Shown here one piece after another: positions 1-64,000 of a stretch of 64,000 nt of DNA. The notes beneath the pieces are model-generated. The model was not told where the DNA came from. It did no database searches and saw only the letters and a list, made by a program, of their open reading frames with translations. The stretch covers positions 224,001-288,000 of the forward strand of contig JBFWWG010000005.1 in the NCBI GenBank assembly GCA_050246315.1. Reading direction: 5' to 3'. The position numbers and the translations under genes were made by a program. This DNA comes from Nitrospiraceae bacterium. Its GTDB lineage: Bacteria > Nitrospirota > Nitrospiria > Nitrospirales > Nitrospiraceae. Numbering within the stretch: the stretch's first letter is position 1; each line of letters starts with the position of its first letter.

Positions 1-393
1 AAGGACGGGAAGCGACGAACCTCCAAGCGAAAGTTCTTCCCCGGCTATGTCCTGATTGAACTTGAAACGCCGCTGACGGATGAAACCTTGCAGATGATCA
101 AGGAAACGCCGAAGGTCACGGGATTTGTGGGGGGTGGCGCGCAGCCGACGCCGCTATCCCAAGAGGAGGTCGAGTCGCTGCTGAAACAGATCGATTCCGG
201 CACGGCGCGGCCTCGGGAGCAGATCCGTTTTGTCAAAGGCGACAATGTGCGCATTATCGACGGCCCATTTTTGGGGTTCAACGGCGCCGTGGAAGATGTG
301 GATCCGGTGCACAACCGGGTCAAGCTGATGGTGAGTATTTTCGGGCGGTCCACCCCGGTGGAGCTAGGATTCTTGCAAGTGGAACGCATTTAG
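1..393 (+). CDS. nusG: Transcription antitermination factor NusG (5'-truncated by window)
   Basis: Frame 1 is open from base 1: ...KFFPGYVLIE...TPKVTGFVG...KOW GDNVRIIDGPF...VSIFGRSTPVEL. Confidence 0.97.
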   Translation, partial: KDGKRRTSKRKFFPGYVLIELETPLTDETLQMIKETPKVTGFVGGGAQPTPLSQEEVESLLKQIDSGTARPREQIRFVKGDNVRIIDGPFLGFNGAVEDVDPVHNRVKLMVSIFGRSTPVELGFLQVERI

Positions 394-399
394 TCATGG

Positions 400-470
400 T
401 GAATTAGGAATTGTGCATTCTGATTGAGGATCCGTCATTCAGAGTTGAGCATTCCTAATTCAGAATTCTG
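400..470. repeat. 12-bp inverted repeat plus degenerate heptamer tandem repeats in nusG-rplK spacer
   Basis: TGAATTAGGAAT (400-411) / ATTCCTAATTCA (451-462); units cattcag-agttgag-cattcct-aattcag-aattctg (436-470). Confidence 0.6.
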
Positions 471-484
471 AACGGAGTGAAGGT

Positions 485-907
485 ATGGCGAAGGAAGTTT
501 CGGCGCAAATCAAACTGCAGATCCCTGCCGGCAAGGCGAATCCTGCACCACCGGTGGGGCCTTCTTTGGGTCAGCACGGCGTGAACATCATGGAGTTCTG
601 TAAGCAATTCAACGCCCGGACACAAAAGGATGGAGACAGCATCATCCCGGTCATCATTACCGTCTACAAGGATCGCAGTTTTACATTCATCTGCAAGACG
701 CCACCGGCGTCGGACCTGTTAAAGAAGGCAGCCGGCATCATCAAGGGCTCCGGTGTGCCCCAGAAAGACAAGGTGGGCAAGATCACGCAGGCCCAACTTC
801 AGGAAATCGCCAAGAAGAAGATGGCCGATTTGAATGCGGCCGATGTCGATGGTGCCATGAACATTATCGCGGGAACGGCCCGCAGCATGGGCATCGTCAT
901 CCAGTAA
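485..907 (+). CDS. rplK: 50S ribosomal protein L11
   Basis: [38 protein letters not shown]. Confidence 0.99.
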
Positions 908-941
908 AGCATGGCATAACGATTCGCGCGAGGAGTTGGTC

Positions 942-1634
942 ATGGGAAAGAAAATGCAGGCGGCCCTGAAAAAAGTGGAGGCTCGTGCCTATCCGCTGAA
1001 GGATGCCGTCGAACTTATCAAGCAAGCGGCCTACGCCAAATTTGATGAAACGGTCGATCTGGCCCTTCGGCTTGGCGTGGACCCCAAGCGATCCGATCAG
1101 ATGGTCCGGGGCACGACCCTGTTGCCGCACGGATCGGGCAAGCAGATCCGCATCCTGGTTTTTGCGAAGGGCGAGAAGGAGCAGGAGGCTAGGCAGGCCG
1201 GGGCCGATCACGTCGGGGCCGACGATCTCATGGAGAAAGTGAAGGGCGGGTGGATGGATTTCGATTGCGCGATTGCGACGCCGGATCTTATGGGCGCAGT
1301 CGGCAAGTTGGGCAAGGTGCTCGGTCCGCGAGGCCTCATGCCCAATCCGAAGACGGGGACGGTGACGTTTGAAGTCGCGAAGGCGATCGGCGAAATTCGA
1401 AGGGGGCGGGTCGAGTACAAGCTCGATAAGGCCGGCATCGTGCACGTGCCGGTGGGCAAGGTCTCCTTCGAGGCCTCGCGGCTGTTCGAAAACGCCCAGG
1501 CGGTGCTGGAATCGGTCGTCAAGGCCAAGCCTGCGTCGTGTAAGGGACGCTATCTCAGGACCGCCACGATTTCGAGCACGATGGGCCCTGGGATCAGGCT
1601 GGATGCGGTCGCACTGGCGAAACAATGGGCGTAA
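942..1634 (+). CDS. rplA: 50S ribosomal protein L1
   Basis: [40 protein letters not shown] upstream of ATG 942. Confidence 0.98.
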
Positions 1635-1667
1635 GCGCGTCGTGACGCTAAACGGAAGAGGACGATC

Positions 1668-2600
1668 ATGAAACGGGAAGAGAAGGCGGTCGCGGTTGCC
1701 GAACTGAATGAGAAATTCAAGCGGGCTCGGCTGGCGATCCTGACGGAATGCACCGGAATGCCGGTGGCGCACCTGACGGAGCTGCGCAAGCAGCTCCGTG
1801 GAGTGAAGGCGGAATACAAGGTCGTGAAGAACACCCTGGCCGCACGGGCCTCGGAGGGCACGGAGATCGCGCCGCTCGGGGCGTATTTCAGGGGGCCCGC
1901 CGCGGTGGTCTTGGGGTACGACGACCCGGTCAGTCCAGCCAAGGTGCTCAGGGAATTTGTCGTAGCGGAAAAGCGCGATGAGAAACTGAAGATTCTGCTC
2001 GGGGTGTTGGAAGGTAAGTTGCTTCAGGCAGCTCAGATCCATGACGTGGCCAAACTGCCGAAGAAGGACGTGCTGCTGGCGATGTTGCTCTCTACGATGC
2101 AGGGACCGGCCCGGAATTTGGTCTCTGTACTGAGCGGTGTGGTGCGGAAATTCGTCTATGTGTTGAGCGCGATTCAGGATACCAAGAAAGGGGAGGGAAC
2201 GATGCCTACTGCGGAAGGGAAGCTGTCTCAGGAAGATTTCATCAAGGCGATCGAAGGCATGAGCGTGCTGGAGCTCGCCGAACTTGTCAAGGGGTTGGAG
2301 TCGCGCTTCGGCGTGACCGCGGCGGCGCCGGTGGCCGTGGTGGCGGCCGGAGGGGCGGGGGCTGCGGCGGCGCCGGCTGAAGAGAAGACCTCGTTTGATG
2401 TCGTGCTCGCCAGCGCAGCGGCGGATAAGAAGATCCAGGTCATCAAGGTCGTCCGAGAGCTCACGAGCCTGGGCTTGAAAGAAGCCAAGGATTTGGTCGA
2501 AGGGGCGCCGAAGCCCGTGAAGACCGGTGTGGCGAAGGAAGAAGCGGACAGCATGAAGAAGAAGCTGGAGGAGGCGGGTGCGAAAGTCGAGATCAAGTAA
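1668..2600 (+). CDS. rplJ: 50S ribosomal protein L10 read in frame into L7/L12 (310-aa L10-L12 fusion ORF)
   Basis: Residues 1-178 are L10 ([25 protein letters not shown]). No stop codon occurs before the L12 sequence. Confidence 0.92.
2202..2600 (+). CDS. rplL: 50S ribosomal protein L7/L12 (internal start in the fusion ORF)
   Basis: SD AAAGGGGAGGG (2187-2197) then ATG 2202; [11 protein letters not shown], Ala hinge, [32 protein letters not shown]. Confidence 0.93.
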
Positions 2601-2687
2601 TCACGCAAGCCTGAGAATCTGAGTCGTGCCTCGCGCGCGGCCGCGGGGCTGGGATGTGGTACGGATCGAGACAAAGGAGCGACACGC

Positions 2688-5600
2688 ATGCCGGATTCGA
2701 GTGGGGTTGAGTTGGTCCCTCGGAAGGATTTTTCCAGAATTCAGACGAGCATCGAGATTCCGGATCTGATCGAGATCCAGCGGCGTTCGTATGAGCAGTT
2801 CCTGCAGATGGAAAAAGAGCCCGAGCGTCGCGACGATCGGGGGTTGCAGGCCGCGTTGGCCAGCGTCTTTCCGATCGCCGACTACAACAATACCGCCGTG
2901 CTCGAATTCACGAGCTATGCGCTCGGGACGCCGAAGTACGACGTCCGCGAATGTCTCGAGCAGGGGATGACCTACGCAGTGCCCTTAAAACTGCGCGTGC
3001 GGCTGGTCGTGTTCGACAAGGAGGACAAGGGGCCGAAGCGCAAGGTGCTCGACGTGCGGGAGCAAGAGGTCTACGTCGGCGAGTTGCCCCTGATGACTGA
3101 GCGGGGCACCTTCATCATTAACGGGACCGAGCGCGTCGTCGTCAGCCAATTGCACCGGTCTCCCGGGGCCTCGTTCACGCACGACAAGGGACGGACGCAT
3201 GCCAGCGGGAAGGTGTTGTATTCCGCGCGCATCATTCCCTATCGCGGATCGTGGCTCGATTTTGAGTTCGACGCGCGGGACATTCTGTATGTCCGGATCG
3301 ATCGCCGGCGCAAGATGCCGGTCACGATCCTGCTCAAGGCCTTTGGGTTTTCCAGCGACGATCTCCTCAAGATGTACTATCCCGTCGAGGAGATCCATGT
3401 CTCACAGGGCAGGCTATACCGCAAGCTCGACCCGGAGATCCACCACGGCCTCAAATCGTCCACCGAGTTGACGGAGAAGGGCAGCAAGGAAGTGTTGGTG
3501 CGGGAGGGAGCCAAGCTCTCGAGGGTCATGATCAACAAGCTGAAGGCGGCGGGGATCAAGGAGATCCCGGTGGCTCCGGCCGAGTTGGTGGGGCGAGCCG
3601 TCTTGAGCGAGATCATCGATCCGCGAACAAAGGAGAAGGTGGCGGAGAAGAATCAACGCCTGACCGCGGAGATTCTTGAGAAGGTGGTGGAAAGCCAGGC
3701 CGAGGCCTTCAAGGTGATCTATCTCGACCAGGCGACCGCCACGCCGGTGATTTTGGATACGCTCGAAATGGAGCGGACGACCTCGAAGGAAGAGGCCATG
3801 GTCGAGATCTACAAGCGACTGAGGCCGGGCGAAACGCCGTCCATCGAGACAGCCAAGGCGCTGTTCGAAAACCTGTTTCAGAGCGCCAAGCGGTACGATC
3901 TGTCCCCGGTCGGGCGTCTCAAGCTGAACAAGAAGCTGGGGCTCGATCTGCCGCTCGAGCAACGCACGTTGACAAAGGAAGATATTGTCGAAGTCATCCG
4001 CTACTTGGTCAACCTCAAGATGGGCAAGGGGGAAGTGGACGACATCGACCATTTGGGGAACCGGCGGGTGCGGTCGGTCGGCGAGCTGCTCGAAAATCAA
4101 GTGCGGCTCGGCCTCGTGCGCATGGAGCGAAGCATCAAGGAGCGGATGAATTTGCTCGATATGGAAACGGTCCTGCCGCACGATCTGATCAACGCCAAGC
4201 CGGTGGTGGCGGCGATCAAGGAATTCTTTAGCAGCAGCCAGTTGTCTCAGTTCATGGATCAAACGAACCCGCTGGCGGAAATCACTCACAAGCGCCGTCT
4301 GTCCGCGCTGGGTCCTGGAGGGTTAACGCGGGAGCGCGCCGGGTTTGAAGTGCGCGACGTGCATCCTTCGCACTACAGCCGTATCTGCCCGATCGAGACG
4401 CCGGAAGGTCCGAACATCGGTCTGATCACCTCACTCGCCACCTATGCGAGAATCAACGAATTCGGCTTTATCGAAGCGCCCTATCGCAAGGTGTCCAAAG
4501 GGCGTGTCACAGAGGAAATCGAGTACCTCTCGGCGATCGAAGGAGACCGGTACGTGGTCGCGCAGGCCAATTCCACGGTCGATCCGCACGGGAAATTGGT
4601 GTCGGAGTCGATCACCGCCCGCTCCGCCGGCGATTTTGTCATGACCGGGCCGGACCGCGTGGAATATATGGACGTGTCGCCCAAGCAAGTGGTGAGCGTG
4701 GCGACGGCTATGGTGCCGTTTCTCGAGCATGACGACGCGAACCGCGCCTTGATGGGCTCCAACATGCAACGGCAGGCCGTGCCGCTGCTCAAGACCGAAA
4801 GTCCTCTGGTGGGGACCGGGATGGAAGCCGTGGTCGCGCGCGATTCCGGTTATGTGGTCCTGGCCAAACGCGCCGGTGTGGTCGAGAGTGTGGATGCGAC
4901 GAGAATCGTCGTGCGCGCCGATGCCGGGAAGGAGATCCGCAAGAAGGGGGACACCGGGTTGGACGTGTACGATCTCGTGAAGTTCCAGCGCTCGAATCAG
5001 AATACCTGCATCAATCAAATGCCGGTGGTCCGGTTGGGCCAACCGGTTAAGCAGGGGCAGGTTTTGGCTGACGGACCTGCGATCGATCGTGGCGAGTTGG
5101 CGCTTGGAAAGAATGTGTTGGTCGCCTTCATGCCTTGGGGTGGGTACAACTTCGAGGACGCGATTCTGCTCAGCGAGCGGGTGGTTCGGGAGGACGTGTT
5201 CACGTCCATTCATATTGAAGAGTTCGAAGTCGAGGCGCGGGACACCAAGTTGGGCAAGGAAGAAATCACCCGGGACATTCCGAACGTGGGCGAAGAAGCG
5301 CTCCGGAACCTGGACGAGAGCGGGATCATCCGCATCGGTGCCGAGGTTAAACCCGGGGACATCCTGGTCGGCAAGGTCACGCCGAAAGGCGAAACGCAAC
5401 TGACTCCGGAAGAGAAGCTGCTGCGGGCGATCTTCGGTGAGAAGGCCGGGGACGTGAAGGACACGTCGCTGACGGTGCCGCCCGGCGTGGAAGGTATCGT
5501 GGTCGACGTGAAGATCTTCTCGCGCAAGGGGCTCGACAAGGACGAACGGTCGCGCAGTATCGAAAGCGAAGACGCAATGAAGCTGCAGCGCGACCACCAG

Positions 5601-6650
5601 GACGAAATTCGGATCATCGAAGAAGAGAAGATTAAGAAGATCCGGAAGTTCATGCTGGGGCGCGTGGTCGGCCGGGACATCATGGATCCGGATTCGGGCG
5701 AAGTCGTTCTGAAGAAAAAGGGTAAGCTGACGGCGGACGTGCTGCGGCAATTGTCGGACGACGAGTTGCGTCATACGATTCTGGCGGATCCGGAAGAGCA
5801 GCAGGAGCTGGACGAGATCGAGCGGCGGGCCAAGGAGCAAATCGAGATCCTGCAGACGATGTACGATGAAAAAGTCGGCCGACTGAAACGGGGAGACGAA
5901 CTGCCTCCCGGCGTCCTGAAGTTGGTCAAGGTCCATATCGCCATGAAGCGCAAGATTCAAGTGGGCGACAAGATGGCCGGCCGCCATGGGAACAAGGGTG
6001 TCGTTTCCCGCGTGATGCCGGAAGAAGACATGCCGTATCTGCCGGACGGCACGCCCGTCGATATCGTGCTGAATCCGCTCGGTGTGCCTTCCCGCATGAA
6101 CGTCGGCCAGATTCTGGAGACCCATCTCGGGTGGGCGGCCAAGGCGCTCGGCCTGCATGTGGCCAGTCCGGTCTTCGACGGAGCGTCGGAGCGGGAGATC
6201 AAGGACCTGCTCAAGAAGGCGGGCTTGCCGGCCAGCGGACAAACGGTGCTCTATGATGGCCGGACAGGAGAGAAGTTCGACAGCACGGTGACGGTCGGGC
6301 ACATGTATATGTTGAAGTTGCACCACCTGGTGGACGACAAGATTCATGCTCGGTCCATCGGTCCCTATTCGCTGGTCACGCAGCAACCGCTGGGCGGCAA
6401 GGCGCAATTCGGAGGCCAGCGTTTGGGCGAGATGGAAGTCTGGGCCCTGCAGGCCTACGGGGCTGCCTCCACGCTGCAGGAATTCTTGACGGTCAAGTCG
6501 GACGACGTGCCGGGCCGCTCGCGGATGTATGAGGCGATCGTCAAGGGCGAGCCCTATTTGGAGCCGGGCCTACCGGAGTCGTTCAACGTGCTGGTGAAAG
6601 AACTGCAGAGTTTGGGATTGGATGTGGAGCTGGTGAAGTCGCAAGACTGA
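2688..6650 (+). CDS. rpoB: RNA polymerase beta subunit
   Basis: [54 protein letters not shown]. Confidence 0.99.
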
Positions 6651-6778
6651 GGTATTCCGTAGAGAGTGCCCGACGCGTTCGAGTCGGGTTTCGAGATTGA
6701 ATCAACAGCCGGCGCGGATCCGATCAGCATCGGATCTACGGCGTTGAGCAGTTCACCATCTGACAAGGGGGATCTACC

Positions 6779-10951
<4,173 letters not shown>

Positions 10952-10986
10952 CACAGAAAGAAGGCCCACCTTGGAGTTGAGGGGCC

Positions 10987-11015
10987 TTGACAGAATCAAA
11001 GGAGATCATTATAAT
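10987..11015 (+). promoter_or_regulatory. Consensus sigma70 promoter of the str operon
   Basis: TTGACA (10987-92), 17-nt spacer, TATAAT (11010-15), about 84 nt upstream of rpsL. The hairpin AAGGCCC...GGGCCTT (10961-88) overlaps the -35. Confidence 0.9.
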
Positions 11016-11098
11016 CCGCCGGCTTTGCGTATGAAACTGTGTTGCGGAGCCGGCTTATTGCGGAAGCCCGCGTATCAAGAAGGAACTTTGCTGACGCC

Positions 11099-11470
11099 AT
11101 GCCCACAATCAACCAATTAGTCAGGCGGGGGAGGCGCTTGGTTCGGAGCAAGACGAAGAGTCCTGCCCTCAAGCGGTGCCCCCAGAAGCGGGGCGTGTGT
11201 CTCCGCGTGTACACCACAACTCCGAAAAAACCGAACTCCGCGCTCCGCAAGGTGGCCAGAGTGCGGCTGACCAATGGAATAGAGGTCACTACCTACATTC
11301 CCGGCGTTGGGCACAATCTGCAGGAACACTCGATCGTGTTGGTACGCGGCGGTCGCGTGAAAGACTTGCCAGGTGTACGGTATCACATCGTTCGCGGCAC
11401 ACTGGATGCCGTCGGTGTGGCGGGCCGCAAGCAAGGCCGGTCGAAATACGGCGCGAAGCGTCCAAAGTAG
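11099..11470 (+). CDS. rpsL: 30S ribosomal protein S12
   Basis: [30 protein letters not shown]. Confidence 0.99.
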
Positions 11471-11537
11471 AGAGATCAGGAAGGTCTGGTGCCCGCCGGA
11501 TTGCGGGTTGTGAACATTTTCGTGAGGATCATCGCCA

Positions 11538-12008
11538 ATGCCTCGTGGTGGACAAGTTTCGTTGAGAGAGACGCTGCCCGACCCCAAGTTCGGGGACCGT
11601 CTCGTGGGCAAATTCGTCAATGTGCTCATGTCCTGCGGAAAGAAGAGCACGGCGGAACAAATTTGTTACGGCGCGTTTGAATTAATTCAGGAAAAAACCA
11701 ACGGCGACCCGATGAAGGTTTTCCGTGCGGCGGTGGATAATGTCAAGCCTGTGGTTGAAGTGAAGTCTCGGCGTGTGGGTGGTGCCTCGTACCAGGTTCC
11801 TGTCGAGATTCGTCCTACCCGTCGTTTGTCCCTGGCCCTCCGGTGGATTGCCGAGTATGCGCGAACGCGCTCGGGGAAGAGTATGGTCGACAAGCTCGCG
11901 GCTGAGCTGATGGACGCCGCCAATAATACCGGCGCCGCGGTGAAGAAGCGAGAGGATGTCCACCGTATGGCAGAGGCGAATAAGGCCTTCGCTCACTACC
12001 GCTGGTAG
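11538..12008 (+). CDS. rpsG: 30S ribosomal protein S7
   Basis: [25 protein letters not shown]. Confidence 0.99.
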
Positions 12009-12101
12009 AGACCTGCACAGGACTGTATCGTCGTTCCGCTGAGGAAGCTCAGATGCCTCCTCGCATTGTTGTGGTCGTTCGTGTGACTGAGGGGATTGTC
12101 C

Positions 12102-14183
12102 GTGGCTCGACAGACACCGCTTGAGCGGACCAGAAATATCGGGATCATGGCGCACATTGATGCGGGGAAGACGACTACGACCGAGCGTATTCTCTACTAC
12201 ACGGGTGTGTCGCACAAGATCGGCGAGGTGCATGAAGGCGCCGCGACCATGGACTGGATGGAGCAGGAGCGGGAGCGAGGCATCACGATCACGGCGGCGG
12301 CGACGACCTGCTTTTGGAGGGACCATCGCATCAACATTATCGACACTCCTGGACACGTGGATTTCACGATCGAAGTTGAGCGATCCCTCCGTGTATTGGA
12401 CGGGGCGGTGGCAGTCTTCGACTCGGTGCAGGGCGTCGAGCCGCAGTCAGAAACCGTCTGGCGGCAGGCCGACAAGTATCGGGTCCCTCGAATCGCATTC
12501 ATGAACAAGATGGACCGGGTCGGAGCGGATTTCTATGCCAGTGTCCAATCCGTCATCGATCGTCTGGGCGCCAATCCGGTGCCGATTCAAATTCCGATGG
12601 GGCGGGAGGCGGAATTCCGCGGCACCATCGACCTGGTCACGATGAAGGCGTTTTTCTACGATGACGAGACGCTGGGCGCCAAATATGAGGTCAAGGAGAT
12701 TCCCGCCAACTTGTTGGAGCAGGCCCAGCAATATCGTGAAAAGATGCTGGAGGCCGTGGCCGAGCATGATGAGCAGGTCTTGGAAAAGTACCTGAACGGG
12801 CAGTCGCTGACTGAAGAGGAGATCATCCGTGCCATTCGAGCCGGAGCTGTCACGATGAAAGCCGTGCCGGTGCTCTGTGGGTCGGCGTTCAAGAATAAGG
12901 GGGTCCAGCAGCTCCTGGACGCCGTGGTTGAATATTTGCCTTCCCCGCTTGATATTCCGCCTGTCACGGGCGTGGACCCCAATTCCGGGAAGGAACTGGC
13001 TCGGCGGACGGCTGACGACGAAGCCTTTTCTGCCTTGGCCTTTAAGATCATGACGGATCCGTTTGCCGGACAGTTGACCTTCTTCCGGGTGTATTCAGGC
13101 ATGCTGAAAACCGGCACCGCGGTGCTCAACCTCACGAAGGGCACTAAGGAGCGTGTCGGGCGACTTCTGAAGATGCACGCCAACAAGCGGGAAGAAATCG
13201 ATACGGTCTATGCCGGTGATATCGCGGCTGCGGTCGGCCTGCGGAGTGCTGGAACCGGGGATACGCTCTGCGATGAAAAGCAACCGATCCTCCTCGAGGT
13301 CATGAAGTTCCCTGAGCCGGTCATCGCGATGGCCATCGAACCCAAGACCAAGCCCGATCAAGAGAAGCTGGGATTCTCGCTGCAGAAACTGGCGCAAGAA
13401 GATCCTTCGTTTCGTGTGAAGACGGATGAGGAGACTGGACAAACCATCATTTCGGGCATGGGTGAGTTGCATCTTGAGATCATCGTGGATCGATTGCTGC
13501 GCGAGTTCAAGGTCGAGGCCAATGTCGGAAAGCCTGAAGTGGCCTACCGAGAGACCATCAAGCGTCATGCCGAGGCTGAGGGAAAATACATTAAGCAGAC
13601 CGGCGGTCGTGGGCAGTATGGTCATGTGGTCATGACGGTAGAACCCTCCGAGCCGGGCAAGGGGCTTGAGTTCGTCAATAAGATCGTCGGCGGGGCCGTC
13701 CCGAGGGAATATATTCCGGCGATTGAGAAGGGGGTCCGCGAGCGCATGGAAACGGGTGTTCTCGCCGGCTATCCCATGCGGGATGTTCGGGTGACGGTGA
13801 TCGACGGTTCGTATCACGATGTCGATTCTAGCGAGATGGCCTTCAAGATTGCGGCCTCGATGGGGTTTCAGGAGGCATGCCGAAAGGCTGATGCCGCGTT
13901 GCTCGAGCCGATTATGAAGGTCGAGGTGCTCGTCCCTCAGGAATTCATGGGAGACGTCATTGGCAACTTAAACGGGCGTCGTGGCAAAGTGCAGGGGATC
14001 AAAGTGCGAGCCGGGTCGCAGGCAATCGAGGCAGCGGTCCCGTTGGCTGAAATGTTCGGATATGCGACGGATCTTCGGTCGCGAACCCAAGGACGCGCCA
14101 CGTACAGTATGGAGTTTGATCGCTACGATCAGGTTCCGAAGCAAATAGCGGAAGCGATCATCGCCAAGAATCGAGGCGAGTGA
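12102..14183 (+). CDS. fusA: Elongation factor G
   Basis: [29 protein letters not shown] 12102 follows SD GAGGGG; TTG 12096 is an alternative start. Confidence 0.98.
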
Positions 14184-14220
14184 CGGTCGTCGAGTGAAGG
14201 TGACGGGGGAGGATTGAGGC

Positions 14221-15426
<1,206 letters not shown>

Positions 15427-15463
15427 AGAGGTTTGGGATTTTTAGCACGGGGAGTTAGCTCTG

Positions 15464-15775
15464 GTGAGAGTCGATCAGCGAATCAGGATCAGATTGAGGG
15501 GCTTTGATTACCGCGTGCTGGACCAATCGGTCGCGGAGATCGTCGATACGGTTCGGCGAAGCGGGGCGAAGGTGGTGGGACCCATCCCGTTGCCGACGAG
15601 GATAGAGCGGATTACGGTTCAACGTGCCACGCACTGCGATAAGAAGTCTCGGGAACAGTTCGAGGTTCGCACGCACAAGCGCCTGCTTGACATCGTTGAG
15701 CCGACTCCCGAGACGATGGATTCCCTGATGAAGCTAAATCTCGCTGCTGGCGTGGATGTCGAGATCAAGCTCTAG
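15464..15775 (+). CDS. rpsJ: 30S ribosomal protein S10
   Basis: [29 protein letters not shown]. Confidence 0.98.
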
Positions 15776-15786
15776 GCGTGAGGAGC

Positions 15787-16410
15787 ATGACAAACGGACT
15801 GATTGGAAAAAAGCTGGGGATGACGCAAGTATACGGCGACGGAAACGCCTTGATTCCGGTGACGGTCATTGAGGCCGGGCCATGCCGAGTGGTCCAGGTG
15901 AAGACCAGGGAACGCGACGGCTACGAGGCAGTCCAGTTGTCCTATGGAGAAGTGAAGGAGCGTCGAGTGTCTCGGTCTGCTCGGGGACACTTGAAGGCGT
16001 CGCAGAGTCCAGCCAGCCGAGTGTTGCGTGAGTTTAAGCCCGCCGGGGACGTAGCGCTCGGCCAGGTAGTGAAGGCCGATCTCTTCAAGAAGGGTGATGT
16101 GGTCGACGTCATTGGGATCTCAAAGGGAAAGGGCTTCCAGGGCGTCGTGAAGCGGCACCATTATGCCGGAGGTCCCGAATCCCATGGCTCGATGTTTCAT
16201 CGGGCGCCAGGTTCCATCGGCAGCAGTTCCTATCCGTCGCGAGTCTGGAAGAATAAGACGTTGCCTGGGCAGATGGGGAACGAGCGGGTGACCGCGCAAG
16301 CGTTGCGCGTTGTCGAAGCTCGGCCGGAGGAAAACCTGTTGCTCGTGAGGGGATCGGTGCCGGGAGCGGAGAACGGAATTGTGATTATTCGAAAGTCGAA
16401 GAAAGGCTAA
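15787..16410 (+). CDS. rplC: 50S ribosomal protein L3
   Basis: GKKLGMTQ, SKGKGFQGVVKRH, HRAPGSIG. Confidence 0.98.
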   Translation: MTNGLIGKKLGMTQVYGDGNALIPVTVIEAGPCRVVQVKTRERDGYEAVQLSYGEVKERRVSRSARGHLKASQSPASRVLREFKPAGDVALGQVVKADLFKKGDVVDVIGISKGKGFQGVVKRHHYAGGPESHGSMFHRAPGSIGSSSYPSRVWKNKTLPGQMGNERVTAQALRVVEARPEENLLLVRGSVPGAENGIVIIRKSKKG

Positions 16411-16413
16411 GCC

Positions 16414-17037
16414 GTGCCGTCCGTGGATGTCGTCGATCTCAGCAAGCGAAAAGTGGGAACTGTGGAGTTGCCGGCCGCCATCTTCGGTCACACTCCGAAT
16501 AAGGTATTGGTTCACGAGGCGGTGGTGATGCAGCGGGCCGGTGAGCGGCAAGGCACGGCCTCCACGCTGCGACGCGGAGAAGTCAGCGGGTCCGGCAAGA
16601 AGCCGTGGAAACAAAAGCATACAGGGCGTGCGCGCGCCGGGTCGTTGCGTTCGCCGGTGTGGCGCCACGGCGGCAGTGTGTTCGGGCCGAAGCCACGATC
16701 ATATGGATACGGCATTCCAAAGCAGAAATACCATCGCGCCCTGCAAATGGCGCTGTCGTCAAAGGTGACGGCCGGTGATGTGATCGTTGTGGATGATCTT
16801 GCTGTCGCATCTCCCAAGACTCGTCAATTGGAGAAGGTCCTCGGGCAATTGGGGGTGAAGCGGACGTGTCTCCTAGTCGTTGGTGAAGGGGCAGGGAATG
16901 TGGTGAGGGCCGCCCGCAACCTTTCGGGGATCAAAGTCGTTTCCCCGGAACGGCTGAACATCTACGATGTGCTGCGCTACGACTCGCTCGTGATGGCGCA
17001 GCCGATTCTGAGTCGGATTCAGGAGGCGTGGGCATGA
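16414..17037 (+). CDS. rplD: 50S ribosomal protein L4
   Basis: RQGTAST, KPWKQKHTGRARAGS, FGPKPR. Confidence 0.98.
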   Translation: MPSVDVVDLSKRKVGTVELPAAIFGHTPNKVLVHEAVVMQRAGERQGTASTLRRGEVSGSGKKPWKQKHTGRARAGSLRSPVWRHGGSVFGPKPRSYGYGIPKQKYHRALQMALSSKVTAGDVIVVDDLAVASPKTRQLEKVLGQLGVKRTCLLVVGEGAGNVVRAARNLSGIKVVSPERLNIYDVLRYDSLVMAQPILSRIQEAWA

Positions 17038-17327
17038 GCGAAAAATTGCATCAAGTGCTCATTCGTCCCCTGCTGACCGAAAAGGTGACCGCCCTGAGAG
17101 AGTCTCGCAATACGATCGCGTTCGTGGTGAGCGCGCGGGCGAATCGCGTGGAGGTCAGGCGAGCGGTTGAGTCTCTGTTGAAGGTCAAGGTTGAGCGGGT
17201 CAATATCTTGAATGTGATGGGAAAGGTGAAGCGATTGGGGCGCTTCGTGGGCAAGCGACAGGACTGGAAAAAAGCCCTGGTGACGTTGAAGCCAGGCGAA
17301 AAGCTCGAATTGTACGAGAGCGTCTGA
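17034..17327 (+). CDS. rplW: 50S ribosomal protein L23
   Basis: [14 protein letters not shown]; position in S10 operon. Confidence 0.97.
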
Positions 17328-17352
17328 TCACAGTACTTCTAATAGGTTGACA

Positions 17353-18180
17353 ATGGCGTTACGAATCTATCAACCCACTTCCCCTGGTCGCCGTGGAATG
17401 ACGACCCTTACCGGTGAGGAATTATCGAAAAAGCGCCCGGAGAAGGCATTGACGGTCTTCCTCCACCGGACTGCAGGACGAAACTCAGACGGACATCAGA
17501 CTCTCCGATTCCGGGGATCTGGCCACAAGCGTCTGTATCGGAAAATTGACTTTAAGCGGAACAAGCTTGGGATTCCAGCCAAGGTCGTGGCCATAGAGTA
17601 CGATCCAAACCGATCGGCGCGCATCGCGCTCTTGCAATATCGTGACGGGGAAAAGCGGTATATCGTCGCTCCAGACGGTCTTGGGGTGGGCCACACTGTC
17701 GAAGCCGGCCCTGCGGTAGAAGTGCGGGTTGGAAATGCGTTGCCCTTGGCGAATATGCCGCTGGGCACCACGGTTCACAATATCGAGTTGCGCCCTGGGA
17801 AGGGCGGTCAGTTGATCCGGAGCGCTGGCAGTTTTGCTCAAGTCATGGGGCGGGACGGTGGCTATGTGCAAATTCGGTTGAAGTCTGGTGAGATGCGGAA
17901 GGTATTGGGGACTTGCATGGCGACCGTCGGGCAGGTTGGGAATTTGGACCACGAGAATATCGCTGTCGGGAAGGCGGGTCGATCCCGGTGGCTGGGGAGA
18001 CGCCCGCATGTGCGGGGAGTGGTCATGAATCCGGTGGATCACCCGCATGGCGGCGGCGAAGGAAAATCCGGCCAGGGAAATCCGCATCCGGTTTCCCCCT
18101 GGGGGCTTCCCACCAAGGGGTATAAGACGCGGAAAAACAAATCGACCGAAAAATTCATCATTGCCCGGCGGAAGAAGTAG
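17353..18180 (+). CDS. rplB: 50S ribosomal protein L2
   Basis: [29 protein letters not shown]. Confidence 0.99.
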
Positions 18181-18194
18181 GGCGGAGGAACAGG

Positions 18195-18482
18195 ATGCCG
18201 AGATCAGTCGCGAAAGGCGCGTTTGTCGATGGGCATTTGCTCAAGAAGGTTGAGCAAATGAATGCATCGCGGGACAAGAGACTTATCAAGACGTGGTCGC
18301 GTCGATCTACGGTGATTCCAGATATGATCGGACATACCTTCGCGGTTCATAATGGGAAGAAGTTTGTTCCGGTCTATGTAACCGAAAATATGGTCGGACA
18401 CAAACTGGGAGAGTTCTCTCCGACGCGATTTTTCAAAGGACACGGACAGGCCAAGACGGAGAAGGCCGTTCCGCTAAAGTAG
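18195..18482 (+). CDS. rpsS: 30S ribosomal protein S19
   Basis: [20 protein letters not shown]. Confidence 0.99.
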
Positions 18483-18493
18483 GGATTGTCGAG

Positions 18494-18847
18494 ATGGCTG
18501 AAGCAAAAGCAGTGCTCCGGTACGTGCGGGTTTCACCTCGGAAGGCTAGGCCGGTCGTGGATCTGATTCGCGGCCAACAAGTGCCGAAGGCGCTGGCATT
18601 ATTGGGTCACACGCCGCGAGCCGCAGCCAAAGTCGTGGAAAAGCTGTTGCGCTCGGCCGTGTCGAATGCCGAACAGAAGAATATCGACGATGCGGAGAAC
18701 CTTTGGGTATCCCGCGCGTTTGTCAATGGGGGACCCATTCTGAAGCGATTTCGTTCACGTTCGATGGGTCGCGCGAATTCGATTCATAAGCGAACCAGCC
18801 ACATTACGATTGTCGTCGGCCCCAAGGGGAAAACGGTACCGGCCTGA
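18494..18847 (+). CDS. rplV: 50S ribosomal protein L22
   Basis: [21 protein letters not shown]. Confidence 0.98.
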
Positions 18848-18906
18848 CCGGATTGCAGGCGCGAGTCTTGGGCTGCGCCGCCATGCTTTAACGTAGAGAA
18901 GGGTGT

Positions 18907-19593
18907 ATGGGACAGAAATCTCATCCGTACGGATTGCGCCTGGGCTATAGCACCAACTGGACGTCTCGCTGGTATGCCTCGAAGGAGTATGCGCGGCTGC
19001 TGCATCAGGACATCCGGATCAAGCGAATGGTCAAGGACCGGCTGTACCACGCCGGTGTGGCAAGGGTCGAGATCGAACGGTCGGGAGACCAAACTCGTGT
19101 CATTATCCACACGGCTCGCCCTGGCATTATCATCGGTCGCAAGGGGGCAGAGGTCGACAAGCTCAAGGCGGCGATCGAAAAGCAATACGGCGGGCAGGTC
19201 TATATCAATGTGAAGGAGATCAAGAAGCCGGAGCTTGACGCCCAACTGGTCAGTGAAAATATCGCCACACAATTGGAAAAGCGGGTGGCGTTTCGACGGG
19301 CCATGAAGCGCAGCGTCGCTGCGGCGCTTCGCCTGGGCGCGCAAGGGATCAAGATTTCCTGTGCCGGTCGTCTGGCCGGCGCTGAAATCGCCAGGACCGA
19401 ATGGTATCGAGAAGGGCGCGTGCCGTTGCATACGCTGCGAGCCGACATCGAATACGGCTTTGCCGAGGCAAAAACCACCATGGGGCAGATTGGCGTCAAG
19501 ACGTGGATTTATAAGGGGGAGGTCGTTCCATCGCAGCAAGGTAAGGCTGAGCTCGGACTGGCTCGTCCAGATGGTCGGGCGGTGACGCTGTAG
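18907..19593 (+). CDS. rpsC: 30S ribosomal protein S3
   Basis: [32 protein letters not shown]. Confidence 0.99.
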
Positions 19594-19636
19594 CACGGGG
19601 TATTGATCGTCGTGGTCGTGTGAGATCGGGGGGATC

Positions 19637-20056
<420 letters not shown>

Positions 20057-20070
20057 GGGGACGCGACGCC

Positions 20071-20274
20071 ATGGAAGCCAAGGATATACGCGGACTGACC
20101 GACGAAGAGCTGCGGGAAAAGGAAGGCCAGTTGCAGCAGGAACTGTTCAACTATCGGTTCCAGATGGCCACGGGGCGATTGGAAAATCTGATGCTGGTCC
20201 GGAAGACCAGGAGGGACTTGGCACGCGTCAAGGGTATTCGCCGTGAGGCGGCGTTAGCCAAGAAGGCGCCGTAG
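20071..20274 (+). CDS. rpmC: 50S ribosomal protein L29
   Basis: ELFNYRFQMATG, RRDLARVK; synteny. Confidence 0.97.
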   Translation: MEAKDIRGLTDEELREKEGQLQQELFNYRFQMATGRLENLMLVRKTRRDLARVKGIRREAALAKKAP

Positions 20275-20300
20275 TCGTGAATACCGAATCGAGAAGGACG

Positions 20301-20570
20301 ATGGACACAACGGAGAAGGACACATCCGGGCGGCGCGAGTGTATCGGGCACGTCATCAGCAACAAAATGATGAAGACCGTCGTGGTGGGAGTGCAGCGAA
20401 CCGTCACGCACCCCAAGTATCACAAGGTTATGCGACGGGTGACTAAGCTGAAGGCCCATGACGAACAGGGAGAATGCCAGGTCGGCGACATCGTACGATT
20501 GGTGGAAACGCGACCGATCAGCAAGCATAAACACTGGCGTGTGATCGGGGTCGTGTCCAGGCGAGGATAA
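20301..20570 (+). CDS. rpsQ: 30S ribosomal protein S17
   Basis: KMMKTVVV, HPKY, ETRPISKHKHW; start could be GTG 20277. Confidence 0.96.
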   Translation: MDTTEKDTSGRRECIGHVISNKMMKTVVVGVQRTVTHPKYHKVMRRVTKLKAHDEQGECQVGDIVRLVETRPISKHKHWRVIGVVSRRG

Positions 20571-20612
20571 GCGAGGCGTATTGATGTCGGTGAATCGGGG
20601 ATCGAGCGCGAG

Positions 20613-20981
20613 ATGATTCAGAATTATACATATATGGATGTGGCGGATAATTCCGGCGCCAGGCAGGTAATGTGTTTTCACGTCCTGGGCGGCTCCGGCC
20701 GACGATACGGATCGCTGGGGGATGTCGTTGTGGTAGCCGTCAAGGAGGCTATTCCGCAGGCCTCAGTGAAGAAGGGTGATGTTAGTCGAGCGGTCATTGT
20801 GCGGACGACCAAGGGCGTACGCCGGGAGGATGGCTCCTACATCAAATTTGATCGGAACGCCTGTGTGCTGATCAATGCCCAGGGCGAGCCGATCGGGACG
20901 CGCATCTTCGGGCCGGTTGCTCGCGAGCTGCGCTGGAAGAAATTCATGAAGATCATTTCGTTGGCTCCGGAAGTGTTGTAA
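20613..20981 (+). CDS. rplN: 50S ribosomal protein L14
   Basis: [29 protein letters not shown]. Confidence 0.99.
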
Positions 20982-21004
20982 TGCTCGGGAGAGGACGGCT
21001 CGGG

Positions 21005-21334
21005 ATGCAGGCGTTGAAGAAATCTCGGATCAGAAAAGGGGATACCGTCGTGGTGGTCTCCGGTCGTGAACGGGGCAAGAGCGGCAAGGTTCTCTCGGTT
21101 CACCCGGGAACGGCCAAGGTCTTGGTGGAGAAGCTCAACATGATTAAGCGGCACACGAAGCCGAACCCGAAGGTGCGCCAGGGCGGGATTGTCGAACGTG
21201 AAGCGCCGCTGCCGATTTCGAACGTCATGTTGCTCTGTCCGGTGACGCAGAAGCCGACGCGCGTGGGTCTTAAGGTCATGGATGACGGCCGACGCGTGCG
21301 GGTGAGCAAGCAATCTAAGCAGGCGATTGAATAG
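21005..21334 (+). CDS. rplX: 50S ribosomal protein L24
   Basis: [27 protein letters not shown]; alternative start 20981. Confidence 0.96.
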
Positions 21335-21336
21335 CC

Positions 21337-22020
21337 ATGAACCCGAAAGATACTCAAAAAGGCAAGTCGACAAAGCCCGCGGGGGGAAAACCGGTGGCTG
21401 GGAAGCCGTCGGCTGGTCGTAAGAAGGAGCCGGCTATAGCGCCGGCAGAGACCGAATCCACCCCGGATAGCCAAGCCGCGCGATCGCGAGTGGTGGAGCG
21501 TTACAAGGAACAGGTCGTGCCGGCACTGATCAAGGAGTTCAGCTATACGAATCCCATGCAGGTGCCCCGCCTGAGTCGGATTGTCCTCAATGTCGGAATG
21601 GGGGAGGCGATCCAGAACGTCAAGCTGCTGGAGAGCGCCGCCACCGAGTTGGGAATCATCACCGGACAGCGGCCAGTGATCACTCGGGCCAAGAAGGCCA
21701 TCGCCGGATTCAAGCTTAGACAGGGCATGCCGATCGGCGTCAAGGTCACGCTGCGCGCCAAGCGCATGTACGAATTCTTCGACCGCTTGGTCAGCGTCGC
21801 CCTTCCACGTATTCGTGATTTTCGCGGAGTGTCGACCAAGGCCTTCGACGGTCGTGGAAATTATACGCTTGGGTTGAAGGAGCAATTGATATTCCCCGAG
21901 ATCCAATATGACTCGGTGGCTTCAATCCACGGTATGGATATCACGTTCGTGACGACGGCCAAGACCAACGACGAAGGGAAGGCCTTGCTCAGGCAGATGG
22001 GAATCCCGTTCCGTACGTAG
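21337..22020 (+). CDS. rplE: 50S ribosomal protein L5 with long N-terminal extension
   Basis: [30 protein letters not shown]. Confidence 0.97.
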
Positions 22021-22089
22021 GGAGCGGGTGCGGGTGGAATCATGGGGGCGAGGGACGATAGTCGCTCCCGGTGAACGGAGGACAAGGGC

Positions 22090-22275
22090 GTGGCGAGACT
22101 AGCGCTGAAATTGAAGGCGGCGAGAGACCCCAAGTTCAAGGTGCGGTCGTATCACCGCTGTCCCCTCTGCGGCCGAGTGCGGGGCTATTTGAATCGGTTT
22201 GAAATGTGCCGCATTTGCTTCCGATTTCTGAGTCTGAGGGGAGAGGTCCCCGGCGTCCGAAAGTCAAGTTGGTGA
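22090..22275 (+). CDS. rpsZ: 30S ribosomal protein S14, zinc-binding (type Z) form
   Basis: 61 aa; CPLCGR...[14 protein letters not shown]. Confidence 0.97.
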
Positions 22276-22318
22276 GCGGGGGATCGCGAACCACATTCAT
22301 GCGAGGTGAGAGCTTCTG

Positions 22319-22714
22319 ATGGTCACAGACCCAATTGCAGATCTATTGAATCGAATACGAAACGCGGCTCAGCGGGGTCATGATGCAGTGGTGATTCCTG
22401 CTTCGAGGATGAAGGGCGAGATTTTGCGAATCCTCAAAGAAGAGGGATTCATCGGTCCGTTTGAAAAATCCGAAGCGGGCGGACATCCGGCCTTCAAGAT
22501 CGAGTTGCGCTATGTCGAGCAGGGTCGACCCGTCATCGCGGGCACCACGCGCATCAGCCGGCCGGGCCGAAGGGTGTACGTTGGCAAACTGGAGGTTCCC
22601 AGGACCCGCGGAGGTTTGGGTGTGACCATTCTGTCGACATCCAAAGGGGTCATGACGGAGCGAGAGTGTCGTCGTGCGGGGCTGGGTGGAGAGGTACTCT
22701 GCTCGGTGTGGTAG
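22319..22714 (+). CDS. rpsH: 30S ribosomal protein S8
   Basis: DPIADLLNRIRNA, SRPGRRVY, STSKGVMT, GGEVLC. Confidence 0.99.
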   Translation: MVTDPIADLLNRIRNAAQRGHDAVVIPASRMKGEILRILKEEGFIGPFEKSEAGGHPAFKIELRYVEQGRPVIAGTTRISRPGRRVYVGKLEVPRTRGGLGVTILSTSKGVMTERECRRAGLGGEVLCSVW

Positions 22715-22759
22715 TGAGTCAGCGTGTCGCACCAGGTCGTGGAGTAGAAAGAGATCCTT

Positions 22760-23296
22760 ATGTCACGAATCGGGAAAAAGATTCTACAGATTCCAACCGG
22801 CGTTGATGTGAAGGTTGCCGGCAACGCGGTCACCGTAAAGGGGCCGTTGGGACAATTGACCTGGCCGCTTGCCCAGGGTCTCTCTGTGGCTGTACAGGAC
22901 AACAAGCTCAACGTGAGTCGGCAGAGCGACGAACGAAATATTCGAGCGATGCACGGGCTGACCAGGGCGGAGTTGGGCAATATGGTGACCGGGGTGACCA
23001 AAGGATATGAGAAAACCCTGGAGATCAACGGCGTGGGGTACAAAGCTCAGTTGCAAGGCAAGACGATGAGCTTCAACGTGGGATATATCAATCCGGTTGA
23101 ATTTCCGCTTCCGACGGGGATCGACGCGAAAATCGATAAGCAGACGGTGATCACCCTTCGTGGAATCGACAAGCGGCTGGTCGGGCAGGTGGCGGCGAAA
23201 TTGCGCGCGATCAAGCCGCCAGACGTGTATAAGCAGAAGGGAATTAAATACGCTGGTGAAGCGCTTCGCAAGAAGGAAGGCAAGACCGGAAAGTAG
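22760..23296 (+). CDS. rplF: 50S ribosomal protein L6
   Basis: [28 protein letters not shown]. Confidence 0.98.
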
Positions 23297-23307
23297 GAGA
23301 GCGTCCC

Positions 23308-23673
23308 ATGTTCAGCGCAAAGAAGACCGAGACTCTTGAGCGCCGTCGTCAGCGCATTCGCAAGCGGATCTTTGGGACGGAGGCAAGGCCTCGGCTCAGT
23401 GTGTATCGAAGCCGAAGCCATATCTACGCTCAGATCATCAATGATATGACGGGGCGAACGCTGGTGTCAGCCTCAACGGTGGACGCGACATTGAAACAAT
23501 CACTTAAGTCCACGGGGACCATCGAGGCAGCAAGGGCGGTCGGGCTCTTGCTGGCAGAACGGGCGAAGGCCGCTCAACTCGGAATGGTGGTATTTGACCG
23601 CGGCGGACGACCGTACCATGGACGCATCAAGGCACTGGCCGATGCATCTCGCGAGGGTGGGCTCCAATTTTAG
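23308..23673 (+). CDS. rplR: 50S ribosomal protein L18
   Basis: [24 protein letters not shown]. Confidence 0.98.
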
Positions 23674-23759
23674 GGGTTCAAAGTCCGTGACGACGGACCA
23701 TCATGAAAACCGGCCAGACCACCGACTCTCTGACTGCGTACTGAGAAGGGGAATCACAC

Positions 23760-24272
23760 TTGGCACGAATTAATGCCGACGAATTGAGCCTGAAGGATAA
23801 GGTCATTTTTATCAACCGTGTCGCTAAGGTCGTCAAAGGCGGGAAGCGCTTCAACTTTTGTGCGCTTGTGGCGGTTGGTGATGGGCAGGGATGGGTGGGA
23901 ATTGGCAAGGGAAAGGCTGCAGAGGTGCCGGCAGCCATTTCCAAGGCCGTTGAGCAGGCCAAGAAGCACCTCGTACGAATTCCCGTTTTGAAAGACACGA
24001 TTCCGCATGAAGTGGAAGGACGATTCGGCGCGGAACATATTATCTTCAAGCCGGCCGCCCCCGGGACCGGCATCATCGCGGGCGGCGCCGTGCGTATCAT
24101 CGTCGAGCTCGCCGGTGTGCGTAATATCATCGCCAAGACATTGGGAAGAGGCAATCCCTTTAATGCGGTTCGGGCGGCGCTAAATGGACTGACGCAGTTG
24201 CGCAATCCAGACGAAGTGTTCCGAATTCGCCGCGGTCAGACAGAAGCCCACGCGGCCGTGACCGTTGGCTGA
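23760..24272 (+). CDS. rpsE: 30S ribosomal protein S5 (TTG start)
   Basis: NRVAKVVKGGKRF, PGTGIIAGG. Confidence 0.98.
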   Translation: MARINADELSLKDKVIFINRVAKVVKGGKRFNFCALVAVGDGQGWVGIGKGKAAEVPAAISKAVEQAKKHLVRIPVLKDTIPHEVEGRFGAEHIIFKPAAPGTGIIAGGAVRIIVELAGVRNIIAKTLGRGNPFNAVRAALNGLTQLRNPDEVFRIRRGQTEAHAAVTVG

Positions 24273-24286
24273 GACGAGGTGAGAAC

Positions 24287-24493
24287 GTGGCAGAACCGAA
24301 GAGTTCGGCGCAGAAACAGAAATTGGTCATCACGCTGAAGCGAAGCATGATCGGTACGCCTCTGCGTCATCGCCTGGTTCTGCGCGGGTTGCGCTTACGG
24401 CGGCCGAATCAGTCGGTGACACTTCCGGACACGGCGCAGGTGAGAGGTATGATCCAGAAGGTCAATTACCTTCTTGAGGTGACGCATCAATGA
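24287..24493 (+). CDS. rpmD: 50S ribosomal protein L30
   Basis: ITLKRSMIG, VRGMIQKV; between rpsE and rplO. Confidence 0.95.
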   Translation: MAEPKSSAQKQKLVITLKRSMIGTPLRHRLVLRGLRLRRPNQSVTLPDTAQVRGMIQKVNYLLEVTHQ

Positions 24494-24939
24494 AGCTTTT
24501 TGAACTAGCTCCGGCAGCAGGAGCGACCAAACGACGGAAGCGTATTGGACGAGGGCCGGGCTCAGGTCATGGGAAGACCTCCACGAAAGGACATAAGGGC
24601 TTGCTCGCCCGTTCGGGAGGAGGGAAGCAACCGGGATTCGAAGGCGGGCAAATGCCGCTCATTCGCCGGGTGCCGAAGTTCGGATTCCGGAATCCCACGC
24701 GCATCGAGTACGCGGTGGTGAATTTGGATGTCTTATCTCGGCTGTCGGCTGGGGATCCAGTCACGCCGCAGATGTTGGTTGAGGTTGGGCTGGTCAAACA
24801 GAAGACCTGGCCGATCAAGATCTTGGGTAACGGTGAACTCACTCGGCCTCTTGTGATTCAGGCGCACAAGTTCAGCAAGTCCGCCGAAGCAAAGATCCAG
24901 GCGGCTGGTGGGAGGGCTGAGGTCATCCGAGGTGTTTGA
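24490..24939 (+). CDS. rplO: 50S ribosomal protein L15
   Basis: [27 protein letters not shown]. Confidence 0.98.
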
Positions 24940-26245
24940 GCGACTTCTCACAAGCTTCCACAACATTCTCAAGATTCCCGAGCTACGGACGCGTATCCTG
25001 TTTACGCTGGGGATGCTCGTCGTCTATCGCATCGGGGCCCATATCCCGACGCCGGGGATCAACAATGACGAACTCGCCAAGTTCCTGATTGAGAAGGGAG
25101 GCTCACTACTCGGATTTCTCGATATCTTTTCCGGGGGCGCCCTCTCGAGGCTGACGATCTTTGCGCTGGGGATCATGCCCTACATCAGCGCATCGATCAT
25201 ACTACAGTTGCTGACGGTGGTGATTCCCCATCTGGCAAAATTGGCGAAAGAAGGAGAGCGAGGGCGGAAGAAAATCATCCAATACACGCGGTTCGGCACA
25301 ATCGGCATTGCTCTGATCCAGGGGTTCGGCATCGCCATCGGGTTGGAGGGCATGAACCAGGGTGCTTTCGTGCTCAATCCCGGGTGGAGCTTTCGGTTGA
25401 TGACGGTGATTACGCTCACTGCCGGCACAGGCTTTCTGATGTGGCTGGGTGAACAGATTACCGAGCGAGGCATTGGGAACGGGATCTCCCTAATCATTTT
25501 CGCGGGGATTGTGGCGCGTCTCCCGAGCGCTGTGGCCCAGACATACGACTTGTATCAGGTCGGCCAGTTGAACTTCTTCGTCCTGCTATTGCTCGGCCTG
25601 ATCATGTTGGCCGTCGTCGGTGCGATTGTGTTCTTGGAAAGCGGGCGACGGAAAATCCCCGTGCAATACGCCAAAAGGGTGGTCGGCCGTCGGGTGTATG
25701 GCGGGCAGAGCACACATATTCCGTTGAAGATCAATACGGCAGGAGTGATTCCGCCGATTTTTGCGTCCTCCTTGATTGCGTTTCCAGCGACTATTGCCGG
25801 ATTCATTCAGGTGCCGTGGGTGCAATCGATTGGGGGGCAATTGGCTCCCGGGTCCGTGCTGTACACGCTGCTCTATGTGGGGTTGATCGTGTTCTTCTGT
25901 TTCTTTTATACGGCGGTGGTGCTCAACCCCGTCGATATGGCGGACAACATGAAGAAGTATGGCGGGTTTATCCCCGGCATTCGGCCCGGGCAGAACACTT
26001 CGGACTTCATTTACAAGGTATTGACACGGATCACGTTCGCGGGCGCCATTTATCTGGCGGTGGTGTGCGTGATCCCCGAGATCCTGATTTACCGGTTGAA
26101 CGTACCGTTTTATTTCGGTGGCACGTCGTTGCTGATTGTCATTGGTGTCGGCCTGGATACCGCTCAGCAAATCGAGTCGCACATGCTCATGAGAAATTAT
26201 GAAGGGTTTCTCGGCGGTCATAAACCGTTGCCGGGACGGCGATAG
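24932..26245 (+). CDS. secY: Preprotein translocase subunit SecY
   Basis: [47 protein letters not shown] start overlaps rplO. Confidence 0.98.
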
Positions 26246-26277
26246 ACGGATCGGTAGGGACGGACGGACACGAAATC

Positions 26278-26934
26278 ATGCGAGTCGTCTTCTTGGGTGC
26301 GCCGGGGGTCGGGAAGGGAACGCAGGCCGATCGGATCGCGGCGCAATCCAATCAACCAAAGATTTCAACCGGGGATCTCCTGCGCGAGGCAGTGAAGAAG
26401 CAGACGGCGCTGGGAGTTCAAGCCAAGTCGTACATGGATCGGGGTGCCCTGGTTCCCGATGACGTGGTCATCGGCATGGTGCGGGAGAAGCTCGGCGAGC
26501 CGGTCTGCGCGAGTGGCTTCATTTTGGACGGCTTCCCGCGCACGGTGGCTCAAGGAGAAGCGTTACACCGGTTGCTGGAGGACAAGGGGATGGCGCTCGA
26601 TCGGGTGGTAAACTTCTCCGTCCCGGTTGGCGAGATCGTCAAGCGGTTGAGTGGGCGCCGCAGTTGCGGCAAGTGTCAAGCGGTGTACCACGTGGATTTT
26701 TCACCGCCTCGGGTCGCGGAGATCTGTGATCGTTGCGGGGCCGCCCTGATCCAGCGTAATGATGACAAGCCGGAAACCGTCGATGCGCGACTGCGTGTGT
26801 ATGAGGAGCAGACGGCGCCATTGATTCAGTATTATCAGGGGAAGCATCTTCTGGCGGGTCTTGATGGTTCCGGTTCCGTCGAGGTTGTGAGTGAGCGCCT
26901 CCAGCGCGTGCTGGGTCCGCTGATGCATACATGA
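26278..26934 (+). CDS. adk: Adenylate kinase (Zn-type LID, CxxC...CxxC)
   Basis: GAPGVGKGTQA, STGDLLR, LDGFPRT, CGKC...CDRC. Confidence 0.98.
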   Translation: MRVVFLGAPGVGKGTQADRIAAQSNQPKISTGDLLREAVKKQTALGVQAKSYMDRGALVPDDVVIGMVREKLGEPVCASGFILDGFPRTVAQGEALHRLLEDKGMALDRVVNFSVPVGEIVKRLSGRRSCGKCQAVYHVDFSPPRVAEICDRCGAALIQRNDDKPETVDARLRVYEEQTAPLIQYYQGKHLLAGLDGSGSVEVVSERLQRVLGPLMHT

Positions 26935-27707
26935 TCATCTTAAAGACCGCCGGTGAAATCGAAACCATGGCAGAGGCATCTCGGGTGGTGGCTGAAACGC
27001 TTGAGGTGCTCAAACAAGAGGTCAGGCCGGGTATCACCACCGAGCATCTTGATCGGATCGCCGAAGAGAATATCCGGGTGAGGGGGGCGCGCCCTGCGTT
27101 CAAGGGATATCGCAACTATCCAAGGACGCTGTGCGCGTCCGTGAATCATGAGGTGGTACACGGGATTCCGTCGAAGCGGATGCTCAAGGATGGGGACATC
27201 ATCGGGTTGGATCTTGGCGCGATCGTGGAGGGATTTTACGGCGATTCGGCGGTGACGGTCGCAGTGGGAGTCGTCGATCCGGCCGTCGAACGGCTGATCC
27301 GCGTGACCGAGGCGGCGCTGTACGCCGGGATCGAGCATGCACTGGTTGGCAACCGCTTGTCGGATATTTCCCACGCCGTGCAAGCTTGTGTCGAGTCTGC
27401 GGGATATTCCGTCGTGACGGATTTCGTGGGACACGGGATTGGTCGGCAATTACATGAGGAGCCGCAGGTGCCGAACTACGGACAGCCTGGGCAAGGTCTC
27501 CGATTGAAATGGGGCATGGTGCTGGCAATCGAGCCGATGGTTAATGCGGGCGGCAGCGCGGTGCGGGTACTGGACGATCAATGGACCGCCGTCACGGTGG
27601 ATGGAAGCCTGTCTGCTCACTTCGAGCACACCATTGCCATTCAGCCGAGCGGTCCAGCCCGCGTGCTTTCACAGGTGTCAGGAGATCGGGTGCACAGCAA
27701 GGCCTGA
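26931..27707 (+). CDS. map: Methionine aminopeptidase type I
   Basis: VVHGIP, GDIIGLD, GHGIG..LHEEP, AIEPM, SAHFEHT. Confidence 0.98.
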
Positions 27708-27723
27708 AGGAGGCATCACGAGC

Positions 27724-27942
27724 GTGTCCAAAGAAGATGTCATCGAGGTGCAGGGCACGGTCTCCGAGACCCTTCCGAATGCGATGTTCCGTGTGGAGCT
27801 GGAGAACGGACACAAGATTTTGGCTCATATTTCAGGAAAGATGCGGATGCACTTCATCCGGATTCTACCGGGAGACAAGGTCACCGTGCAGCTCTCGCCG
27901 TACGACCTGACGCGCGGACGAATTACGTATCGCTTCAAATGA
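27724..27942 (+). CDS. infA: Translation initiation factor IF-1
   Basis: GTG start; [28 protein letters not shown]. Confidence 0.98.
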
Positions 27943-27995
27943 CGAGAATCGAGCCGGTGTCAAGAAGCCAGGCTGGATCAGGAAAGTAGGGTGGT

Positions 27996-28109
27996 ATGAA
28001 GGTGAAGTCGTCGGTGAAACCCATCTGTTCCAAGTGTAAAGTCGTGCGTCGGCGCGGGGTGGTACGTGTCCTGTGTGAGAATCCCCGGCACAAACAACGG
28101 CAAGGTTAA
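27996..28109 (+). CDS. rpmJ: 50S ribosomal protein L36 (not in ORF track)
   Basis: Translated by hand: [37 protein letters not shown]. Confidence 0.98.
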
Positions 28110-28198
28110 CATGAAGTGCTGAGCGATGAGTGCTGAGTTCTGGTAGAGCCAAGCCGGCGACACAGAACACCCTCTCAACACTCAGCCCTGGAGGAAGT

Positions 28199-28588
28199 AT
28201 GGCTCGAATCGCTGGAGTGGATCTACCGCGCGAAAAGCGCACGGATGTCGGGTTGACCTATATTTACGGAATCGGCCGCGCGGCCTCCCGGGCGATACTC
28301 GCCAAGGCGGGCGTCGACGGGACCATTCGAGTCAAGGATCTCACGGAAGACAAGATTATCAAGTTACGCGAGGTTATTGAGCGCGAGCAGAAGGTCGAGG
28401 GCGATCTCCGCAAGGAGGTTGCGATGAATATCAAGCGGTTGGTCGATACCGGAACCTATCGAGGCCTGCGTCATCGGAAGGGGTTGCCGGTTCGCGGCCA
28501 ACGGACCAAGACCAATGCAAGAACCCGTAAGGGGCGGCGCTCGTCCGCAGGCAGTAAACCCAAAAAGCTGACTCCTGCCGGTGCGTAG
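28199..28588 (+). CDS. rpsM: 30S ribosomal protein S13
   Basis: [36 protein letters not shown]. Confidence 0.99.
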
Positions 28589-28621
28589 CCGGGCGGCGTG
28601 AGCGATGACAAGGATTGATCA

Positions 28622-29005
28622 ATGAGCGTCAAGAAGGGCAAAAAGAAAGAGCGCAAGGTCGTACAGAGCGGCGTGGCGCATATTCAAGCTTCCTTCAATA
28701 ACACCATCGTGACCATAACCGACATGACGGGCAACACGGTCGTGTGGTCCAGCGCCGGGAATCAAGGGTTCAAGGGGTCGCGGAAGAGCACCCCGTTCGC
28801 CGCGCAGCGAGCCGGCGAGGCGGCAGCCCGGAAGGCGATGGAAAACGGCATGCGTCAGGTGGATGTCTATGTGAACGGACCAGGAGCCGGACGTGAGTCG
28901 GCTATCCGAGCGCTTCAGGGTGCCGGCATGCGGATTAACCTGATTCGGGATGTGACGCCAATCCCTCACAATGGGTGCCGGCCGCCGAAGCGCAGACGCG
29001 TGTAA
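28622..29005 (+). CDS. rpsK: 30S ribosomal protein S11
   Basis: [31 protein letters not shown]. Confidence 0.99.
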
Positions 29006-29084
29006 CCGGCGAAGAGCCGGAGGCCCCGGACGGAGAGAAGTCCACTGCGGATGAGTGTTCATTCTCAAGCAACGAGGTGATGTC

Positions 29085-29711
29085 GTGGCAAGGTATCGAG
29101 GTCCTGTCTGCCGATTGTGTCGTCGAGAGGGAGAAAAGCTATTTCTGAAGGGCTCTCGGTGCATGACCGAGAAGTGCGCCATCGAGCGACGGAGCTATCC
29201 GCCAGGGCAGCATGGACAAGGACGACAGCGAACGACGGACTATAGCACTCAGCTTCGAGAGAAACAAAAGCTGCGGCGCATTTACGGTCTTCAGGAGCGG
29301 CAATTCCGAGGGGTCTTCCAACGTGCCGAACGGCGGACCGGCGTCACCGGCGAAATCCTGCTGGCGTTGCTCGAAAGCCGGCTCGACAACGTCGTGTATC
29401 GCCTCGGGTTCGCTGTTTCGCGCAAACAAGCCCGCCAGTTGGTCGGTCATGGCCATGTGTCGGTGAACGGCCGCAAGGTGGACATCCCCTCACAGGTCTT
29501 GAAGACGGGGGACGTGGTGGAGGTTCGTCCAGGCAGCCGGGAAATCACCACCGTGCTATCCGCCATGGACGCGGTCGATTCGCGCGGCGTGCCGGCCTGG
29601 TTGGAGTTGGAGCGGGCGGCCTTTCGCGGCACGGTCAAAGCGACGCCCACGAAACAAGATGCCGCCGTCCCGGTAAATGAACAACTCGTGGTCGAATTGT
29701 ATTCGCGATAA
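29085..29711 (+). CDS. rpsD: 30S ribosomal protein S4 (Cys/Zn-type)
   Basis: [41 protein letters not shown]. Confidence 0.98.
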
Positions 29712-29793
29712 CATCGCGGGCTCGGAATTCCGCGGCCTTCCGCACCTGATGCGAAAAGGCGGCGTCTAACATTGGTGAGATGAAGGGGGACCC

Positions 29794-30813
29794 ATGATCA
29801 AGCTCATGAAGGACTTTCAGATCCCGTTGCGGGTCGAAGTCGATAAAGACACGCTCTCCCCGGTCTATGGGAAGTTTATGGCGGAGGCGTTTGAGCGAGG
29901 TTTTGGTACCACCGTGGGCAATGCCTTGCGGCGCGTGCTGTTGTCGTCATTGACCGGCGCGGCGGTGACAAGTGTCCGCATCGAGAGCGTGTTGCATGAG
30001 TTCTCCACGATTCCTGGGGTGACCGAGGATGTGACGACGATCCTCCTTAACATCAAGAGCCTGCGTCTTGCCCTTCAGGGGGAAAAGCCGAAGACGATCC
30101 GTCTCCGTAAGAAGGGACCAGGGGAAGCCAAGGGGGTCGACATCGTTCATGATGGGGACTTGACCGTCCTCACCCCGGAGCTGCACATCGCCACGTTGGA
30201 CAAGGATGCTACGATTGACATCGAAATGGTCGTGAAGCACGGACGCGGCTATGTTCCGGCCGAGCGCAATAAGGAAGAAGGGTTGCCGATCGGGGTGATT
30301 GCGGTCGATTCGATATTTTCACCGGTCAAGCGTGTCAATTTCCAGGTCGAAAATGCACGCGTCGGACGGATGACCGACTACGATAAGCTCACCCTTGAAA
30401 TTTGGACCGACGGCACCATTTCCCCGCGAGACGCGCTGTCGACGGCCGCGGCGATCCTGCGCGACCATTTGGACATCTTCGTGAGCCCGGAGGATCGGCT
30501 GGAGGCGAAGCCGGAGGCGGGCGCCGAGGAACAGCTTCAGGCCGTGAACCGCAATCTGTACCGCAATGTTAGCGAGCTCGAACTCTCCGTCCGTGCAGCG
30601 AATTGTTTGAAGAATGCCAATATCAAGACTATCGCTGATTTGGTGCAGAAGACCGAATTGGAGATGCTGAAGACGAAGAATTTTGGAAAGAAATCCTTGA
30701 ACGAGATCAAGGAGATCTTGACGGAGATGGGGCTGGGCCTCGGGATGAAGCTCGAGTCGACGGCGATGTCAGGCACGAGCGATCCCAACAGCAAAACGGA
30801 CGTCTCCACATAG
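29794..30813 (+). CDS. rpoA: RNA polymerase alpha subunit
   Basis: [38 protein letters not shown]. Confidence 0.99.
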
Positions 30814-30831
30814 GAGAAAAGGAAGGCTACT

Positions 30832-31305
30832 GTGCGACACGGTAAACGCGGCAGACAACTCGGACGGCAAACCAAGCATCGATGGGCGTTGTTTCGTAGT
30901 CTCGTCACGTCGCTCTTGGATCATGAGCGGATCGAAACCACGGAGGCGAAGGCGAAGGAGGTCCGTGGGTTCACCGATCGTATGATCACACTCGGTAAGG
31001 AAGGGACGTTGGCGGCGCGGCGACGGGCTCTGGGGTTTATTCGTCGGAAGGAAGTGGTATCTAAACTATTTGGCGAGATGGCGGATCGTTTTCGGAGCCG
31101 ACCTGGAGGGTACACCCGAATTATCAGGACCCGACGGCGCGTGGGGGATGCGGCGCATCTGGTGGCCATCGAATTGGTAGCCCAGGCGGCGCAGGTTTCG
31201 AAGAAGGAGGCGCCTGCGTCCAAGAAGTCCAAGCCAAAATCTGAAGAACCACACGGTCAAGCTACCGGTACGGATGCGCCGACTGCTCCGGCCGGCAACA
31301 CCTAA
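30832..31305 (+). CDS. rplQ: 50S ribosomal protein L17 with low-complexity C-terminal tail
   Basis: [26 protein letters not shown]. Confidence 0.98.
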
Positions 31306-31329
31306 TCGATTCACCGGTCCACTTTCTTG

Positions 31330-31370
31330 GCGGCGTATCCGGATGATAACCGGATACGCCGCTCTTCCTT
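31330..31370 (+). terminator. Probable intrinsic terminator of the alpha operon
   Basis: Perfect 13-bp stem GCGGCGTATCCGG / CCGGATACGCCGC with 7-nt loop, followed by TCTTCCTT. Confidence 0.7.
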
Positions 31371-31411
31371 CGTGTCTCGTCTCCGCTTCGTATTTCCCAA
31401 CCCGCGACTTA

Positions 31412-31440
31412 TTTACTTGGACTAACCTCCATGCTACTAT
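31412..31440 (+). promoter_or_regulatory. Possible sigma70 promoter for lptCAB-rpoN
   Basis: TTTACT, 17-nt spacer, extended -10 TGcTACTAT. Confidence 0.5.
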
Positions 31441-31485
31441 CATGCCAGTTATGGATTGTGTTGTGTCGTGACCTTCGCTTCAGTG

Positions 31486-32061
31486 ATGGGCTGGCAACAG
31501 TGGGCTCGTGGATTTCTGCTCGCGCTTGCGGTAGTCTCTAGCACCTTTCTCGCGTACCTCTTACTGACTCGCACTGAGTCGACGTCTCCACGGACCCCTG
31601 CGCTCAAGCCGTTACATGACCAAGCCGACGCTGGGATGGAGCAGTTTACCTTCACACAGACTAAAGACGGTGTGGTTCAATGGGAGGTGAAGGCCAAGCA
31701 AGCGAGCCTCTATGAAGACCAGAACCACGCGCTGTTGAAGACGGTCGAGGTGACATTGTTCGGCGAGCGCGGCCGTGAGTTGACGGTTCATGGCGATGAG
31801 GCGCGGCTCAATACCTCCAATAATAACTTCGAAATCGCAAACCGAGAGCGGGACCTTGTCATCCATCTCCAAGGAGGATATACGGTGTACACGAACCATG
31901 TGCAGTGGACCGACGAGCGTCAGGAAATGGAGACGCAGGATCCTGTGGTGATTGAAGGAAAGGGCATGCGGATCACAGGACGAGGGTTATTGGGAAAGGT
32001 GGAGCGTGAAGAGTTTCAGGTATTGGACGACGTGCGTGTGGACCTTGAGTCGGCTCAGTAG
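31486..32061 (+). CDS. lptC: LPS export periplasmic protein LptC
   Basis: N-terminal TM anchor, W-x-V-x-A-x-x-A and beta-jellyroll-like pattern, first gene of lptCAB. Confidence 0.8.
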   Translation: MGWQQWARGFLLALAVVSSTFLAYLLLTRTESTSPRTPALKPLHDQADAGMEQFTFTQTKDGVVQWEVKAKQASLYEDQNHALLKTVEVTLFGERGRELTVHGDEARLNTSNNNFEIANRERDLVIHLQGGYTVYTNHVQWTDERQEMETQDPVVIEGKGMRITGRGLLGKVEREEFQVLDDVRVDLESAQ

Positions 32062-32653
32062 CATCCTCCTCCTGGCCGTCCTCCACTGCGCATCCTTGGC
32101 GCTAGCCCAGGAACAAGGAGCAAATCCTGATGAAAAAACGACCATCACCGCGAAAAGGATGACGGTCCGAAATCAGGAAAACAAGGTGATCTTTGAGGGA
32201 GCGGTGGTCCTCACTCGAGGACCGCTTGTGGTTCATTCAGATACGATGGTGATGCTCTATCACGGAAGGCCAGACGGTGGGTCACCTCCTGGCGACCATC
32301 TGAGCTCATGCGGGTCCGGAGAAGCAAGTTCACGCGGGAAGGCTGCAGCTGGACGTGATCAGCGGCCGAATGGCGGCCAGGCGATGCCGACGGTATCGGA
32401 CCGGAAGGTCTGCCTGATCGAGGCCAGCGGGAACGTCACAATCGAGAAAGATGAAGGTCGCGCTATTTGCCGCAAGGCGGTGTTCTATCAGGAGGCAGAA
32501 AAAATCGTGCTCACGGGTGATCCAGTCGTGTGGCAACGTGGAACTCGTGTTACGGGACAGAAGATCACCATGTTCTTGGCGGAAGATCGCAGTGTCGTCG
32601 AGGGTGGGTCCCAGGTCACCATCGTTCCTGAAGGAGAACGGCGGTCACCATGA
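32036..32653 (+). CDS. lptA: LptA/OstA family LPS transport protein
   Basis: Signal peptide, [26 protein letters not shown]; start uncertain. Confidence 0.82.
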
Positions 32654-33441
32654 GCATAGGAAAGGCCGCGAATCTTGCGGCTGCTGCGGACAGTGCCGAG
32701 CGGGGTCAGGTTCGCTTCGAAGACCGACTTGCCGGCGAGGGGTTGGTCAAGAGTTTCAAAGGTCGGACGGTCGTGAAAGGAGTCCGGCTCGATGTCACGG
32801 CGGGGGAGATCGTTGGGTTGCTGGGGCCCAATGGCGCCGGCAAGACAACCATCTTCGATATGATGGTGGGACTTTGTCAGCCGGACGCGGGCACCATCAG
32901 ACTCGGTGACCAGGTCGTGACCGCACTGCCCATGTACCAGCGGGCTCGCCTCGGCCTTGGGTATCTCCCACAGGAGTCTTCGGTATTCCGGCGGTTGTCC
33001 GTGGAAGACAATATTCTGGCGATCCTTGAAATGCTCGCGCTGTCGGATGAAGAACGTGAACAGCGGCTGGAAGGTCTGCTGAAGGAACTGGATCTAACGC
33101 CGCTCCGGAAGAGCAAAGCCTATGCGCTTTCGGGCGGCGAGCGACGACGTCTGGAAATCACGCGCGCGCTCGCCACGCGTCCGCGGTTCCTATTGCTCGA
33201 CGAACCGTTTGCGGGTATCGATCCCATCGCGGTGGGGGAGATTCAGCACATCATCACCCGCATGAAACATCGACGCATTGGGATTCTGATTACTGACCAC
33301 AATGTCCAGGAAACCTTGTCGATTACCGATCGCGCGTACATCATCAACGAGGGCACGATCCTCGAGGCTGGAACGCCGGAGGTGATCGTGAATAGTGCGG
33401 TGGCACGCGCGGTATACTTGGGAGACCGCTTCCAACTGTAG
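32650..33441 (+). CDS. lptB: LPS export ABC ATPase LptB
   Basis: [41 protein letters not shown]. Confidence 0.96.
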
Positions 33442-33465
33442 CGAGGGTATCACGGAATACTCACC

Positions 33466-34974
33466 ATGAAACTCAGGCTTGATCTCAGACTCAGTCAGAA
33501 GCTGATCATGACCCCGCAGCTCCAGCAGGCGATCAAGCTATTGCAATTGTCTCGCCTCGAACTGCAACAAACATTGGAGCAACATCTGCTTGAGAACCCG
33601 GTTCTCGAAGAAATGCAGTCTGAGCTGGAAGATGCTGAGACGACGACGAGCGAGGACGGCGCCTCGACGGTAGAGCCTTCCGGCGACACTACTGCCACCG
33701 CTGAATCTGTCGGGACTGCGAACGATCGAGATAATCCAGAAGAACTGTCGGCTTCCGGATGGGAAGACTATTTCGATAGCGATCGCCGTGCTGGTGATGT
33801 GGAGTATCCCTCCGGTGGTCAGGACGAAATGCCGTCCTTCGAGCAGACACTCACCACAGCCACGTCGTTGGAGGAGCATTTACGGTGGCAGCTTTCCCTG
33901 TGCGGATTATCGGAGCGAGAAAAGGTGATCGGACGGCTGATTATCGGCAATCTTGATGATGACGGGTATCTCCGGATTGCGCTGGATGAGGTGGTGGCGG
34001 ACACCGATTTCACAGCGGTCGAGGCGGAGAATGTGTTGAGCGAAATACAGAAATTCGATCCAGCCGGGGTCGGCGCGCGCAACCTGCCGGAATGCTTGTT
34101 GCTGCAATTGGGGTATCTCGGCCGCAGCCCGATCGGGTCTATCGGCGCCAGGCCTGGTGCGTTACGAGGAGCGGTTGTAGAATCCATCATTCTCCACCAT
34201 CTAAAGGATCTCGAAAAAAAGCAGTATGCCAGGATTGCCAAGGCTCTGGACGTAAGCTGCGAGGAGGTGTTTGAAGCCACACGCGTCATCGAAGGTCTGG
34301 AGCCCAAACCCGGCCGTCCCTTCTCCTCGACGGACAACCACGTCATCGTGCCGGATGTGTTCGTGATGAAACATGAAGGCCAATGGGTTGTGCTGCTGAA
34401 CGATGAAGGGTTGCCGCGCATGCGGATCAGCCCCTACTGCAAGCAACTCCTGGCCACGCAGGGAGCCTCGAGAGAAACCAAAGCCTACCTCGATGAAAAG
34501 ATGCGCGCGGCCCAATGGGTGTTGCGCAGTATTGAACAACGCAATAAAACCATCGTGAAGGTCGTCGGCAGCATCGTGAAATTCCAGGAGGCGTTCTTCG
34601 AGCAGGGTGTCGAACACTTGCGCCCGCTGGTATTGAAGCAGGTGGCTGATGATGTCGGGATGCATGAGTCAACCATCAGCCGCGTTACTGCGAACAAATA
34701 TTTGTATTGTCCACAAGGAATGGTGGAGTTGAAATATTTCTTCAACGCAGGGCTCCAGCGGACAGATCTTCAGGGTGAGATGCTCTCGTCAGTGACGGTA
34801 CGAGAAATGATTCGCCGAATGGTAGCGGAGGAAGACAGCGCTCGTCCACTCAAGGACGAGGAGATCGCTACCCGGTTGCGCGGTCAACAGATCATGATTG
34901 CACGACGAACGGTTGCCAAGTATCGAGCCGAAGAGAATATCCCTTCTGCCAGCCAGCGGAAGCGTTTTTTCTGA
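33466..34974 (+). CDS. rpoN: RNA polymerase sigma-54 factor
   Basis: MTPQLQQAIKLLQL, MHESTISR, RpoN box ARRTVAKYR. Confidence 0.98.
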   Translation: MKLRLDLRLSQKLIMTPQLQQAIKLLQLSRLELQQTLEQHLLENPVLEEMQSELEDAETTTSEDGASTVEPSGDTTATAESVGTANDRDNPEELSASGWEDYFDSDRRAGDVEYPSGGQDEMPSFEQTLTTATSLEEHLRWQLSLCGLSEREKVIGRLIIGNLDDDGYLRIALDEVVADTDFTAVEAENVLSEIQKFDPAGVGARNLPECLLLQLGYLGRSPIGSIGARPGALRGAVVESIILHHLKDLEKKQYARIAKALDVSCEEVFEATRVIEGLEPKPGRPFSSTDNHVIVPDVFVMKHEGQWVVLLNDEGLPRMRISPYCKQLLATQGASRETKAYLDEKMRAAQWVLRSIEQRNKTIVKVVGSIVKFQEAFFEQGVEHLRPLVLKQVADDVGMHESTISRVTANKYLYCPQGMVELKYFFNAGLQRTDLQGEMLSSVTVREMIRRMVAEEDSARPLKDEEIATRLRGQQIMIARRTVAKYRAEENIPSASQRKRFF

Positions 34975-35112
34975 CCACCAACCGATCTCATTCCGGTTCA
35001 CTCCTCGGTGAGGGGAGGGGAGATCATGTCCCGCTGCTGACCCGGCACGCGTGAACGTCGGGATGTTGAAGTGTTAATGCAGTCGGGTATTCCATATGAA
35101 ACGGAGCGAGCA

Positions 35113-35646
35113 ATGAACATTGTCATGACTGGGCGCCACATTCGCATTACGAATGCTTTGCGGGAGTATGTGCAGCAGAAAGTCGAGCGGTTGGGACGAT
35201 ACAGTCTGCCGCTCAGTAGCGTGCAGATGATTCTATCCGTGGAAAAATTTCGCCATCAAGCAGAGATCGTCTGTGTCTTCAATGGGAAGCAATATCGTGC
35301 TAAATCCTCGTCGCCTGAAATGTATGCATCGATCGACAACGTGACCGATAAGATCGATCGGCAAATGCGGAAAACAAAAGACAAGCTTGTCAGTCATAAA
35401 GGGACGAGACGTCGGCAGACCCTTGCTCGCATGCCCTCCAAGGATGGCGAGAGGCCAGGCGTCTCGGTTGGCCGGACTCGGGCAGAAACCTTGACCATTC
35501 ACGAGGCGATCGGACGGTTGCCGGTGGAGGCGGCCTCGTTGTTCTTTTTCAAAGAAGCTGCATCAGGATCGGTCTTGGCGTTGCGTCGGGGAGCCGGTGG
35601 AACGGTCGAGGTGATTGTGCCGCAGGGGGAGCCGGAGCTTGCATGA
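35113..35646 (+). CDS. hpf: Ribosome hibernation promoting factor (long HPF/RaiA family)
   Basis: MNIVMTGRHI..TNALREYV, EMYASID..RQMRK.KDK; downstream of rpoN. Confidence 0.9.
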   Translation: MNIVMTGRHIRITNALREYVQQKVERLGRYSLPLSSVQMILSVEKFRHQAEIVCVFNGKQYRAKSSSPEMYASIDNVTDKIDRQMRKTKDKLVSHKGTRRRQTLARMPSKDGERPGVSVGRTRAETLTIHEAIGRLPVEAASLFFFKEAASGSVLALRRGAGGTVEVIVPQGEPELA

Positions 35647-35890
35647 TTCATGAAAGCTTCCGCTGTCTTGGGCCATTGCAATAGAAGAGCAGCGGACGCC
35701 CTGATTCGACCCTGCGACAAGCTGGCATGCGGATTCTTGGCATGCCAGCGGCCGGACTGGTCGTTCGGTCGGGTCGACGTACTGGTTGCCGCACGCCTCA
35801 CTTCCTCGCCGCTCCATGTGCCCACCTGGCTTGGCGAGTGCATGATTTTGTGTCGAACTGTCATGAATATTGAAGGCTAGGGCTGGTCCG

Positions 35891-36757
35891 ATGGCAGATT
35901 TTCAGTTGGTCATCATCAGCGGTTTGTCCGGGTCTGGGAAAACGCATGCCCTGAAATGCTTTGAGGACGAGGGATATTTTTGCGTGGATAATCTCCCTCC
36001 CGCGTTGCTCCCAACCTTTGTCGAGCTATGTCGGCAACAGGGTGAAGAGGTCAGAAATGTTGCCTTGGGAATCGATATTCGTGAACGTGCCTTTCTGGGT
36101 GATCTGAGGACGAATCTGGAGAGCATCAAGCGGAGAGACTACAAGCTACGCCTGCTCTTTTTCGAGGCGAAGGAGGATGTGCTGGTTAGGAGGTTTTCTG
36201 AATCACGACGACCTCACCCGGTCATGCCTCACGCTCCCCTCCTCGACGCGGTTCGCGTCGAGAAAGAACGCTTGCAGGACCTCCGCGACATCGCAGACCG
36301 GATTATCGATACCTCAGACCTGACCGTTCACGATCTCAAGGGAGTGCTGAGTCGATACATCCACAAAGAGGCGGCGGGTCGCCGCATGACGATCTCGCTT
36401 ATCACCTTTGGGTTCAAGTTCGGAGTTCCGTATGACATTGACCTCCTCTTCGACGTGCGGTTTCTGAAGAACCCGTATTTTCATCAGGAGATGAAAGGCC
36501 TCACGGGAGAGGATGAAAGGGTCCAAGTGTATGTGCTGGAGGATGACGCCGCTCGAGAGTTCGTCGAAAAGCTCCTCGACCTGTTGAGGTTTCTGATTCC
36601 TCTGTTCGAGCGGGAACACCGCAGCTACCTGAATATCGGCATCGGATGCACGGGAGGCCGTCACCGTTCGATTGCCGTAGCCTGCCATATCCGGGACCTT
36701 CTGGCCAGCCAAGGTTTCGAACCCATCCTGTTTCATCGCGACATTCATAAAGCCTGA
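35891..36757 (+). CDS. rapZ: RNase adapter RapZ/YvcJ P-loop protein
   Basis: SGLSGSGKT, CVDNLP, FGFKFG, DVRFL.NP, GCTGGRHRS. Confidence 0.96.
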   Translation: MADFQLVIISGLSGSGKTHALKCFEDEGYFCVDNLPPALLPTFVELCRQQGEEVRNVALGIDIRERAFLGDLRTNLESIKRRDYKLRLLFFEAKEDVLVRRFSESRRPHPVMPHAPLLDAVRVEKERLQDLRDIADRIIDTSDLTVHDLKGVLSRYIHKEAAGRRMTISLITFGFKFGVPYDIDLLFDVRFLKNPYFHQEMKGLTGEDERVQVYVLEDDAAREFVEKLLDLLRFLIPLFEREHRSYLNIGIGCTGGRHRSIAVACHIRDLLASQGFEPILFHRDIHKA

Positions 36758-36801
36758 TCGTTCGCTTCGTGCCTCCACGCGCGCATTGAACGGCGCATTG
36801 C

Positions 36802-36829
36802 TTGACACATGTAGGACATGGACTATACT
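36802..36829 (+). promoter_or_regulatory. Probable sigma70 promoter of pilMNOPQ
   Basis: TTGACA (36802-07), 16-nt spacer, TATACT (36824-29) in an AT-rich spacer. Confidence 0.6.
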
Positions 36830-36966
36830 TGGCAATGTCCCACACTGCACATGAGCTAAAACGCAAAAGTCAAGTATTAATAAGTCAATGCTAAGAAGTA
36901 GGCATAATGGCCTGTATTCCAAATGGTCTCTGGAATATCGGCCGGTCGAATAGGGACGATTGATCT

Positions 36967-38073
36967 ATGTTCGCACAACTGCGCAACGTCCTCTCAATTG
37001 AGTTCTCGACGATTCTCTCCTCCAGGCGGCCGCTTATCGGACTCGACATTGGATCCAGTGCGATCAAATTGATCCAATTGAAAGAAGCGAAAGGACGGTA
37101 CGTCTTGCAAAAGTGCGCTGTGAAACCACTCGAGCCGGAAGTCATCGTCGATGGCACCGTCATGGATGAGGGTCGTGTTGTTTCGACAATTCAAGAACTC
37201 ATGACGGAGCAAGGCATCAAGAACAAGCAAGTCGCCATATCGATCTCAGGACATGCAGTGATCGTGAAGAAGATCAGCTTGCCTCCCATGCCGGATAATG
37301 AGCTGGCGGAACAGGTGAAGCTTGCCGCGGAACAATACATTCCTTTCGATATCAATGAAGTCAATCTGGATTTTCACGTGTTAAACGGGCCGGGAGCCGG
37401 AGAAGACAGTGATGGGCAGATGGCGATCTTGTTGGTGGCGGCGAAGAAGGACAAGGTGAATGAACTGTGCGAGTTGGTGAAAGCCGCGGGTCTGAATCCC
37501 AGTGTGATGGACGTTGATGCATTTGCCATCCAAAATATGCATGAGATCAATTACCCGATGACCAAAGGAGATGTCACGACCATCGTCAATATCGGCGCCA
37601 GTGTGATGAACGTGAATATCGTGCAGAACGGTGCGTCCCTCTTTACTCGCGATATTCCCCTCGGAGGGAATCGCTATACGGAAGCCATTCAGCGAGAATT
37701 AGGCATGTCCTTTGAAGAGGCGGAGGAAGTGAAAAAGAGCGAGCGACCGAGCGGCGGCCATGAAGAGATCGTGCGGAGCGTTATTGAGAATCTTAATGCG
37801 GAGGTGGCGTCAGAGATCGGGCGTACCATTGACTATTACAAGAGTACAGCCGGCGATGGCGATGTGGAACGTCTCCTCTTATGTGGAGGCGGGGCCAAAG
37901 CAAGTGGCTTGCTGGAGCACCTTCGTGATCGTATGCGGGTCAAAGTGGAATTGGCAAATCCCTTCCAGGAGATTGATTGCACCTCGGCCGATATGGATCC
38001 CTCCACGCTCGATGAAATAAGTGCGGTGGCTGCGGTGGGTGTTGGCCTTGCGTTGCGCGCAATGGGGGACTGA
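36967..38073 (+). CDS. pilM: Type IV pilus assembly protein PilM
   Basis: Actin-like GLDIGSSAIK, QYIPFD, LLCGGGA, VGLALR. Confidence 0.95.
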   Translation: MFAQLRNVLSIEFSTILSSRRPLIGLDIGSSAIKLIQLKEAKGRYVLQKCAVKPLEPEVIVDGTVMDEGRVVSTIQELMTEQGIKNKQVAISISGHAVIVKKISLPPMPDNELAEQVKLAAEQYIPFDINEVNLDFHVLNGPGAGEDSDGQMAILLVAAKKDKVNELCELVKAAGLNPSVMDVDAFAIQNMHEINYPMTKGDVTTIVNIGASVMNVNIVQNGASLFTRDIPLGGNRYTEAIQRELGMSFEEAEEVKKSERPSGGHEEIVRSVIENLNAEVASEIGRTIDYYKSTAGDGDVERLLLCGGGAKASGLLEHLRDRMRVKVELANPFQEIDCTSADMDPSTLDEISAVAAVGVGLALRAMGD

Positions 38074-38627
38074 TGATTCGGATCAACCTGATCGCCGGAC
38101 CTCGATCCAAGAAAGCTCAACCCGCGCAGTGGGGAGCGCGAGCGGAGGCCTTGGCCGGTATCGCCGTCGTTGTGCTGACTCTACTGATTGCCTGGTTGTA
38201 CGTCGATGCGCTTCAAGAAGAGCGTGTAGCTAAAGAGCAGGAGAAGCAGGAGAAGGAGCGGCAAATCGTTGCCCTGAAGGAGCAGGTAAAGCAGGTCGAC
38301 GGATTTGAGCAAAAGAAGAAGGCGCTCGAGGACAAGAATCGAATTATCGATCAGCTCGAAAAGTCTCGGTCCGGTCCGGTGAAGGTGATGGACCATCTCA
38401 GCCGGAGTCTCGATCCGCTCAAATTATGGCTGCTGAAGATGTCGATGAAAGAGGGGCGAGTTGAGGTGGAAGGGCGGGCACTCACCAACGATGATATTGT
38501 GGAATTCGTGAACAACCTGCGACGCACAGAATATTTCACTGCCATTCAACTGATGGAGTCTCGCGCGGCGACAGAAGGTAAGGCAGGGGTATTCAGCTTC
38601 AAGATCACTTTCTCTTTAAGGATCTAA
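38073..38627 (+). CDS. pilN: Type IV pilus assembly protein PilN
   Basis: MIRINL motif, TM helix, coiled coil. Confidence 0.93.
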   Translation: MIRINLIAGPRSKKAQPAQWGARAEALAGIAVVVLTLLIAWLYVDALQEERVAKEQEKQEKERQIVALKEQVKQVDGFEQKKKALEDKNRIIDQLEKSRSGPVKVMDHLSRSLDPLKLWLLKMSMKEGRVEVEGRALTNDDIVEFVNNLRRTEYFTAIQLMESRAATEGKAGVFSFKITFSLRI

Positions 38628-38636
38628 CCAGTGGAC

Positions 38637-39281
38637 ATGCCTAAACTGAACCTGGATGTGCTTCATAACGTGCCGCTTTCCCAAAAGCTGGCGCTGTTGG
38701 GGCTCCTCATAGGAGGGATCGTGGCTGGTGTGTATTACTACTATGTTGAGCCGGAAAACGAGCAGATTACTCATCTCCAAACCCAGATTGGTCAGCTCGA
38801 TTCGGAAGTTCAGAATCTTACGCTCAAGGTGAAGCATCTCGATGAGTTGATCGCGGCGACGAAGCAATTGGAGGTTGAACTTGCCAAGAAGAAGGAACGG
38901 CTGCCGCCTTCTGAAGAGGCCGTGATGCTGTTGAAGCAACTATCGGACCTTGGATCTCGACTTGGATTGGATATCAAACTGTGGAAGCCTGCTCCTCCGT
39001 CTGAAGACCCCTCCAAGCTCTTCGTCCGAATGCCGGTCAACGTCGAAGTGGCCGGTGGATACCATACAGCGGCCATTTTCTTCGACCGTGTCAACCGCTT
39101 GCCCCGTATTATCAATGTTTCTGACTTAAGGATGGGAAATCCGCAAGTCGAGAAGGGACGGGTCGTCACCCAAACCGTATTTGATTTGGTAGCCTTTGCA
39201 GCCCCGGAAGAGCGGGTGGCATCGGCCAATGCGCCAGGCTCTGCAGCTCCTAGCCTGGTTCCTGGACCTATCAAGCGATGA
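38637..39281 (+). CDS. pilO: Type IV pilus assembly protein PilO
   Basis: TM plus coiled coil, LP..EE, GGYH...FFD.V..LPRII. Confidence 0.92.
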   Translation: MPKLNLDVLHNVPLSQKLALLGLLIGGIVAGVYYYYVEPENEQITHLQTQIGQLDSEVQNLTLKVKHLDELIAATKQLEVELAKKKERLPPSEEAVMLLKQLSDLGSRLGLDIKLWKPAPPSEDPSKLFVRMPVNVEVAGGYHTAAIFFDRVNRLPRIINVSDLRMGNPQVEKGRVVTQTVFDLVAFAAPEERVASANAPGSAAPSLVPGPIKR

Positions 39282-39904
39282 AGAGGAGCGATGTGAATCC
39301 ATTGTCTGTCAGTTCCAACCTGCCATGGATGATTGCTCCGGTCGTCCTGATCGCCTTCATCGTGCCTGCTGTCGGGCTTGCACAACCGACTTCCGAAGCC
39401 AAGCAATCCGGAGGTAGCGTTTCTGCGCCGCCGGCCTCAATCCCAACACCGAACGCTGGTGAGGCGACGTCCATCCTGTTGACTCCAGGAAACGCACCAG
39501 GTCAACCAGAGAACATGACCAGAACCGTGGCGGTGCCCGGGATGATCGAAGCCGAGGTGCCGGTATATGATCCTGCGGGACGTCGTGACCCATTCATTGC
39601 AATTGTTCAACTCGATGACAGAAAAGCAGATGAAGCCATGCCTCCGCTGCAACGTGTTGCGGTGACGGAGATCAATCTCATTGCCGTAGTGTGGGGAGGG
39701 TATGGATATACGGGGATGGTCCAAACTCCTGATGGGAAAGGGTATGTCATTCGGAGAGGGACGCGACTCGGAACCAATAATGGTCTTGTGACTTCGATTA
39801 CAGAGCGGGGCGTGATCGTCGTGGAACGATTTTCAGACGTCTACGGGAATAAACAGGAGCGGGAATACGTCAAGCTCCTCCATCCAAAAGAGGCGGCAGA
39901 ATGA
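39278..39904 (+). CDS. pilP: Type IV pilus assembly protein PilP
   Basis: YDPAGRRDPF, PLQ, G..G.N.G.V..I; synteny. Confidence 0.9.
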   Translation: MKRSDVNPLSVSSNLPWMIAPVVLIAFIVPAVGLAQPTSEAKQSGGSVSAPPASIPTPNAGEATSILLTPGNAPGQPENMTRTVAVPGMIEAEVPVYDPAGRRDPFIAIVQLDDRKADEAMPPLQRVAVTEINLIAVVWGGYGYTGMVQTPDGKGYVIRRGTRLGTNNGLVTSITERGVIVVERFSDVYGNKQEREYVKLLHPKEAAE

Positions 39905-42123
39905 AACGGCATAATTGGCTCAGGGGTGCGACGGTCCTGGTGATGGTGGCAGGTGGCGCATCCTTGGCCCCAGGTGAAACGAGCCATGCGCAGACACAGG
40001 CCGAGGAACGGTCGCTCCCCTCCGACCTGAACATCACGTCATATCCAGACCGAGTGCGTGTCACGATAGCGGGGGTAATGAGGGACGAGGTCTACCAAGT
40101 TCGCAAGAGTTTGGTGCCCCCCGTAGTGTCCGTGGTTCTTCCCGGACATTCCTGGGGAGCCTCGGGCACGGAAGCCGTGGTGAATCAACGTCCCTTGGTC
40201 AAACTGATCCGCGAGGATATGGCCGCACCCATCAAGGGGGCGCGCATTGTTTTTCAACTTTCCGAACCGACGGAGCCGGACGTGACCCGTGAGGGAGACA
40301 GGCTGCATGTGGATTTCCCGGTCAACAAGACGTCCACCATGAAAGCGAGCGTGATTAAATCCGTCGAGGTGCGTCCTGACGATTCGGGGGCCCAAATCGT
40401 AGTGTCGGCCGATGGACGGGTCTCTCACGACGTACATCTCATTGATGGGAACCGGCTGGTCATTGATCTGCTGCACGTTGTGTCGGAGGCGGTCGCCCCG
40501 GTGGTCGAAAGCAAGGATCAGTTGATTCAGAAGGTCCGTCTCGGTCGGCACACGGAGAAGGTGCGACTGGTCGTAGATCTGGCAGAGCCAGTGGCGTACT
40601 CCGTGGAGCCCGTACCGAGCGGGCTGATCGTGCATGTTGCAGGAACGGCGATGAAGGCCGGCCTTCCTAAACCTCCATCACAAGAACCGGAACGAATTTC
40701 AGTATCCGGTGTATCCCCGGATACGGCCGTCCGGTCCGCTGCGACACTCAGCGCTGCGGTGCGAGCCGTTCCCGCCGTTCAGCAGCAGAGCAAGGGGATG
40801 ACCGTAAAGCCTCAACTGGCGCAATTGACCACCGGGCTCGATCCAAAAACTCAGGATGAGGTGGTGGTTGACCAGCCGCGCTTTGTGGGACGGCGGATCT
40901 CCCTCGATTTTCAAGCGGCCGAAATCAGCAACGTCCTGCGACTGATTGCAGAGGTCAGTGGCTTCAATATTGTGGTCGGTGAAGGGGTCAAATCAAAAGT
41001 GACGATGAAGCTGGCCAACGTGCCATGGGATCAAGCATTGGACATGTTGCTTCGTATGAACGGGCTCGGGATGATGAAGCAGGGCAACATCGTCTGGGTG
41101 GATAGCTTGCTGAATTTGTCCAAACAACAGGAAGAAGAGGCGAAGGCCAAGGAGGCCAAGAGCAAGGCGGAAGAAATTGTCACCCGCATTTTTTATCTGC
41201 GGAATATTCCTGCACAGGAGGTGGTGACCTCGTTGCGGCAATATCTGAGTCCCCGGGGGCAGATGCAATTCAACAATGCGAGCAATGCGGTCATTGTCCG
41301 AGACATCGAGTCTAGAATTGGAATGTTCCGGCAGCTTGTCGATGGCATCGATCTGCAACTGCCGCAGGTAGAGATCGAAGCGCGGGTGGTTCAGGCCAAT
41401 ACGAACTACACCCGTTCCCTCGGCATTCAGTGGGGATTTCAAAATGTGAACACCCTCGGATCCTCGAACGGAGTCGCCAACTTTAGAGCGGGCACCACGG
41501 GGTCCTTCGGTCAGCCGGTGAGCGATTTCCTGGTGAATCTGCCGGCGACGGTGGCCGGTCTCCAGCCCATCCCGGCGGTCGGATTTCAATTCGGCAAGAC
41601 CGACGGTGCCTTGTTGGATCTTCGTCTCTCCGCGGGCGAGGCCCTGGGATTGACCAAGGTCATCGCCTCCCCGAAGATCACGACGTTGGATAACCGGGAG
41701 GCTAAGATTTCGCAGGGCGAGTCAATACCCTTTCAAACCGTCTCGTTGCAGGGCACCCAGACCACCTTCGTGGACGCGAACCTCGAGTTACAGGTGACGC
41801 CGCAGATCACCTCGCGCGATCCGAACGAGGTGACCAAGCGGATCATGCTCAAGGTTCGAGCCACCAGGAATGCGGTCGGCGCGCGCAGCAATCCTGCGGG
41901 TCCCAGCATCGACAAGCGGGAGGCTCAAACTCAGGTCTTGGTTCGCGACGGTGAGACGATGGTGATCGGCGGTGTCTACGTCGATCAACAACAGAATAAC
42001 GTCAACGGCGTGCCCTATCTCTCGCGAATCCCAGTGCTCGGCTGGCTATTCAAGAATAAAGTGGAAGACATTGCAAGACAGGAGCTGCTGATCTTTCTTA
42101 CGCCGAACATCGTGAAAAGCTGA
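39901..42123 (+). CDS. pilQ: Type IV pilus secretin PilQ (N-terminal AMIN-like domains)
   Basis: ISLDFQ, VPWDQALD, QVEIEARVV, VPYLSRIPVLGWLFK, ELLIFLTP. Confidence 0.96.
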   Translation: MKRHNWLRGATVLVMVAGGASLAPGETSHAQTQAEERSLPSDLNITSYPDRVRVTIAGVMRDEVYQVRKSLVPPVVSVVLPGHSWGASGTEAVVNQRPLVKLIREDMAAPIKGARIVFQLSEPTEPDVTREGDRLHVDFPVNKTSTMKASVIKSVEVRPDDSGAQIVVSADGRVSHDVHLIDGNRLVIDLLHVVSEAVAPVVESKDQLIQKVRLGRHTEKVRLVVDLAEPVAYSVEPVPSGLIVHVAGTAMKAGLPKPPSQEPERISVSGVSPDTAVRSAATLSAAVRAVPAVQQQSKGMTVKPQLAQLTTGLDPKTQDEVVVDQPRFVGRRISLDFQAAEISNVLRLIAEVSGFNIVVGEGVKSKVTMKLANVPWDQALDMLLRMNGLGMMKQGNIVWVDSLLNLSKQQEEEAKAKEAKSKAEEIVTRIFYLRNIPAQEVVTSLRQYLSPRGQMQFNNASNAVIVRDIESRIGMFRQLVDGIDLQLPQVEIEARVVQANTNYTRSLGIQWGFQNVNTLGSSNGVANFRAGTTGSFGQPVSDFLVNLPATVAGLQPIPAVGFQFGKTDGALLDLRLSAGEALGLTKVIASPKITTLDNREAKISQGESIPFQTVSLQGTQTTFVDANLELQVTPQITSRDPNEVTKRIMLKVRATRNAVGARSNPAGPSIDKREAQTQVLVRDGETMVIGGVYVDQQQNNVNGVPYLSRIPVLGWLFKNKVEDIARQELLIFLTPNIVKS

Positions 42124-42415
42124 TGCGAACAAGCACAGACGTCGGCCTGCCTTCACGCGAATCCGCCTCATCCACGCGACCGATCTAATACACCCTCTCC
42201 AGTCCGAACCGTTTGTGTCTCTACCTTGAGATTCGGTGTGTGCCGAGACCCGCCCTTACAGCGGTATCGGCCTTTTAGTTGTCCGCGATCCTATGGTACT
42301 ATCGCGCTATCTCGCCTGCCCGGCGGCCGGATGGCATTTCCGAAGCGTCCCACAAACAGAGCGTGTGCTTCTCGACCAGGGTGGTTGGGTGTATCTGGCG
42401 AGCGCGGTCATTGAT

Positions 42416-43531
42416 ATGTCGGCTAGAACACCATCATGTTCCGAGCAACTCACCGTCTCCCTTGGGGAGCGGACCTATCCGATAGTGATCCAACCCGGAT
42501 TGTTGGATGAGATAGGCCGTCGCCTCAATGAGCTGGGTGCAACGGGAAAGGTGGGGTTGGTTAGCGATCAGACCGTCGCGCGCCTATATGCACGCCGGGT
42601 GACCGCGGCGCTCCGGAGAGAAGGGTACCCTGTGCGCCTCATCACAGTTCCGTCCGGCGAACGGGCAAAGTCGCTTAACTGGATGGGGAAAGTGTTGGAT
42701 ATTCTGGTCAAGGAGCGATTTGAGCGTGGATCCTATCTTGTCGCATTGGGCGGCGGGGTGGTCGGCGATCTCACAGGCTTCGCCGCCTCAGCCTATCTGC
42801 GGGGAGTGCCGTTTGTCCAGGTTCCGACCACGGTCATTGCGCAGGTTGATTCAAGCGTCGGCGGCAAGACCGGGGTCAATCATCGATTGGGGAAAAACCT
42901 TATCGGCTCGTTCTATCAACCGCGGGCGGTCCTGATCGATCCGACGACCCTTCAGACTCTTCCAGCCCGAGAGGTCCGAGCGGGCCTTGCCGAGGTCATT
43001 AAGTACGGGGTGATTGCCGATGCGGATTTCTTTTGCTACTTAGAGGAGCAGGTCGCGGCCGTCCGGACGTTGGATCAGGCGGCGATCGCCTGGGTCATTC
43101 GGAGATCGTGTGAAATCAAAGCAGAGGTGGTCGGGGCGGATGAACGGGAAGGGGGTCGTCGGAGGATACTCAACTACGGCCATACCGTCGGCCATGCGCT
43201 GGAAGCGCTTGGAGCCTATCGATCGCTGGTGCATGGAGAGGCGGTGGCGATTGGGATGGTGGCGGAAGCCTCGCTCGCGGTCCAGTTGGGACATTGTCAG
43301 CCGAATGTGCCCGAGCGGCTGCGTGCGCTGGTGCAGGCGGCAGGCCTGCCGTATCGTCTTCCACGGATTGCGATAGCGAAAATGTGGACTGCGATGCAGC
43401 ACGACAAGAAGGTGCACCAAGGAACGGTCTATGGCGTGTGGCCAGTTCGCATCGGGGAAGTTCGGATCGCGCCCTTGCGGCGGGAGCAGTTTCGACGATG
43501 GTTCGGTCTCGTGGAGAAGGTGCATGCGTAA
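42416..43531 (+). CDS. aroB: 3-dehydroquinate synthase
   Basis: GGGVVGDLTGF, QVDSSVGGKTG, LNYGHTVGHALE, HGEAVAIG, HDKK. Confidence 0.97.
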   Translation: MSARTPSCSEQLTVSLGERTYPIVIQPGLLDEIGRRLNELGATGKVGLVSDQTVARLYARRVTAALRREGYPVRLITVPSGERAKSLNWMGKVLDILVKERFERGSYLVALGGGVVGDLTGFAASAYLRGVPFVQVPTTVIAQVDSSVGGKTGVNHRLGKNLIGSFYQPRAVLIDPTTLQTLPAREVRAGLAEVIKYGVIADADFFCYLEEQVAAVRTLDQAAIAWVIRRSCEIKAEVVGADEREGGRRRILNYGHTVGHALEALGAYRSLVHGEAVAIGMVAEASLAVQLGHCQPNVPERLRALVQAAGLPYRLPRIAIAKMWTAMQHDKKVHQGTVYGVWPVRIGEVRIAPLRREQFRRWFGLVEKVHA

Positions 43532-43584
43532 CATCCGACCATTGCGGTCCCACCGTATCAGAAGCATGTGTCGCCGCTGCTCAT

Positions 43585-44856
43585 ATGAATAGAACCTCGC
43601 AGAACTCCACAGATCGCCTCCGGCAGGCTTTGCGGGAGAAATCGCGTGAAGTGGAGGTGCTTCATCGCATCAGTGATTCCATCAGCAACACGCTGGATCT
43701 CGAATCCGTCCTGAAACACATCGTGGATGTGGTGGTGGAAGTCACGAACGCCGACGCCTGCCTCCTGTATTTGTTGTCGACCGGCAAGGATGAACTGGTG
43801 CTTCGCGCGTCCAAGAATCCCCACCCGAGGTTGATCGGCCGCATTACCCTCGGTTTGGGCGAAGGCATCACGGGCTGGGTGGCTCGGGAGCGCACGAGCG
43901 TGGTGATCCCCAACAACGCAAGCGACGACACCCGGTTCAAGGTATTTCACAACCTACCTGAAGATCGGTACCAGGCGTTCGTGTCGGTGCCGATACTGAC
44001 GAAGAAGGAAGTGGTGGGTGTCATCAATGTCCAACACAAGCGTCCCCGCCGCTATCAGGCGGACGAGTTGGCGCTCCTGACGACGATCGCCAACCAAGTG
44101 GGCGGGGCCATCGAGAACGCGCGGCTCTATGATGAAATGCGGAGGAAAGTCCTGCAGGTGGATACCCTCTCTCAGGTCTCGGAAACGGTGACGTCCAACC
44201 GGTTGATTGAGGATATCTTTCAGTTGATCGTTGCCATGGTCGCGCAATTGATGAACTCCAAGATTTGCTCGATCATGCTCTTAGACCACGGCAAAGGTGA
44301 ACTGCGCATCGTGGCCACACAGAGTTTGAGCGAGGCCTACCGCCGGAAGCCGAACCTGAAGATCGGCCAAAGTATCAGTGGCCGGGCCGTGCAGGAACGC
44401 CGTCCCATCATCGTGCCGGACGTAACCAAAGAACACGACTATATGTTCCCGGATATCGCCAAGAAGGAAGGGCTCTGCTCACTGCTGTCCGTGCCCATGC
44501 TGGTAAGGGAGAAGGCGCTTGGTGTGATCAATACCTACACGTCGGTCCCCCACCACTTCACAGTTGAAGAAACCAAAGTTGTGCAAGCCATTGCCAATCA
44601 AGCCGCGATCGCCATCGAGCATACAACGTTGCTCGACAAGTCGTTTGAAATGCAAGAAGCGTTGGCGGTGCGGAAGGTTGTGGAGCGTGCCAAGGGTTAC
44701 CTGATGCGAACGCGAAGATTGAGCGAGGAGGAAGCCTTCCGCCTGATTCAGCGTCAAAGCATGACCTTGCGTAAATCGATGCGCGAAGTCGCCGAGGCGA
44801 TTCTTCTCGCCGGGGAGATCGAGGAACAGGCTGCCGGAGGACGCAAGCTCCCATAA
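43585..44856 (+). CDS. GAF-GAF-ANTAR RNA-binding antitermination regulator
   Basis: Two GAF repeats (GEGITGWVA...SVPI...VGVINV; GQSISGRAV...SVPM...GVINTY) and C-terminal ANTAR (RKVVERAKGYLM...LSEEEAFRLIQRQSM...MREVAEAI); start uncertain. Confidence 0.92.
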   Translation: MNRTSQNSTDRLRQALREKSREVEVLHRISDSISNTLDLESVLKHIVDVVVEVTNADACLLYLLSTGKDELVLRASKNPHPRLIGRITLGLGEGITGWVARERTSVVIPNNASDDTRFKVFHNLPEDRYQAFVSVPILTKKEVVGVINVQHKRPRRYQADELALLTTIANQVGGAIENARLYDEMRRKVLQVDTLSQVSETVTSNRLIEDIFQLIVAMVAQLMNSKICSIMLLDHGKGELRIVATQSLSEAYRRKPNLKIGQSISGRAVQERRPIIVPDVTKEHDYMFPDIAKKEGLCSLLSVPMLVREKALGVINTYTSVPHHFTVEETKVVQAIANQAAIAIEHTTLLDKSFEMQEALAVRKVVERAKGYLMRTRRLSEEEAFRLIQRQSMTLRKSMREVAEAILLAGEIEEQAAGGRKLP

Positions 44857-44863
44857 CCCACAT

Positions 44864-45770
44864 CTATGCTTCTCCGGTTTCCTCCACAGGCTCCAATAGG
44901 TAGTATGCCGGCCATGCCGTGACCGGACTTTCCGGGGACATTCGGAGAGTTTCAGAGGCGTCTTGCCGACGAGAATACCTGCCGACTCTATCTGGTCGAG
45001 TCGCGCTGGCCCGATGGCTTCCGGTGTCCCCCGTGCGGCTCTGCGGCAGCGCTTGAGCTGCCAGCGTGGCTGCTGTGGTGCTGCCAGAGGTGCGGTCGGG
45101 AGACGTCGGTGACGGCCGATACGGTGCTACACCGAACGCGACTCCCGCTGACCCAGTGATTCTGGGGCAGCTACCTGGTCATGACCCACAGGACGGATTT
45201 GTCGGCACTCCATCTGCTACGACAACTGGGGATCGGCCGTTACGAGACGGCCTGGGTGATGCTCCAGAAACTCGGGCAGGCCATGGTGTGGCTCCACCGC
45301 GAGCGTTTCGACAAGGCGTTCGTGGTCGGGGCTGTGGATGTGCACGGACTCGCTTCTGGCTGGGTCCGCCTCCAGGTCATTCCTGACGCCTTGGCGCCGT
45401 CCCTGACCGGCTTCGTCACGCGGGACATGGAGCCGGGCATCATCGTCGTTACCGATGGATGATCAGGATACGCGCCGCTCTCCGAGCTAGGATACCGGCA
45501 TCGTCCACGCCCTCAGCGGGAGCCGGAACTCGCCGAAAAGATCCACCCACGAGCTCACCGTGTCTTCGGGAATCTGAAAACTCAGCTGCGCGGGACTCAC
45601 AACGCGGTCGGACACCAACATCTCCAGGCGTACCTGGACGAATTCACCTTCCGCTTCAATCGGCGCCGGACTCCGGCGGCCGCCTTTCAATCCCTGCTCG
45701 GCCTCGGGCGCCAGCGATCAGCCACGACCTGCGACCAGTTGTATGCGGTGGAGTCAACCGGATAAGCATG
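44864..45770 (+). mobile_element. Decayed IS1595-family insertion sequence
   Basis: Imperfect TIRs ATGCTTCTCCGGTTTCCTCCAC (44866-87) / GTGGAGTCAACCGGATAAGCAT (45748-69), 19/22 match; 8-bp direct repeat ACCCACAT at 44856-63 and 45771-78. Confidence 0.9.
44905..45765 (+). pseudogene. IS1595-family (ISXO2-like) transposase pseudogene
   Basis: Single frame with RWPDGFRCPPCG/CQRC Zn ribbon, YETAW.MLQK, VVTDG, NLK..LRGTH, YLDEFTFRFNRR. In-frame TGA at 44920, 45157 and 45460; the EVDE catalytic segment appears deleted. Confidence 0.9.
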
Positions 45771-45871
45771 ACCCACATGAATCATGACGGTTCGTGACGT
45801 TTCACCCGTTGCTCTTCGAGCGCAACGTGCTGCACGGCGGCTGCATTGGAAGCGGTCATGAATAATACGGA

Positions 45872-46918
45872 CTAGCGCTTCGTGGATTCCTGTCCGGATG
45901 CAGGGGGCGCGGTTCGCGGCGACTGTTTTCGGGATCCGGAGGACCCGCGCTGTTGGATCGTCAGCTCTTTCAGCTCTTGCTTCAGCTGGCTGATCTCACT
46001 CCGCATCCGTTCAAGTTCCAGATCTTTCCTCACCACCAAGTCCTTCAGTTCGCGGACCTCTTCGACCGTGGGGGCCGCCGCCGAGGGGAGTGATTCCGAG
46101 AGGCCGGCCGTGGGAACTGGGGCGGAGACTGGTGGGTCCGCCACTCGAGGAAGGGCTTGGTAGTCCACGGCCACCGATGGCAGATCGGCCGGCAACGGTA
46201 ACACCACCGGACGAGACAGATCCGTCCGTAGGGCGGAGGCCGGCGAGAATAGCAGCGTCCGGCCGGCGAGGTCTTTTGAGTAGGCCTGAGTAGAGTCAAT
46301 CGCACGGAGCGGGTCGGGGCGGCCGCGGTATATGGTTAAGATGATGTGCAGGGTCCGCGAACGCACGTACAGGGCGCCTGCGGTTTCTTCCGCTGTCGGG
46401 CCGATCCGTGATTGCGCTGCATCGATGTCTGCGGAAGATCCCCGGCTGGATGAAGAATTGACGGATGAGGTCAAGATCCGAAAGCTGACAAACTGATCGG
46501 CTGTGGCCGAGGAGAGGGCGGTGCTGATCAGCGGAGCAAGAAACTGCGCATCGTCGGGAGAAAGGACCGGAATGACGGGTTGCCGGTCGTTTGTAGTGCC
46601 AGGCGTGGTGTTCGATCTCTGCTGCCCAAGCGAAAGGCCGCTCAAACTGGCCTGAATGACCGAGGATTCCAGAATGATCGGGTGAGAAGCCTGGAGGCCG
46701 GTCACCGATCGAAATCCGGCGGTGGAGCCCCGTTGGGGAACAGTTTCAAGGATGATGGATCCTCTTGGTCCGTCGTACAGCATGATTGGCTTCGGCGACA
46801 ACAGTCCGCAGCCGGTCATGTGGGCGACGAGGCAGGTCATCACCATCAGGATGGCCCGAGGGAGAAGAGGATGATCCTTCTGTGAGCGGGTTTGAGTGCG
46901 GATACCCAACTGATTCAT
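45872..46918 (-). CDS. Uncharacterised lipoprotein with C-terminal coiled coil
   Basis: Hydrophobic stretch plus lipobox-like MTGC; ASHPI; heptad ELKDLVVRKDLELERMRSEI; paralog of the neighbouring gene; start uncertain. Confidence 0.7.
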   Translation of the reverse strand: MNQLGIRTQTRSQKDHPLLPRAILMVMTCLVAHMTGCGLLSPKPIMLYDGPRGSIILETVPQRGSTAGFRSVTGLQASHPIILESSVIQASLSGLSLGQQRSNTTPGTTNDRQPVIPVLSPDDAQFLAPLISTALSSATADQFVSFRILTSSVNSSSSRGSSADIDAAQSRIGPTAEETAGALYVRSRTLHIILTIYRGRPDPLRAIDSTQAYSKDLAGRTLLFSPASALRTDLSRPVVLPLPADLPSVAVDYQALPRVADPPVSAPVPTAGLSESLPSAAAPTVEEVRELKDLVVRKDLELERMRSEISQLKQELKELTIQQRGSSGSRKQSPRTAPPASGQESTKR

Positions 46919-47046
46919 AGCGTTCCGAGAATCGACGGTGCAAACCGACGTCCGAACGCAGGCTCTCTTCGGATGAAGGACCGAGGTGCCTTCACAGGAG
47001 GCAAGGGCAAACAGACGGTTGCAGGAAGGGAGCTGATGCCGGATCA

Positions 47047-47988
47047 TCATTCACGCGGCCTCGATGTGGGTTGTTTCAACTCTTGCCGGATCGATTCCAC
47101 CTCCTTTTTCAAGGCGTCGATCTCTTCGTTCTTCTTGTTCAGGTCGGTACGAATCTGTTGCAACTCCTGTTCGTCGTCGGCTGTCGGCTGGCGCTGGTCC
47201 TTCAACTCTCCTGCTCTGTCGGACGCTGGTCCCCCGGCTGTCGCCGATCCGGCAGCGGCCGATCCATCGGTGCCCGGCAGTGTGGCGAGCATTTCGTAAT
47301 CAATCACAAACGTTGTGTCGGGTGTCGCACCGAACAGTCTGTGCTTTTTCTGGTGGTTCGGTTTCAATGCTGCGTCAGGCACAAAAGCCAAGACCTTATC
47401 CCCTAGGCCGGATGTATCCGGCACACGGCGATTAGCCATGTTGATGGAATCGGCTCGCTCAGCTCGCTTCCGATAACGGGACACCGTGAGGCGCAGGGCA
47501 CCATCAGTAACCAACAGATGGCCGGATGTGGTTTCGAGCAGGGTTGATTCGGCGAGCGGTGGTTCGGAGGAGCCAACTCCCGCTCCTCCCCGGCTGGCAT
47601 AGGACAGGGTTGCAGGATAGTTGTGCACCCGAAATCCGACTTGCTGATCAGGAGCAGCCTGAGCCAACGCGCTCGAAATATAGGGGGCGATAAATCGGAT
47701 GTCCTCGTCAGAGAAGGCCCGTTGTCCCGGAGGGGTCTTGGCAAACACCCGCTGCATCGTCGTCGATTCTTCTCGCGCGATGACCCCCTGAAGAGCCCGC
47801 GTAATCAACTCCGCATCCAGCCGGATCGGATGAGCGGCTTGAAATGAACGGTCGGGATTGCGCTCCAGATAGACCGCCCCCTTAGGGGCCTCGTGAATCA
47901 TGAAATCGATATCCGAGGTTGTGGCGCACCCGAATGTGAGCAGGCATGAGACGACCAAGGTTGCAACGGGGATTGATCGCGGCGTCAT
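47047..47988 (-). CDS. Uncharacterised lipoprotein with C-terminal coiled coil
   Basis: Signal peptide plus TFGC lipobox; AAHPI; heptad LNKKNEEIDALKKEVESI; alternative start 48027. Confidence 0.75.
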   Translation of the reverse strand: MTPRSIPVATLVVSCLLTFGCATTSDIDFMIHEAPKGAVYLERNPDRSFQAAHPIRLDAELITRALQGVIAREESTTMQRVFAKTPPGQRAFSDEDIRFIAPYISSALAQAAPDQQVGFRVHNYPATLSYASRGGAGVGSSEPPLAESTLLETTSGHLLVTDGALRLTVSRYRKRAERADSINMANRRVPDTSGLGDKVLAFVPDAALKPNHQKKHRLFGATPDTTFVIDYEMLATLPGTDGSAAAGSATAGGPASDRAGELKDQRQPTADDEQELQQIRTDLNKKNEEIDALKKEVESIRQELKQPTSRPRE

Positions 47989-48114
47989 GGATGCCAGTCC
48001 TTTATGGCGGTTTTTCGGTGGCCACATGGTGATGGGCGGCAGTGTAGCACAGGACCTGCGTCCCTCCTACTGGGTCGAGACGGGGCCGGCCTCGATACAT
48101 TGGGAGAAAGACTC

Positions 48115-48144
48115 TTGACAGATTTCTCTCAAAACGCCTATAAA
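48115..48144 (+). promoter_or_regulatory. Sigma70 promoter of the urea operon
   Basis: TTGACA (48115-20), 18-nt spacer, TATAAA (48139-44). Confidence 0.7.
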
Positions 48145-48169
48145 CCTTCTCCAGATCATTGTGGGGTCT

Positions 48170-48228
48170 TAGAACAACGAAGTTCTACGGTCCCTCAGCC
48201 TTAGTGAGCGAAGGACAATGGCGTCCTT
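48170..48228 (+). promoter_or_regulatory. ANTAR-binding dual hairpin RNA element (urea operon leader)
   Basis: P1 TAGAAC-AACGAA-GTTCTA (48170-87); P2 AAGGAC-AATGGC-GTCCTT (48211-28); hexaloops with A1/G4 and C-G closing pair. Confidence 0.88.
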
Positions 48229-48268
48229 TTGGTCCATGACAATAATGGACCGGAAGGGCGTTTTTTTT
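48222..48268 (+). terminator. Intrinsic leader terminator (attenuator) overlapping P2
   Basis: 16-bp stem CGTCCTTTTGGTCCAT / ATGGACCGGAAGGGCG (3 G-U pairs) plus T8. Confidence 0.9.
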
Positions 48269-48330
48269 GTCCTACGCCCCTCCGGTCTTCTCACATCCGC
48301 CGGTGAGATGAGCAGACGAGGAGGGATGAC

Positions 48331-49722
48331 ATGAGATGGGCACTGAAGTCTGGGGTGTGGGTCGGGATCGTCGGGCTGGTGCTTGCCGTGACCGCACCGG
48401 CGGCGTTTGCCGAGGAACCGGCCGGACAGTCGACCGGAGGGGGACGCCTAACCCGTGAGCAGGAGCAACCAATTGCGCATCTCTGTGCGGGGTGCGTGGC
48501 GCCGATGTTTACCGACGGCAGTCAGGGGAAGATCGTACCGTACGGACGAATCGAATTGGACGGCATCTACAGCACCAGAAACACCAACCCTCTGGATCCC
48601 CAGCAGTTCAACGGCTATGGGACGGCGGCAGGTCGCCAAGAGAACAGTAGCTCGACCTTGAATCCTCGCTACAGCGTGTTCGGCCTTCGTGCCGACCGGA
48701 CCGACGGGACGAATTCCCTCACCGGCGTGGTCGAGGTGGATTTTTACGGGCAGAGCGACAGCGGCAATAACTTGCTGCCCCGCCTGCGGCTCGCCTATGT
48801 GAAGTACTCTCCCAACAACAACCGGACTCTCTTCACCATCGGTCAGGATTGGAATCCGATCATGGGGTTGCTGACAGATAATATTGACTTTTCCATCATG
48901 GGCTACACGGGCAATCTTTGGCAGCGTATTCCGCAAATCACCGTCAAGCACAACTTCACGGAAAACTTTGAAGGGCTGTTCACGGTCATGCGCTTCGAGC
49001 GCGGCCTGTCCAACTGTTGCGGCAACACGCAGATCCGGCCGACGGATGCCGGTTTTCAGGGCGGCGGGCCGGGCAGCACCGCTTCGTTCAACGATCCCGT
49101 GCAGATGCCGTACTTCGGCACCAGGTTCGCGTATCATGGAACGGACAATCTCGCCGGGACCATGGTGGCCGCCAACGTGGCCTATCGCTGGTACCGATCT
49201 GCGCCCATTCCGTTCAATCCGCTGGTCGGGGCTGCCTTCCAATCGGGGCAGAACATCAATTCGTATCTTGTCGGGGTTGAAGCCGTGCATCAGATCACCA
49301 AGCAACTGAGATTCTCGAGCGAGATCTCATACGGGCAAGCGCTCGGCAACGAGTGGTTCAGGTGGAACCAGGATCTGAACTGGTTCACCGGAGAGGAGGT
49401 TCGGACTCTAACCGGGTGGGTCCAATTGAGCTACGCCCATGCGTGGGACTATACCTTTCTCGCCGGGTATGGATGGGACAATCCGGTCGATTCGGATCTG
49501 CGCGGCAGCATCAATGCCTATGGGGCGGGCGGCGTGAACTCGAACATACAATACCAGTCCAACCAGCGGACGTATCTGACCGTGATCCATCCCGTGTGGG
49601 CGGATCTGATCATGGGCTTCGAATGGCAACACTTCTGGACGAATTGGGCCCAGCCGACGGGGTTGGCGTCCCAGCGCTTTCAGGCGGACATGTTCACGCT
49701 GTCGGCCTGGTACAACTTCTAG
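48331..49722 (+). CDS. Putative outer-membrane porin (DcaP-like), first gene of the urea operon
   Basis: Signal peptide AFA, YGRIELD, EVDFYG, PRLRLAY, IGQDW, alternating beta strands, C-terminal WYNF. Confidence 0.75.
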   Translation: MRWALKSGVWVGIVGLVLAVTAPAAFAEEPAGQSTGGGRLTREQEQPIAHLCAGCVAPMFTDGSQGKIVPYGRIELDGIYSTRNTNPLDPQQFNGYGTAAGRQENSSSTLNPRYSVFGLRADRTDGTNSLTGVVEVDFYGQSDSGNNLLPRLRLAYVKYSPNNNRTLFTIGQDWNPIMGLLTDNIDFSIMGYTGNLWQRIPQITVKHNFTENFEGLFTVMRFERGLSNCCGNTQIRPTDAGFQGGGPGSTASFNDPVQMPYFGTRFAYHGTDNLAGTMVAANVAYRWYRSAPIPFNPLVGAAFQSGQNINSYLVGVEAVHQITKQLRFSSEISYGQALGNEWFRWNQDLNWFTGEEVRTLTGWVQLSYAHAWDYTFLAGYGWDNPVDSDLRGSINAYGAGGVNSNIQYQSNQRTYLTVIHPVWADLIMGFEWQHFWTNWAQPTGLASQRFQADMFTLSAWYNF

Positions 49723-49753
49723 CTGCGCTTACAGAGAGAAAAGGAGTCTGACG

Positions 49754-51121
49754 ATGGATGTGACGCCTCATGATGAGATGAAGGGCACTGAGACCAGCAA
49801 CACGGGTCATGACCACGAACCGTCTCGGCGGGATCTGCTGGCGCAGGGGGTCAAGGCGACGGCCAGTCTGGGCGTCGCGGCGCTGCTCGGGAATCTCGGC
49901 CACTGGGCGCTGTCCTATGCCGCCGACCAGGAACCGATCAAGATCGGGGTGCTGCATTCGCTGAGCGGGACGATGGCTATCAGCGAGGTCTCGCTGCGGG
50001 ATGTCGTTCTGATGGCGGTCGGAGAGATCAACGCCAAGGGCGGGGTTCATGGCCGTAAGGTCGTGCCCGTCGTGGTCGATCCGGCTTCGAACTGGGATCT
50101 CTTTGCAGAAAAGGCCAAGCAACTGCTCCTCCAGGACAAGGTGGCGGTGGTGTTCGGTTGTTGGACCTCCGTGAGCCGAAAATCCGTGCTGCCGGTCTTC
50201 GAGAAGAACAACGGGCTGCTGTTCTATCCGGTGCAGTACGAGGGGGAAGAATGTTCCCGCAACGTGTTCTACACGGGGGCGGCGGTGAACCAGCAGGCCG
50301 TGCCGGCCGTGGAATTTCTGATGAGCAAAGAGGGAGGCGGCTACAAGAAGTTCTATCTGTTGGGGACAGATTACGTGTATCCTCGCACGACGAACAAGAT
50401 CCTGCGGGCGATGCTGTTGGCCAAGAAGGTTCCGCCAGCCAATATTATGGAGGAGTACACGCCCTTTCACCACCAGGATTATCAAACGATTGTCGGCAAG
50501 ATCAAGAAATTCTCAGCCGGCGGAGGTGCCTGCGTCATCAGCACGATCAATGGTGACAGCAACGTGCCCTTTTACAAGGAATTTGCCAATCAGGGCTTGC
50601 GGGCTGAGGATGCGCCGATCATGGCATTCAGCGTGGCGGAAGACGAACTGCGGGGGATGGATACGACGGCACTGGTCGGGCACCTGGCGGCCTGGAACTA
50701 CTACCAGAGCGTGGATGCGCCGGAGAACAAGAAATTCGTCTCCGATTTCAGGACCTACTGCAAGCAGAGCAATCTGCCGGACGGCGACAAACGAGTGACG
50801 GACGATCCCATCGAAGCCGCGTATTTCGGGGTGCACGTCTGGAAACAAGCGGTCGAGAAGGCCGGCTCCACCGAGGTGGACAAGGTACGCAAAGCGGTCT
50901 ATGGGCTGGAGTTTGACGCGCCGGGCGGCAGAAAAAAAATGGATGAAGCCAATCATCACACGCACAAACCCGTCCTGATCGGGGAGATCAGAAAGGACGG
51001 ACAGTTCAACATCGTCTGGCACTCGAAGGGTTTGGTCAAACCGGAACCGTGGAGCGAATACACGAACCCGGACAAGGGTTGCGATTGGGTGGCGCACCAA
51101 GGCACCTATCAGAAGAAGTAA
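49754..51121 (+). CDS. urtA: Urea ABC transporter substrate-binding protein (Tat signal)
   Basis: SRRDLL Tat motif; GVLHSLSGTMAISE, FGCWTSVSRK, YPVQYEG, DYVYPRTTN, AAWNYYQS. Confidence 0.96.
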   Translation: MDVTPHDEMKGTETSNTGHDHEPSRRDLLAQGVKATASLGVAALLGNLGHWALSYAADQEPIKIGVLHSLSGTMAISEVSLRDVVLMAVGEINAKGGVHGRKVVPVVVDPASNWDLFAEKAKQLLLQDKVAVVFGCWTSVSRKSVLPVFEKNNGLLFYPVQYEGEECSRNVFYTGAAVNQQAVPAVEFLMSKEGGGYKKFYLLGTDYVYPRTTNKILRAMLLAKKVPPANIMEEYTPFHHQDYQTIVGKIKKFSAGGGACVISTINGDSNVPFYKEFANQGLRAEDAPIMAFSVAEDELRGMDTTALVGHLAAWNYYQSVDAPENKKFVSDFRTYCKQSNLPDGDKRVTDDPIEAAYFGVHVWKQAVEKAGSTEVDKVRKAVYGLEFDAPGGRKKMDEANHHTHKPVLIGEIRKDGQFNIVWHSKGLVKPEPWSEYTNPDKGCDWVAHQGTYQKK

Positions 51122-51127
51122 GTCCGC

Positions 51128-52705
51128 ATGCACCCCAGGACCAGGCGCCACTCCGATCGACTCAAATGGATGCGACGCGGGCTGCTCCTCTGCTTCGTCT
51201 TGTTGACGCAGGGCTTGGCATGGGGGGAAGAGCGGCCGGTTGGATTCGTGTCCGATTCCGTCGAACAGCAGGTGCGCGCGTTGATGAGCGATGACCCCGC
51301 CATTCAGCAGGCGTCGTTTGCCGCGCTGGTTGAATCGACGGACCCAGCGCTCCTGCATCGGCTGCAGGAGATTCGCGACGATGCCGATCGGTCCACCAGA
51401 CTGGCTCTGAAACCGGTCATGGATCTGGTCAAGAATCGGGTGAATTTGGCCAACGCCGATCCGGATCAGCGGCGTTCCGCGGCGTCGGATCTCGGAGGGC
51501 TGGGGTACCCTGTCGCCATCCCATGGCTGCAAGCGGCGCTCACCGACGAATCCCATCGGTGGGTGCGGTACGCGATTCAGGAAGCCCTGGCATTGATCCA
51601 ATTGCAGAATCCGGATAGCCGAGTCCGATTGGCTGCGGTGCAACAACTGGGCGATCTGGCCAGCCAGCACGGCCTGTCGAAGCTCAAAGACATGGTTGCC
51701 TTGACAGAACAGGCCGAGGCGCCCCCGGGCACGACGGTGGATGCGGCGGTCGTCCAGTCGGCGAAGCAGGCCATTGAGAAGATCGAACGGTGGGCGGTCT
51801 GGTCCAGCGCGTTCGAGACGGTGTTTCATGGGATCAGCTTGAGCTCGATCCTCCTGCTGATGGCCCTGGGATTGGCTATCGTATTCGGCTTGATGGGGGT
51901 CATCAATATGGCCCACGGCGAGCTGATGATGGTAGGCGCCTATGCCACGTTCATGACGCAGGAGTTCTTCAAAGCCTATGCGCCGCCGGATATCTTCGAC
52001 TGGTATTTCTGGACGGCCTTGCCGGTATCATTTTGTGCATCGGCGGTACTGGGCTTGGTCCTGGAAGCGACGCTCATCCGATTTCTCTACGGCAGGCCGC
52101 TGGAAACGATGTTGGCAACCTGGGGGGTCAGTCTGGTCCTGATTCAAGCGGCGCGGGTGACGTTCGGTGACCTGACGGCCGTGACCGCCCCCTCCTGGTT
52201 CAGCGGCGGGGCGCAGGTCATGGTGGGTCTGTACCTGCCGTTTAACCGGCTGTTCATTATCGGACTCTCGGTGATCTCCGTCATCGGCATTTACCTGTTG
52301 CTGTTTCGGTCAGGCCTGGGCCTGCGCGTGCGGGCGGTGATGCAAAACCGCCCTATGAGCGCTTGTCTGGGGATTCCGACGAGAACCGTGGATGCCTATA
52401 CGTTCGCCTTCGGGTCCGGGTTGGCGGGGCTGGCCGGTTGGGCGTTGACGCTGGTCGGCAATGTCGATCCTGGGCTGGGCCAAAACTACATCGTGGACTC
52501 ATTCATGGTCGTGGTCACCGGAGGGGTGGGAAAGCTGGCCGGAACCGTCGTGGCCGCGCTCGGGATCGGAAGTTTGAATAAGCTGTTCGAACCGAGTTTT
52601 GGGGCCGTGTATGCCAAGGTGTTGATTCTGTTGTTGGTTGTGCTCTTCCTTCAACGTCGGCCTTCGGGATTGTTTGCCATCAAGGGACGTCATGCCGACG
52701 CCTGA
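51128..52705 (+). CDS. urtB: Urea ABC transporter permease with N-terminal HEAT-like domain
   Basis: GLMGVINMAHGE, YGRPLETMLATWG, IVDSFMVVV.GGVG. Confidence 0.95.
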   Translation: MHPRTRRHSDRLKWMRRGLLLCFVLLTQGLAWGEERPVGFVSDSVEQQVRALMSDDPAIQQASFAALVESTDPALLHRLQEIRDDADRSTRLALKPVMDLVKNRVNLANADPDQRRSAASDLGGLGYPVAIPWLQAALTDESHRWVRYAIQEALALIQLQNPDSRVRLAAVQQLGDLASQHGLSKLKDMVALTEQAEAPPGTTVDAAVVQSAKQAIEKIERWAVWSSAFETVFHGISLSSILLLMALGLAIVFGLMGVINMAHGELMMVGAYATFMTQEFFKAYAPPDIFDWYFWTALPVSFCASAVLGLVLEATLIRFLYGRPLETMLATWGVSLVLIQAARVTFGDLTAVTAPSWFSGGAQVMVGLYLPFNRLFIIGLSVISVIGIYLLLFRSGLGLRVRAVMQNRPMSACLGIPTRTVDAYTFAFGSGLAGLAGWALTLVGNVDPGLGQNYIVDSFMVVVTGGVGKLAGTVVAALGIGSLNKLFEPSFGAVYAKVLILLLVVLFLQRRPSGLFAIKGRHADA

Positions 52706-52768
52706 GAAGTGTCAATCGTCATGGGTCAATCGTGATTGGAAAGAGAAATGTCCCTTGGCTGAGACCCG

Positions 52769-53956
52769 ATGAGGATTGACCGTTCGTCGAGTAACGAGGA
52801 GTGTGTGGGGAAATCGGCTGACGGCGATCGTCTCGGTGAACGCCGAGAGGGGCTTCTCTACTGGTTGACTGCCTTCCTCTTGCTGGTCTTCGTTCCCCTG
52901 CTGAATCTGCTGCCGGGTCAGGATTCGTGGCTGCATGTTTCGGACTTTGCACTGAATCGCTTCGGGAAGTTTCTCGCCTTCGGGATACTGGCACTCGGGC
53001 TTGATTTGATTTGGGGCTATACCGGCATTCTGAGCCTCGGCCACGGCGTGTTCTTCGGCCTGGGTGCCTATGCGATGGGGATGCATTTGGCGCTGGCGAT
53101 CGGAACGGAAAGTGTTTACGGAAGCGCACTCCCCGACTTCATGGTCTGGAACCAAGTGAAGGAACTGCCGCTGTTCTGGAAGCCGTTTTACAGCTTTCCG
53201 ATCGCGTTGCTCGCTGCGATTGTCGTCCCAATCCTCTGTGCTTGGCTGTTCGGCGCGCTCGCCTTCCGTAGCCGGATCAAGGGCGTGTACTTCGCCATCA
53301 TCACCCAGGCCCTGGCTCTGTCCGCCTGGCTCGTGTTCAACCGCAATGAAACCAACCTGGGAGGTACCAACGGCCTGACGGATTTCAAGACCTTGCTGGG
53401 ATTTCGACTGAGCGACCCCCACACGCAGCTTCTGTTGTACGTGATCACGGTCCTTTGTCTGGGTGGGGCCTATCTCCTTTGTCGGTGGATCGTGCAGTCA
53501 CGAACTGGCAAAGTGCTGGTGGCCATCAGGGACAGTGAACAACGGGTGCTGTTCTCCGGGTACTCGCCGGCCCAGTACAAGCTCTTTGTGTTTGTCGTAT
53601 CGGCAGGTCTGGCCGGCTTGGCCGGCGCGCTCTATGTTCCGCAAGTTGGGATTATCACGCCCGCTCAAATGGGTGTGCTTCCCTCGCTCGAAATGGTCAT
53701 TTGGGTGGCGGTCGGCGGACGGGGTACGTTGGCGGGTGCCGTCATCGGCGCGGTCGGGGTCAATTGGGCCAGGAGTTTGCTCACCAACCATTTTCCGGAT
53801 CTCTGGCCCTTCTTCCTGGGCGGACTGTTCGTCGCGGTGGTCCTGTTCTTTCCCGAGGGGCTGGTCGGTGTGACGAATCGGATCCACGCCCGATTCGCCC
53901 ATCGACGGACTCCGGTGAGCAAAGCGACTTCAGACCGGAGTCTCATGATGACATGA
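52769..53956 (+). CDS. urtC: Urea ABC transporter permease
   Basis: WGYTGILSLGHG, LPDFMVW, GVYFAIITQA, GGTNGLTDF, WVAVGGRGTL. Confidence 0.95.
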   Translation: MRIDRSSSNEECVGKSADGDRLGERREGLLYWLTAFLLLVFVPLLNLLPGQDSWLHVSDFALNRFGKFLAFGILALGLDLIWGYTGILSLGHGVFFGLGAYAMGMHLALAIGTESVYGSALPDFMVWNQVKELPLFWKPFYSFPIALLAAIVVPILCAWLFGALAFRSRIKGVYFAIITQALALSAWLVFNRNETNLGGTNGLTDFKTLLGFRLSDPHTQLLLYVITVLCLGGAYLLCRWIVQSRTGKVLVAIRDSEQRVLFSGYSPAQYKLFVFVVSAGLAGLAGALYVPQVGIITPAQMGVLPSLEMVIWVAVGGRGTLAGAVIGAVGVNWARSLLTNHFPDLWPFFLGGLFVAVVLFFPEGLVGVTNRIHARFAHRRTPVSKATSDRSLMMT

Positions 53957-54720
53957 CGGACCGGGGATCGATCATCTATCTCGAAGGCGTCACCGTTGAC
54001 TACGACGGGTTCAAAGCCTTGAATGGGCTTAACTTCATCGTGGGCCATCACGAGCTTCGCGTCGTGATCGGACCGAACGGGGCCGGCAAGACGACGTTGT
54101 TGGATGTGATTTCCGGGAAAACCAAACCGGTCGCCGGTCGCGTCATCTACGGCCGCGATACGGATCTGCTGCCGCTTCGCGAGCATGAGATTGCCGGTCT
54201 TGGAATCGGACGCAAGTTTCAAGCACCCTCGATCTTTGCCAATCTGACCCTGTGGGAGAACTTGGATGTGTCGCTGAAGCGGCAGAGCAAGGGTGTGATG
54301 GCGACCCTGATGAGCCGGCCGACGCAAGCCGAACGGGCACGCATCGAGGACATGTTGGAAACCGTCGGGCTCCGAGACAAGGCCCAGCTCCGAGCGGGAT
54401 CGTTGTCGCATGGGGAGAAACAGTGGCTTGAAATCGGGATGGTCCTGTTGCAAGACCCGCAACTGCTGCTCGTGGATGAGCCGGTGGCCGGCATGACCGA
54501 TCGCGAAACAGAGCAGACAGGCCTGTTGCTGCAATCCCTGGCGGAAGCCCATGCCATTGTGGTGATCGAGCACGATATGGAATTCGTGAGGCAGATCGCC
54601 CGTACCGTGACGGTCATGCATGAAGGCGCGGTGATCTGCGAAGGCTCAGTGGAGGCGGTTCAGGCGGACGCCCGCGTCCGCGAAATCTACCTCGGCCGGC
54701 AGAAGGTGGCGCATGCTTGA
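53953..54720 (+). CDS. urtD: Urea ABC transporter ATP-binding protein
   Basis: [36 protein letters not shown]. Confidence 0.95.
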   Translation: MTDRGSIIYLEGVTVDYDGFKALNGLNFIVGHHELRVVIGPNGAGKTTLLDVISGKTKPVAGRVIYGRDTDLLPLREHEIAGLGIGRKFQAPSIFANLTLWENLDVSLKRQSKGVMATLMSRPTQAERARIEDMLETVGLRDKAQLRAGSLSHGEKQWLEIGMVLLQDPQLLLVDEPVAGMTDRETEQTGLLLQSLAEAHAIVVIEHDMEFVRQIARTVTVMHEGAVICEGSVEAVQADARVREIYLGRQKVAHA

Positions 54721-55423
54721 ACTCCGCCGAGTGAATGCCTCGTACGGCGAGAGCCATATCCTGCGCGATGTCTCGATGACCGTTGAAACGGGCGAGGTGC
54801 TCTGCCTCATGGGACGAAACGGCGTTGGCAAGACCACCACCTTGAAGACCATCATGGGGCTCATGCCGGTGCAGAGTGGAGAAGTCCGGTTCGAGGGGGT
54901 GGACCTCACAAAGACCCCGCCGGACCGGCGGGTGCGGGCGGGCCTCGGATTTGTGCCGCAGGGTCGGGAGATTTTGCCCCATTTGACCGTCCGTGAGAAT
55001 CTCCGGCTTGGGTTCTGGGCCAGACCCAGGACCGCTCCGGCGATTTCAGAAGAGGCGGCGTTTAAGGAGGTCTATGCCCTCTTCCCCAAGCTCTATCAAA
55101 TTCTCGATCGTCCGGGAGGGGTGTTGAGCGGGGGGGAGCAGCAACAACTGGCCATTGCCAGGGCTCTGCTGGCCGATCCAAAAGTCTTGCTGCTGGATGA
55201 GCCGACAGAAGGGATCCAACCATCCGTGGTGGATCAGATCGAAGACGTGATCCTCGGCTTCAAAGCGCAGCGCCGGTTCGCGATCTTGCTGGTAGAACAG
55301 GGCCTTCACTTCGCCGCACGGCTTGCGGACCGGTACGTCATTATGGCAAAAGGGGCCGTTGTTGCTTCGGGGAAGGCCTCCGAGTTGGGAGAGGAGCAGG
55401 TAAAGCAGCATTTGGTGGTGTGA
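54713..55423 (+). CDS. urtE: Urea ABC transporter ATP-binding protein
   Basis: GRNGVGKTT, VPQGREI, LSGGEQQQLAIAR, DEPTEGIQPS. Confidence 0.95.
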   Translation: MLELRRVNASYGESHILRDVSMTVETGEVLCLMGRNGVGKTTTLKTIMGLMPVQSGEVRFEGVDLTKTPPDRRVRAGLGFVPQGREILPHLTVRENLRLGFWARPRTAPAISEEAAFKEVYALFPKLYQILDRPGGVLSGGEQQQLAIARALLADPKVLLLDEPTEGIQPSVVDQIEDVILGFKAQRRFAILLVEQGLHFAARLADRYVIMAKGAVVASGKASELGEEQVKQHLVV

Positions 55424-55821
55424 TGGTCCAGCGAAGATTGAGCAAGATTGTGAGCATGGCAGGCTCTGTGCTGCTGCTGAGTCTCTCTGCCTGTGCGACA
55501 ACCAGCTACAAGCCTTTGGAACAGACGACGGGCCAGGACGTAGCGCAAGTCGCCGAGAATGAATTTCGGGTGGAGTATCGAGCCGGACTGTTTACCCCGC
55601 AGAAACGGATGGACGACTATATCAAGCTGCGCTGCGCCGAGGTGACGCTCCAGCGAGGGTATGACTATTTCGAATTGGGTGAACGATTCGACAACGTGAT
55701 CTTTTCCCGGACCACTTCGGTGTTGCTCCGCGTGCATAAGGGCAAGATCCCCGAGGGGGCCACTCTGTTCCACGATGCCAGGCAGGTCATGACGGACCTC
55801 CGAGACCTTCCGAGGGAGTGA
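55423..55821 (+). CDS. Small uncharacterised lipoprotein between urtE and ureA
   Basis: Lipobox [17 protein letters not shown]; overlaps the urtE stop codon. Confidence 0.75.
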
Positions 55822-55856
55822 TTCGGTCACCAGGTTCGACCCGATGGAATGATACA

Positions 55857-56159
55857 ATGCATCTGACGCCGCGTGAACAAGAGAAACTCCTGATCTATGT
55901 CGCGGCCAAGCTCGCTCAGGAACGGAAGGCTCGCGGGCTGAAGTTAAACCATCCGGAGGCGGTGGCCTATCTCACGGCCGGGATCTTAGAAGGCGTCAGA
56001 GACGGACAGTCCGTGGCGGATCTCATGAGCTATGGAGCGACCTTGCTCACACGCGAGGACGTCATGCCGGGTATTGCGGAGATGATCCCTGAGCTGCAAG
56101 TGGAAGGGACCTTTCCCGACGGCACCAAGTTGGTGACGGTTCATCAACCGATTCGATAA
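55857..56159 (+). CDS. ureA: Urease gamma subunit
   Basis: [29 protein letters not shown]. Confidence 0.98.
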
Positions 56160-56167
56160 CGGACGCC

Positions 56168-56644
56168 ATGGCGACGAAGGCGACAAGATCAAGAGCTCGG
56201 AAGAAGGCGGTGACCAGGAAACGACCGATCCTCGTGCCTTCGGCCGGTCAGCGGTCGGTGGCCGTCGTTCCGGGAGAGATCTTACTGGCCGAAGGAGACA
56301 TCATTGCCTTGCACGGAAAGCAGACGATCGAGATAACCGTCGCCAACCAGGCGGATCGGCCGATCCAGGTGGGCTCGCATTGCCACTTTTTTGAAGTCAA
56401 TCGCGCGCTCAAGTTTGATCGCGAACAGACCTATGGCTTTCGGCTGCAAGTGCCGGCCGGGACCGCGGTCCGCTTCGAGCCGGGCGAAGAGAAACGGGTG
56501 ACGCTGGTCGCATGCGGAGGCAAGCGGGTCGCTTACGGCATCAACGGGCTCACCAATGGAAGGCTCGACGATCCGGAGGTGCGGGCGAGGGCGCTAGCCA
56601 AGGCGCGGGAATTGGGATTTCTGGGAGATCAGGTCTCACGATGA
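56168..56644 (+). CDS. ureB: Urease beta subunit (basic N-terminal extension)
   Basis: [26 protein letters not shown]. Confidence 0.97.
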
Positions 56645-58368
56645 AGCTCTCCCGCCGTCAGTATGCCGATCTCTACGGCCCGACAACAGGAGACCGGATC
56701 AGACTGGCCGATACCGAGCTGGTGATCGAAATCACCCGCGATCTCACGATGCCGGGGGAAGAAGCCAAGTTCGGTGGAGGGAAAGTCATCCGTGACGGAA
56801 TGGGGCAATCGCCTGCTGCCACGCGTGCCTCCGGTGCTTTGGATTTGGTCATCACCAATGCCGTCATTCTCGACTATTGGGGGATCGTCAAGGCGGACAT
56901 CGGGGTGCGCGACGGGCGCATCGCCGGAATCGGGAAGGCCGGCAATCCGGATCTCATGGACGGGGTGACTCCCGGCATGGAGATTGGTCCTGGGACGGAG
57001 GTCCTTTCCGCTGAGGGAAAGATCGTCACAGCCGGCGGCATCGATACCCACATCCACTTCATTTGTCCTCAGATCATCCATGAAGCGCTGGCGAACGGAC
57101 TGACAACCCTGATCGGAGGCGGAACCGGTCCTGCGACCGGAACCAACGCCACCACCTGCACGCCGGGAGCGTGGAACATTCATCGGATGCTGGAAGCGGC
57201 AGACGGTTTCCCCATCAATCTTGGCTTTCTGGGCAAGGGCAATGCGTCGCTTCCGGAAGGGTTGCGCGAACAGATCGAGGCGGGGGCCATCGGGTTGAAG
57301 CTGCATGAGGATTGGGGAACGACTCCGGCCACCATCTCGACCTGTTTGGATGTGGCAGAGGAGTACGACGTCCAGGTGGCGATCCACACGGATACCCTGA
57401 ACGAAGCCGGTTTCGTCGAGGATACGATCAAATCGTTCAAGGGGCGCACGATCCATTCGTTCCATACGGAAGGAGCCGGCGGTGGGCATGCGCCGGATAT
57501 CATCAAGGTCTGCGGCGAAGCCAACGTGCTCCCGTCGTCAACCAATCCCACCATGCCCTTCACCGTGAACACGATGGACGAGCATCTCGACATGCTGATG
57601 GTCTGCCATCATCTGAATCCGAGAGTGCCGGAGGATATTGCCTTTGCCGAATCGCGCATCAGACGAGAAACCATCGCGGCCGAGGACATCCTGCACGACA
57701 TGGGAGCGATCAGCATGATGTCGTCGGATTCGCAGGCGATGGGACGGGTCGGTGAGGTGATCATTCGGACCTGGCAGACCGCGCATAAGATGAAAGTCCA
57801 GCGAGGGGGGCTCGCGCCGAACGGTGCCGCTGGTGGCACGGAACGGCATGATAACTTCCGAGCTCGCCGCTATGTCGCCAAGTACACGATGAATCCTGCC
57901 ATCACTCATGGCATCGCGGATGAAGTGGGGTCGATTGAAAAGGGCAAGCTGGCCGATCTTGTTCTGTGGAAACCGGCCTTCTTCGGCGTGAAACCGGAAA
58001 TCGTGATCAAGGGCGGTTTTCCGATGTCGGCCGCGATGGGCGATCCCAACGCCTCGATCCCGACTCCGCAACCGGTCCTGACCAGACCCATGTTCGGGAG
58101 CTTCGGCCGGGCGCCCTATACGACCAGCGTCACCTTCCTCTCCGCGCGCGCGTTGGAACGGGAGGTGCCGCAATCATTAGGACTTCAGAAACGGGTCGCG
58201 GCCGTGCGGGGTTGCCGAGGGATCAGCAAACGAGACATGAAGCTCAACGATGCCCTGCCTCGGATCGAAGTGGATGCGGAGACGTACGAGGTCCGCGCGG
58301 ACGGTCAATTGCTCTCTTGCGATCCGTTGGCGGTGTTGCCGATGGCGCAACGGTATTTCTTGTTTTGA
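56641..58368 (+). CDS. ureC: Urease alpha subunit
   Basis: [54 protein letters not shown]: all Ni ligands present. Confidence 0.99.
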
Positions 58369-58375
58369 GTCCATC

Positions 58376-59062
58376 ATGGAGACGCTCGCGCTCGTCAACG
58401 GACTCCGCTTCATCGACAGCCTCTTTCCTACGGGTGGATTCGCCTATTCGTCTGGACTTGAAGCAGCTGTACAGGCCGGGCTGGTCCGCACGTCGGGCGA
58501 TCTAGCCCGCTATGTCGAAGATTCCTTGCAGTTTGGGCTTGGACCCAGGGAGGCCGTTGCAGCCGCACGTGCCCATCAGGCGGTCGTTCTGGGGCAACTC
58601 GCACCGGCGCTCGACGCCGATCGCGAACTCGACGCAATGAAACTGGTCAAGGAGGCGCGCCTGGCGAGCCGTCAAATGGGCCGACAGGTGATGCGGATCG
58701 CTGGGGCGCAGTCCGGCGCCGCACCGCTGTTGCTGCAATATCGTGAAGCGGTTGAGGAGGGGCGGACGCCCGGCCATTTCCCCGTGTGTCTCGGCTTGAC
58801 GCTCGGGACCATCGGGTGGACTCGATCGGCGACGGTCGCAGCCTTTCTCTATCATTCCATCGCAGGCTACCTCTCCGCTGCCCTCAAATTGCTTCCGATC
58901 GGCCAGCAGGAAGGGCAGCGATTGATCGAACGGTGGCTCCCGTTGGTGAGCCGGGTAAGCGAACATACTGATCCGGCCTCGTCATTGATCTCCTGGACAC
59001 CGATCCAAGATCTGTACGCCATGCGGCACCGCCGGTTGGCGTCACGATTGTTCCGGTCCTGA
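58376..59062 (+). CDS. ureF: Urease accessory protein UreF
   Basis: [28 protein letters not shown]. Confidence 0.95.
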
Positions 59063-59076
59063 GCGAGTGGCGGCAA

Positions 59077-59757
59077 ATGGGCATGGGCCACGACCATCAT
59101 CACCATCACGAGGGCGGCGGGAGGCCGACGCTGGCGCGCGGGCGCGGCATCCCGGTCATCGGGATCGGCGGGCCTGTGGGTTCAGGCAAAACGGCGTTGG
59201 TCGAAACGCTCTGTCACCGGTTGCGCCAGCGTGTCAGCCTGGCGGTGGTGACCAACGACATTTTCACCAAGGAGGATGCGGAGTTCCTCGCCCGGCGCGG
59301 CGCACTCCCGGCGGACCGAATCCTCGGGGTGGAGACCGGCGGGTGTCCTCACACGGCGATCCGCGAAGACGCATCCCACAATCAGGAGGCGTTGGACGAG
59401 CTGCTGAAACGACATCCCGATGTCGAATTGATGTTCGTCGAAAGCGGCGGCGACAATCTTGCCGCGACCTTCAGCCCAGAGCTCGTCGATGGCGTGATCT
59501 ATGTGATCGATGTGGCGGCGGGAGACAAGATCCCCCGGAAGGGTGGTCCCGGCATCACGCGATCCGACCTGCTCGTCATCAACAAGATCGATCTGGCCTC
59601 TTCGGTGGGCGCGGACCTCGGCGTGATGGAACGAGACAGCCGTCGCATGCGCAGCATGCTTCCCTTCATCTTTACGAACCTCCTGACCGGTCAAGGCACT
59701 CCAGAAGTCGTCCAATGGGTCGAGCAATGGCTGCCGCAACGAACCGCGAAGCCGTAG
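59077..59757 (+). CDS. ureG: Urease accessory GTPase UreG with His-rich N-terminus
   Basis: [27 protein letters not shown]. Confidence 0.97.
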
Positions 59758-60641
59758 TCTCCCCACACTCGCCCCACGTCTCGACTGGGTGGGACAGCTT
59801 GGTCGAAACGGTCGGCCGATGCGGGGATCTCGTCCTTTCGTTCGAACAGCGCCGCGGGCGTACCAAACTCAACAGGGTCCATTGCCGGAGCCCTTGGCAC
59901 TTCATGCCACCCATGGCGCTGGAAGGCGGTCGCTGCGCCTATACGATGCTGGTTAATCCGTCGGGGGGGCTGGTCGGCGGCGATCGCTTGTCGCTGACCG
60001 CCTCTATCGGACCGGATGCGCACGTACTATTCTCGACGCCATCGGCCACACGCATCTACCGTACAATCGGCCCAGAGGCGGCGCAGGAAATCACGTTGCG
60101 AGTCGGTGAGAACGCCAGGCTTGAGTGGCTACCGGACGTCACCATTCCCTATGCCGGGTCGTGTTTTCGCCAGTCGATCGACGTATCGCTCGCTCCCGGT
60201 GCGGCGCTGTTACTCTGGGACGCCTTAGCCTGTGGCCGCGTTGCCTGTGACGAGCGGTGGGCCTGTGCACAGTACCGGAACGAGATTCGAATCAGGGCTA
60301 TTTCGGGTGGAGAAGTCCTCGAACGTGTGGCGCTGACCCCGCATTTGAACGGTGTTGGGTTGGCGGACCCATGGAACTATGTGGCTTCGCTATTTATCGT
60401 TTCCGACACGGTCGCCTCATCTGCTTGGGAGGATCTCGAACGGGATCTGGATGATTGCATCGAGCAGCATTTCACCGAGGGAGAACTCCTGGCGGCCGTG
60501 TCGGAGCTGCCGGTTCCAGGTCTCGTGATGAAAGTGCTGACACGGACCGCGCCATCGCTGCACGAGCTCTATGGACGAGCTTGGGCGGTAATTCGAAAGC
60601 GCCTCTGGAATCGCGATTGTCCTGCCCTGAGGCGATATTGA
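59727..60641 (+). CDS. ureD: Urease accessory protein UreD/UreH
   Basis: [30 protein letters not shown] end; start inferred. Confidence 0.9.
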
Positions 60642-60691
60642 TTCTCCACGTTAGGGGAGGATGCCTACGAGGTCATGATGTCATGAAGTGA

Positions 60692-60721
60692 TTGACAGAT
60701 TCTTAGGGAGGCTGTTATAAG
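60692..60721 (+). promoter_or_regulatory. Sigma70 promoter of nadE-porin-amtB
   Basis: TTGACA (60692-97), 18-nt spacer, extended -10 TGtTATAAG; shares TTGACAGATT with the urea-operon promoter. Confidence 0.72.
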
Positions 60722-60737
60722 TGCGTCGAACATCCGA

Positions 60738-60796
60738 AGACAACGGCGTCTGACTGGATGATCTGACACCATATCAATGAAGGACAACGACGTCCT
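60738..60796 (+). promoter_or_regulatory. ANTAR-binding dual hairpin RNA element (nadE leader)
   Basis: P1 AGAC-AACGGC-GTCT (60738-51); P2 AGGAC-AACGAC-GTCCT (60781-96). Confidence 0.87.
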
Positions 60797-60833
60797 CTTT
60801 CCCCAGCGATGGGGATTGAGGGCGTTTTTTTTT
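60791..60833 (+). terminator. Intrinsic leader terminator overlapping P2
   Basis: Stem CGTCCTCTTTCCCCA / TGGGGATTGAGGGCG, GCGA tetraloop, T9. Confidence 0.9.
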
Positions 60834-60903
60834 GCCCGCGGGGTGCTGACCGGATTGCCGGAGCGTCCGGCGTGGATGACGAAGGCGGCGAAGAGTACGA
60901 CTG

Positions 60904-62679
60904 ATGCGCACGTTTCGAATCGCCATGGCCCAGATGAATCCCACCGTGGGGGATCTTGACGGGAATCTGCGGGCGATCATCTCTCGGGTGAAGGACGCCC
61001 GCAAGGCCAAGGCCGACCTCGTGGCCTTTCCCGAGCTGGCGCTCACCGGGTACCCTCCGGAGGATCTCCTGCTCAAGCCACGGTTCGTCGAGGACACCCG
61101 TCGTGCCCTGGAGACGATTATCCCGGAATGTCGTGGACTGGCGGTCGTCGTCGGCTACGTGGCCCAAGGAATCGGCGCCGAGCCGAAAAGGATGAAGCCG
61201 ACCGCCGTGCCGGCGGGACGGGACGAACTTTACAATGCCGCCGCGGTCATCGCGGATACCCGCCTGGTCACCACCTACGCCAAGCAGTACCTCCCGAACT
61301 ACGGCGTCTTCGATGAGAGTCGCTACTTTCATCCCGGGCAGCGCAATCCCGTCATTGTCCTGAACGGGACGACGATCGGCGTGAATATCTGCGAGGACAT
61401 CTGGCTGCCCGAAGGACCGACCAAGTTCCAGGCGGCGGCCGGGGCGGAAATCATCGTGAACATCAATGCCTCGCCTTTTCACATCGCCAAAAGCCGCCAG
61501 CGCGAACAGATGCTGGCCACGCGCGCGCGAGACAACCACGTCATTGTGACCTACACCAATACGGTGGGAGGACAGGATGAACTGGTCTTCGACGGGAACA
61601 GCCTGGTGTTGGACCAGACGGGTGAGGTGATTGCCCGGGCCAAGGCGTTTGATGAGGACTTCCTTGTGACGGATCTCTTTCCGACCGCGGTCGGACGGGG
61701 CCGCCTCGTCCAAGGAAGGAGAAGAGCCGCAACGAATCGGCCGCCTGGTTCGGTCGAGCGCATGACCGTCCCGGTGTATGAGGCCCCGGCGCATCCGGAG
61801 AGGATCGTACCGAGTCTTGTCGCACCGATGGACCAACTTGAAGAGGTCTACCGGGCGCTGGTGCTCGGCGTGCGGGATTATGTGACAAAGAACGGATTTC
61901 AACGGACGGTGATCGGCCTGAGCGGCGGGATCGATTCCGCGTTGACTGCCGCCATTGCAGTGGATGCGCTGGGAGCCACGAATGTGCTGGGTCTCTTCAT
62001 GCCCTCCCCCTTTACATCGAGAGAAAGCCACGAGGACGCGGCCGATCTGGCCAGGCGGCTCGACATCGAGTGCCGGACCGTCCCGATCGCCGGTCTTTTC
62101 GACTCATACCAAAGTGTCCTGGCTCCCACGTTTGCTGGACGTCCGTCCGACGTCTCCGAAGAAAACCTCCAGGCCCGCATCCGCGGCAATCTCCTCATGG
62201 CCATCTCGAACAAGTTCGGGCATCTCGTGCTCACAACCGGAAACAAGAGCGAGCTAAGCGTCGGCTACGCGACGCTTTACGGGGACATGGCCGGCGGATT
62301 CGCGGTGATCAAGGATGTGCCGAAGACGATGGTGTATGAGCTGGCGCGACACCGGAACGGCCTCGGCAACGCGGTCGTCATTCCCAAGCGGGTGTTGGAA
62401 CGCGCCCCGACCGCCGAATTGAGGCCGAATCAGCGCGATGAAGATTCGCTGCCTCCTTATCCCGTACTGGATCCGATCCTCAAGGCCTATGTCGAGGACG
62501 ACCGATCTCCCGACGAAATTGCCGCCATGGGATTCGAGCGTGCGACCGTCGAGCGCGTCATCACGCTGGTGGACCGCAGCGAATACAAACGCCGGCAGGC
62601 GCCGGTGGGCATCAAGATCACACATCGCGGGCTGGGAAAGGACCGCCGGATGCCGATCACCAATCGGTATCGAGGCTGA
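60904..62679 (+). CDS. nadE: Glutamine-dependent NAD+ synthetase
   Basis: Nitrilase-like domain (FPEL, K..LPNY.VFDE, ICEDIW) plus synthetase domain (GLSGGIDS, NLQARIRG, TGNKSE, SEYKRRQAP). Confidence 0.97.
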   Translation: MRTFRIAMAQMNPTVGDLDGNLRAIISRVKDARKAKADLVAFPELALTGYPPEDLLLKPRFVEDTRRALETIIPECRGLAVVVGYVAQGIGAEPKRMKPTAVPAGRDELYNAAAVIADTRLVTTYAKQYLPNYGVFDESRYFHPGQRNPVIVLNGTTIGVNICEDIWLPEGPTKFQAAAGAEIIVNINASPFHIAKSRQREQMLATRARDNHVIVTYTNTVGGQDELVFDGNSLVLDQTGEVIARAKAFDEDFLVTDLFPTAVGRGRLVQGRRRAATNRPPGSVERMTVPVYEAPAHPERIVPSLVAPMDQLEEVYRALVLGVRDYVTKNGFQRTVIGLSGGIDSALTAAIAVDALGATNVLGLFMPSPFTSRESHEDAADLARRLDIECRTVPIAGLFDSYQSVLAPTFAGRPSDVSEENLQARIRGNLLMAISNKFGHLVLTTGNKSELSVGYATLYGDMAGGFAVIKDVPKTMVYELARHRNGLGNAVVIPKRVLERAPTAELRPNQRDEDSLPPYPVLDPILKAYVEDDRSPDEIAAMGFERATVERVITLVDRSEYKRRQAPVGIKITHRGLGKDRRMPITNRYRG

Positions 62680-62789
62680 ACGGGGAAAGCGAGAGCGGAC
62701 GTTCAAGAGCCATGAACGAAGCGGTGAATCGCGGCATGGCAGGCGATCACCGGTTCCATGCAGTTGACATTCACCGACAAGGAGGGAGG

Positions 62790-63689
62790 ATGGCGCACCG
62801 GCTTCGATGGACAAAGGGTCTTTTGATCTGGCTCATGATGGCGGCCACGCTGTCGGTCGGCTCGACCGGTCAGGCGCAGGACGTTGAGGTGGTGAAACCG
62901 AAAGCGACGGACGAGTCGATGGACACAACCAAGCATCCGGTCGCGGTGACGATGGCCCTGCAGGCGGACAGTTTCTTCGGCTTCAATCCATCCGTATACG
63001 GCACCTATGGGCTGACCGACAATCTGGCCTTGGCCTTCAACTTCACCTACTGGACCATGATCTCCGGCGTCGGGGTCCACGACAACAATCCTTGGCTGGA
63101 GACCGACGTGGGGATCAATCTGACCCTCCTCGACAAGCGCCTCTCGATCACGCCGATGATCGGCTTCGTGCACGGACAACTGCTCTCCTCTCGCGGCGGC
63201 TTCTTTCCGAACGGCGGCGGCAGCGTCAACGAGCGCACGACCGCGTTTGAAGGGGCCGTGCCGAACATCACCGTGAATTACCTCGATCGGCTATTCGAAG
63301 CGGAATTTTACCTGGGCTATTACAAGGCGATCCGTAGCGAGGGGGGAAGCCCCAGTGACGGCGGCCCTGTTTGTCCACCGGTCGGGACGGGGGGCGGGAA
63401 TTGTCTCGGCTCGATCCCAGGCGGTGGCCGCGGCACCTGGGACTTTCTGCACTATTGGGTGAACGCGGGCTACCGGTTGAACAGCATGTGGTCGATGGGG
63501 ATCCATTATGAGCAACTCCTGAGCACGCGAGACAACAGTGCTTTCGGCGCGCAACAGGATTACTACCGGTGGCTCGGTCCCTACGCAGAGATGAAGCTGG
63601 CGGGCGGGATGGCGTTCCGGTTCACGGCGGGCCACGATTTCACCGACAACCAGGATTTCTACAAGGTGAAGTTCACGAAGACGTTCTAG
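62790..63689 (+). CDS. Uncharacterised putative outer-membrane beta-barrel protein
   Basis: SD GGAGGGAGG, signal peptide, aromatic alternating strands, C-terminal YKVKFTKTF. Confidence 0.7.
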   Translation: MAHRLRWTKGLLIWLMMAATLSVGSTGQAQDVEVVKPKATDESMDTTKHPVAVTMALQADSFFGFNPSVYGTYGLTDNLALAFNFTYWTMISGVGVHDNNPWLETDVGINLTLLDKRLSITPMIGFVHGQLLSSRGGFFPNGGGSVNERTTAFEGAVPNITVNYLDRLFEAEFYLGYYKAIRSEGGSPSDGGPVCPPVGTGGGNCLGSIPGGGRGTWDFLHYWVNAGYRLNSMWSMGIHYEQLLSTRDNSAFGAQQDYYRWLGPYAEMKLAGGMAFRFTAGHDFTDNQDFYKVKFTKTF

Positions 63690-63701
63690 TCGTAAGAGAC
63701 A

Positions 63702-63731
63702 GCAGGCGGCGCGGGTGTCCGCGCCGCCTGC
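63702..63731. repeat. Perfect 13-bp GC-rich hairpin, no U-tract
   Basis: GCAGGCGGCGCGG-GTGT-CCGCGCCGCCTGC. Confidence 0.75.
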
Positions 63732-63782
63732 AAGAGACGAGCGGGGAAGCGTGCGACCTCAGTGACGACAAGGGAGGGACGA

Positions 63783-64000
63783 GTGAGGACATATCCTGGA
63801 GGTTCCGGAACCGTGGGGCCGGTTCTCGCGATAGCCGCCGTGCAACTGATGGTGGCCGTCGTGAGCGGCGACCTCTGTTTCGCGCAAGGAGCGGAGCCGC
63901 CGCTGAAAGCCGATACGGGCGACACGGCATGGGTCTTGGCTTCCTCGGCGTTGGTGTTGGCCATGACCGTGCCGGGCCTGGCCCTGTTTTACGGCGGCCT
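63783..64000 (+). CDS. amtB: Ammonium transporter Amt (3'-truncated by window; not in ORF track)
   Basis: Translated by hand from GTG 63783: signal-like N-terminus then [29 protein letters not shown]. Confidence 0.93.

Follow-up and report, generated by a model that had tools for sequence, protein, structure and literature searches.

In the window, by which we mean the whole stretch of 64,000 nucleotides analysed here, the genes of the ribosomal stalk proteins uL10 (rplJ) and bL12 (rplL) are joined into one open reading frame, and the same joined frame recurs in genomes throughout the Nitrospira order. Judged from these sequences, each uL10 of the order is probably made as a covalent uL10-bL12 chain, with free bL12 arising from initiation inside the frame, and the fusion is likely to be ancient and fixed.

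The fused rplJ-rplL frame

The frame (1668..2600, forward strand, as are all features given below) runs from ATG 1668 to TAA 2598-2600 over 310 uninterrupted codons. Codons 1-178 encode a complete uL10 and codons 179-310 a complete bL12, the latter opening at ATG 2202-2204, and between them lies neither a stop nor a spacer. Both parts are recognised as full equivalogs by NCBIfam, the L10 model NF000955 matching residues 4-173 with 169.7 bits (cut-off 85) and the L7/L12 model TIGR00855 matching residues 185-310 with 154.4 bits (cut-off 84.4). Pfam assigns residues 1-97 to PF00466 (Ribosomal_L10; E 1.3e-28, 99.4 bits, cut-off 22.8), residues 188-234 to PF16320 (Ribosomal_L12_N; E 1.6e-19) and residues 243-310 to PF00542 (Ribosomal_L12; E 6e-29), and the C-terminal part matches solved bL12 chains such as 1dd3_A (E 7.6e-37). 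The fused frame is the sole uL10/bL12 match in its own genome, an assembly of 30 contigs rated 100% complete. It lies in the usual nusG-rplK-rplA-rplJ-rplL-rpoB-rpoC cluster, at a distance of 33 nt from rplA.

An AlphaFold2 model of the fusion, built on a 49-row alignment, is of moderate quality (mean pLDDT 70, pTM 0.46) and silent on docking. It places the globular, rRNA-binding domain of uL10 in residues 1-129 (1668..2054; pLDDT about 85-90), which also carry the PF00466 match and most of the NF000955 match, followed by one long helix, alpha8, in residues 133-175 (2064..2192). A low-confidence coil at residues 175-186 (pLDDT <50, no secondary structure) marks the junction, and we take residues 176-187 (2193..2228), which are predicted to be disordered and are encoded by weakly folded RNA, as the tether between the two proteins. 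The bL12 part shows the three elements expected of this protein in Pfam, in TIGR00855 and in the model, namely the N-terminal dimerisation and uL10-binding domain (residues 188-214, 2229..2309, with helices at 188-196 and 200-214), a disordered, flexible hinge rich in Ala, Gly and Pro (residues 215-242, 2310..2393; pLDDT <50 at 218-245, no secondary structure) and the C-terminal factor-binding domain (residues 243-310, 2394..2597; residues 243-309 in the model).

With the canonical bacterial rplJ-rplL operon the fusion shares the protein families, the gene order, the operon context and an own Shine-Dalgarno (SD) site and ATG for bL12. In the canonical operon, however, a stop ends rplJ ahead of the rplL start and a spacer follows, whereas the frame of the window has neither of the two and carries the SD inside coding sequence. 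No L10 leader and no other Rfam family was found at E<=1 in positions 1-3200 of the window or at 14 loci, fused and unfused. Since stop and spacer are both missing, any uL10 made from this frame has to carry a bL12 in covalent linkage.

The sequence at the junction was compared with contigs of four runs from four studies, none of which contains an indel. Runs X2 and X10 contributed DNA contigs that span positions 1400-2800 with 0 differences, though both runs possibly represent the source sample of this DNA and are hence not fully independent. Two contigs from RNA libraries, which show only that the junction is present in such libraries, also span it, one (X14) over 1980-2448 with 0 differences and the other (X17) over 1885-2567 with five substitutions, 0 of them within 2170-2210. 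A sequencing or assembly error, or a pseudogene, by which a stop or spacer would have been lost in this assembly alone, is contradicted by these contigs, by the stop-free frame in 179 genomes, of which many are assembled as a single contig, and by the fact that the fused frame is the single copy of two essential genes, leaving such an artefact with next to no probability. The sequence-only reading of the window, which had described a single frame lacking stop and spacer, had seen in the missing spacer an argument against a single-base error and had named the reads at 2170-2210 as a check, was borne out: the frame of 310 codons holds complete L10 and L12 equivalogs, and the contigs of two DNA and two RNA-library runs show neither stop nor indel at these positions.

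Distribution and origin of the fusion

Whole-genome searches with the 310-residue protein yielded, among the matches listed, a full-length and stop-free match for 179 genomes, which belong to four families of the order, here termed f1-f4. This number is the union of 55 genomes from a first search, 26 new ones from a sampling of the phylum and the 150 rows of a class-wide search, from which one of the 26 (G232) is absent; all of the 150 rows listed for the order are full length and stop-free. The first search matched residues 1-309/310 without an internal stop in 55 of 61 relatives (counting G000), 32 of them in f1 and 23 in f2-f4. The six exceptions comprise two genomes with no match, two with the gene split at contig ends, one with a partial match at a contig end and contig C362 of genome G003, and they are uninformative for the fusion. 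In G033, whose gene is split over contig ends, both pieces run through the junction without a stop. The contig C362, which carries a TGA stop and was considered as an exception within the genus, measures 4.5 kb and reveals only 36% (uL10) and 61% (bL12) identity to the window, or 49% over the whole match, and it is probably a foreign contig.

Five genomes of f1, with completeness values of 95-99%, showed no match to the fused protein and no PF00542; rplA was also not found in the three of them that were searched for it. The region thus seems to lie outside their searchable sequence, and these genomes neither support nor contradict the fusion. One genome flagged as unpublished (G009, locus L007) is included in the 179 genomes and in the 42 aligned frames mentioned below, but nothing rests on it.

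In a maximum-likelihood tree of L10+L12 with 57 rows, the 42 fused frames extracted from f1-f4 form one clade with a support of 97/93. As the genomes counted are related, their numbers are not to be read as independent cases; a single origin of the fusion within the order is probable. Outside the order the picture is different. The sampling of the phylum included 160 genomes outside the order, 133 of which were matched, with joined matches containing one to four stops and L10 and L12 otherwise separate, and for the phylum outside the class 0 of 133 matched genomes were stop-free. Within the same class, 71 genomes outside the order were sampled from 15 families; two separate matches were found in 59 of the 68 matched genomes, and stops occur in eight of the nine joined ones. 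The frame thus stays open throughout the order, while relatives outside it, apart from the one described next, have a stop and a spacer. The comparison of rplJ-rplL junctions across Nitrospirota, which the sequence-only reading had named as a check, supports its view.

The ninth joined match, from a genome of family f39 (G285), is stop-free. Its junction reads ...NKSNAQEGKEEAM|GKLSQEE..., with AGGAGGGGAAGGAAGAGG ahead of the ATG, and in the tree it falls outside the f1-f4 clade on a long branch adjoining an unfused sequence. In the unfused relatives, uL10 ends at about the same place as in the fused protein, with a stop after it and then a spacer of about 50-110 nt in which the SD of rplL lies. 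At an unfused locus of family f6 (L045) this spacer contains CAAGAAAGGAGAAG, with the motifs of the fused junction. The simplest history suggested by these sequences would be a loss of the stop and of most of the spacer, with the SD region left behind and translated as a linker. An N-terminal extension of bL12 specific to the fused clade was also considered and rejected, as most outgroups start four to six residues later and the unfused f6 protein is two residues longer.

For occurrences elsewhere, a profile-free search of 1.84 billion representatives was evaluated for its best 150 matches, which include 22 long proteins (about 297-332 residues) with a single continuous match over residues 1-310 at 35-65% identity. 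The junctions of many of these long proteins resemble translated SD sites (...GGxxM...); some are without Met, and a Val at such junctions may represent a GTG start. Ten of the long proteins were looked up, of which six are single-member and four belong to clusters from several independent sources: P0125 (three members, one labelled Armatimonadota), P0127 (four members, labelled Dehalococcoidia and Chloroflexota), P0128 (16 members) and P0131 (12 contigs). Three further long hits (P0162, P0197 and P0207) look like frame errors. A scan of species genomes with P0127, whose own source lineage was not recovered, gave 80 loci spread over many other phyla, and 0 of the 73 evaluable ones were fused. 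L10-L12 fusion hence seems, from these sequences, to recur sporadically, and within this analysis fixation over a deep clade is seen for the Nitrospira order only.

The putative internal start of bL12

Ahead of the internal ATG at codon 179 (2202..2204), the putative start of free bL12, the frame carries the SD site AAAGGGGAGGG (2187..2197), coded as Lys-Gly-Glu-Gly, whose core GGAGG ends 5 nt ahead of ATG 2202. All 42 extracted fused frames encode the aligned Met by ATG, and 39 of them display AAGGAG or GGAGG at 4-20 nt ahead of it. The spelling of the site is AAG/CGG AAA GGR GAR GG (K/R-K-G-E-G) in f1 and f2, CCG AAG GAG GA (P-K-E-E) in f3 and AAG AAA GGA ATG GGA GAG (K-K-G-M-G-E) in f4. Since the families keep the SD motif while the peptide changes, the constraint lies on the nucleotides and not on the peptide.

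Codon choice points in the same direction. In an alignment of the 34 frames of f1 and f2 there are 91 columns with an invariant, degenerate residue, and Lys174, which is AAA in 34 of 34, is the sole one without any synonymous change; the other listed invariant Lys columns favour AAG (26-32 of 34). The neighbouring Gly175 is GGA or GGG in all 34 frames, compared with a GGR:GGY ratio of 481:491 elsewhere. The 16S rRNA of the genome ends ...GGATCACCTCCTTTCT, and its tail ...CACCTCCTTTCT is complementary to AGAAAGGAGG; the AAA at Lys174 is accounted for by AGAAAGGAGG being an extended perfect complement of this tail.

In duplex with the genome's own anti-SD, the internal site is the strongest binding site of the whole frame (-13.3 kcal/mol). 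The SD-like site of rplJ itself, GGAAGAGGA (1654..1662, 5 nt ahead of ATG 1668), reaches -8.2 kcal/mol against the 3' tail of the own 16S rRNA, and the neighbouring starts of rplK, rpoB and rpoC reach -8.6, -8.4 and -10.9 kcal/mol, respectively. Across the order the median energies, computed for the 42 frames with the anti-SD of this genome throughout, are -13.4 kcal/mol for the internal site and -9.5 kcal/mol for the rplJ site. The internal SD is the stronger one in 38 of 41 usable frames and rplJ is as strong or stronger in the remaining 3/41; one of the 42 was unusable for the rplJ site as its upstream stretch reads N. A bL12 start that is stronger than the uL10 start is what a stoichiometry of 1:4-6 needs. 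The RNA around the internal ATG (-30 to +20, 50 nt) is also weakly folded, with a median of -3.5 kcal/mol versus a mean of -13.4 kcal/mol over the frame; this places it within the least-folded 10% of windows for 33 of the 42 frames and within the least-folded 12% for the frame studied here.

An SD and a start codon conserved inside the frame and constrained beyond what the protein needs are the features of a frame with two products, and the pattern of substitution argues that the internal SD and ATG are under selection as a start. The sequence-only reading had seen in the KGEG codons a strong SD at the same time, which the anti-SD energies and the nucleotide-level constraint have strengthened. 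Its wider claim of a fusion with a retained start for free L12 holds for the open frame and for the conserved SD and ATG; the two proteins themselves, their accumulation and stoichiometry and the docking in cis are what we infer from these features.

Proposed products of the frame and the stalk

Ribosomes starting at ATG 1668 would meet their first stop at 2598 and release a 310-residue uL10-bL12 chain, in which the docking helix alpha8, a tether of about 12 residues and a complete bL12 follow each other. Ribosomes recruited by the SD coded as Lys-Gly-Glu-Gly would start at ATG 2202 and supply free bL12 of 132 residues in excess. The resulting stalk would consist of one covalent uL10-bL12 and about five free bL12, and the most likely partner of the tethered N-terminal domain would be a free bL12, the pair being seated at the distal alpha8 site of the same chain; in principle, the 12-residue tether is long enough for folding back to this site.

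Thermotoga maritima L10 binds three L12 dimers. The alpha8 of the fusion aligns without gaps to the L10 of this species in its complex with the L12 N-terminal domain (PDB 1ZAV), with residues 2-173 of the query corresponding to residues 4-178 of the 180-residue chain, and alignments to L10 of E. coli and B. subtilis end at residue 158. The long C-terminal helix is thus found both in the model and in the alignment to 1ZAV, its role in docking bL12 dimers is predicted, and from its length, which is of the three-dimer type, three docking sites and six positions for N-terminal domains may be deduced. This agrees with passages of two papers, which describe stalks of one L10 and four or six L12 and L12 dimers that occupy adjacent sites of about 10 residues from the L10 C-terminus (PMC1635324, PMC3299993). 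A complex prediction of fusion residues 148-245 with three free bL12 N-terminal parts reached a score of 0.13 and a mark of 0.34, the partner fold being uncertain, and it carries no weight for or against docking in cis.

A canonical, non-covalent uL10(bL12)n stalk would be obtained if the chain was cut at the junction after translation, so that the fusion affected only expression or assembly. The modelled junction, a disordered and exposed segment of about 12 residues, would suit a protease, and processed ribosomal proteins exist elsewhere, as the ubiquitin-fused ribosomal proteins of eukaryotes and the cleavage of bL27 by Prp in Bacillota demonstrate. However, the junction motif is not kept across the families (KKGEGxM, KPKEESM, QKKGMGEM), what conservation it has can be put down to the nucleotides of the SD, a search for a motif or protease brought no candidate enzyme to light, and a single substitution to a stop would have the same outcome yet is absent from 179 genomes, so that we regard cleavage as rather unlikely. 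Free uL10 could also be released by recoding, i.e., by a programmed frameshift or non-standard termination at the purine-rich junction, in which case little or no fusion would be made. Strong internal SD sites can stimulate frameshifting, with prfB and dnaX as examples, but the junction has no conserved slippery heptamer of the X XXY YYZ type, and the stops in the other frames are not conserved: in the +1 frame they are scattered 0.3-20 codons downstream of the ATG, and in the -1 frame their position varies between 9 codons before it and 129 after it, if they are present at all. On these sequences free uL10 by frameshifting is unlikely, and recoding that replaces the fusion altogether is scarcely credible.

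If a covalent chain is made, the fusion may still be a neutral accident that became fixed a single time, at the root of the order, with both products made and nothing conferred by the tether. The distribution fits a single origin, the N-terminal domain of bL12 binds alpha8 anyway, so that a tether might be harmless, and the scattered occurrence of fused forms outside the order hints at an easy change. The frame has, on the other hand, had ample occasion to close. Of the eight codons ahead of the ATG, a median of five (range 3-7) are one substitution away from a stop; an AAA to TAA change at Lys174, for instance, would leave TAAGGAG, a textbook SD, and hence keep the SD intact. Synonymous sites have been heavily turned over, conserved residues being encoded by a different codon in 44-72% of cases between genera and families and in 23% within the genus. 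Although three to seven single-base changes per genome would restore a stop, none is found at the junction in 179 genomes, and an absence of reversion despite such turnover is to be expected if purifying selection keeps the frame open. To us the open junction looks selected, and a neutral accident appears quite unlikely. That the tether is functional and selected, providing each stalk with one obligate, non-exchangeable arm beside about five free ones, as a bacterial counterpart of P0 that arose repeatedly (in f39 and in the clusters labelled Armatimonadota and Chloroflexota), is possible, and we put it forward tentatively.

Relation to known systems

The L7/L12 stalk draws translation factors to the ribosome and enhances their GTPase activity, and the arrangement of bacteria, with four to eight exchangeable copies on a separate base, versus that of archaea and eukaryotes, with a base that has its own tail, is a long-standing question. 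Archaeal and eukaryotic uL10 (P0) binds P1/P2 dimers and, in addition, has a factor-binding tail of its own at the C-terminus. The proposed stalk would resemble it insofar as the base itself bears one factor-recruiting element on a flexible linker and docks free dimers. It differs in that the fusion adds an entire bL12 with N-terminal domain, hinge and globular C-terminal domain, whereas P0 has a short acidic tail, and there is no homology between the two. The archaeal PRK04019 models scored 41.8, 29.3 and 28.5 bits, where their cut-offs are 381, 331 and 341, and covered residues 2-99 only, so the protein shows neither a match to an archaeal model at its cut-off nor a short acidic tail and is not an uL10 of the P0 type. 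From the convergence on P0 proposed by the sequence-only reading, an analogy of architecture is retained, but the added piece is a whole bL12 and the scores for archaeal L10/P0 fall far below the cut-offs.

Two proteins from one frame by means of an in-frame internal start are known from the IF2 forms of E. coli infB, the long and short forms of cheA, and clpB. As in the frame described here, these have an internal SD and start within one ORF, and long and short products share the C-terminal part. In comparison, the short product of the fusion would be a complete and universally separate protein, and its long product would join two subunits of one complex, unlike in infB, cheA and clpB.

If the proposed reading is true, a whole order of nitrifiers with environmental importance synthesises uL10 solely in covalent linkage to bL12. 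It would offer a natural experiment on the copy number and exchangeability of the stalk arms, on the order of stalk assembly, and on how a 1:5 stoichiometry is drawn from one ORF via two start sites of unequal strength.

Among the main texts of openly accessible papers, none on a natural L10-L12 fusion, its distribution, its internal start or its consequences was found, and the passages retrieved from PMC3578206 were irrelevant to such a fusion. By name, it is on public record as [quoted passage not shown] (P0117, P0033, P0020), for Nitrospira moscoviensis, N. japonica and a Nitrospira sp. MAG, with full-length proteins of 72-73% identity to that of the window; those who annotated them had thus noticed the fusion, and it seems to be recorded but unstudied. 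Other pipelines name the same ORF L7/L12, L10 or hypothetical protein, and naming of this inconsistent kind can interfere with the marker-gene sets used for Nitrospirota and with their ribosomal-protein phylogenies.

Upstream region and junction codons of the fused gene

In the window, the stop codon of rplA and the ATG of rplJ are separated by only 33 nt (1635-1667), and neither an L10 leader nor any other Rfam family was detected within positions 1-3200 or in 14 related loci. The rplA ORF itself has two candidate starts, namely the listed TTG at 936 and an ATG at 942-944, its protein beginning with MVMGKK... (936-945). The 16S rRNA of the same genome, located on contig G000:C14, has the 3' end ...CACCTCCTTTCT, so that the extended anti-SD pairs with AGAAAGGAGG, which in turn accounts for the AAG-AAA lysine codons lying 5' of the GGAG core at the uL10/bL12 junction.

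Family f1 genomes without a match, and a contig with separate rplJ and rplL

Within family f1 of the window's order, neither the fused protein nor Pfam PF00542 was matched in any of five genomes (G319, G377, G379, G385, and G405), and rplA, sought in three of them, gave no match either (0/3). Their completeness amounts to 95-99%, one of the five being a single 4.2-Mb contig; the entire rplKAJL region appears to be out of reach of the search in these genomes. A 4.5-kb contig of a same-genus MAG (G003:C362, locus L049) carries rplJ and rplL as separate genes with a TGA stop. Their products show identities of only 36% and 61%, respectively, to those of the window, and the contig probably has a foreign origin and entered this MAG through binning.

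Fused proteins of other lineages

Another stop-free rplJ-rplL ORF was found in family f39, in a genome from another order of the same class (G285:C122; L135, 717-1709, + strand). Its junction, …NKSNAQEGKEEAM|GKLSQEE, is unlike that of families f1-f4, reveals AGGAGG-type SD words 5' of an ATG, and the ORF forms a long branch outside the f1-f4 clade in the L10+L12 tree. The fused L10-L12 representatives P0130, P0131, and P0132 from other lineages have junctions without methionine, such as ...GEVSLSREQ... and ...GGSVQAII...; a valine codon at these junctions may serve as a GTG start of free bL12.

In five further library proteins of 593-1056 aa (P0123, P0135, P0149, P0151, and P0153), the bL12 C-terminal domain was matched in six to eight separate stretches, and these proteins look like tandem arrays of this domain, each within one polypeptide.

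Follow-up and report, generated by a model that had tools for sequence, protein, structure and literature searches.

The question raised by this locus is whether one GAF-GAF-ANTAR protein governs the acquisition of urea and ammonium by acting on the leader RNAs of operons located downstream of its gene. Most probably, the system is a nitrogen-scavenging regulon under ANTAR-type control of transcription termination, presumably working by the canonical antitermination mechanism. This type of switch is known, and it seems to be undescribed in Nitrospira-like nitrifiers. Four computed findings carry the reading: the anatomy of the leaders, their conservation including compensatory base changes, the joint occurrence of the RNA and the protein gene across genomes, and the membership of the downstream genes in nitrogen assimilation. 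The window is the whole stretch of 64,000 nucleotides analysed, and coordinates refer to it. The candidate regulator is encoded as follows.

43585..44856, plus strand: GAF-GAF-ANTAR one-component regulator, 423 aa (Pfam: two GAF domains and ANTAR)

The initial annotation had placed a protein with two GAF domains and an ANTAR domain here, which is borne out by Pfam and by an ATG start that matches the orthologues. Because the orthologues align from ATG 43585, the longer ORF that opens with TTG at 43294 probably reaches too far 5'. The ANTAR domain scores 69.7 bits against a cut-off of 27.3 (E 1.7e-19), GAF_2 is matched in two stretches (E 4.3e-48), and the Pfam search found no Response_reg (receiver) domain in the protein. 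A C-terminal ANTAR domain above the gathering score (PF03861), combined with GAF sensor domains and no receiver, assigns the protein to the one-component class. Its ANTAR part can be aligned to Rv1626 (1s8n), 6wsh, and NasR (4akk). Orthologues with 59-98% identity are found in Nitrospiraceae, Nitrospirales, and Manganitrophaceae MAG records, and share invariant GAF motifs such as GEGITGWVA in GAF1. Across the 4.39-Mb genome, PF03861 has a single match, namely this gene. Since it encodes the sole ANTAR protein of the genome, another cognate ANTAR protein for the leaders is unlikely, and the refuting case of a different cognate, raised in the initial annotation, is disfavoured.

The first leader precedes a urea transporter and urease operon.

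48115..48268, plus strand: urt/ure leader (sequence, fold, terminator scan, and covariance model R1)
48115-48120 and 48139-48144, plus strand: promoter-like hexamers TTGACA and TATAAA, 18-nt spacer
48170-48187, plus strand: hairpin P1, tagaac AACGAA gttcta
48211-48228, plus strand: hairpin P2, aaggac AATGGC gtcctt
48220-48262, plus strand: terminator stem, with a T run reaching 48268
48331..49722, plus strand: 463-aa secreted protein, first gene behind the leader, without Pfam or NCBIfam family
49754..55423, plus strand: urtABCDE urea ABC transporter (Pfam)
49754-51121, plus strand: urtA (Pfam; TIGR03407, 585 bits, above cut-off)
51128-52705, plus strand: urtB (Pfam)
52769-53956, plus strand: urtC (Pfam)
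within 53701-54720, plus strand: urtD (Pfam)
54713-55423, plus strand: urtE (Pfam)
55420..55821, plus strand: small lipoprotein of the CC0125/CC1285 family, between urtE and ureA (NCBIfam NF047637, 71 bits)
55818..60641, plus strand: urease gene block (Pfam)
55818-56159, plus strand: urease gamma (Pfam)
56168-56644, plus strand: urease beta (Pfam)
within 56512-58368, plus strand: urease alpha (Pfam)
within 58250-59062, plus strand: ureF (Pfam)
59077-59757, plus strand: ureG (Pfam)
ending at 60641, plus strand: ureD (Pfam)

The 463-aa protein is probably an outer-membrane porin; its ESM Atlas features point to porin clusters at 0.97-0.98, to be read as a lead only. In eight loci of relatives, a family-less ORF of 457-524 aa is located between the leader and UrtA. 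The second leader follows the urease block, its promoter starting 50 nt after the end of ureD.

60692..60833, plus strand: nadE leader (sequence, fold)
60692-60697 and 60716-60721, plus strand: promoter-like hexamers TTGACA and TATAAG, 18-nt spacer
60738-60751, plus strand: hairpin P1, agac AACGGC gtct, extended to 60733-60758 by tcc/gga
60781-60796, plus strand: hairpin P2, aggac AACGAC gtcct
60791-60824, plus strand: terminator, with T9 to 60833
60904..62679, plus strand: glutamine-dependent NAD+ synthetase NadE (Pfam CN_hydrolase and NAD_synthase; NF010588, 752 bits)
62712..63689, plus strand: DUF6733 protein (PF20507, E 5e-52)
63762..64000, plus strand: ammonium transporter gene, 5' part, running beyond the window (Ammonium_transp, E 5e-126)

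Both leaders have the layout first attributed to them, at the positions listed: promoter, P1, P2, and a terminator that uses the 3' arm of P2. The loop pattern proposed with it also holds, as all four loops are AAYGRM hexamers closed by C-G. In the minimum-free-energy fold of each full leader, the terminator forms and consumes the P2 3' arm, with z-scores of -5.2 for one leader and -4.2 for the other, and none of 200 shuffles folds as well. The urt terminator is also listed by the terminator scan. The promoter scan omits both leader promoters, because it accepts a -10 hexamer only with T as its sixth base. The start codons follow the T run at distances of about 60-100 nt, and up to about 320 nt. 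ANTAR proteins require A1 and G4 in both loops of substrates in which P2 overlaps the terminator, and the leaders show all the sequence-testable features given there for ANTAR substrate RNAs (PMC3369931, partial text). The dual hexaloop stem-loops are present in both window leaders, in the units upstream of a cynA-like gene, and in an amt/nirA leader, with 65 matches in 58 sources. A search of both strands of the 4.39-Mb genome for the 14-mer GGAC[AG]ANG[AG]CGTCC returned four occurrences, against a chance expectation of about 0.5 by a rough uniform-base estimate. Each of the four is the P2 hairpin of a leader unit, and they share one strand and lie within 22 kb.

The initial annotation had counted two attenuated operons; both stand, and the count rises to four leaders with five hairpin units in the genome, sharing one strand in a span of about 28 kb. 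Two leaders are located just past the window. Leader 3 comprises two tandem units, followed by a cyanate/nitrate-type ABC transporter, cynS, and amt. Its unit 1 has a weak U tail (CGATTT), and the P1 loop of unit 2, GGGGCG, departs from A1. Leader 4 is followed by amt, a Rieske/cytochrome b pair, a multihaem cytochrome, and nirA; it was identified by hairpin scan, fold, and conservation. With different stems, this leader is kept in four further genomes and partly in a fifth, including a U-G to C-G change in P2. Further targets had been predicted from the window, and amt, cynS, the cynA-like transporter, and nirA were indeed found behind leaders; for glnA, also predicted, the search found no preceding leader.

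The covariance model R1 was built solely from the P1-to-P2 segments of 15 nadE leaders. It scores the urt leader at 33.4 bits and the cynA-like upstream units at 28.1 and 27.6 bits, while the next-best score in the 83 kb searched is 11 bits; leader 4 reaches only 7.6 bits and is thus undetected by R1. Within the family, 110 of 121 genomes are matched at E<=0.01. In a sample of the phylum, R1 matches 8 of 121 genomes, all inside the family, and none of the 106 genomes from other families. Among 64 distinct matches, 94% of cells pair, compared with 44-55% when the partner is slid, in an alignment (A3) that was fitted to the model and hence favours pairing. Compensatory changes occur in five of the six P1 pairs, and the observed covariation score was reached by none of 500 shuffles. 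P2 (GGAC/GTCC) is invariant in 64/64 distinct matches, partly through selection by R1 itself, and contributes no covariation. The loops had been expected to be conserved in orthologous leaders, and they are kept: G4 is universal (63/63 P1 loops and 64/64 P2 loops) and A1 is mostly retained (59/63 and 52/64, respectively), with 12 of 64 P2 loops beginning with G rather than A. Loop position 3 is free to vary. A hairpin using the P2 3' arm and a T-rich tail, lying outside model R1, follow within 60 nt of 63/65 matches (median -21.7 kcal/mol); the cynS leader of one relative has no T run.

Forty leaders other than those of nadE were fetched from 27 genomes. Nitrogen genes (counted as Amt, UrtA, CynS, NMT1_2 ABC binding protein, NirC/NirA, and GlnD) are among the first ORFs behind 30 of them, and the remaining 10 precede genes without a recognised nitrogen function. 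At the nadE loci of relatives, an orthologous leader is present in 19 of 30 and absent in 10 of 30, and at four of the 10 leaderless loci nadE and the ANTAR gene are immediate neighbours.

PF03861 is present in 105 of the 121 family genomes, with one copy in nearly all. RNA and ANTAR gene occur together in 104 genomes, neither occurs in 10, the protein alone in one, and the RNA alone in six, a table that inflates the number of events as related genomes are not independent. The six RNA-only genomes are 72-89% complete. Completeness of the 10 genomes without either partner is 95-100%, and seven of these belong to one genus.

These distributions bear on the idea that the leaders work without the ANTAR protein, as a metabolite riboswitch or as plain attenuators or terminators, and that the link to the ANTAR gene is coincidental. 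Nitrogen riboswitches exist in other phyla, and the terminators could serve to insulate operons, considering the short distance between ureD and the nadE promoter. However, neither leader reaches the gathering score of any curated Rfam family, the sole Rfam match in the window being 5_ureB_sRNA inside ureC. In the urt leader region there is none even at E<=10, aside from hits to unrelated families (best E 0.43). The hexaloops bear the exact A1/G4 signature that ANTAR proteins require. Joint presence and joint absence account for most of the 121 genomes, the jointly absent set including seven near-complete genomes that belong to a single genus. By coordinates, ANTAR gene, leader, and nadE follow one another directly in at least 20 genomes, so that gene and leader adjoin. 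ANTAR-independent leaders are accordingly considered highly improbable.

In the preferred antitermination reading, we infer that the protein binds the loops and allows read-through, that nitrogen limitation activates the switch, and what the protein senses. Transcription of the target operons would start at a sigma70-like promoter and yield a leader RNA of about 110-150 nt. Unassisted, this leader is predicted to fold into a strong intrinsic terminator that would halt RNA polymerase before the first gene. The active GAF-GAF-ANTAR protein, probably dimeric, would bind the P1 and P2 hexaloops through A1 and G4 and keep P2 closed. With P2 closed, its 3' arm could not serve as the terminator's 5' arm, resulting in read-through. 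Predicted to be controlled in this way are the porin-like gene, urtABCDE, and urease (operon 1); nadE, the DUF6733 protein, and amt, probably on into glnB and glnD (operon 2); the cyanate/nitrate-type ABC transporter, cynS, and amt, behind two tandem units (operon 3); and amt, the Rieske/cytochrome b pair, the multihaem cytochrome, and nirA (operon 4).

A different outcome of binding is conceivable, in which the ANTAR protein binds under nitrogen excess, or mainly affects translation or RNA stability. The polarity of the switch is deduced from gene function alone, and ANTAR RNAs in actinobacteria are reported to act by translational repression (10.1101/660928, abstract), with mycobacterial ANTAR RNAs overlapping start sites as a reported precedent. 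In the present leaders, by contrast, P2 overlaps the terminator and not a ribosome-binding site in the 63/65 matches mentioned above, the start codons lie well beyond the T run, and stabilisation of P2 can only disfavour the terminator. Moreover, the identified targets are all scavenging functions, which are induced elsewhere under nitrogen limitation. Such an outcome is thus judged quite unlikely.

The preferred candidate for the signal is a nitrogen-status metabolite, glutamine and/or 2-oxoglutarate, that GAF1 may read directly; in sequence, GAF1 is closest to the PtsP (EI-Ntr) and NifA GAF domains. GAF1 matches the NCBIfam PtsP profile NF008283 (E 3.7e-38, profile positions 5-162) and the NifA profile TIGR01817 (E 2.3e-26, profile positions 3-168) in the GAF part only, with scores far under the cut-offs set for whole proteins, as a single domain would be expected to give. 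It also matches PDB 3ci6 (E 2e-22). This similarity spans the fold and a conserved motif rather than a verified ligand-binding site. In PtsP and NifA, the GAF domains drive a phosphotransferase and a sigma54 activator, respectively, whereas an RNA-binding output is predicted here. The RNA switch could also operate as described with its signal arriving via a protein partner, such as GlnB/GlnK, uridylylation by GlnD, or another sequestering protein. The genes glnB and glnD are part of the same cluster, probably within the nadE-leader operon, and the genome has one P-II gene of that type, 84-100% identical family-wide. NifA GAF domains are under P-II control in several diazotrophs. Partner control is one of three common architectures of ANTAR proteins (PMC7496416, the NasR paper, partial text). 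Precedents are AmiC for AmiR and NasS for NasT. Against this stand the two complete GAF domains with invariant motifs, typical of ligand-binding modules, and the direct binding of glutamine by the PtsP GAF domain, one of the nearest relatives of GAF1 (PMC4848567, partial text). Furthermore, no partner gene is consistently adjacent, and in many genomes the ANTAR gene neighbours are the leader and nadE. A partner-borne signal is considered rather unlikely.

Among characterised ANTAR systems, EutV/EutW of Enterococcus faecalis and its eut leaders share with the present regulon the dual A1/G4 hexaloops, the P2 overlapping the 5' base of the terminator, and the service of several leaders by one ANTAR protein; EutV, however, is a phosphorylated receiver-ANTAR response regulator for ethanolamine acting on eut leaders, whereas here two GAF domains occur without receiver or kinase and the targets are nitrogen-assimilation operons (PMC3369931, partial text). 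NasR of Klebsiella oxytoca is likewise a one-component ANTAR regulator of nitrogen assimilation acting on a leader terminator (nasF), but senses nitrate/nitrite through a NIT domain and serves a single operon, compared with tandem GAF input and at least four predicted operons here (urea, ammonium, cyanate, nitrite, and NAD synthetase). In AmiC/AmiR and NasS/NasT, antitermination also controls nitrogen-releasing or -assimilating operons, and the ANTAR protein is sequestered by a separate ligand-binding partner, none being evident here. When nitrogen is limiting, GnfK/GnfR of Geobacter sulfurreducens relieves premature termination in nitrogen-gene leaders, among them those of glnK and amtB; GnfR is the response regulator of a two-component system, is subordinate to a sigma54 master system, and acts mainly on nif (PMC2995071, partial text). 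Here, the promoters appear to be of sigma70 type and the regulator lacks a receiver. Ramesh et al. 2012 had already connected ANTAR with nitrogen metabolism in general (PMC3369931, partial text). The regulons they predicted in Desulfotomaculum and others comprise covariance-model hits upstream of genes for nitrite reductase, urease, P-II, and the transporters of ammonium and urea, as here, but are mostly tied to receiver-ANTAR proteins. The available supplementary files of PMC3369931 hold no entries for Nitrospira, Leptospirillum, or Thermodesulfovibrio.

Sigma54 control was examined at genome level. The best score against the NtrC equivalog TIGR01818 is 476, below the 558.6-bit cut-off; rpoN is present, together with about 28 sigma54-activator matches, and some sigma54 activator could act on leader-controlled or neighbouring genes. 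The hexamers of the leader promoters, TTGACA/TATAAN, are sigma70-like. As a tentative extension, towards which we lean slightly less than against it, the GAF-GAF-ANTAR protein may be the master nitrogen regulator of Nitrospiraceae in place of NtrBC/NtcA/GlnR, with a PtsP/NifA-like GAF domain reading glutamine/2-oxoglutarate and control lying wholly after initiation. If true, assimilation of urea, cyanate, ammonium, and nitrite would be set entirely after transcription initiation, and the reading would explain how nitrite oxidisers choose when to use urea and cyanate. The large, uncharacterised GAF-ANTAR class would also gain its first assigned function and its first defined regulon.

At the end of the window, the proposed ammonium transporter was confirmed from the DNA past it (762-2126 in L002, whose coordinates plus 63000 give those of the window), and is followed 3' by glnB (P-II), glnD, and glnA. 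The porin initially placed between nadE and the transporter gene proved to be the DUF6733 protein (PF20507). Before amt behind the leaders of relatives, a BBP2 porin is found in 11 loci and DUF6733 in two; the DUF6733 gene of the window thus sits where relatives carry a porin.

The nitrogen genes described here are best read as a canonical ANTAR antitermination regulon, as the initial annotation had proposed for one GAF-GAF-ANTAR sensor and two attenuated nitrogen operons. Its ORF and leader positions proved correct to the base when set against the sequence and Pfam. The operons are preceded by leader 1 (urt/ure) and leader 2 (nadE), each with tandem hexaloop hairpins, P1 and P2; A1 and G4 denote loop positions 1 and 4.

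Regulator gene and leaders (window coordinates)
43585 (ATG) to 44856: GAF-GAF-ANTAR regulator, 423 aa, two GAF domains with ANTAR at the C-terminus (Pfam)
48115 to 48120 and 48139 to 48144: leader 1 promoter, TTGACA and TATAAA with an 18-nt spacer
48170 to 48187: leader 1 P1, tagaac AACGAA gttcta
48211 to 48228: leader 1 P2, aaggac AATGGC gtcctt
48220 to 48262: leader 1 terminator stem, then T8 to 48268
60692 to 60697 and 60716 to 60721: leader 2 promoter, TTGACA and TATAAG
60738 to 60751: leader 2 P1, agac AACGGC gtct, lengthened by tcc/gga
60781 to 60796: leader 2 P2, aggac AACGAC gtcct
60791 to 60824: leader 2 terminator, then T9 to 60833

In the Pfam search, the regulator matches ANTAR with 69.7 bits (cut-off 27.3) and, over two stretches, GAF_2 (E 4.3e-48). 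An extended ORF that begins with TTG at 43294 has an N-terminus of low complexity; ATG 43585 is the likely start, since the alignment of orthologues begins there. A profile search of the genome returned a single match to the ANTAR profile PF03861, the window regulator itself, which answers the concern that another ANTAR protein might be the cognate one. Its distant GAF-ANTAR homologues include proteins from Gaiellales and Chloroflexota. Between the regulator gene and leader 1, two adjoining ORFs of 392 and 326 aa (45872 to 48027, minus strand) show only weak, sub-cut-off Pfam matches of coiled-coil type.

In MFE folds of both full leaders the terminator is formed and the 3' arm of P2 is taken (z -5.2 and -4.2; 0/200 shuffles as stable), while the nadE leader shortened to exclude the terminator 3' arm folds into both P1 and P2. 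The urt terminator is also present in the terminator scan. The promoter scan accepts only -10 elements with T in position 6 and therefore calls none of the leader promoters, so that all of them were read by eye only. An Rfam search yielded no ANTAR-type family match to the leaders. Computation gives the anatomy, conservation, co-occurrence and gene content of this system; for binding, read-through, polarity and ligand, we infer a scheme in which transcription would terminate in the leader by default, and an active regulator would clamp P1 and P2 and let the polymerase pass.

Leader 1 is followed, in order, by genes for a 463-aa secreted protein, urtABCDE, a small lipoprotein, ureABC, ureF, ureG and ureD. 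The 463-aa protein is without any family match; ESM Atlas features suggest, as a lead only, that it is porin-like. UrtB (51128 to 52705, 525 aa) carries an N-terminal HEAT-repeat extension before its permease domain (HEAT_2, E 8e-14). Antisense within the urease alpha-subunit gene (56787 to 57082, minus strand), a predicted RNA matches Rfam 5_ureB_sRNA (RF02514, 95.6 bits), which may reflect only conservation of the overlapped coding sequence. The ureD gene ends at 60641, 50 nt before the -35 element of the nadE promoter, and as this gap is free of terminators, the nadE leader terminator may also end urt/ure transcripts. Leader 2 precedes nadE, a DUF6733 protein gene and an ammonium transporter gene that crosses the window end. 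All 15 RNA-labelled runs considered (8 studies) are contigs, none containing at least 50% of the words sampled from the stretch; within 47500 to 64000, contigs from four runs of two studies partly cover the urt/ure region and nadE operon. One exact RNA-library contig (48213 to 48696) spans the urt terminator into the first gene; it could derive from DNA, and such contigs are blind to ends, strand and level.

The regulator has no candidate input other than its GAF domains. GAF1 matches the GAF part of PtsP/EI-Ntr (NF008283, E 3.7e-38, profile positions 5-162) and PtsP-type structures (PDB 3ci6, E 2e-22; also 3trc), as well as the GAF part of NifA (TIGR01817, E 2.3e-26, positions 3-168) and the NifA-like Nlh1 (PDB 4g3k). 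The NifA GAF domain is known for its response to 2-oxoglutarate or P-II. The motif GEGITGWVA, invariant in 29 orthologues, has SEGLVGLVG as its aligned counterpart in the PtsP GAF structure, and the PtsP GAF domain binds glutamine according to the available part of the source (PMC4848567). Because of the likeness of GAF1 to both GAF types, the best guess for the signal, and it is only a guess, would be glutamine and/or 2-oxoglutarate. The main alternative is that P-II carries the nitrogen signal as a protein partner; a predicted complex of the full regulator (A5) with P-II (A4), run without controls, scored 0.00 and has no weight either way. The genome also contains rpoN (sigma54) at window 33490 to 34962 (426 bits, over cut-off) and about 28 sigma54-activator matches, the best of which reaches 476 bits against an NtrC equivalog cut-off of 558.6. 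The profile search of the genome returned no NtrC equivalog and no NtcA above cut-off, so that no classical master nitrogen regulator was recognised at these profile cut-offs.

Beyond the window, the stretch L002 (contig C5, 287001 to 306358; window coordinate = L002 coordinate + 63000) encodes, in order, glnB, glnD, glnA, a cyanate/nitrate-type ABC transporter, cynS, amt, a third amt, a Rieske/cytochrome b pair, a multihaem cytochrome and nirA. Three further leader units were located here.

Leader units in L002
C5:299674 to 299810 (L002:12674 to 12810): amt/nirA leader, followed by amt, the cytochrome genes and nirA
L002:7095 to 7157: cynA unit 1, 27.6 bits
L002:7199 to 7261: cynA unit 2, 28.1 bits

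The amt/nirA leader was among 17 pairs obtained, together with both reported leaders, when the whole genome was scanned for pairs of hairpins with A..G.. hexaloops and a T run after them. Most other pairs have non-consensus loops, and three are evenly spaced repeats in contig C12, where identical hairpins with 7-bp stems and ATTGCT loops recur at 52-53-nt gaps (about 49190 to 50238); these look like a CRISPR-type repeat array. Twelve other long-stem AAYGRM hairpins were inspected and rejected, as they lie in coding sequence or are without partner and terminator. The amt/nirA leader consists of P1 (tcctcac AACGGA gtgagga), a 46-nt linker, P2 (gctggc AAAGGC gccggc) and a terminator (GGCGCCG...CGGCGCC, then T6). 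It is kept in three genomes of the same genus and one of another genus, and partly in a fifth; in these orthologues, loop position 3 is C or T and a U-G pair in P2 changes to C-G. The gap of about 320 nt between its terminator and the amt start is due to two tandem copies of a repeat of about 95 nt (L002:12841 to 13040, C5:299841 to 300040). With 80 BLAST matches in the genome and 50-65 per same-genus genome, this is a dispersed small repeat family.

When the three paralogous leaders were aligned with MAFFT, the third was placed wrongly, and orthologous nadE leaders were used instead. The covariance model R1 was trained exclusively on nadE leaders (P1-to-P2 segments of 15; alignment A2) and applied to the window and L002 with filters off. 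It scores the nadE leader at 64.5 bits, by construction, and the urt leader at 33.4 bits, followed by the two cynA units; the next-best match has 11 bits. With its different stem sequences, the amt/nirA leader reaches 7.6 bits and goes undetected. The cynA units lie between a TTGACG-17-TATAAG promoter and an ABC-transporter binding protein gene. Unit 1 has a perfect 18-bp hairpin that consumes the P2 3' arm, with a weak U tail (CGATTT), and unit 2 consists of P1 (cgagac GGGGCG gtctcg), P2 (aggac AATGGC gtcct) and a strong terminator with T9. The listed ORF has its ATG (L002:7250) within the P2 loop of unit 2, and the gene probably starts at the ATG at L002:7346. This tandem-unit design is also found in a genome of another genus (L141). 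All four genomic occurrences of the 14-mer GGAC[AG]ANG[AG]CGTCC are P2 hairpins of leader units, with about 0.5 expected by chance in a rough uniform-base estimate. Of the further targets that had been predicted, amt, cynS and nirA do have leaders before them; in the sequence upstream of glnA (L002:5225 to 5602), no dual hairpin was seen.

The hairpins are supported by an alignment of 65 R1 matches (64 distinct) from 58 sources, namely the window, L002, 16 nadE loci and 40 other loci, fitted to R1. Standard pairs occupy 94% of cells, compared with 44-55% after displacement of the 3' partner by 1-3 columns. Compensatory changes occur in five of the six P1 pairs, and the observed covariation score is reached by 0/500 shuffles. 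The GGAC/GTCC stem of P2, which the search model favours, never varies, and covariation is therefore uninformative on P2 pairing. G4 is present in 63/63 P1 and 64/64 P2 loops and A1 in 59/63 P1 and 52/64 P2 loops, the other 12 P2 loops having G; A2 is nearly invariant and loop position 3 is free. These loops carry the A1/G4 signature that, according to the accessible portion of Ramesh et al. (PMC3369931), is needed for EutV binding and common to NasR and AmiR substrates. Although the terminator is not part of R1, 63 of the 65 matches are followed within 60 nt by a hairpin that takes up 5 nt or more of the P2 3'-arm region, with a T-rich tail behind it (median energy -21.7 kcal/mol), the exceptions being cynA unit 1 of the source genome and the cynS leader of one relative.

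Across 121 genomes of the family, including the source genome, R1 finds one to seven matches per genome in 110 (E<=0.01), and PF03861 is found in 105, nearly always in one copy.

Co-occurrence of the ANTAR gene and R1 matches in the family
ANTAR gene and R1 match: 104 genomes
ANTAR gene without R1 match: 1 genome (G034)
R1 match without ANTAR gene: 6 genomes (G015, G032, G063, G071, G078, G094), completeness 72-89%
Neither: 10 genomes, completeness 95-100%, 7 of them from one genus

These counts come from related genomes and are therefore not independent. In genus g10, seven genomes (G046, G065, G081, G090, G099, G109, G113; 99% complete) are without both features, probably as the result of one loss, whereas both are found in its other three sampled members. 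Both also occur in three genomes flagged as unpublished (G006, G053, G076), whose loci were left out of all alignments and models; without these three, the table reads 101, 1, 6 and 10 of 118. In a phylum-wide sample, R1 (E<=0.001) matches 8 of 121 genomes, all from this family, and 0/106 genomes from other families, a specificity control. The sequence version of the motif captured by R1 is thus family-specific in this sample, and other families may have ANTAR leaders of a different sequence.

Among the best 30 nadE loci, the leader is present in 19 (18 by pattern, plus L026), one is interrupted by N and 10 are without it. In four of these 10 (L009, L013, L020, L032), only 50-150 nt of leader-free sequence separates the end of the ANTAR gene from nadE, which may therefore be co-transcribed with the regulator. 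By match coordinates, ANTAR gene, leader and nadE follow in direct succession in at least 20 genomes; in the source genome, the urt/ure cluster separates the ANTAR gene from the nadE leader. Among the R1 matches listed, excluding the best nadE match of each genome, 40 non-nadE leaders from 27 genomes were fetched. All 40 have P1, P2 and a terminator, and 30 of these sampled loci have a recognised nitrogen-assimilation gene behind the leader.

Genes behind 40 non-nadE leaders
BBP2 porin, then Amt: 10 loci
227-aa family-less ORF, then BBP2 porin broken by contig end: 1 locus
Amt first: 3 loci
DUF6733, then Amt: 2 loci
Family-less 457-524-aa ORF, then UrtA: 8 loci
ORF of the same 457-524-aa kind, cut before the second gene: 1 locus
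Cyanase: 3 loci
NMT1_2 binding protein and permease: 3 loci
NirC and NirA: 1 locus
Family-less ORF of about 300-350 aa with lipoprotein-like N-terminus: 7 loci
Unknown: 1 locus

Nitrification in soils, waters and treatment plants is driven by Nitrospira-type nitrite oxidisers and comammox bacteria, whose use of urea and cyanate underlies reciprocal feeding with ammonia oxidisers. To our knowledge, the regulation of nitrogen assimilation in Nitrospira-type nitrifiers is largely unknown. The antitermination mechanism itself is not new, and ANTAR was linked to nitrogen genes as early as 2012. In the part of Ramesh et al. 2012 available (PMC3369931), ANTAR RNAs of diverse bacteria are placed before genes for P-II, ammonium and urea transporters, urease and nitrite reductase, and no PAS- or GAF-ANTAR protein had been characterised at the time; the corresponding part of its supplementary files contains no Nitrospira entry. 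GnfR-dependent antitermination is described at nif, glnK and amtB leaders in the accessible text of Ueki and Lovley 2010 (PMC2995071). The available sections of a 2020 NasR paper (PMC7496416) name no characterised one-component ANTAR proteins besides NasR and PAL, and those of a 2025 review yielded no GAF-ANTAR case. A search for literature linking ANTAR or antitermination to Nitrospira or nitrifiers, with most subscription journals outside its scope, found nothing relevant.

Added interest lies in the tandem-GAF sensor, which belongs to an uncharacterised class, in the family-wide regulon for assimilation of urea, cyanate, ammonium and nitrite together with nadE, in the tandem units at one operon, and in the joint loss of RNA and protein within one genus. 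The regulon would be the first for a GAF-ANTAR protein, a class without a characterised member in the portions of the literature examined. The proposed family-wide circuit comprises one regulator, one RNA signature and the targets urt/ure, amt, cynS, the cyanate/nitrate-type ABC transporter, nirA and nadE. Furthermore, the leaders can be used to annotate nitrogen-regulated genes in MAGs, including the conserved family-less gene of about 300 aa. Its product (about 300-350 aa) belongs to no Pfam or NCBIfam family, and one such protein used as query found no homologue in the source genome. The gene is a candidate for a nitrogen-regulated function; its seven loci (L122, L125, L127, L130, L135, L136, L156) often lie behind tandem units.
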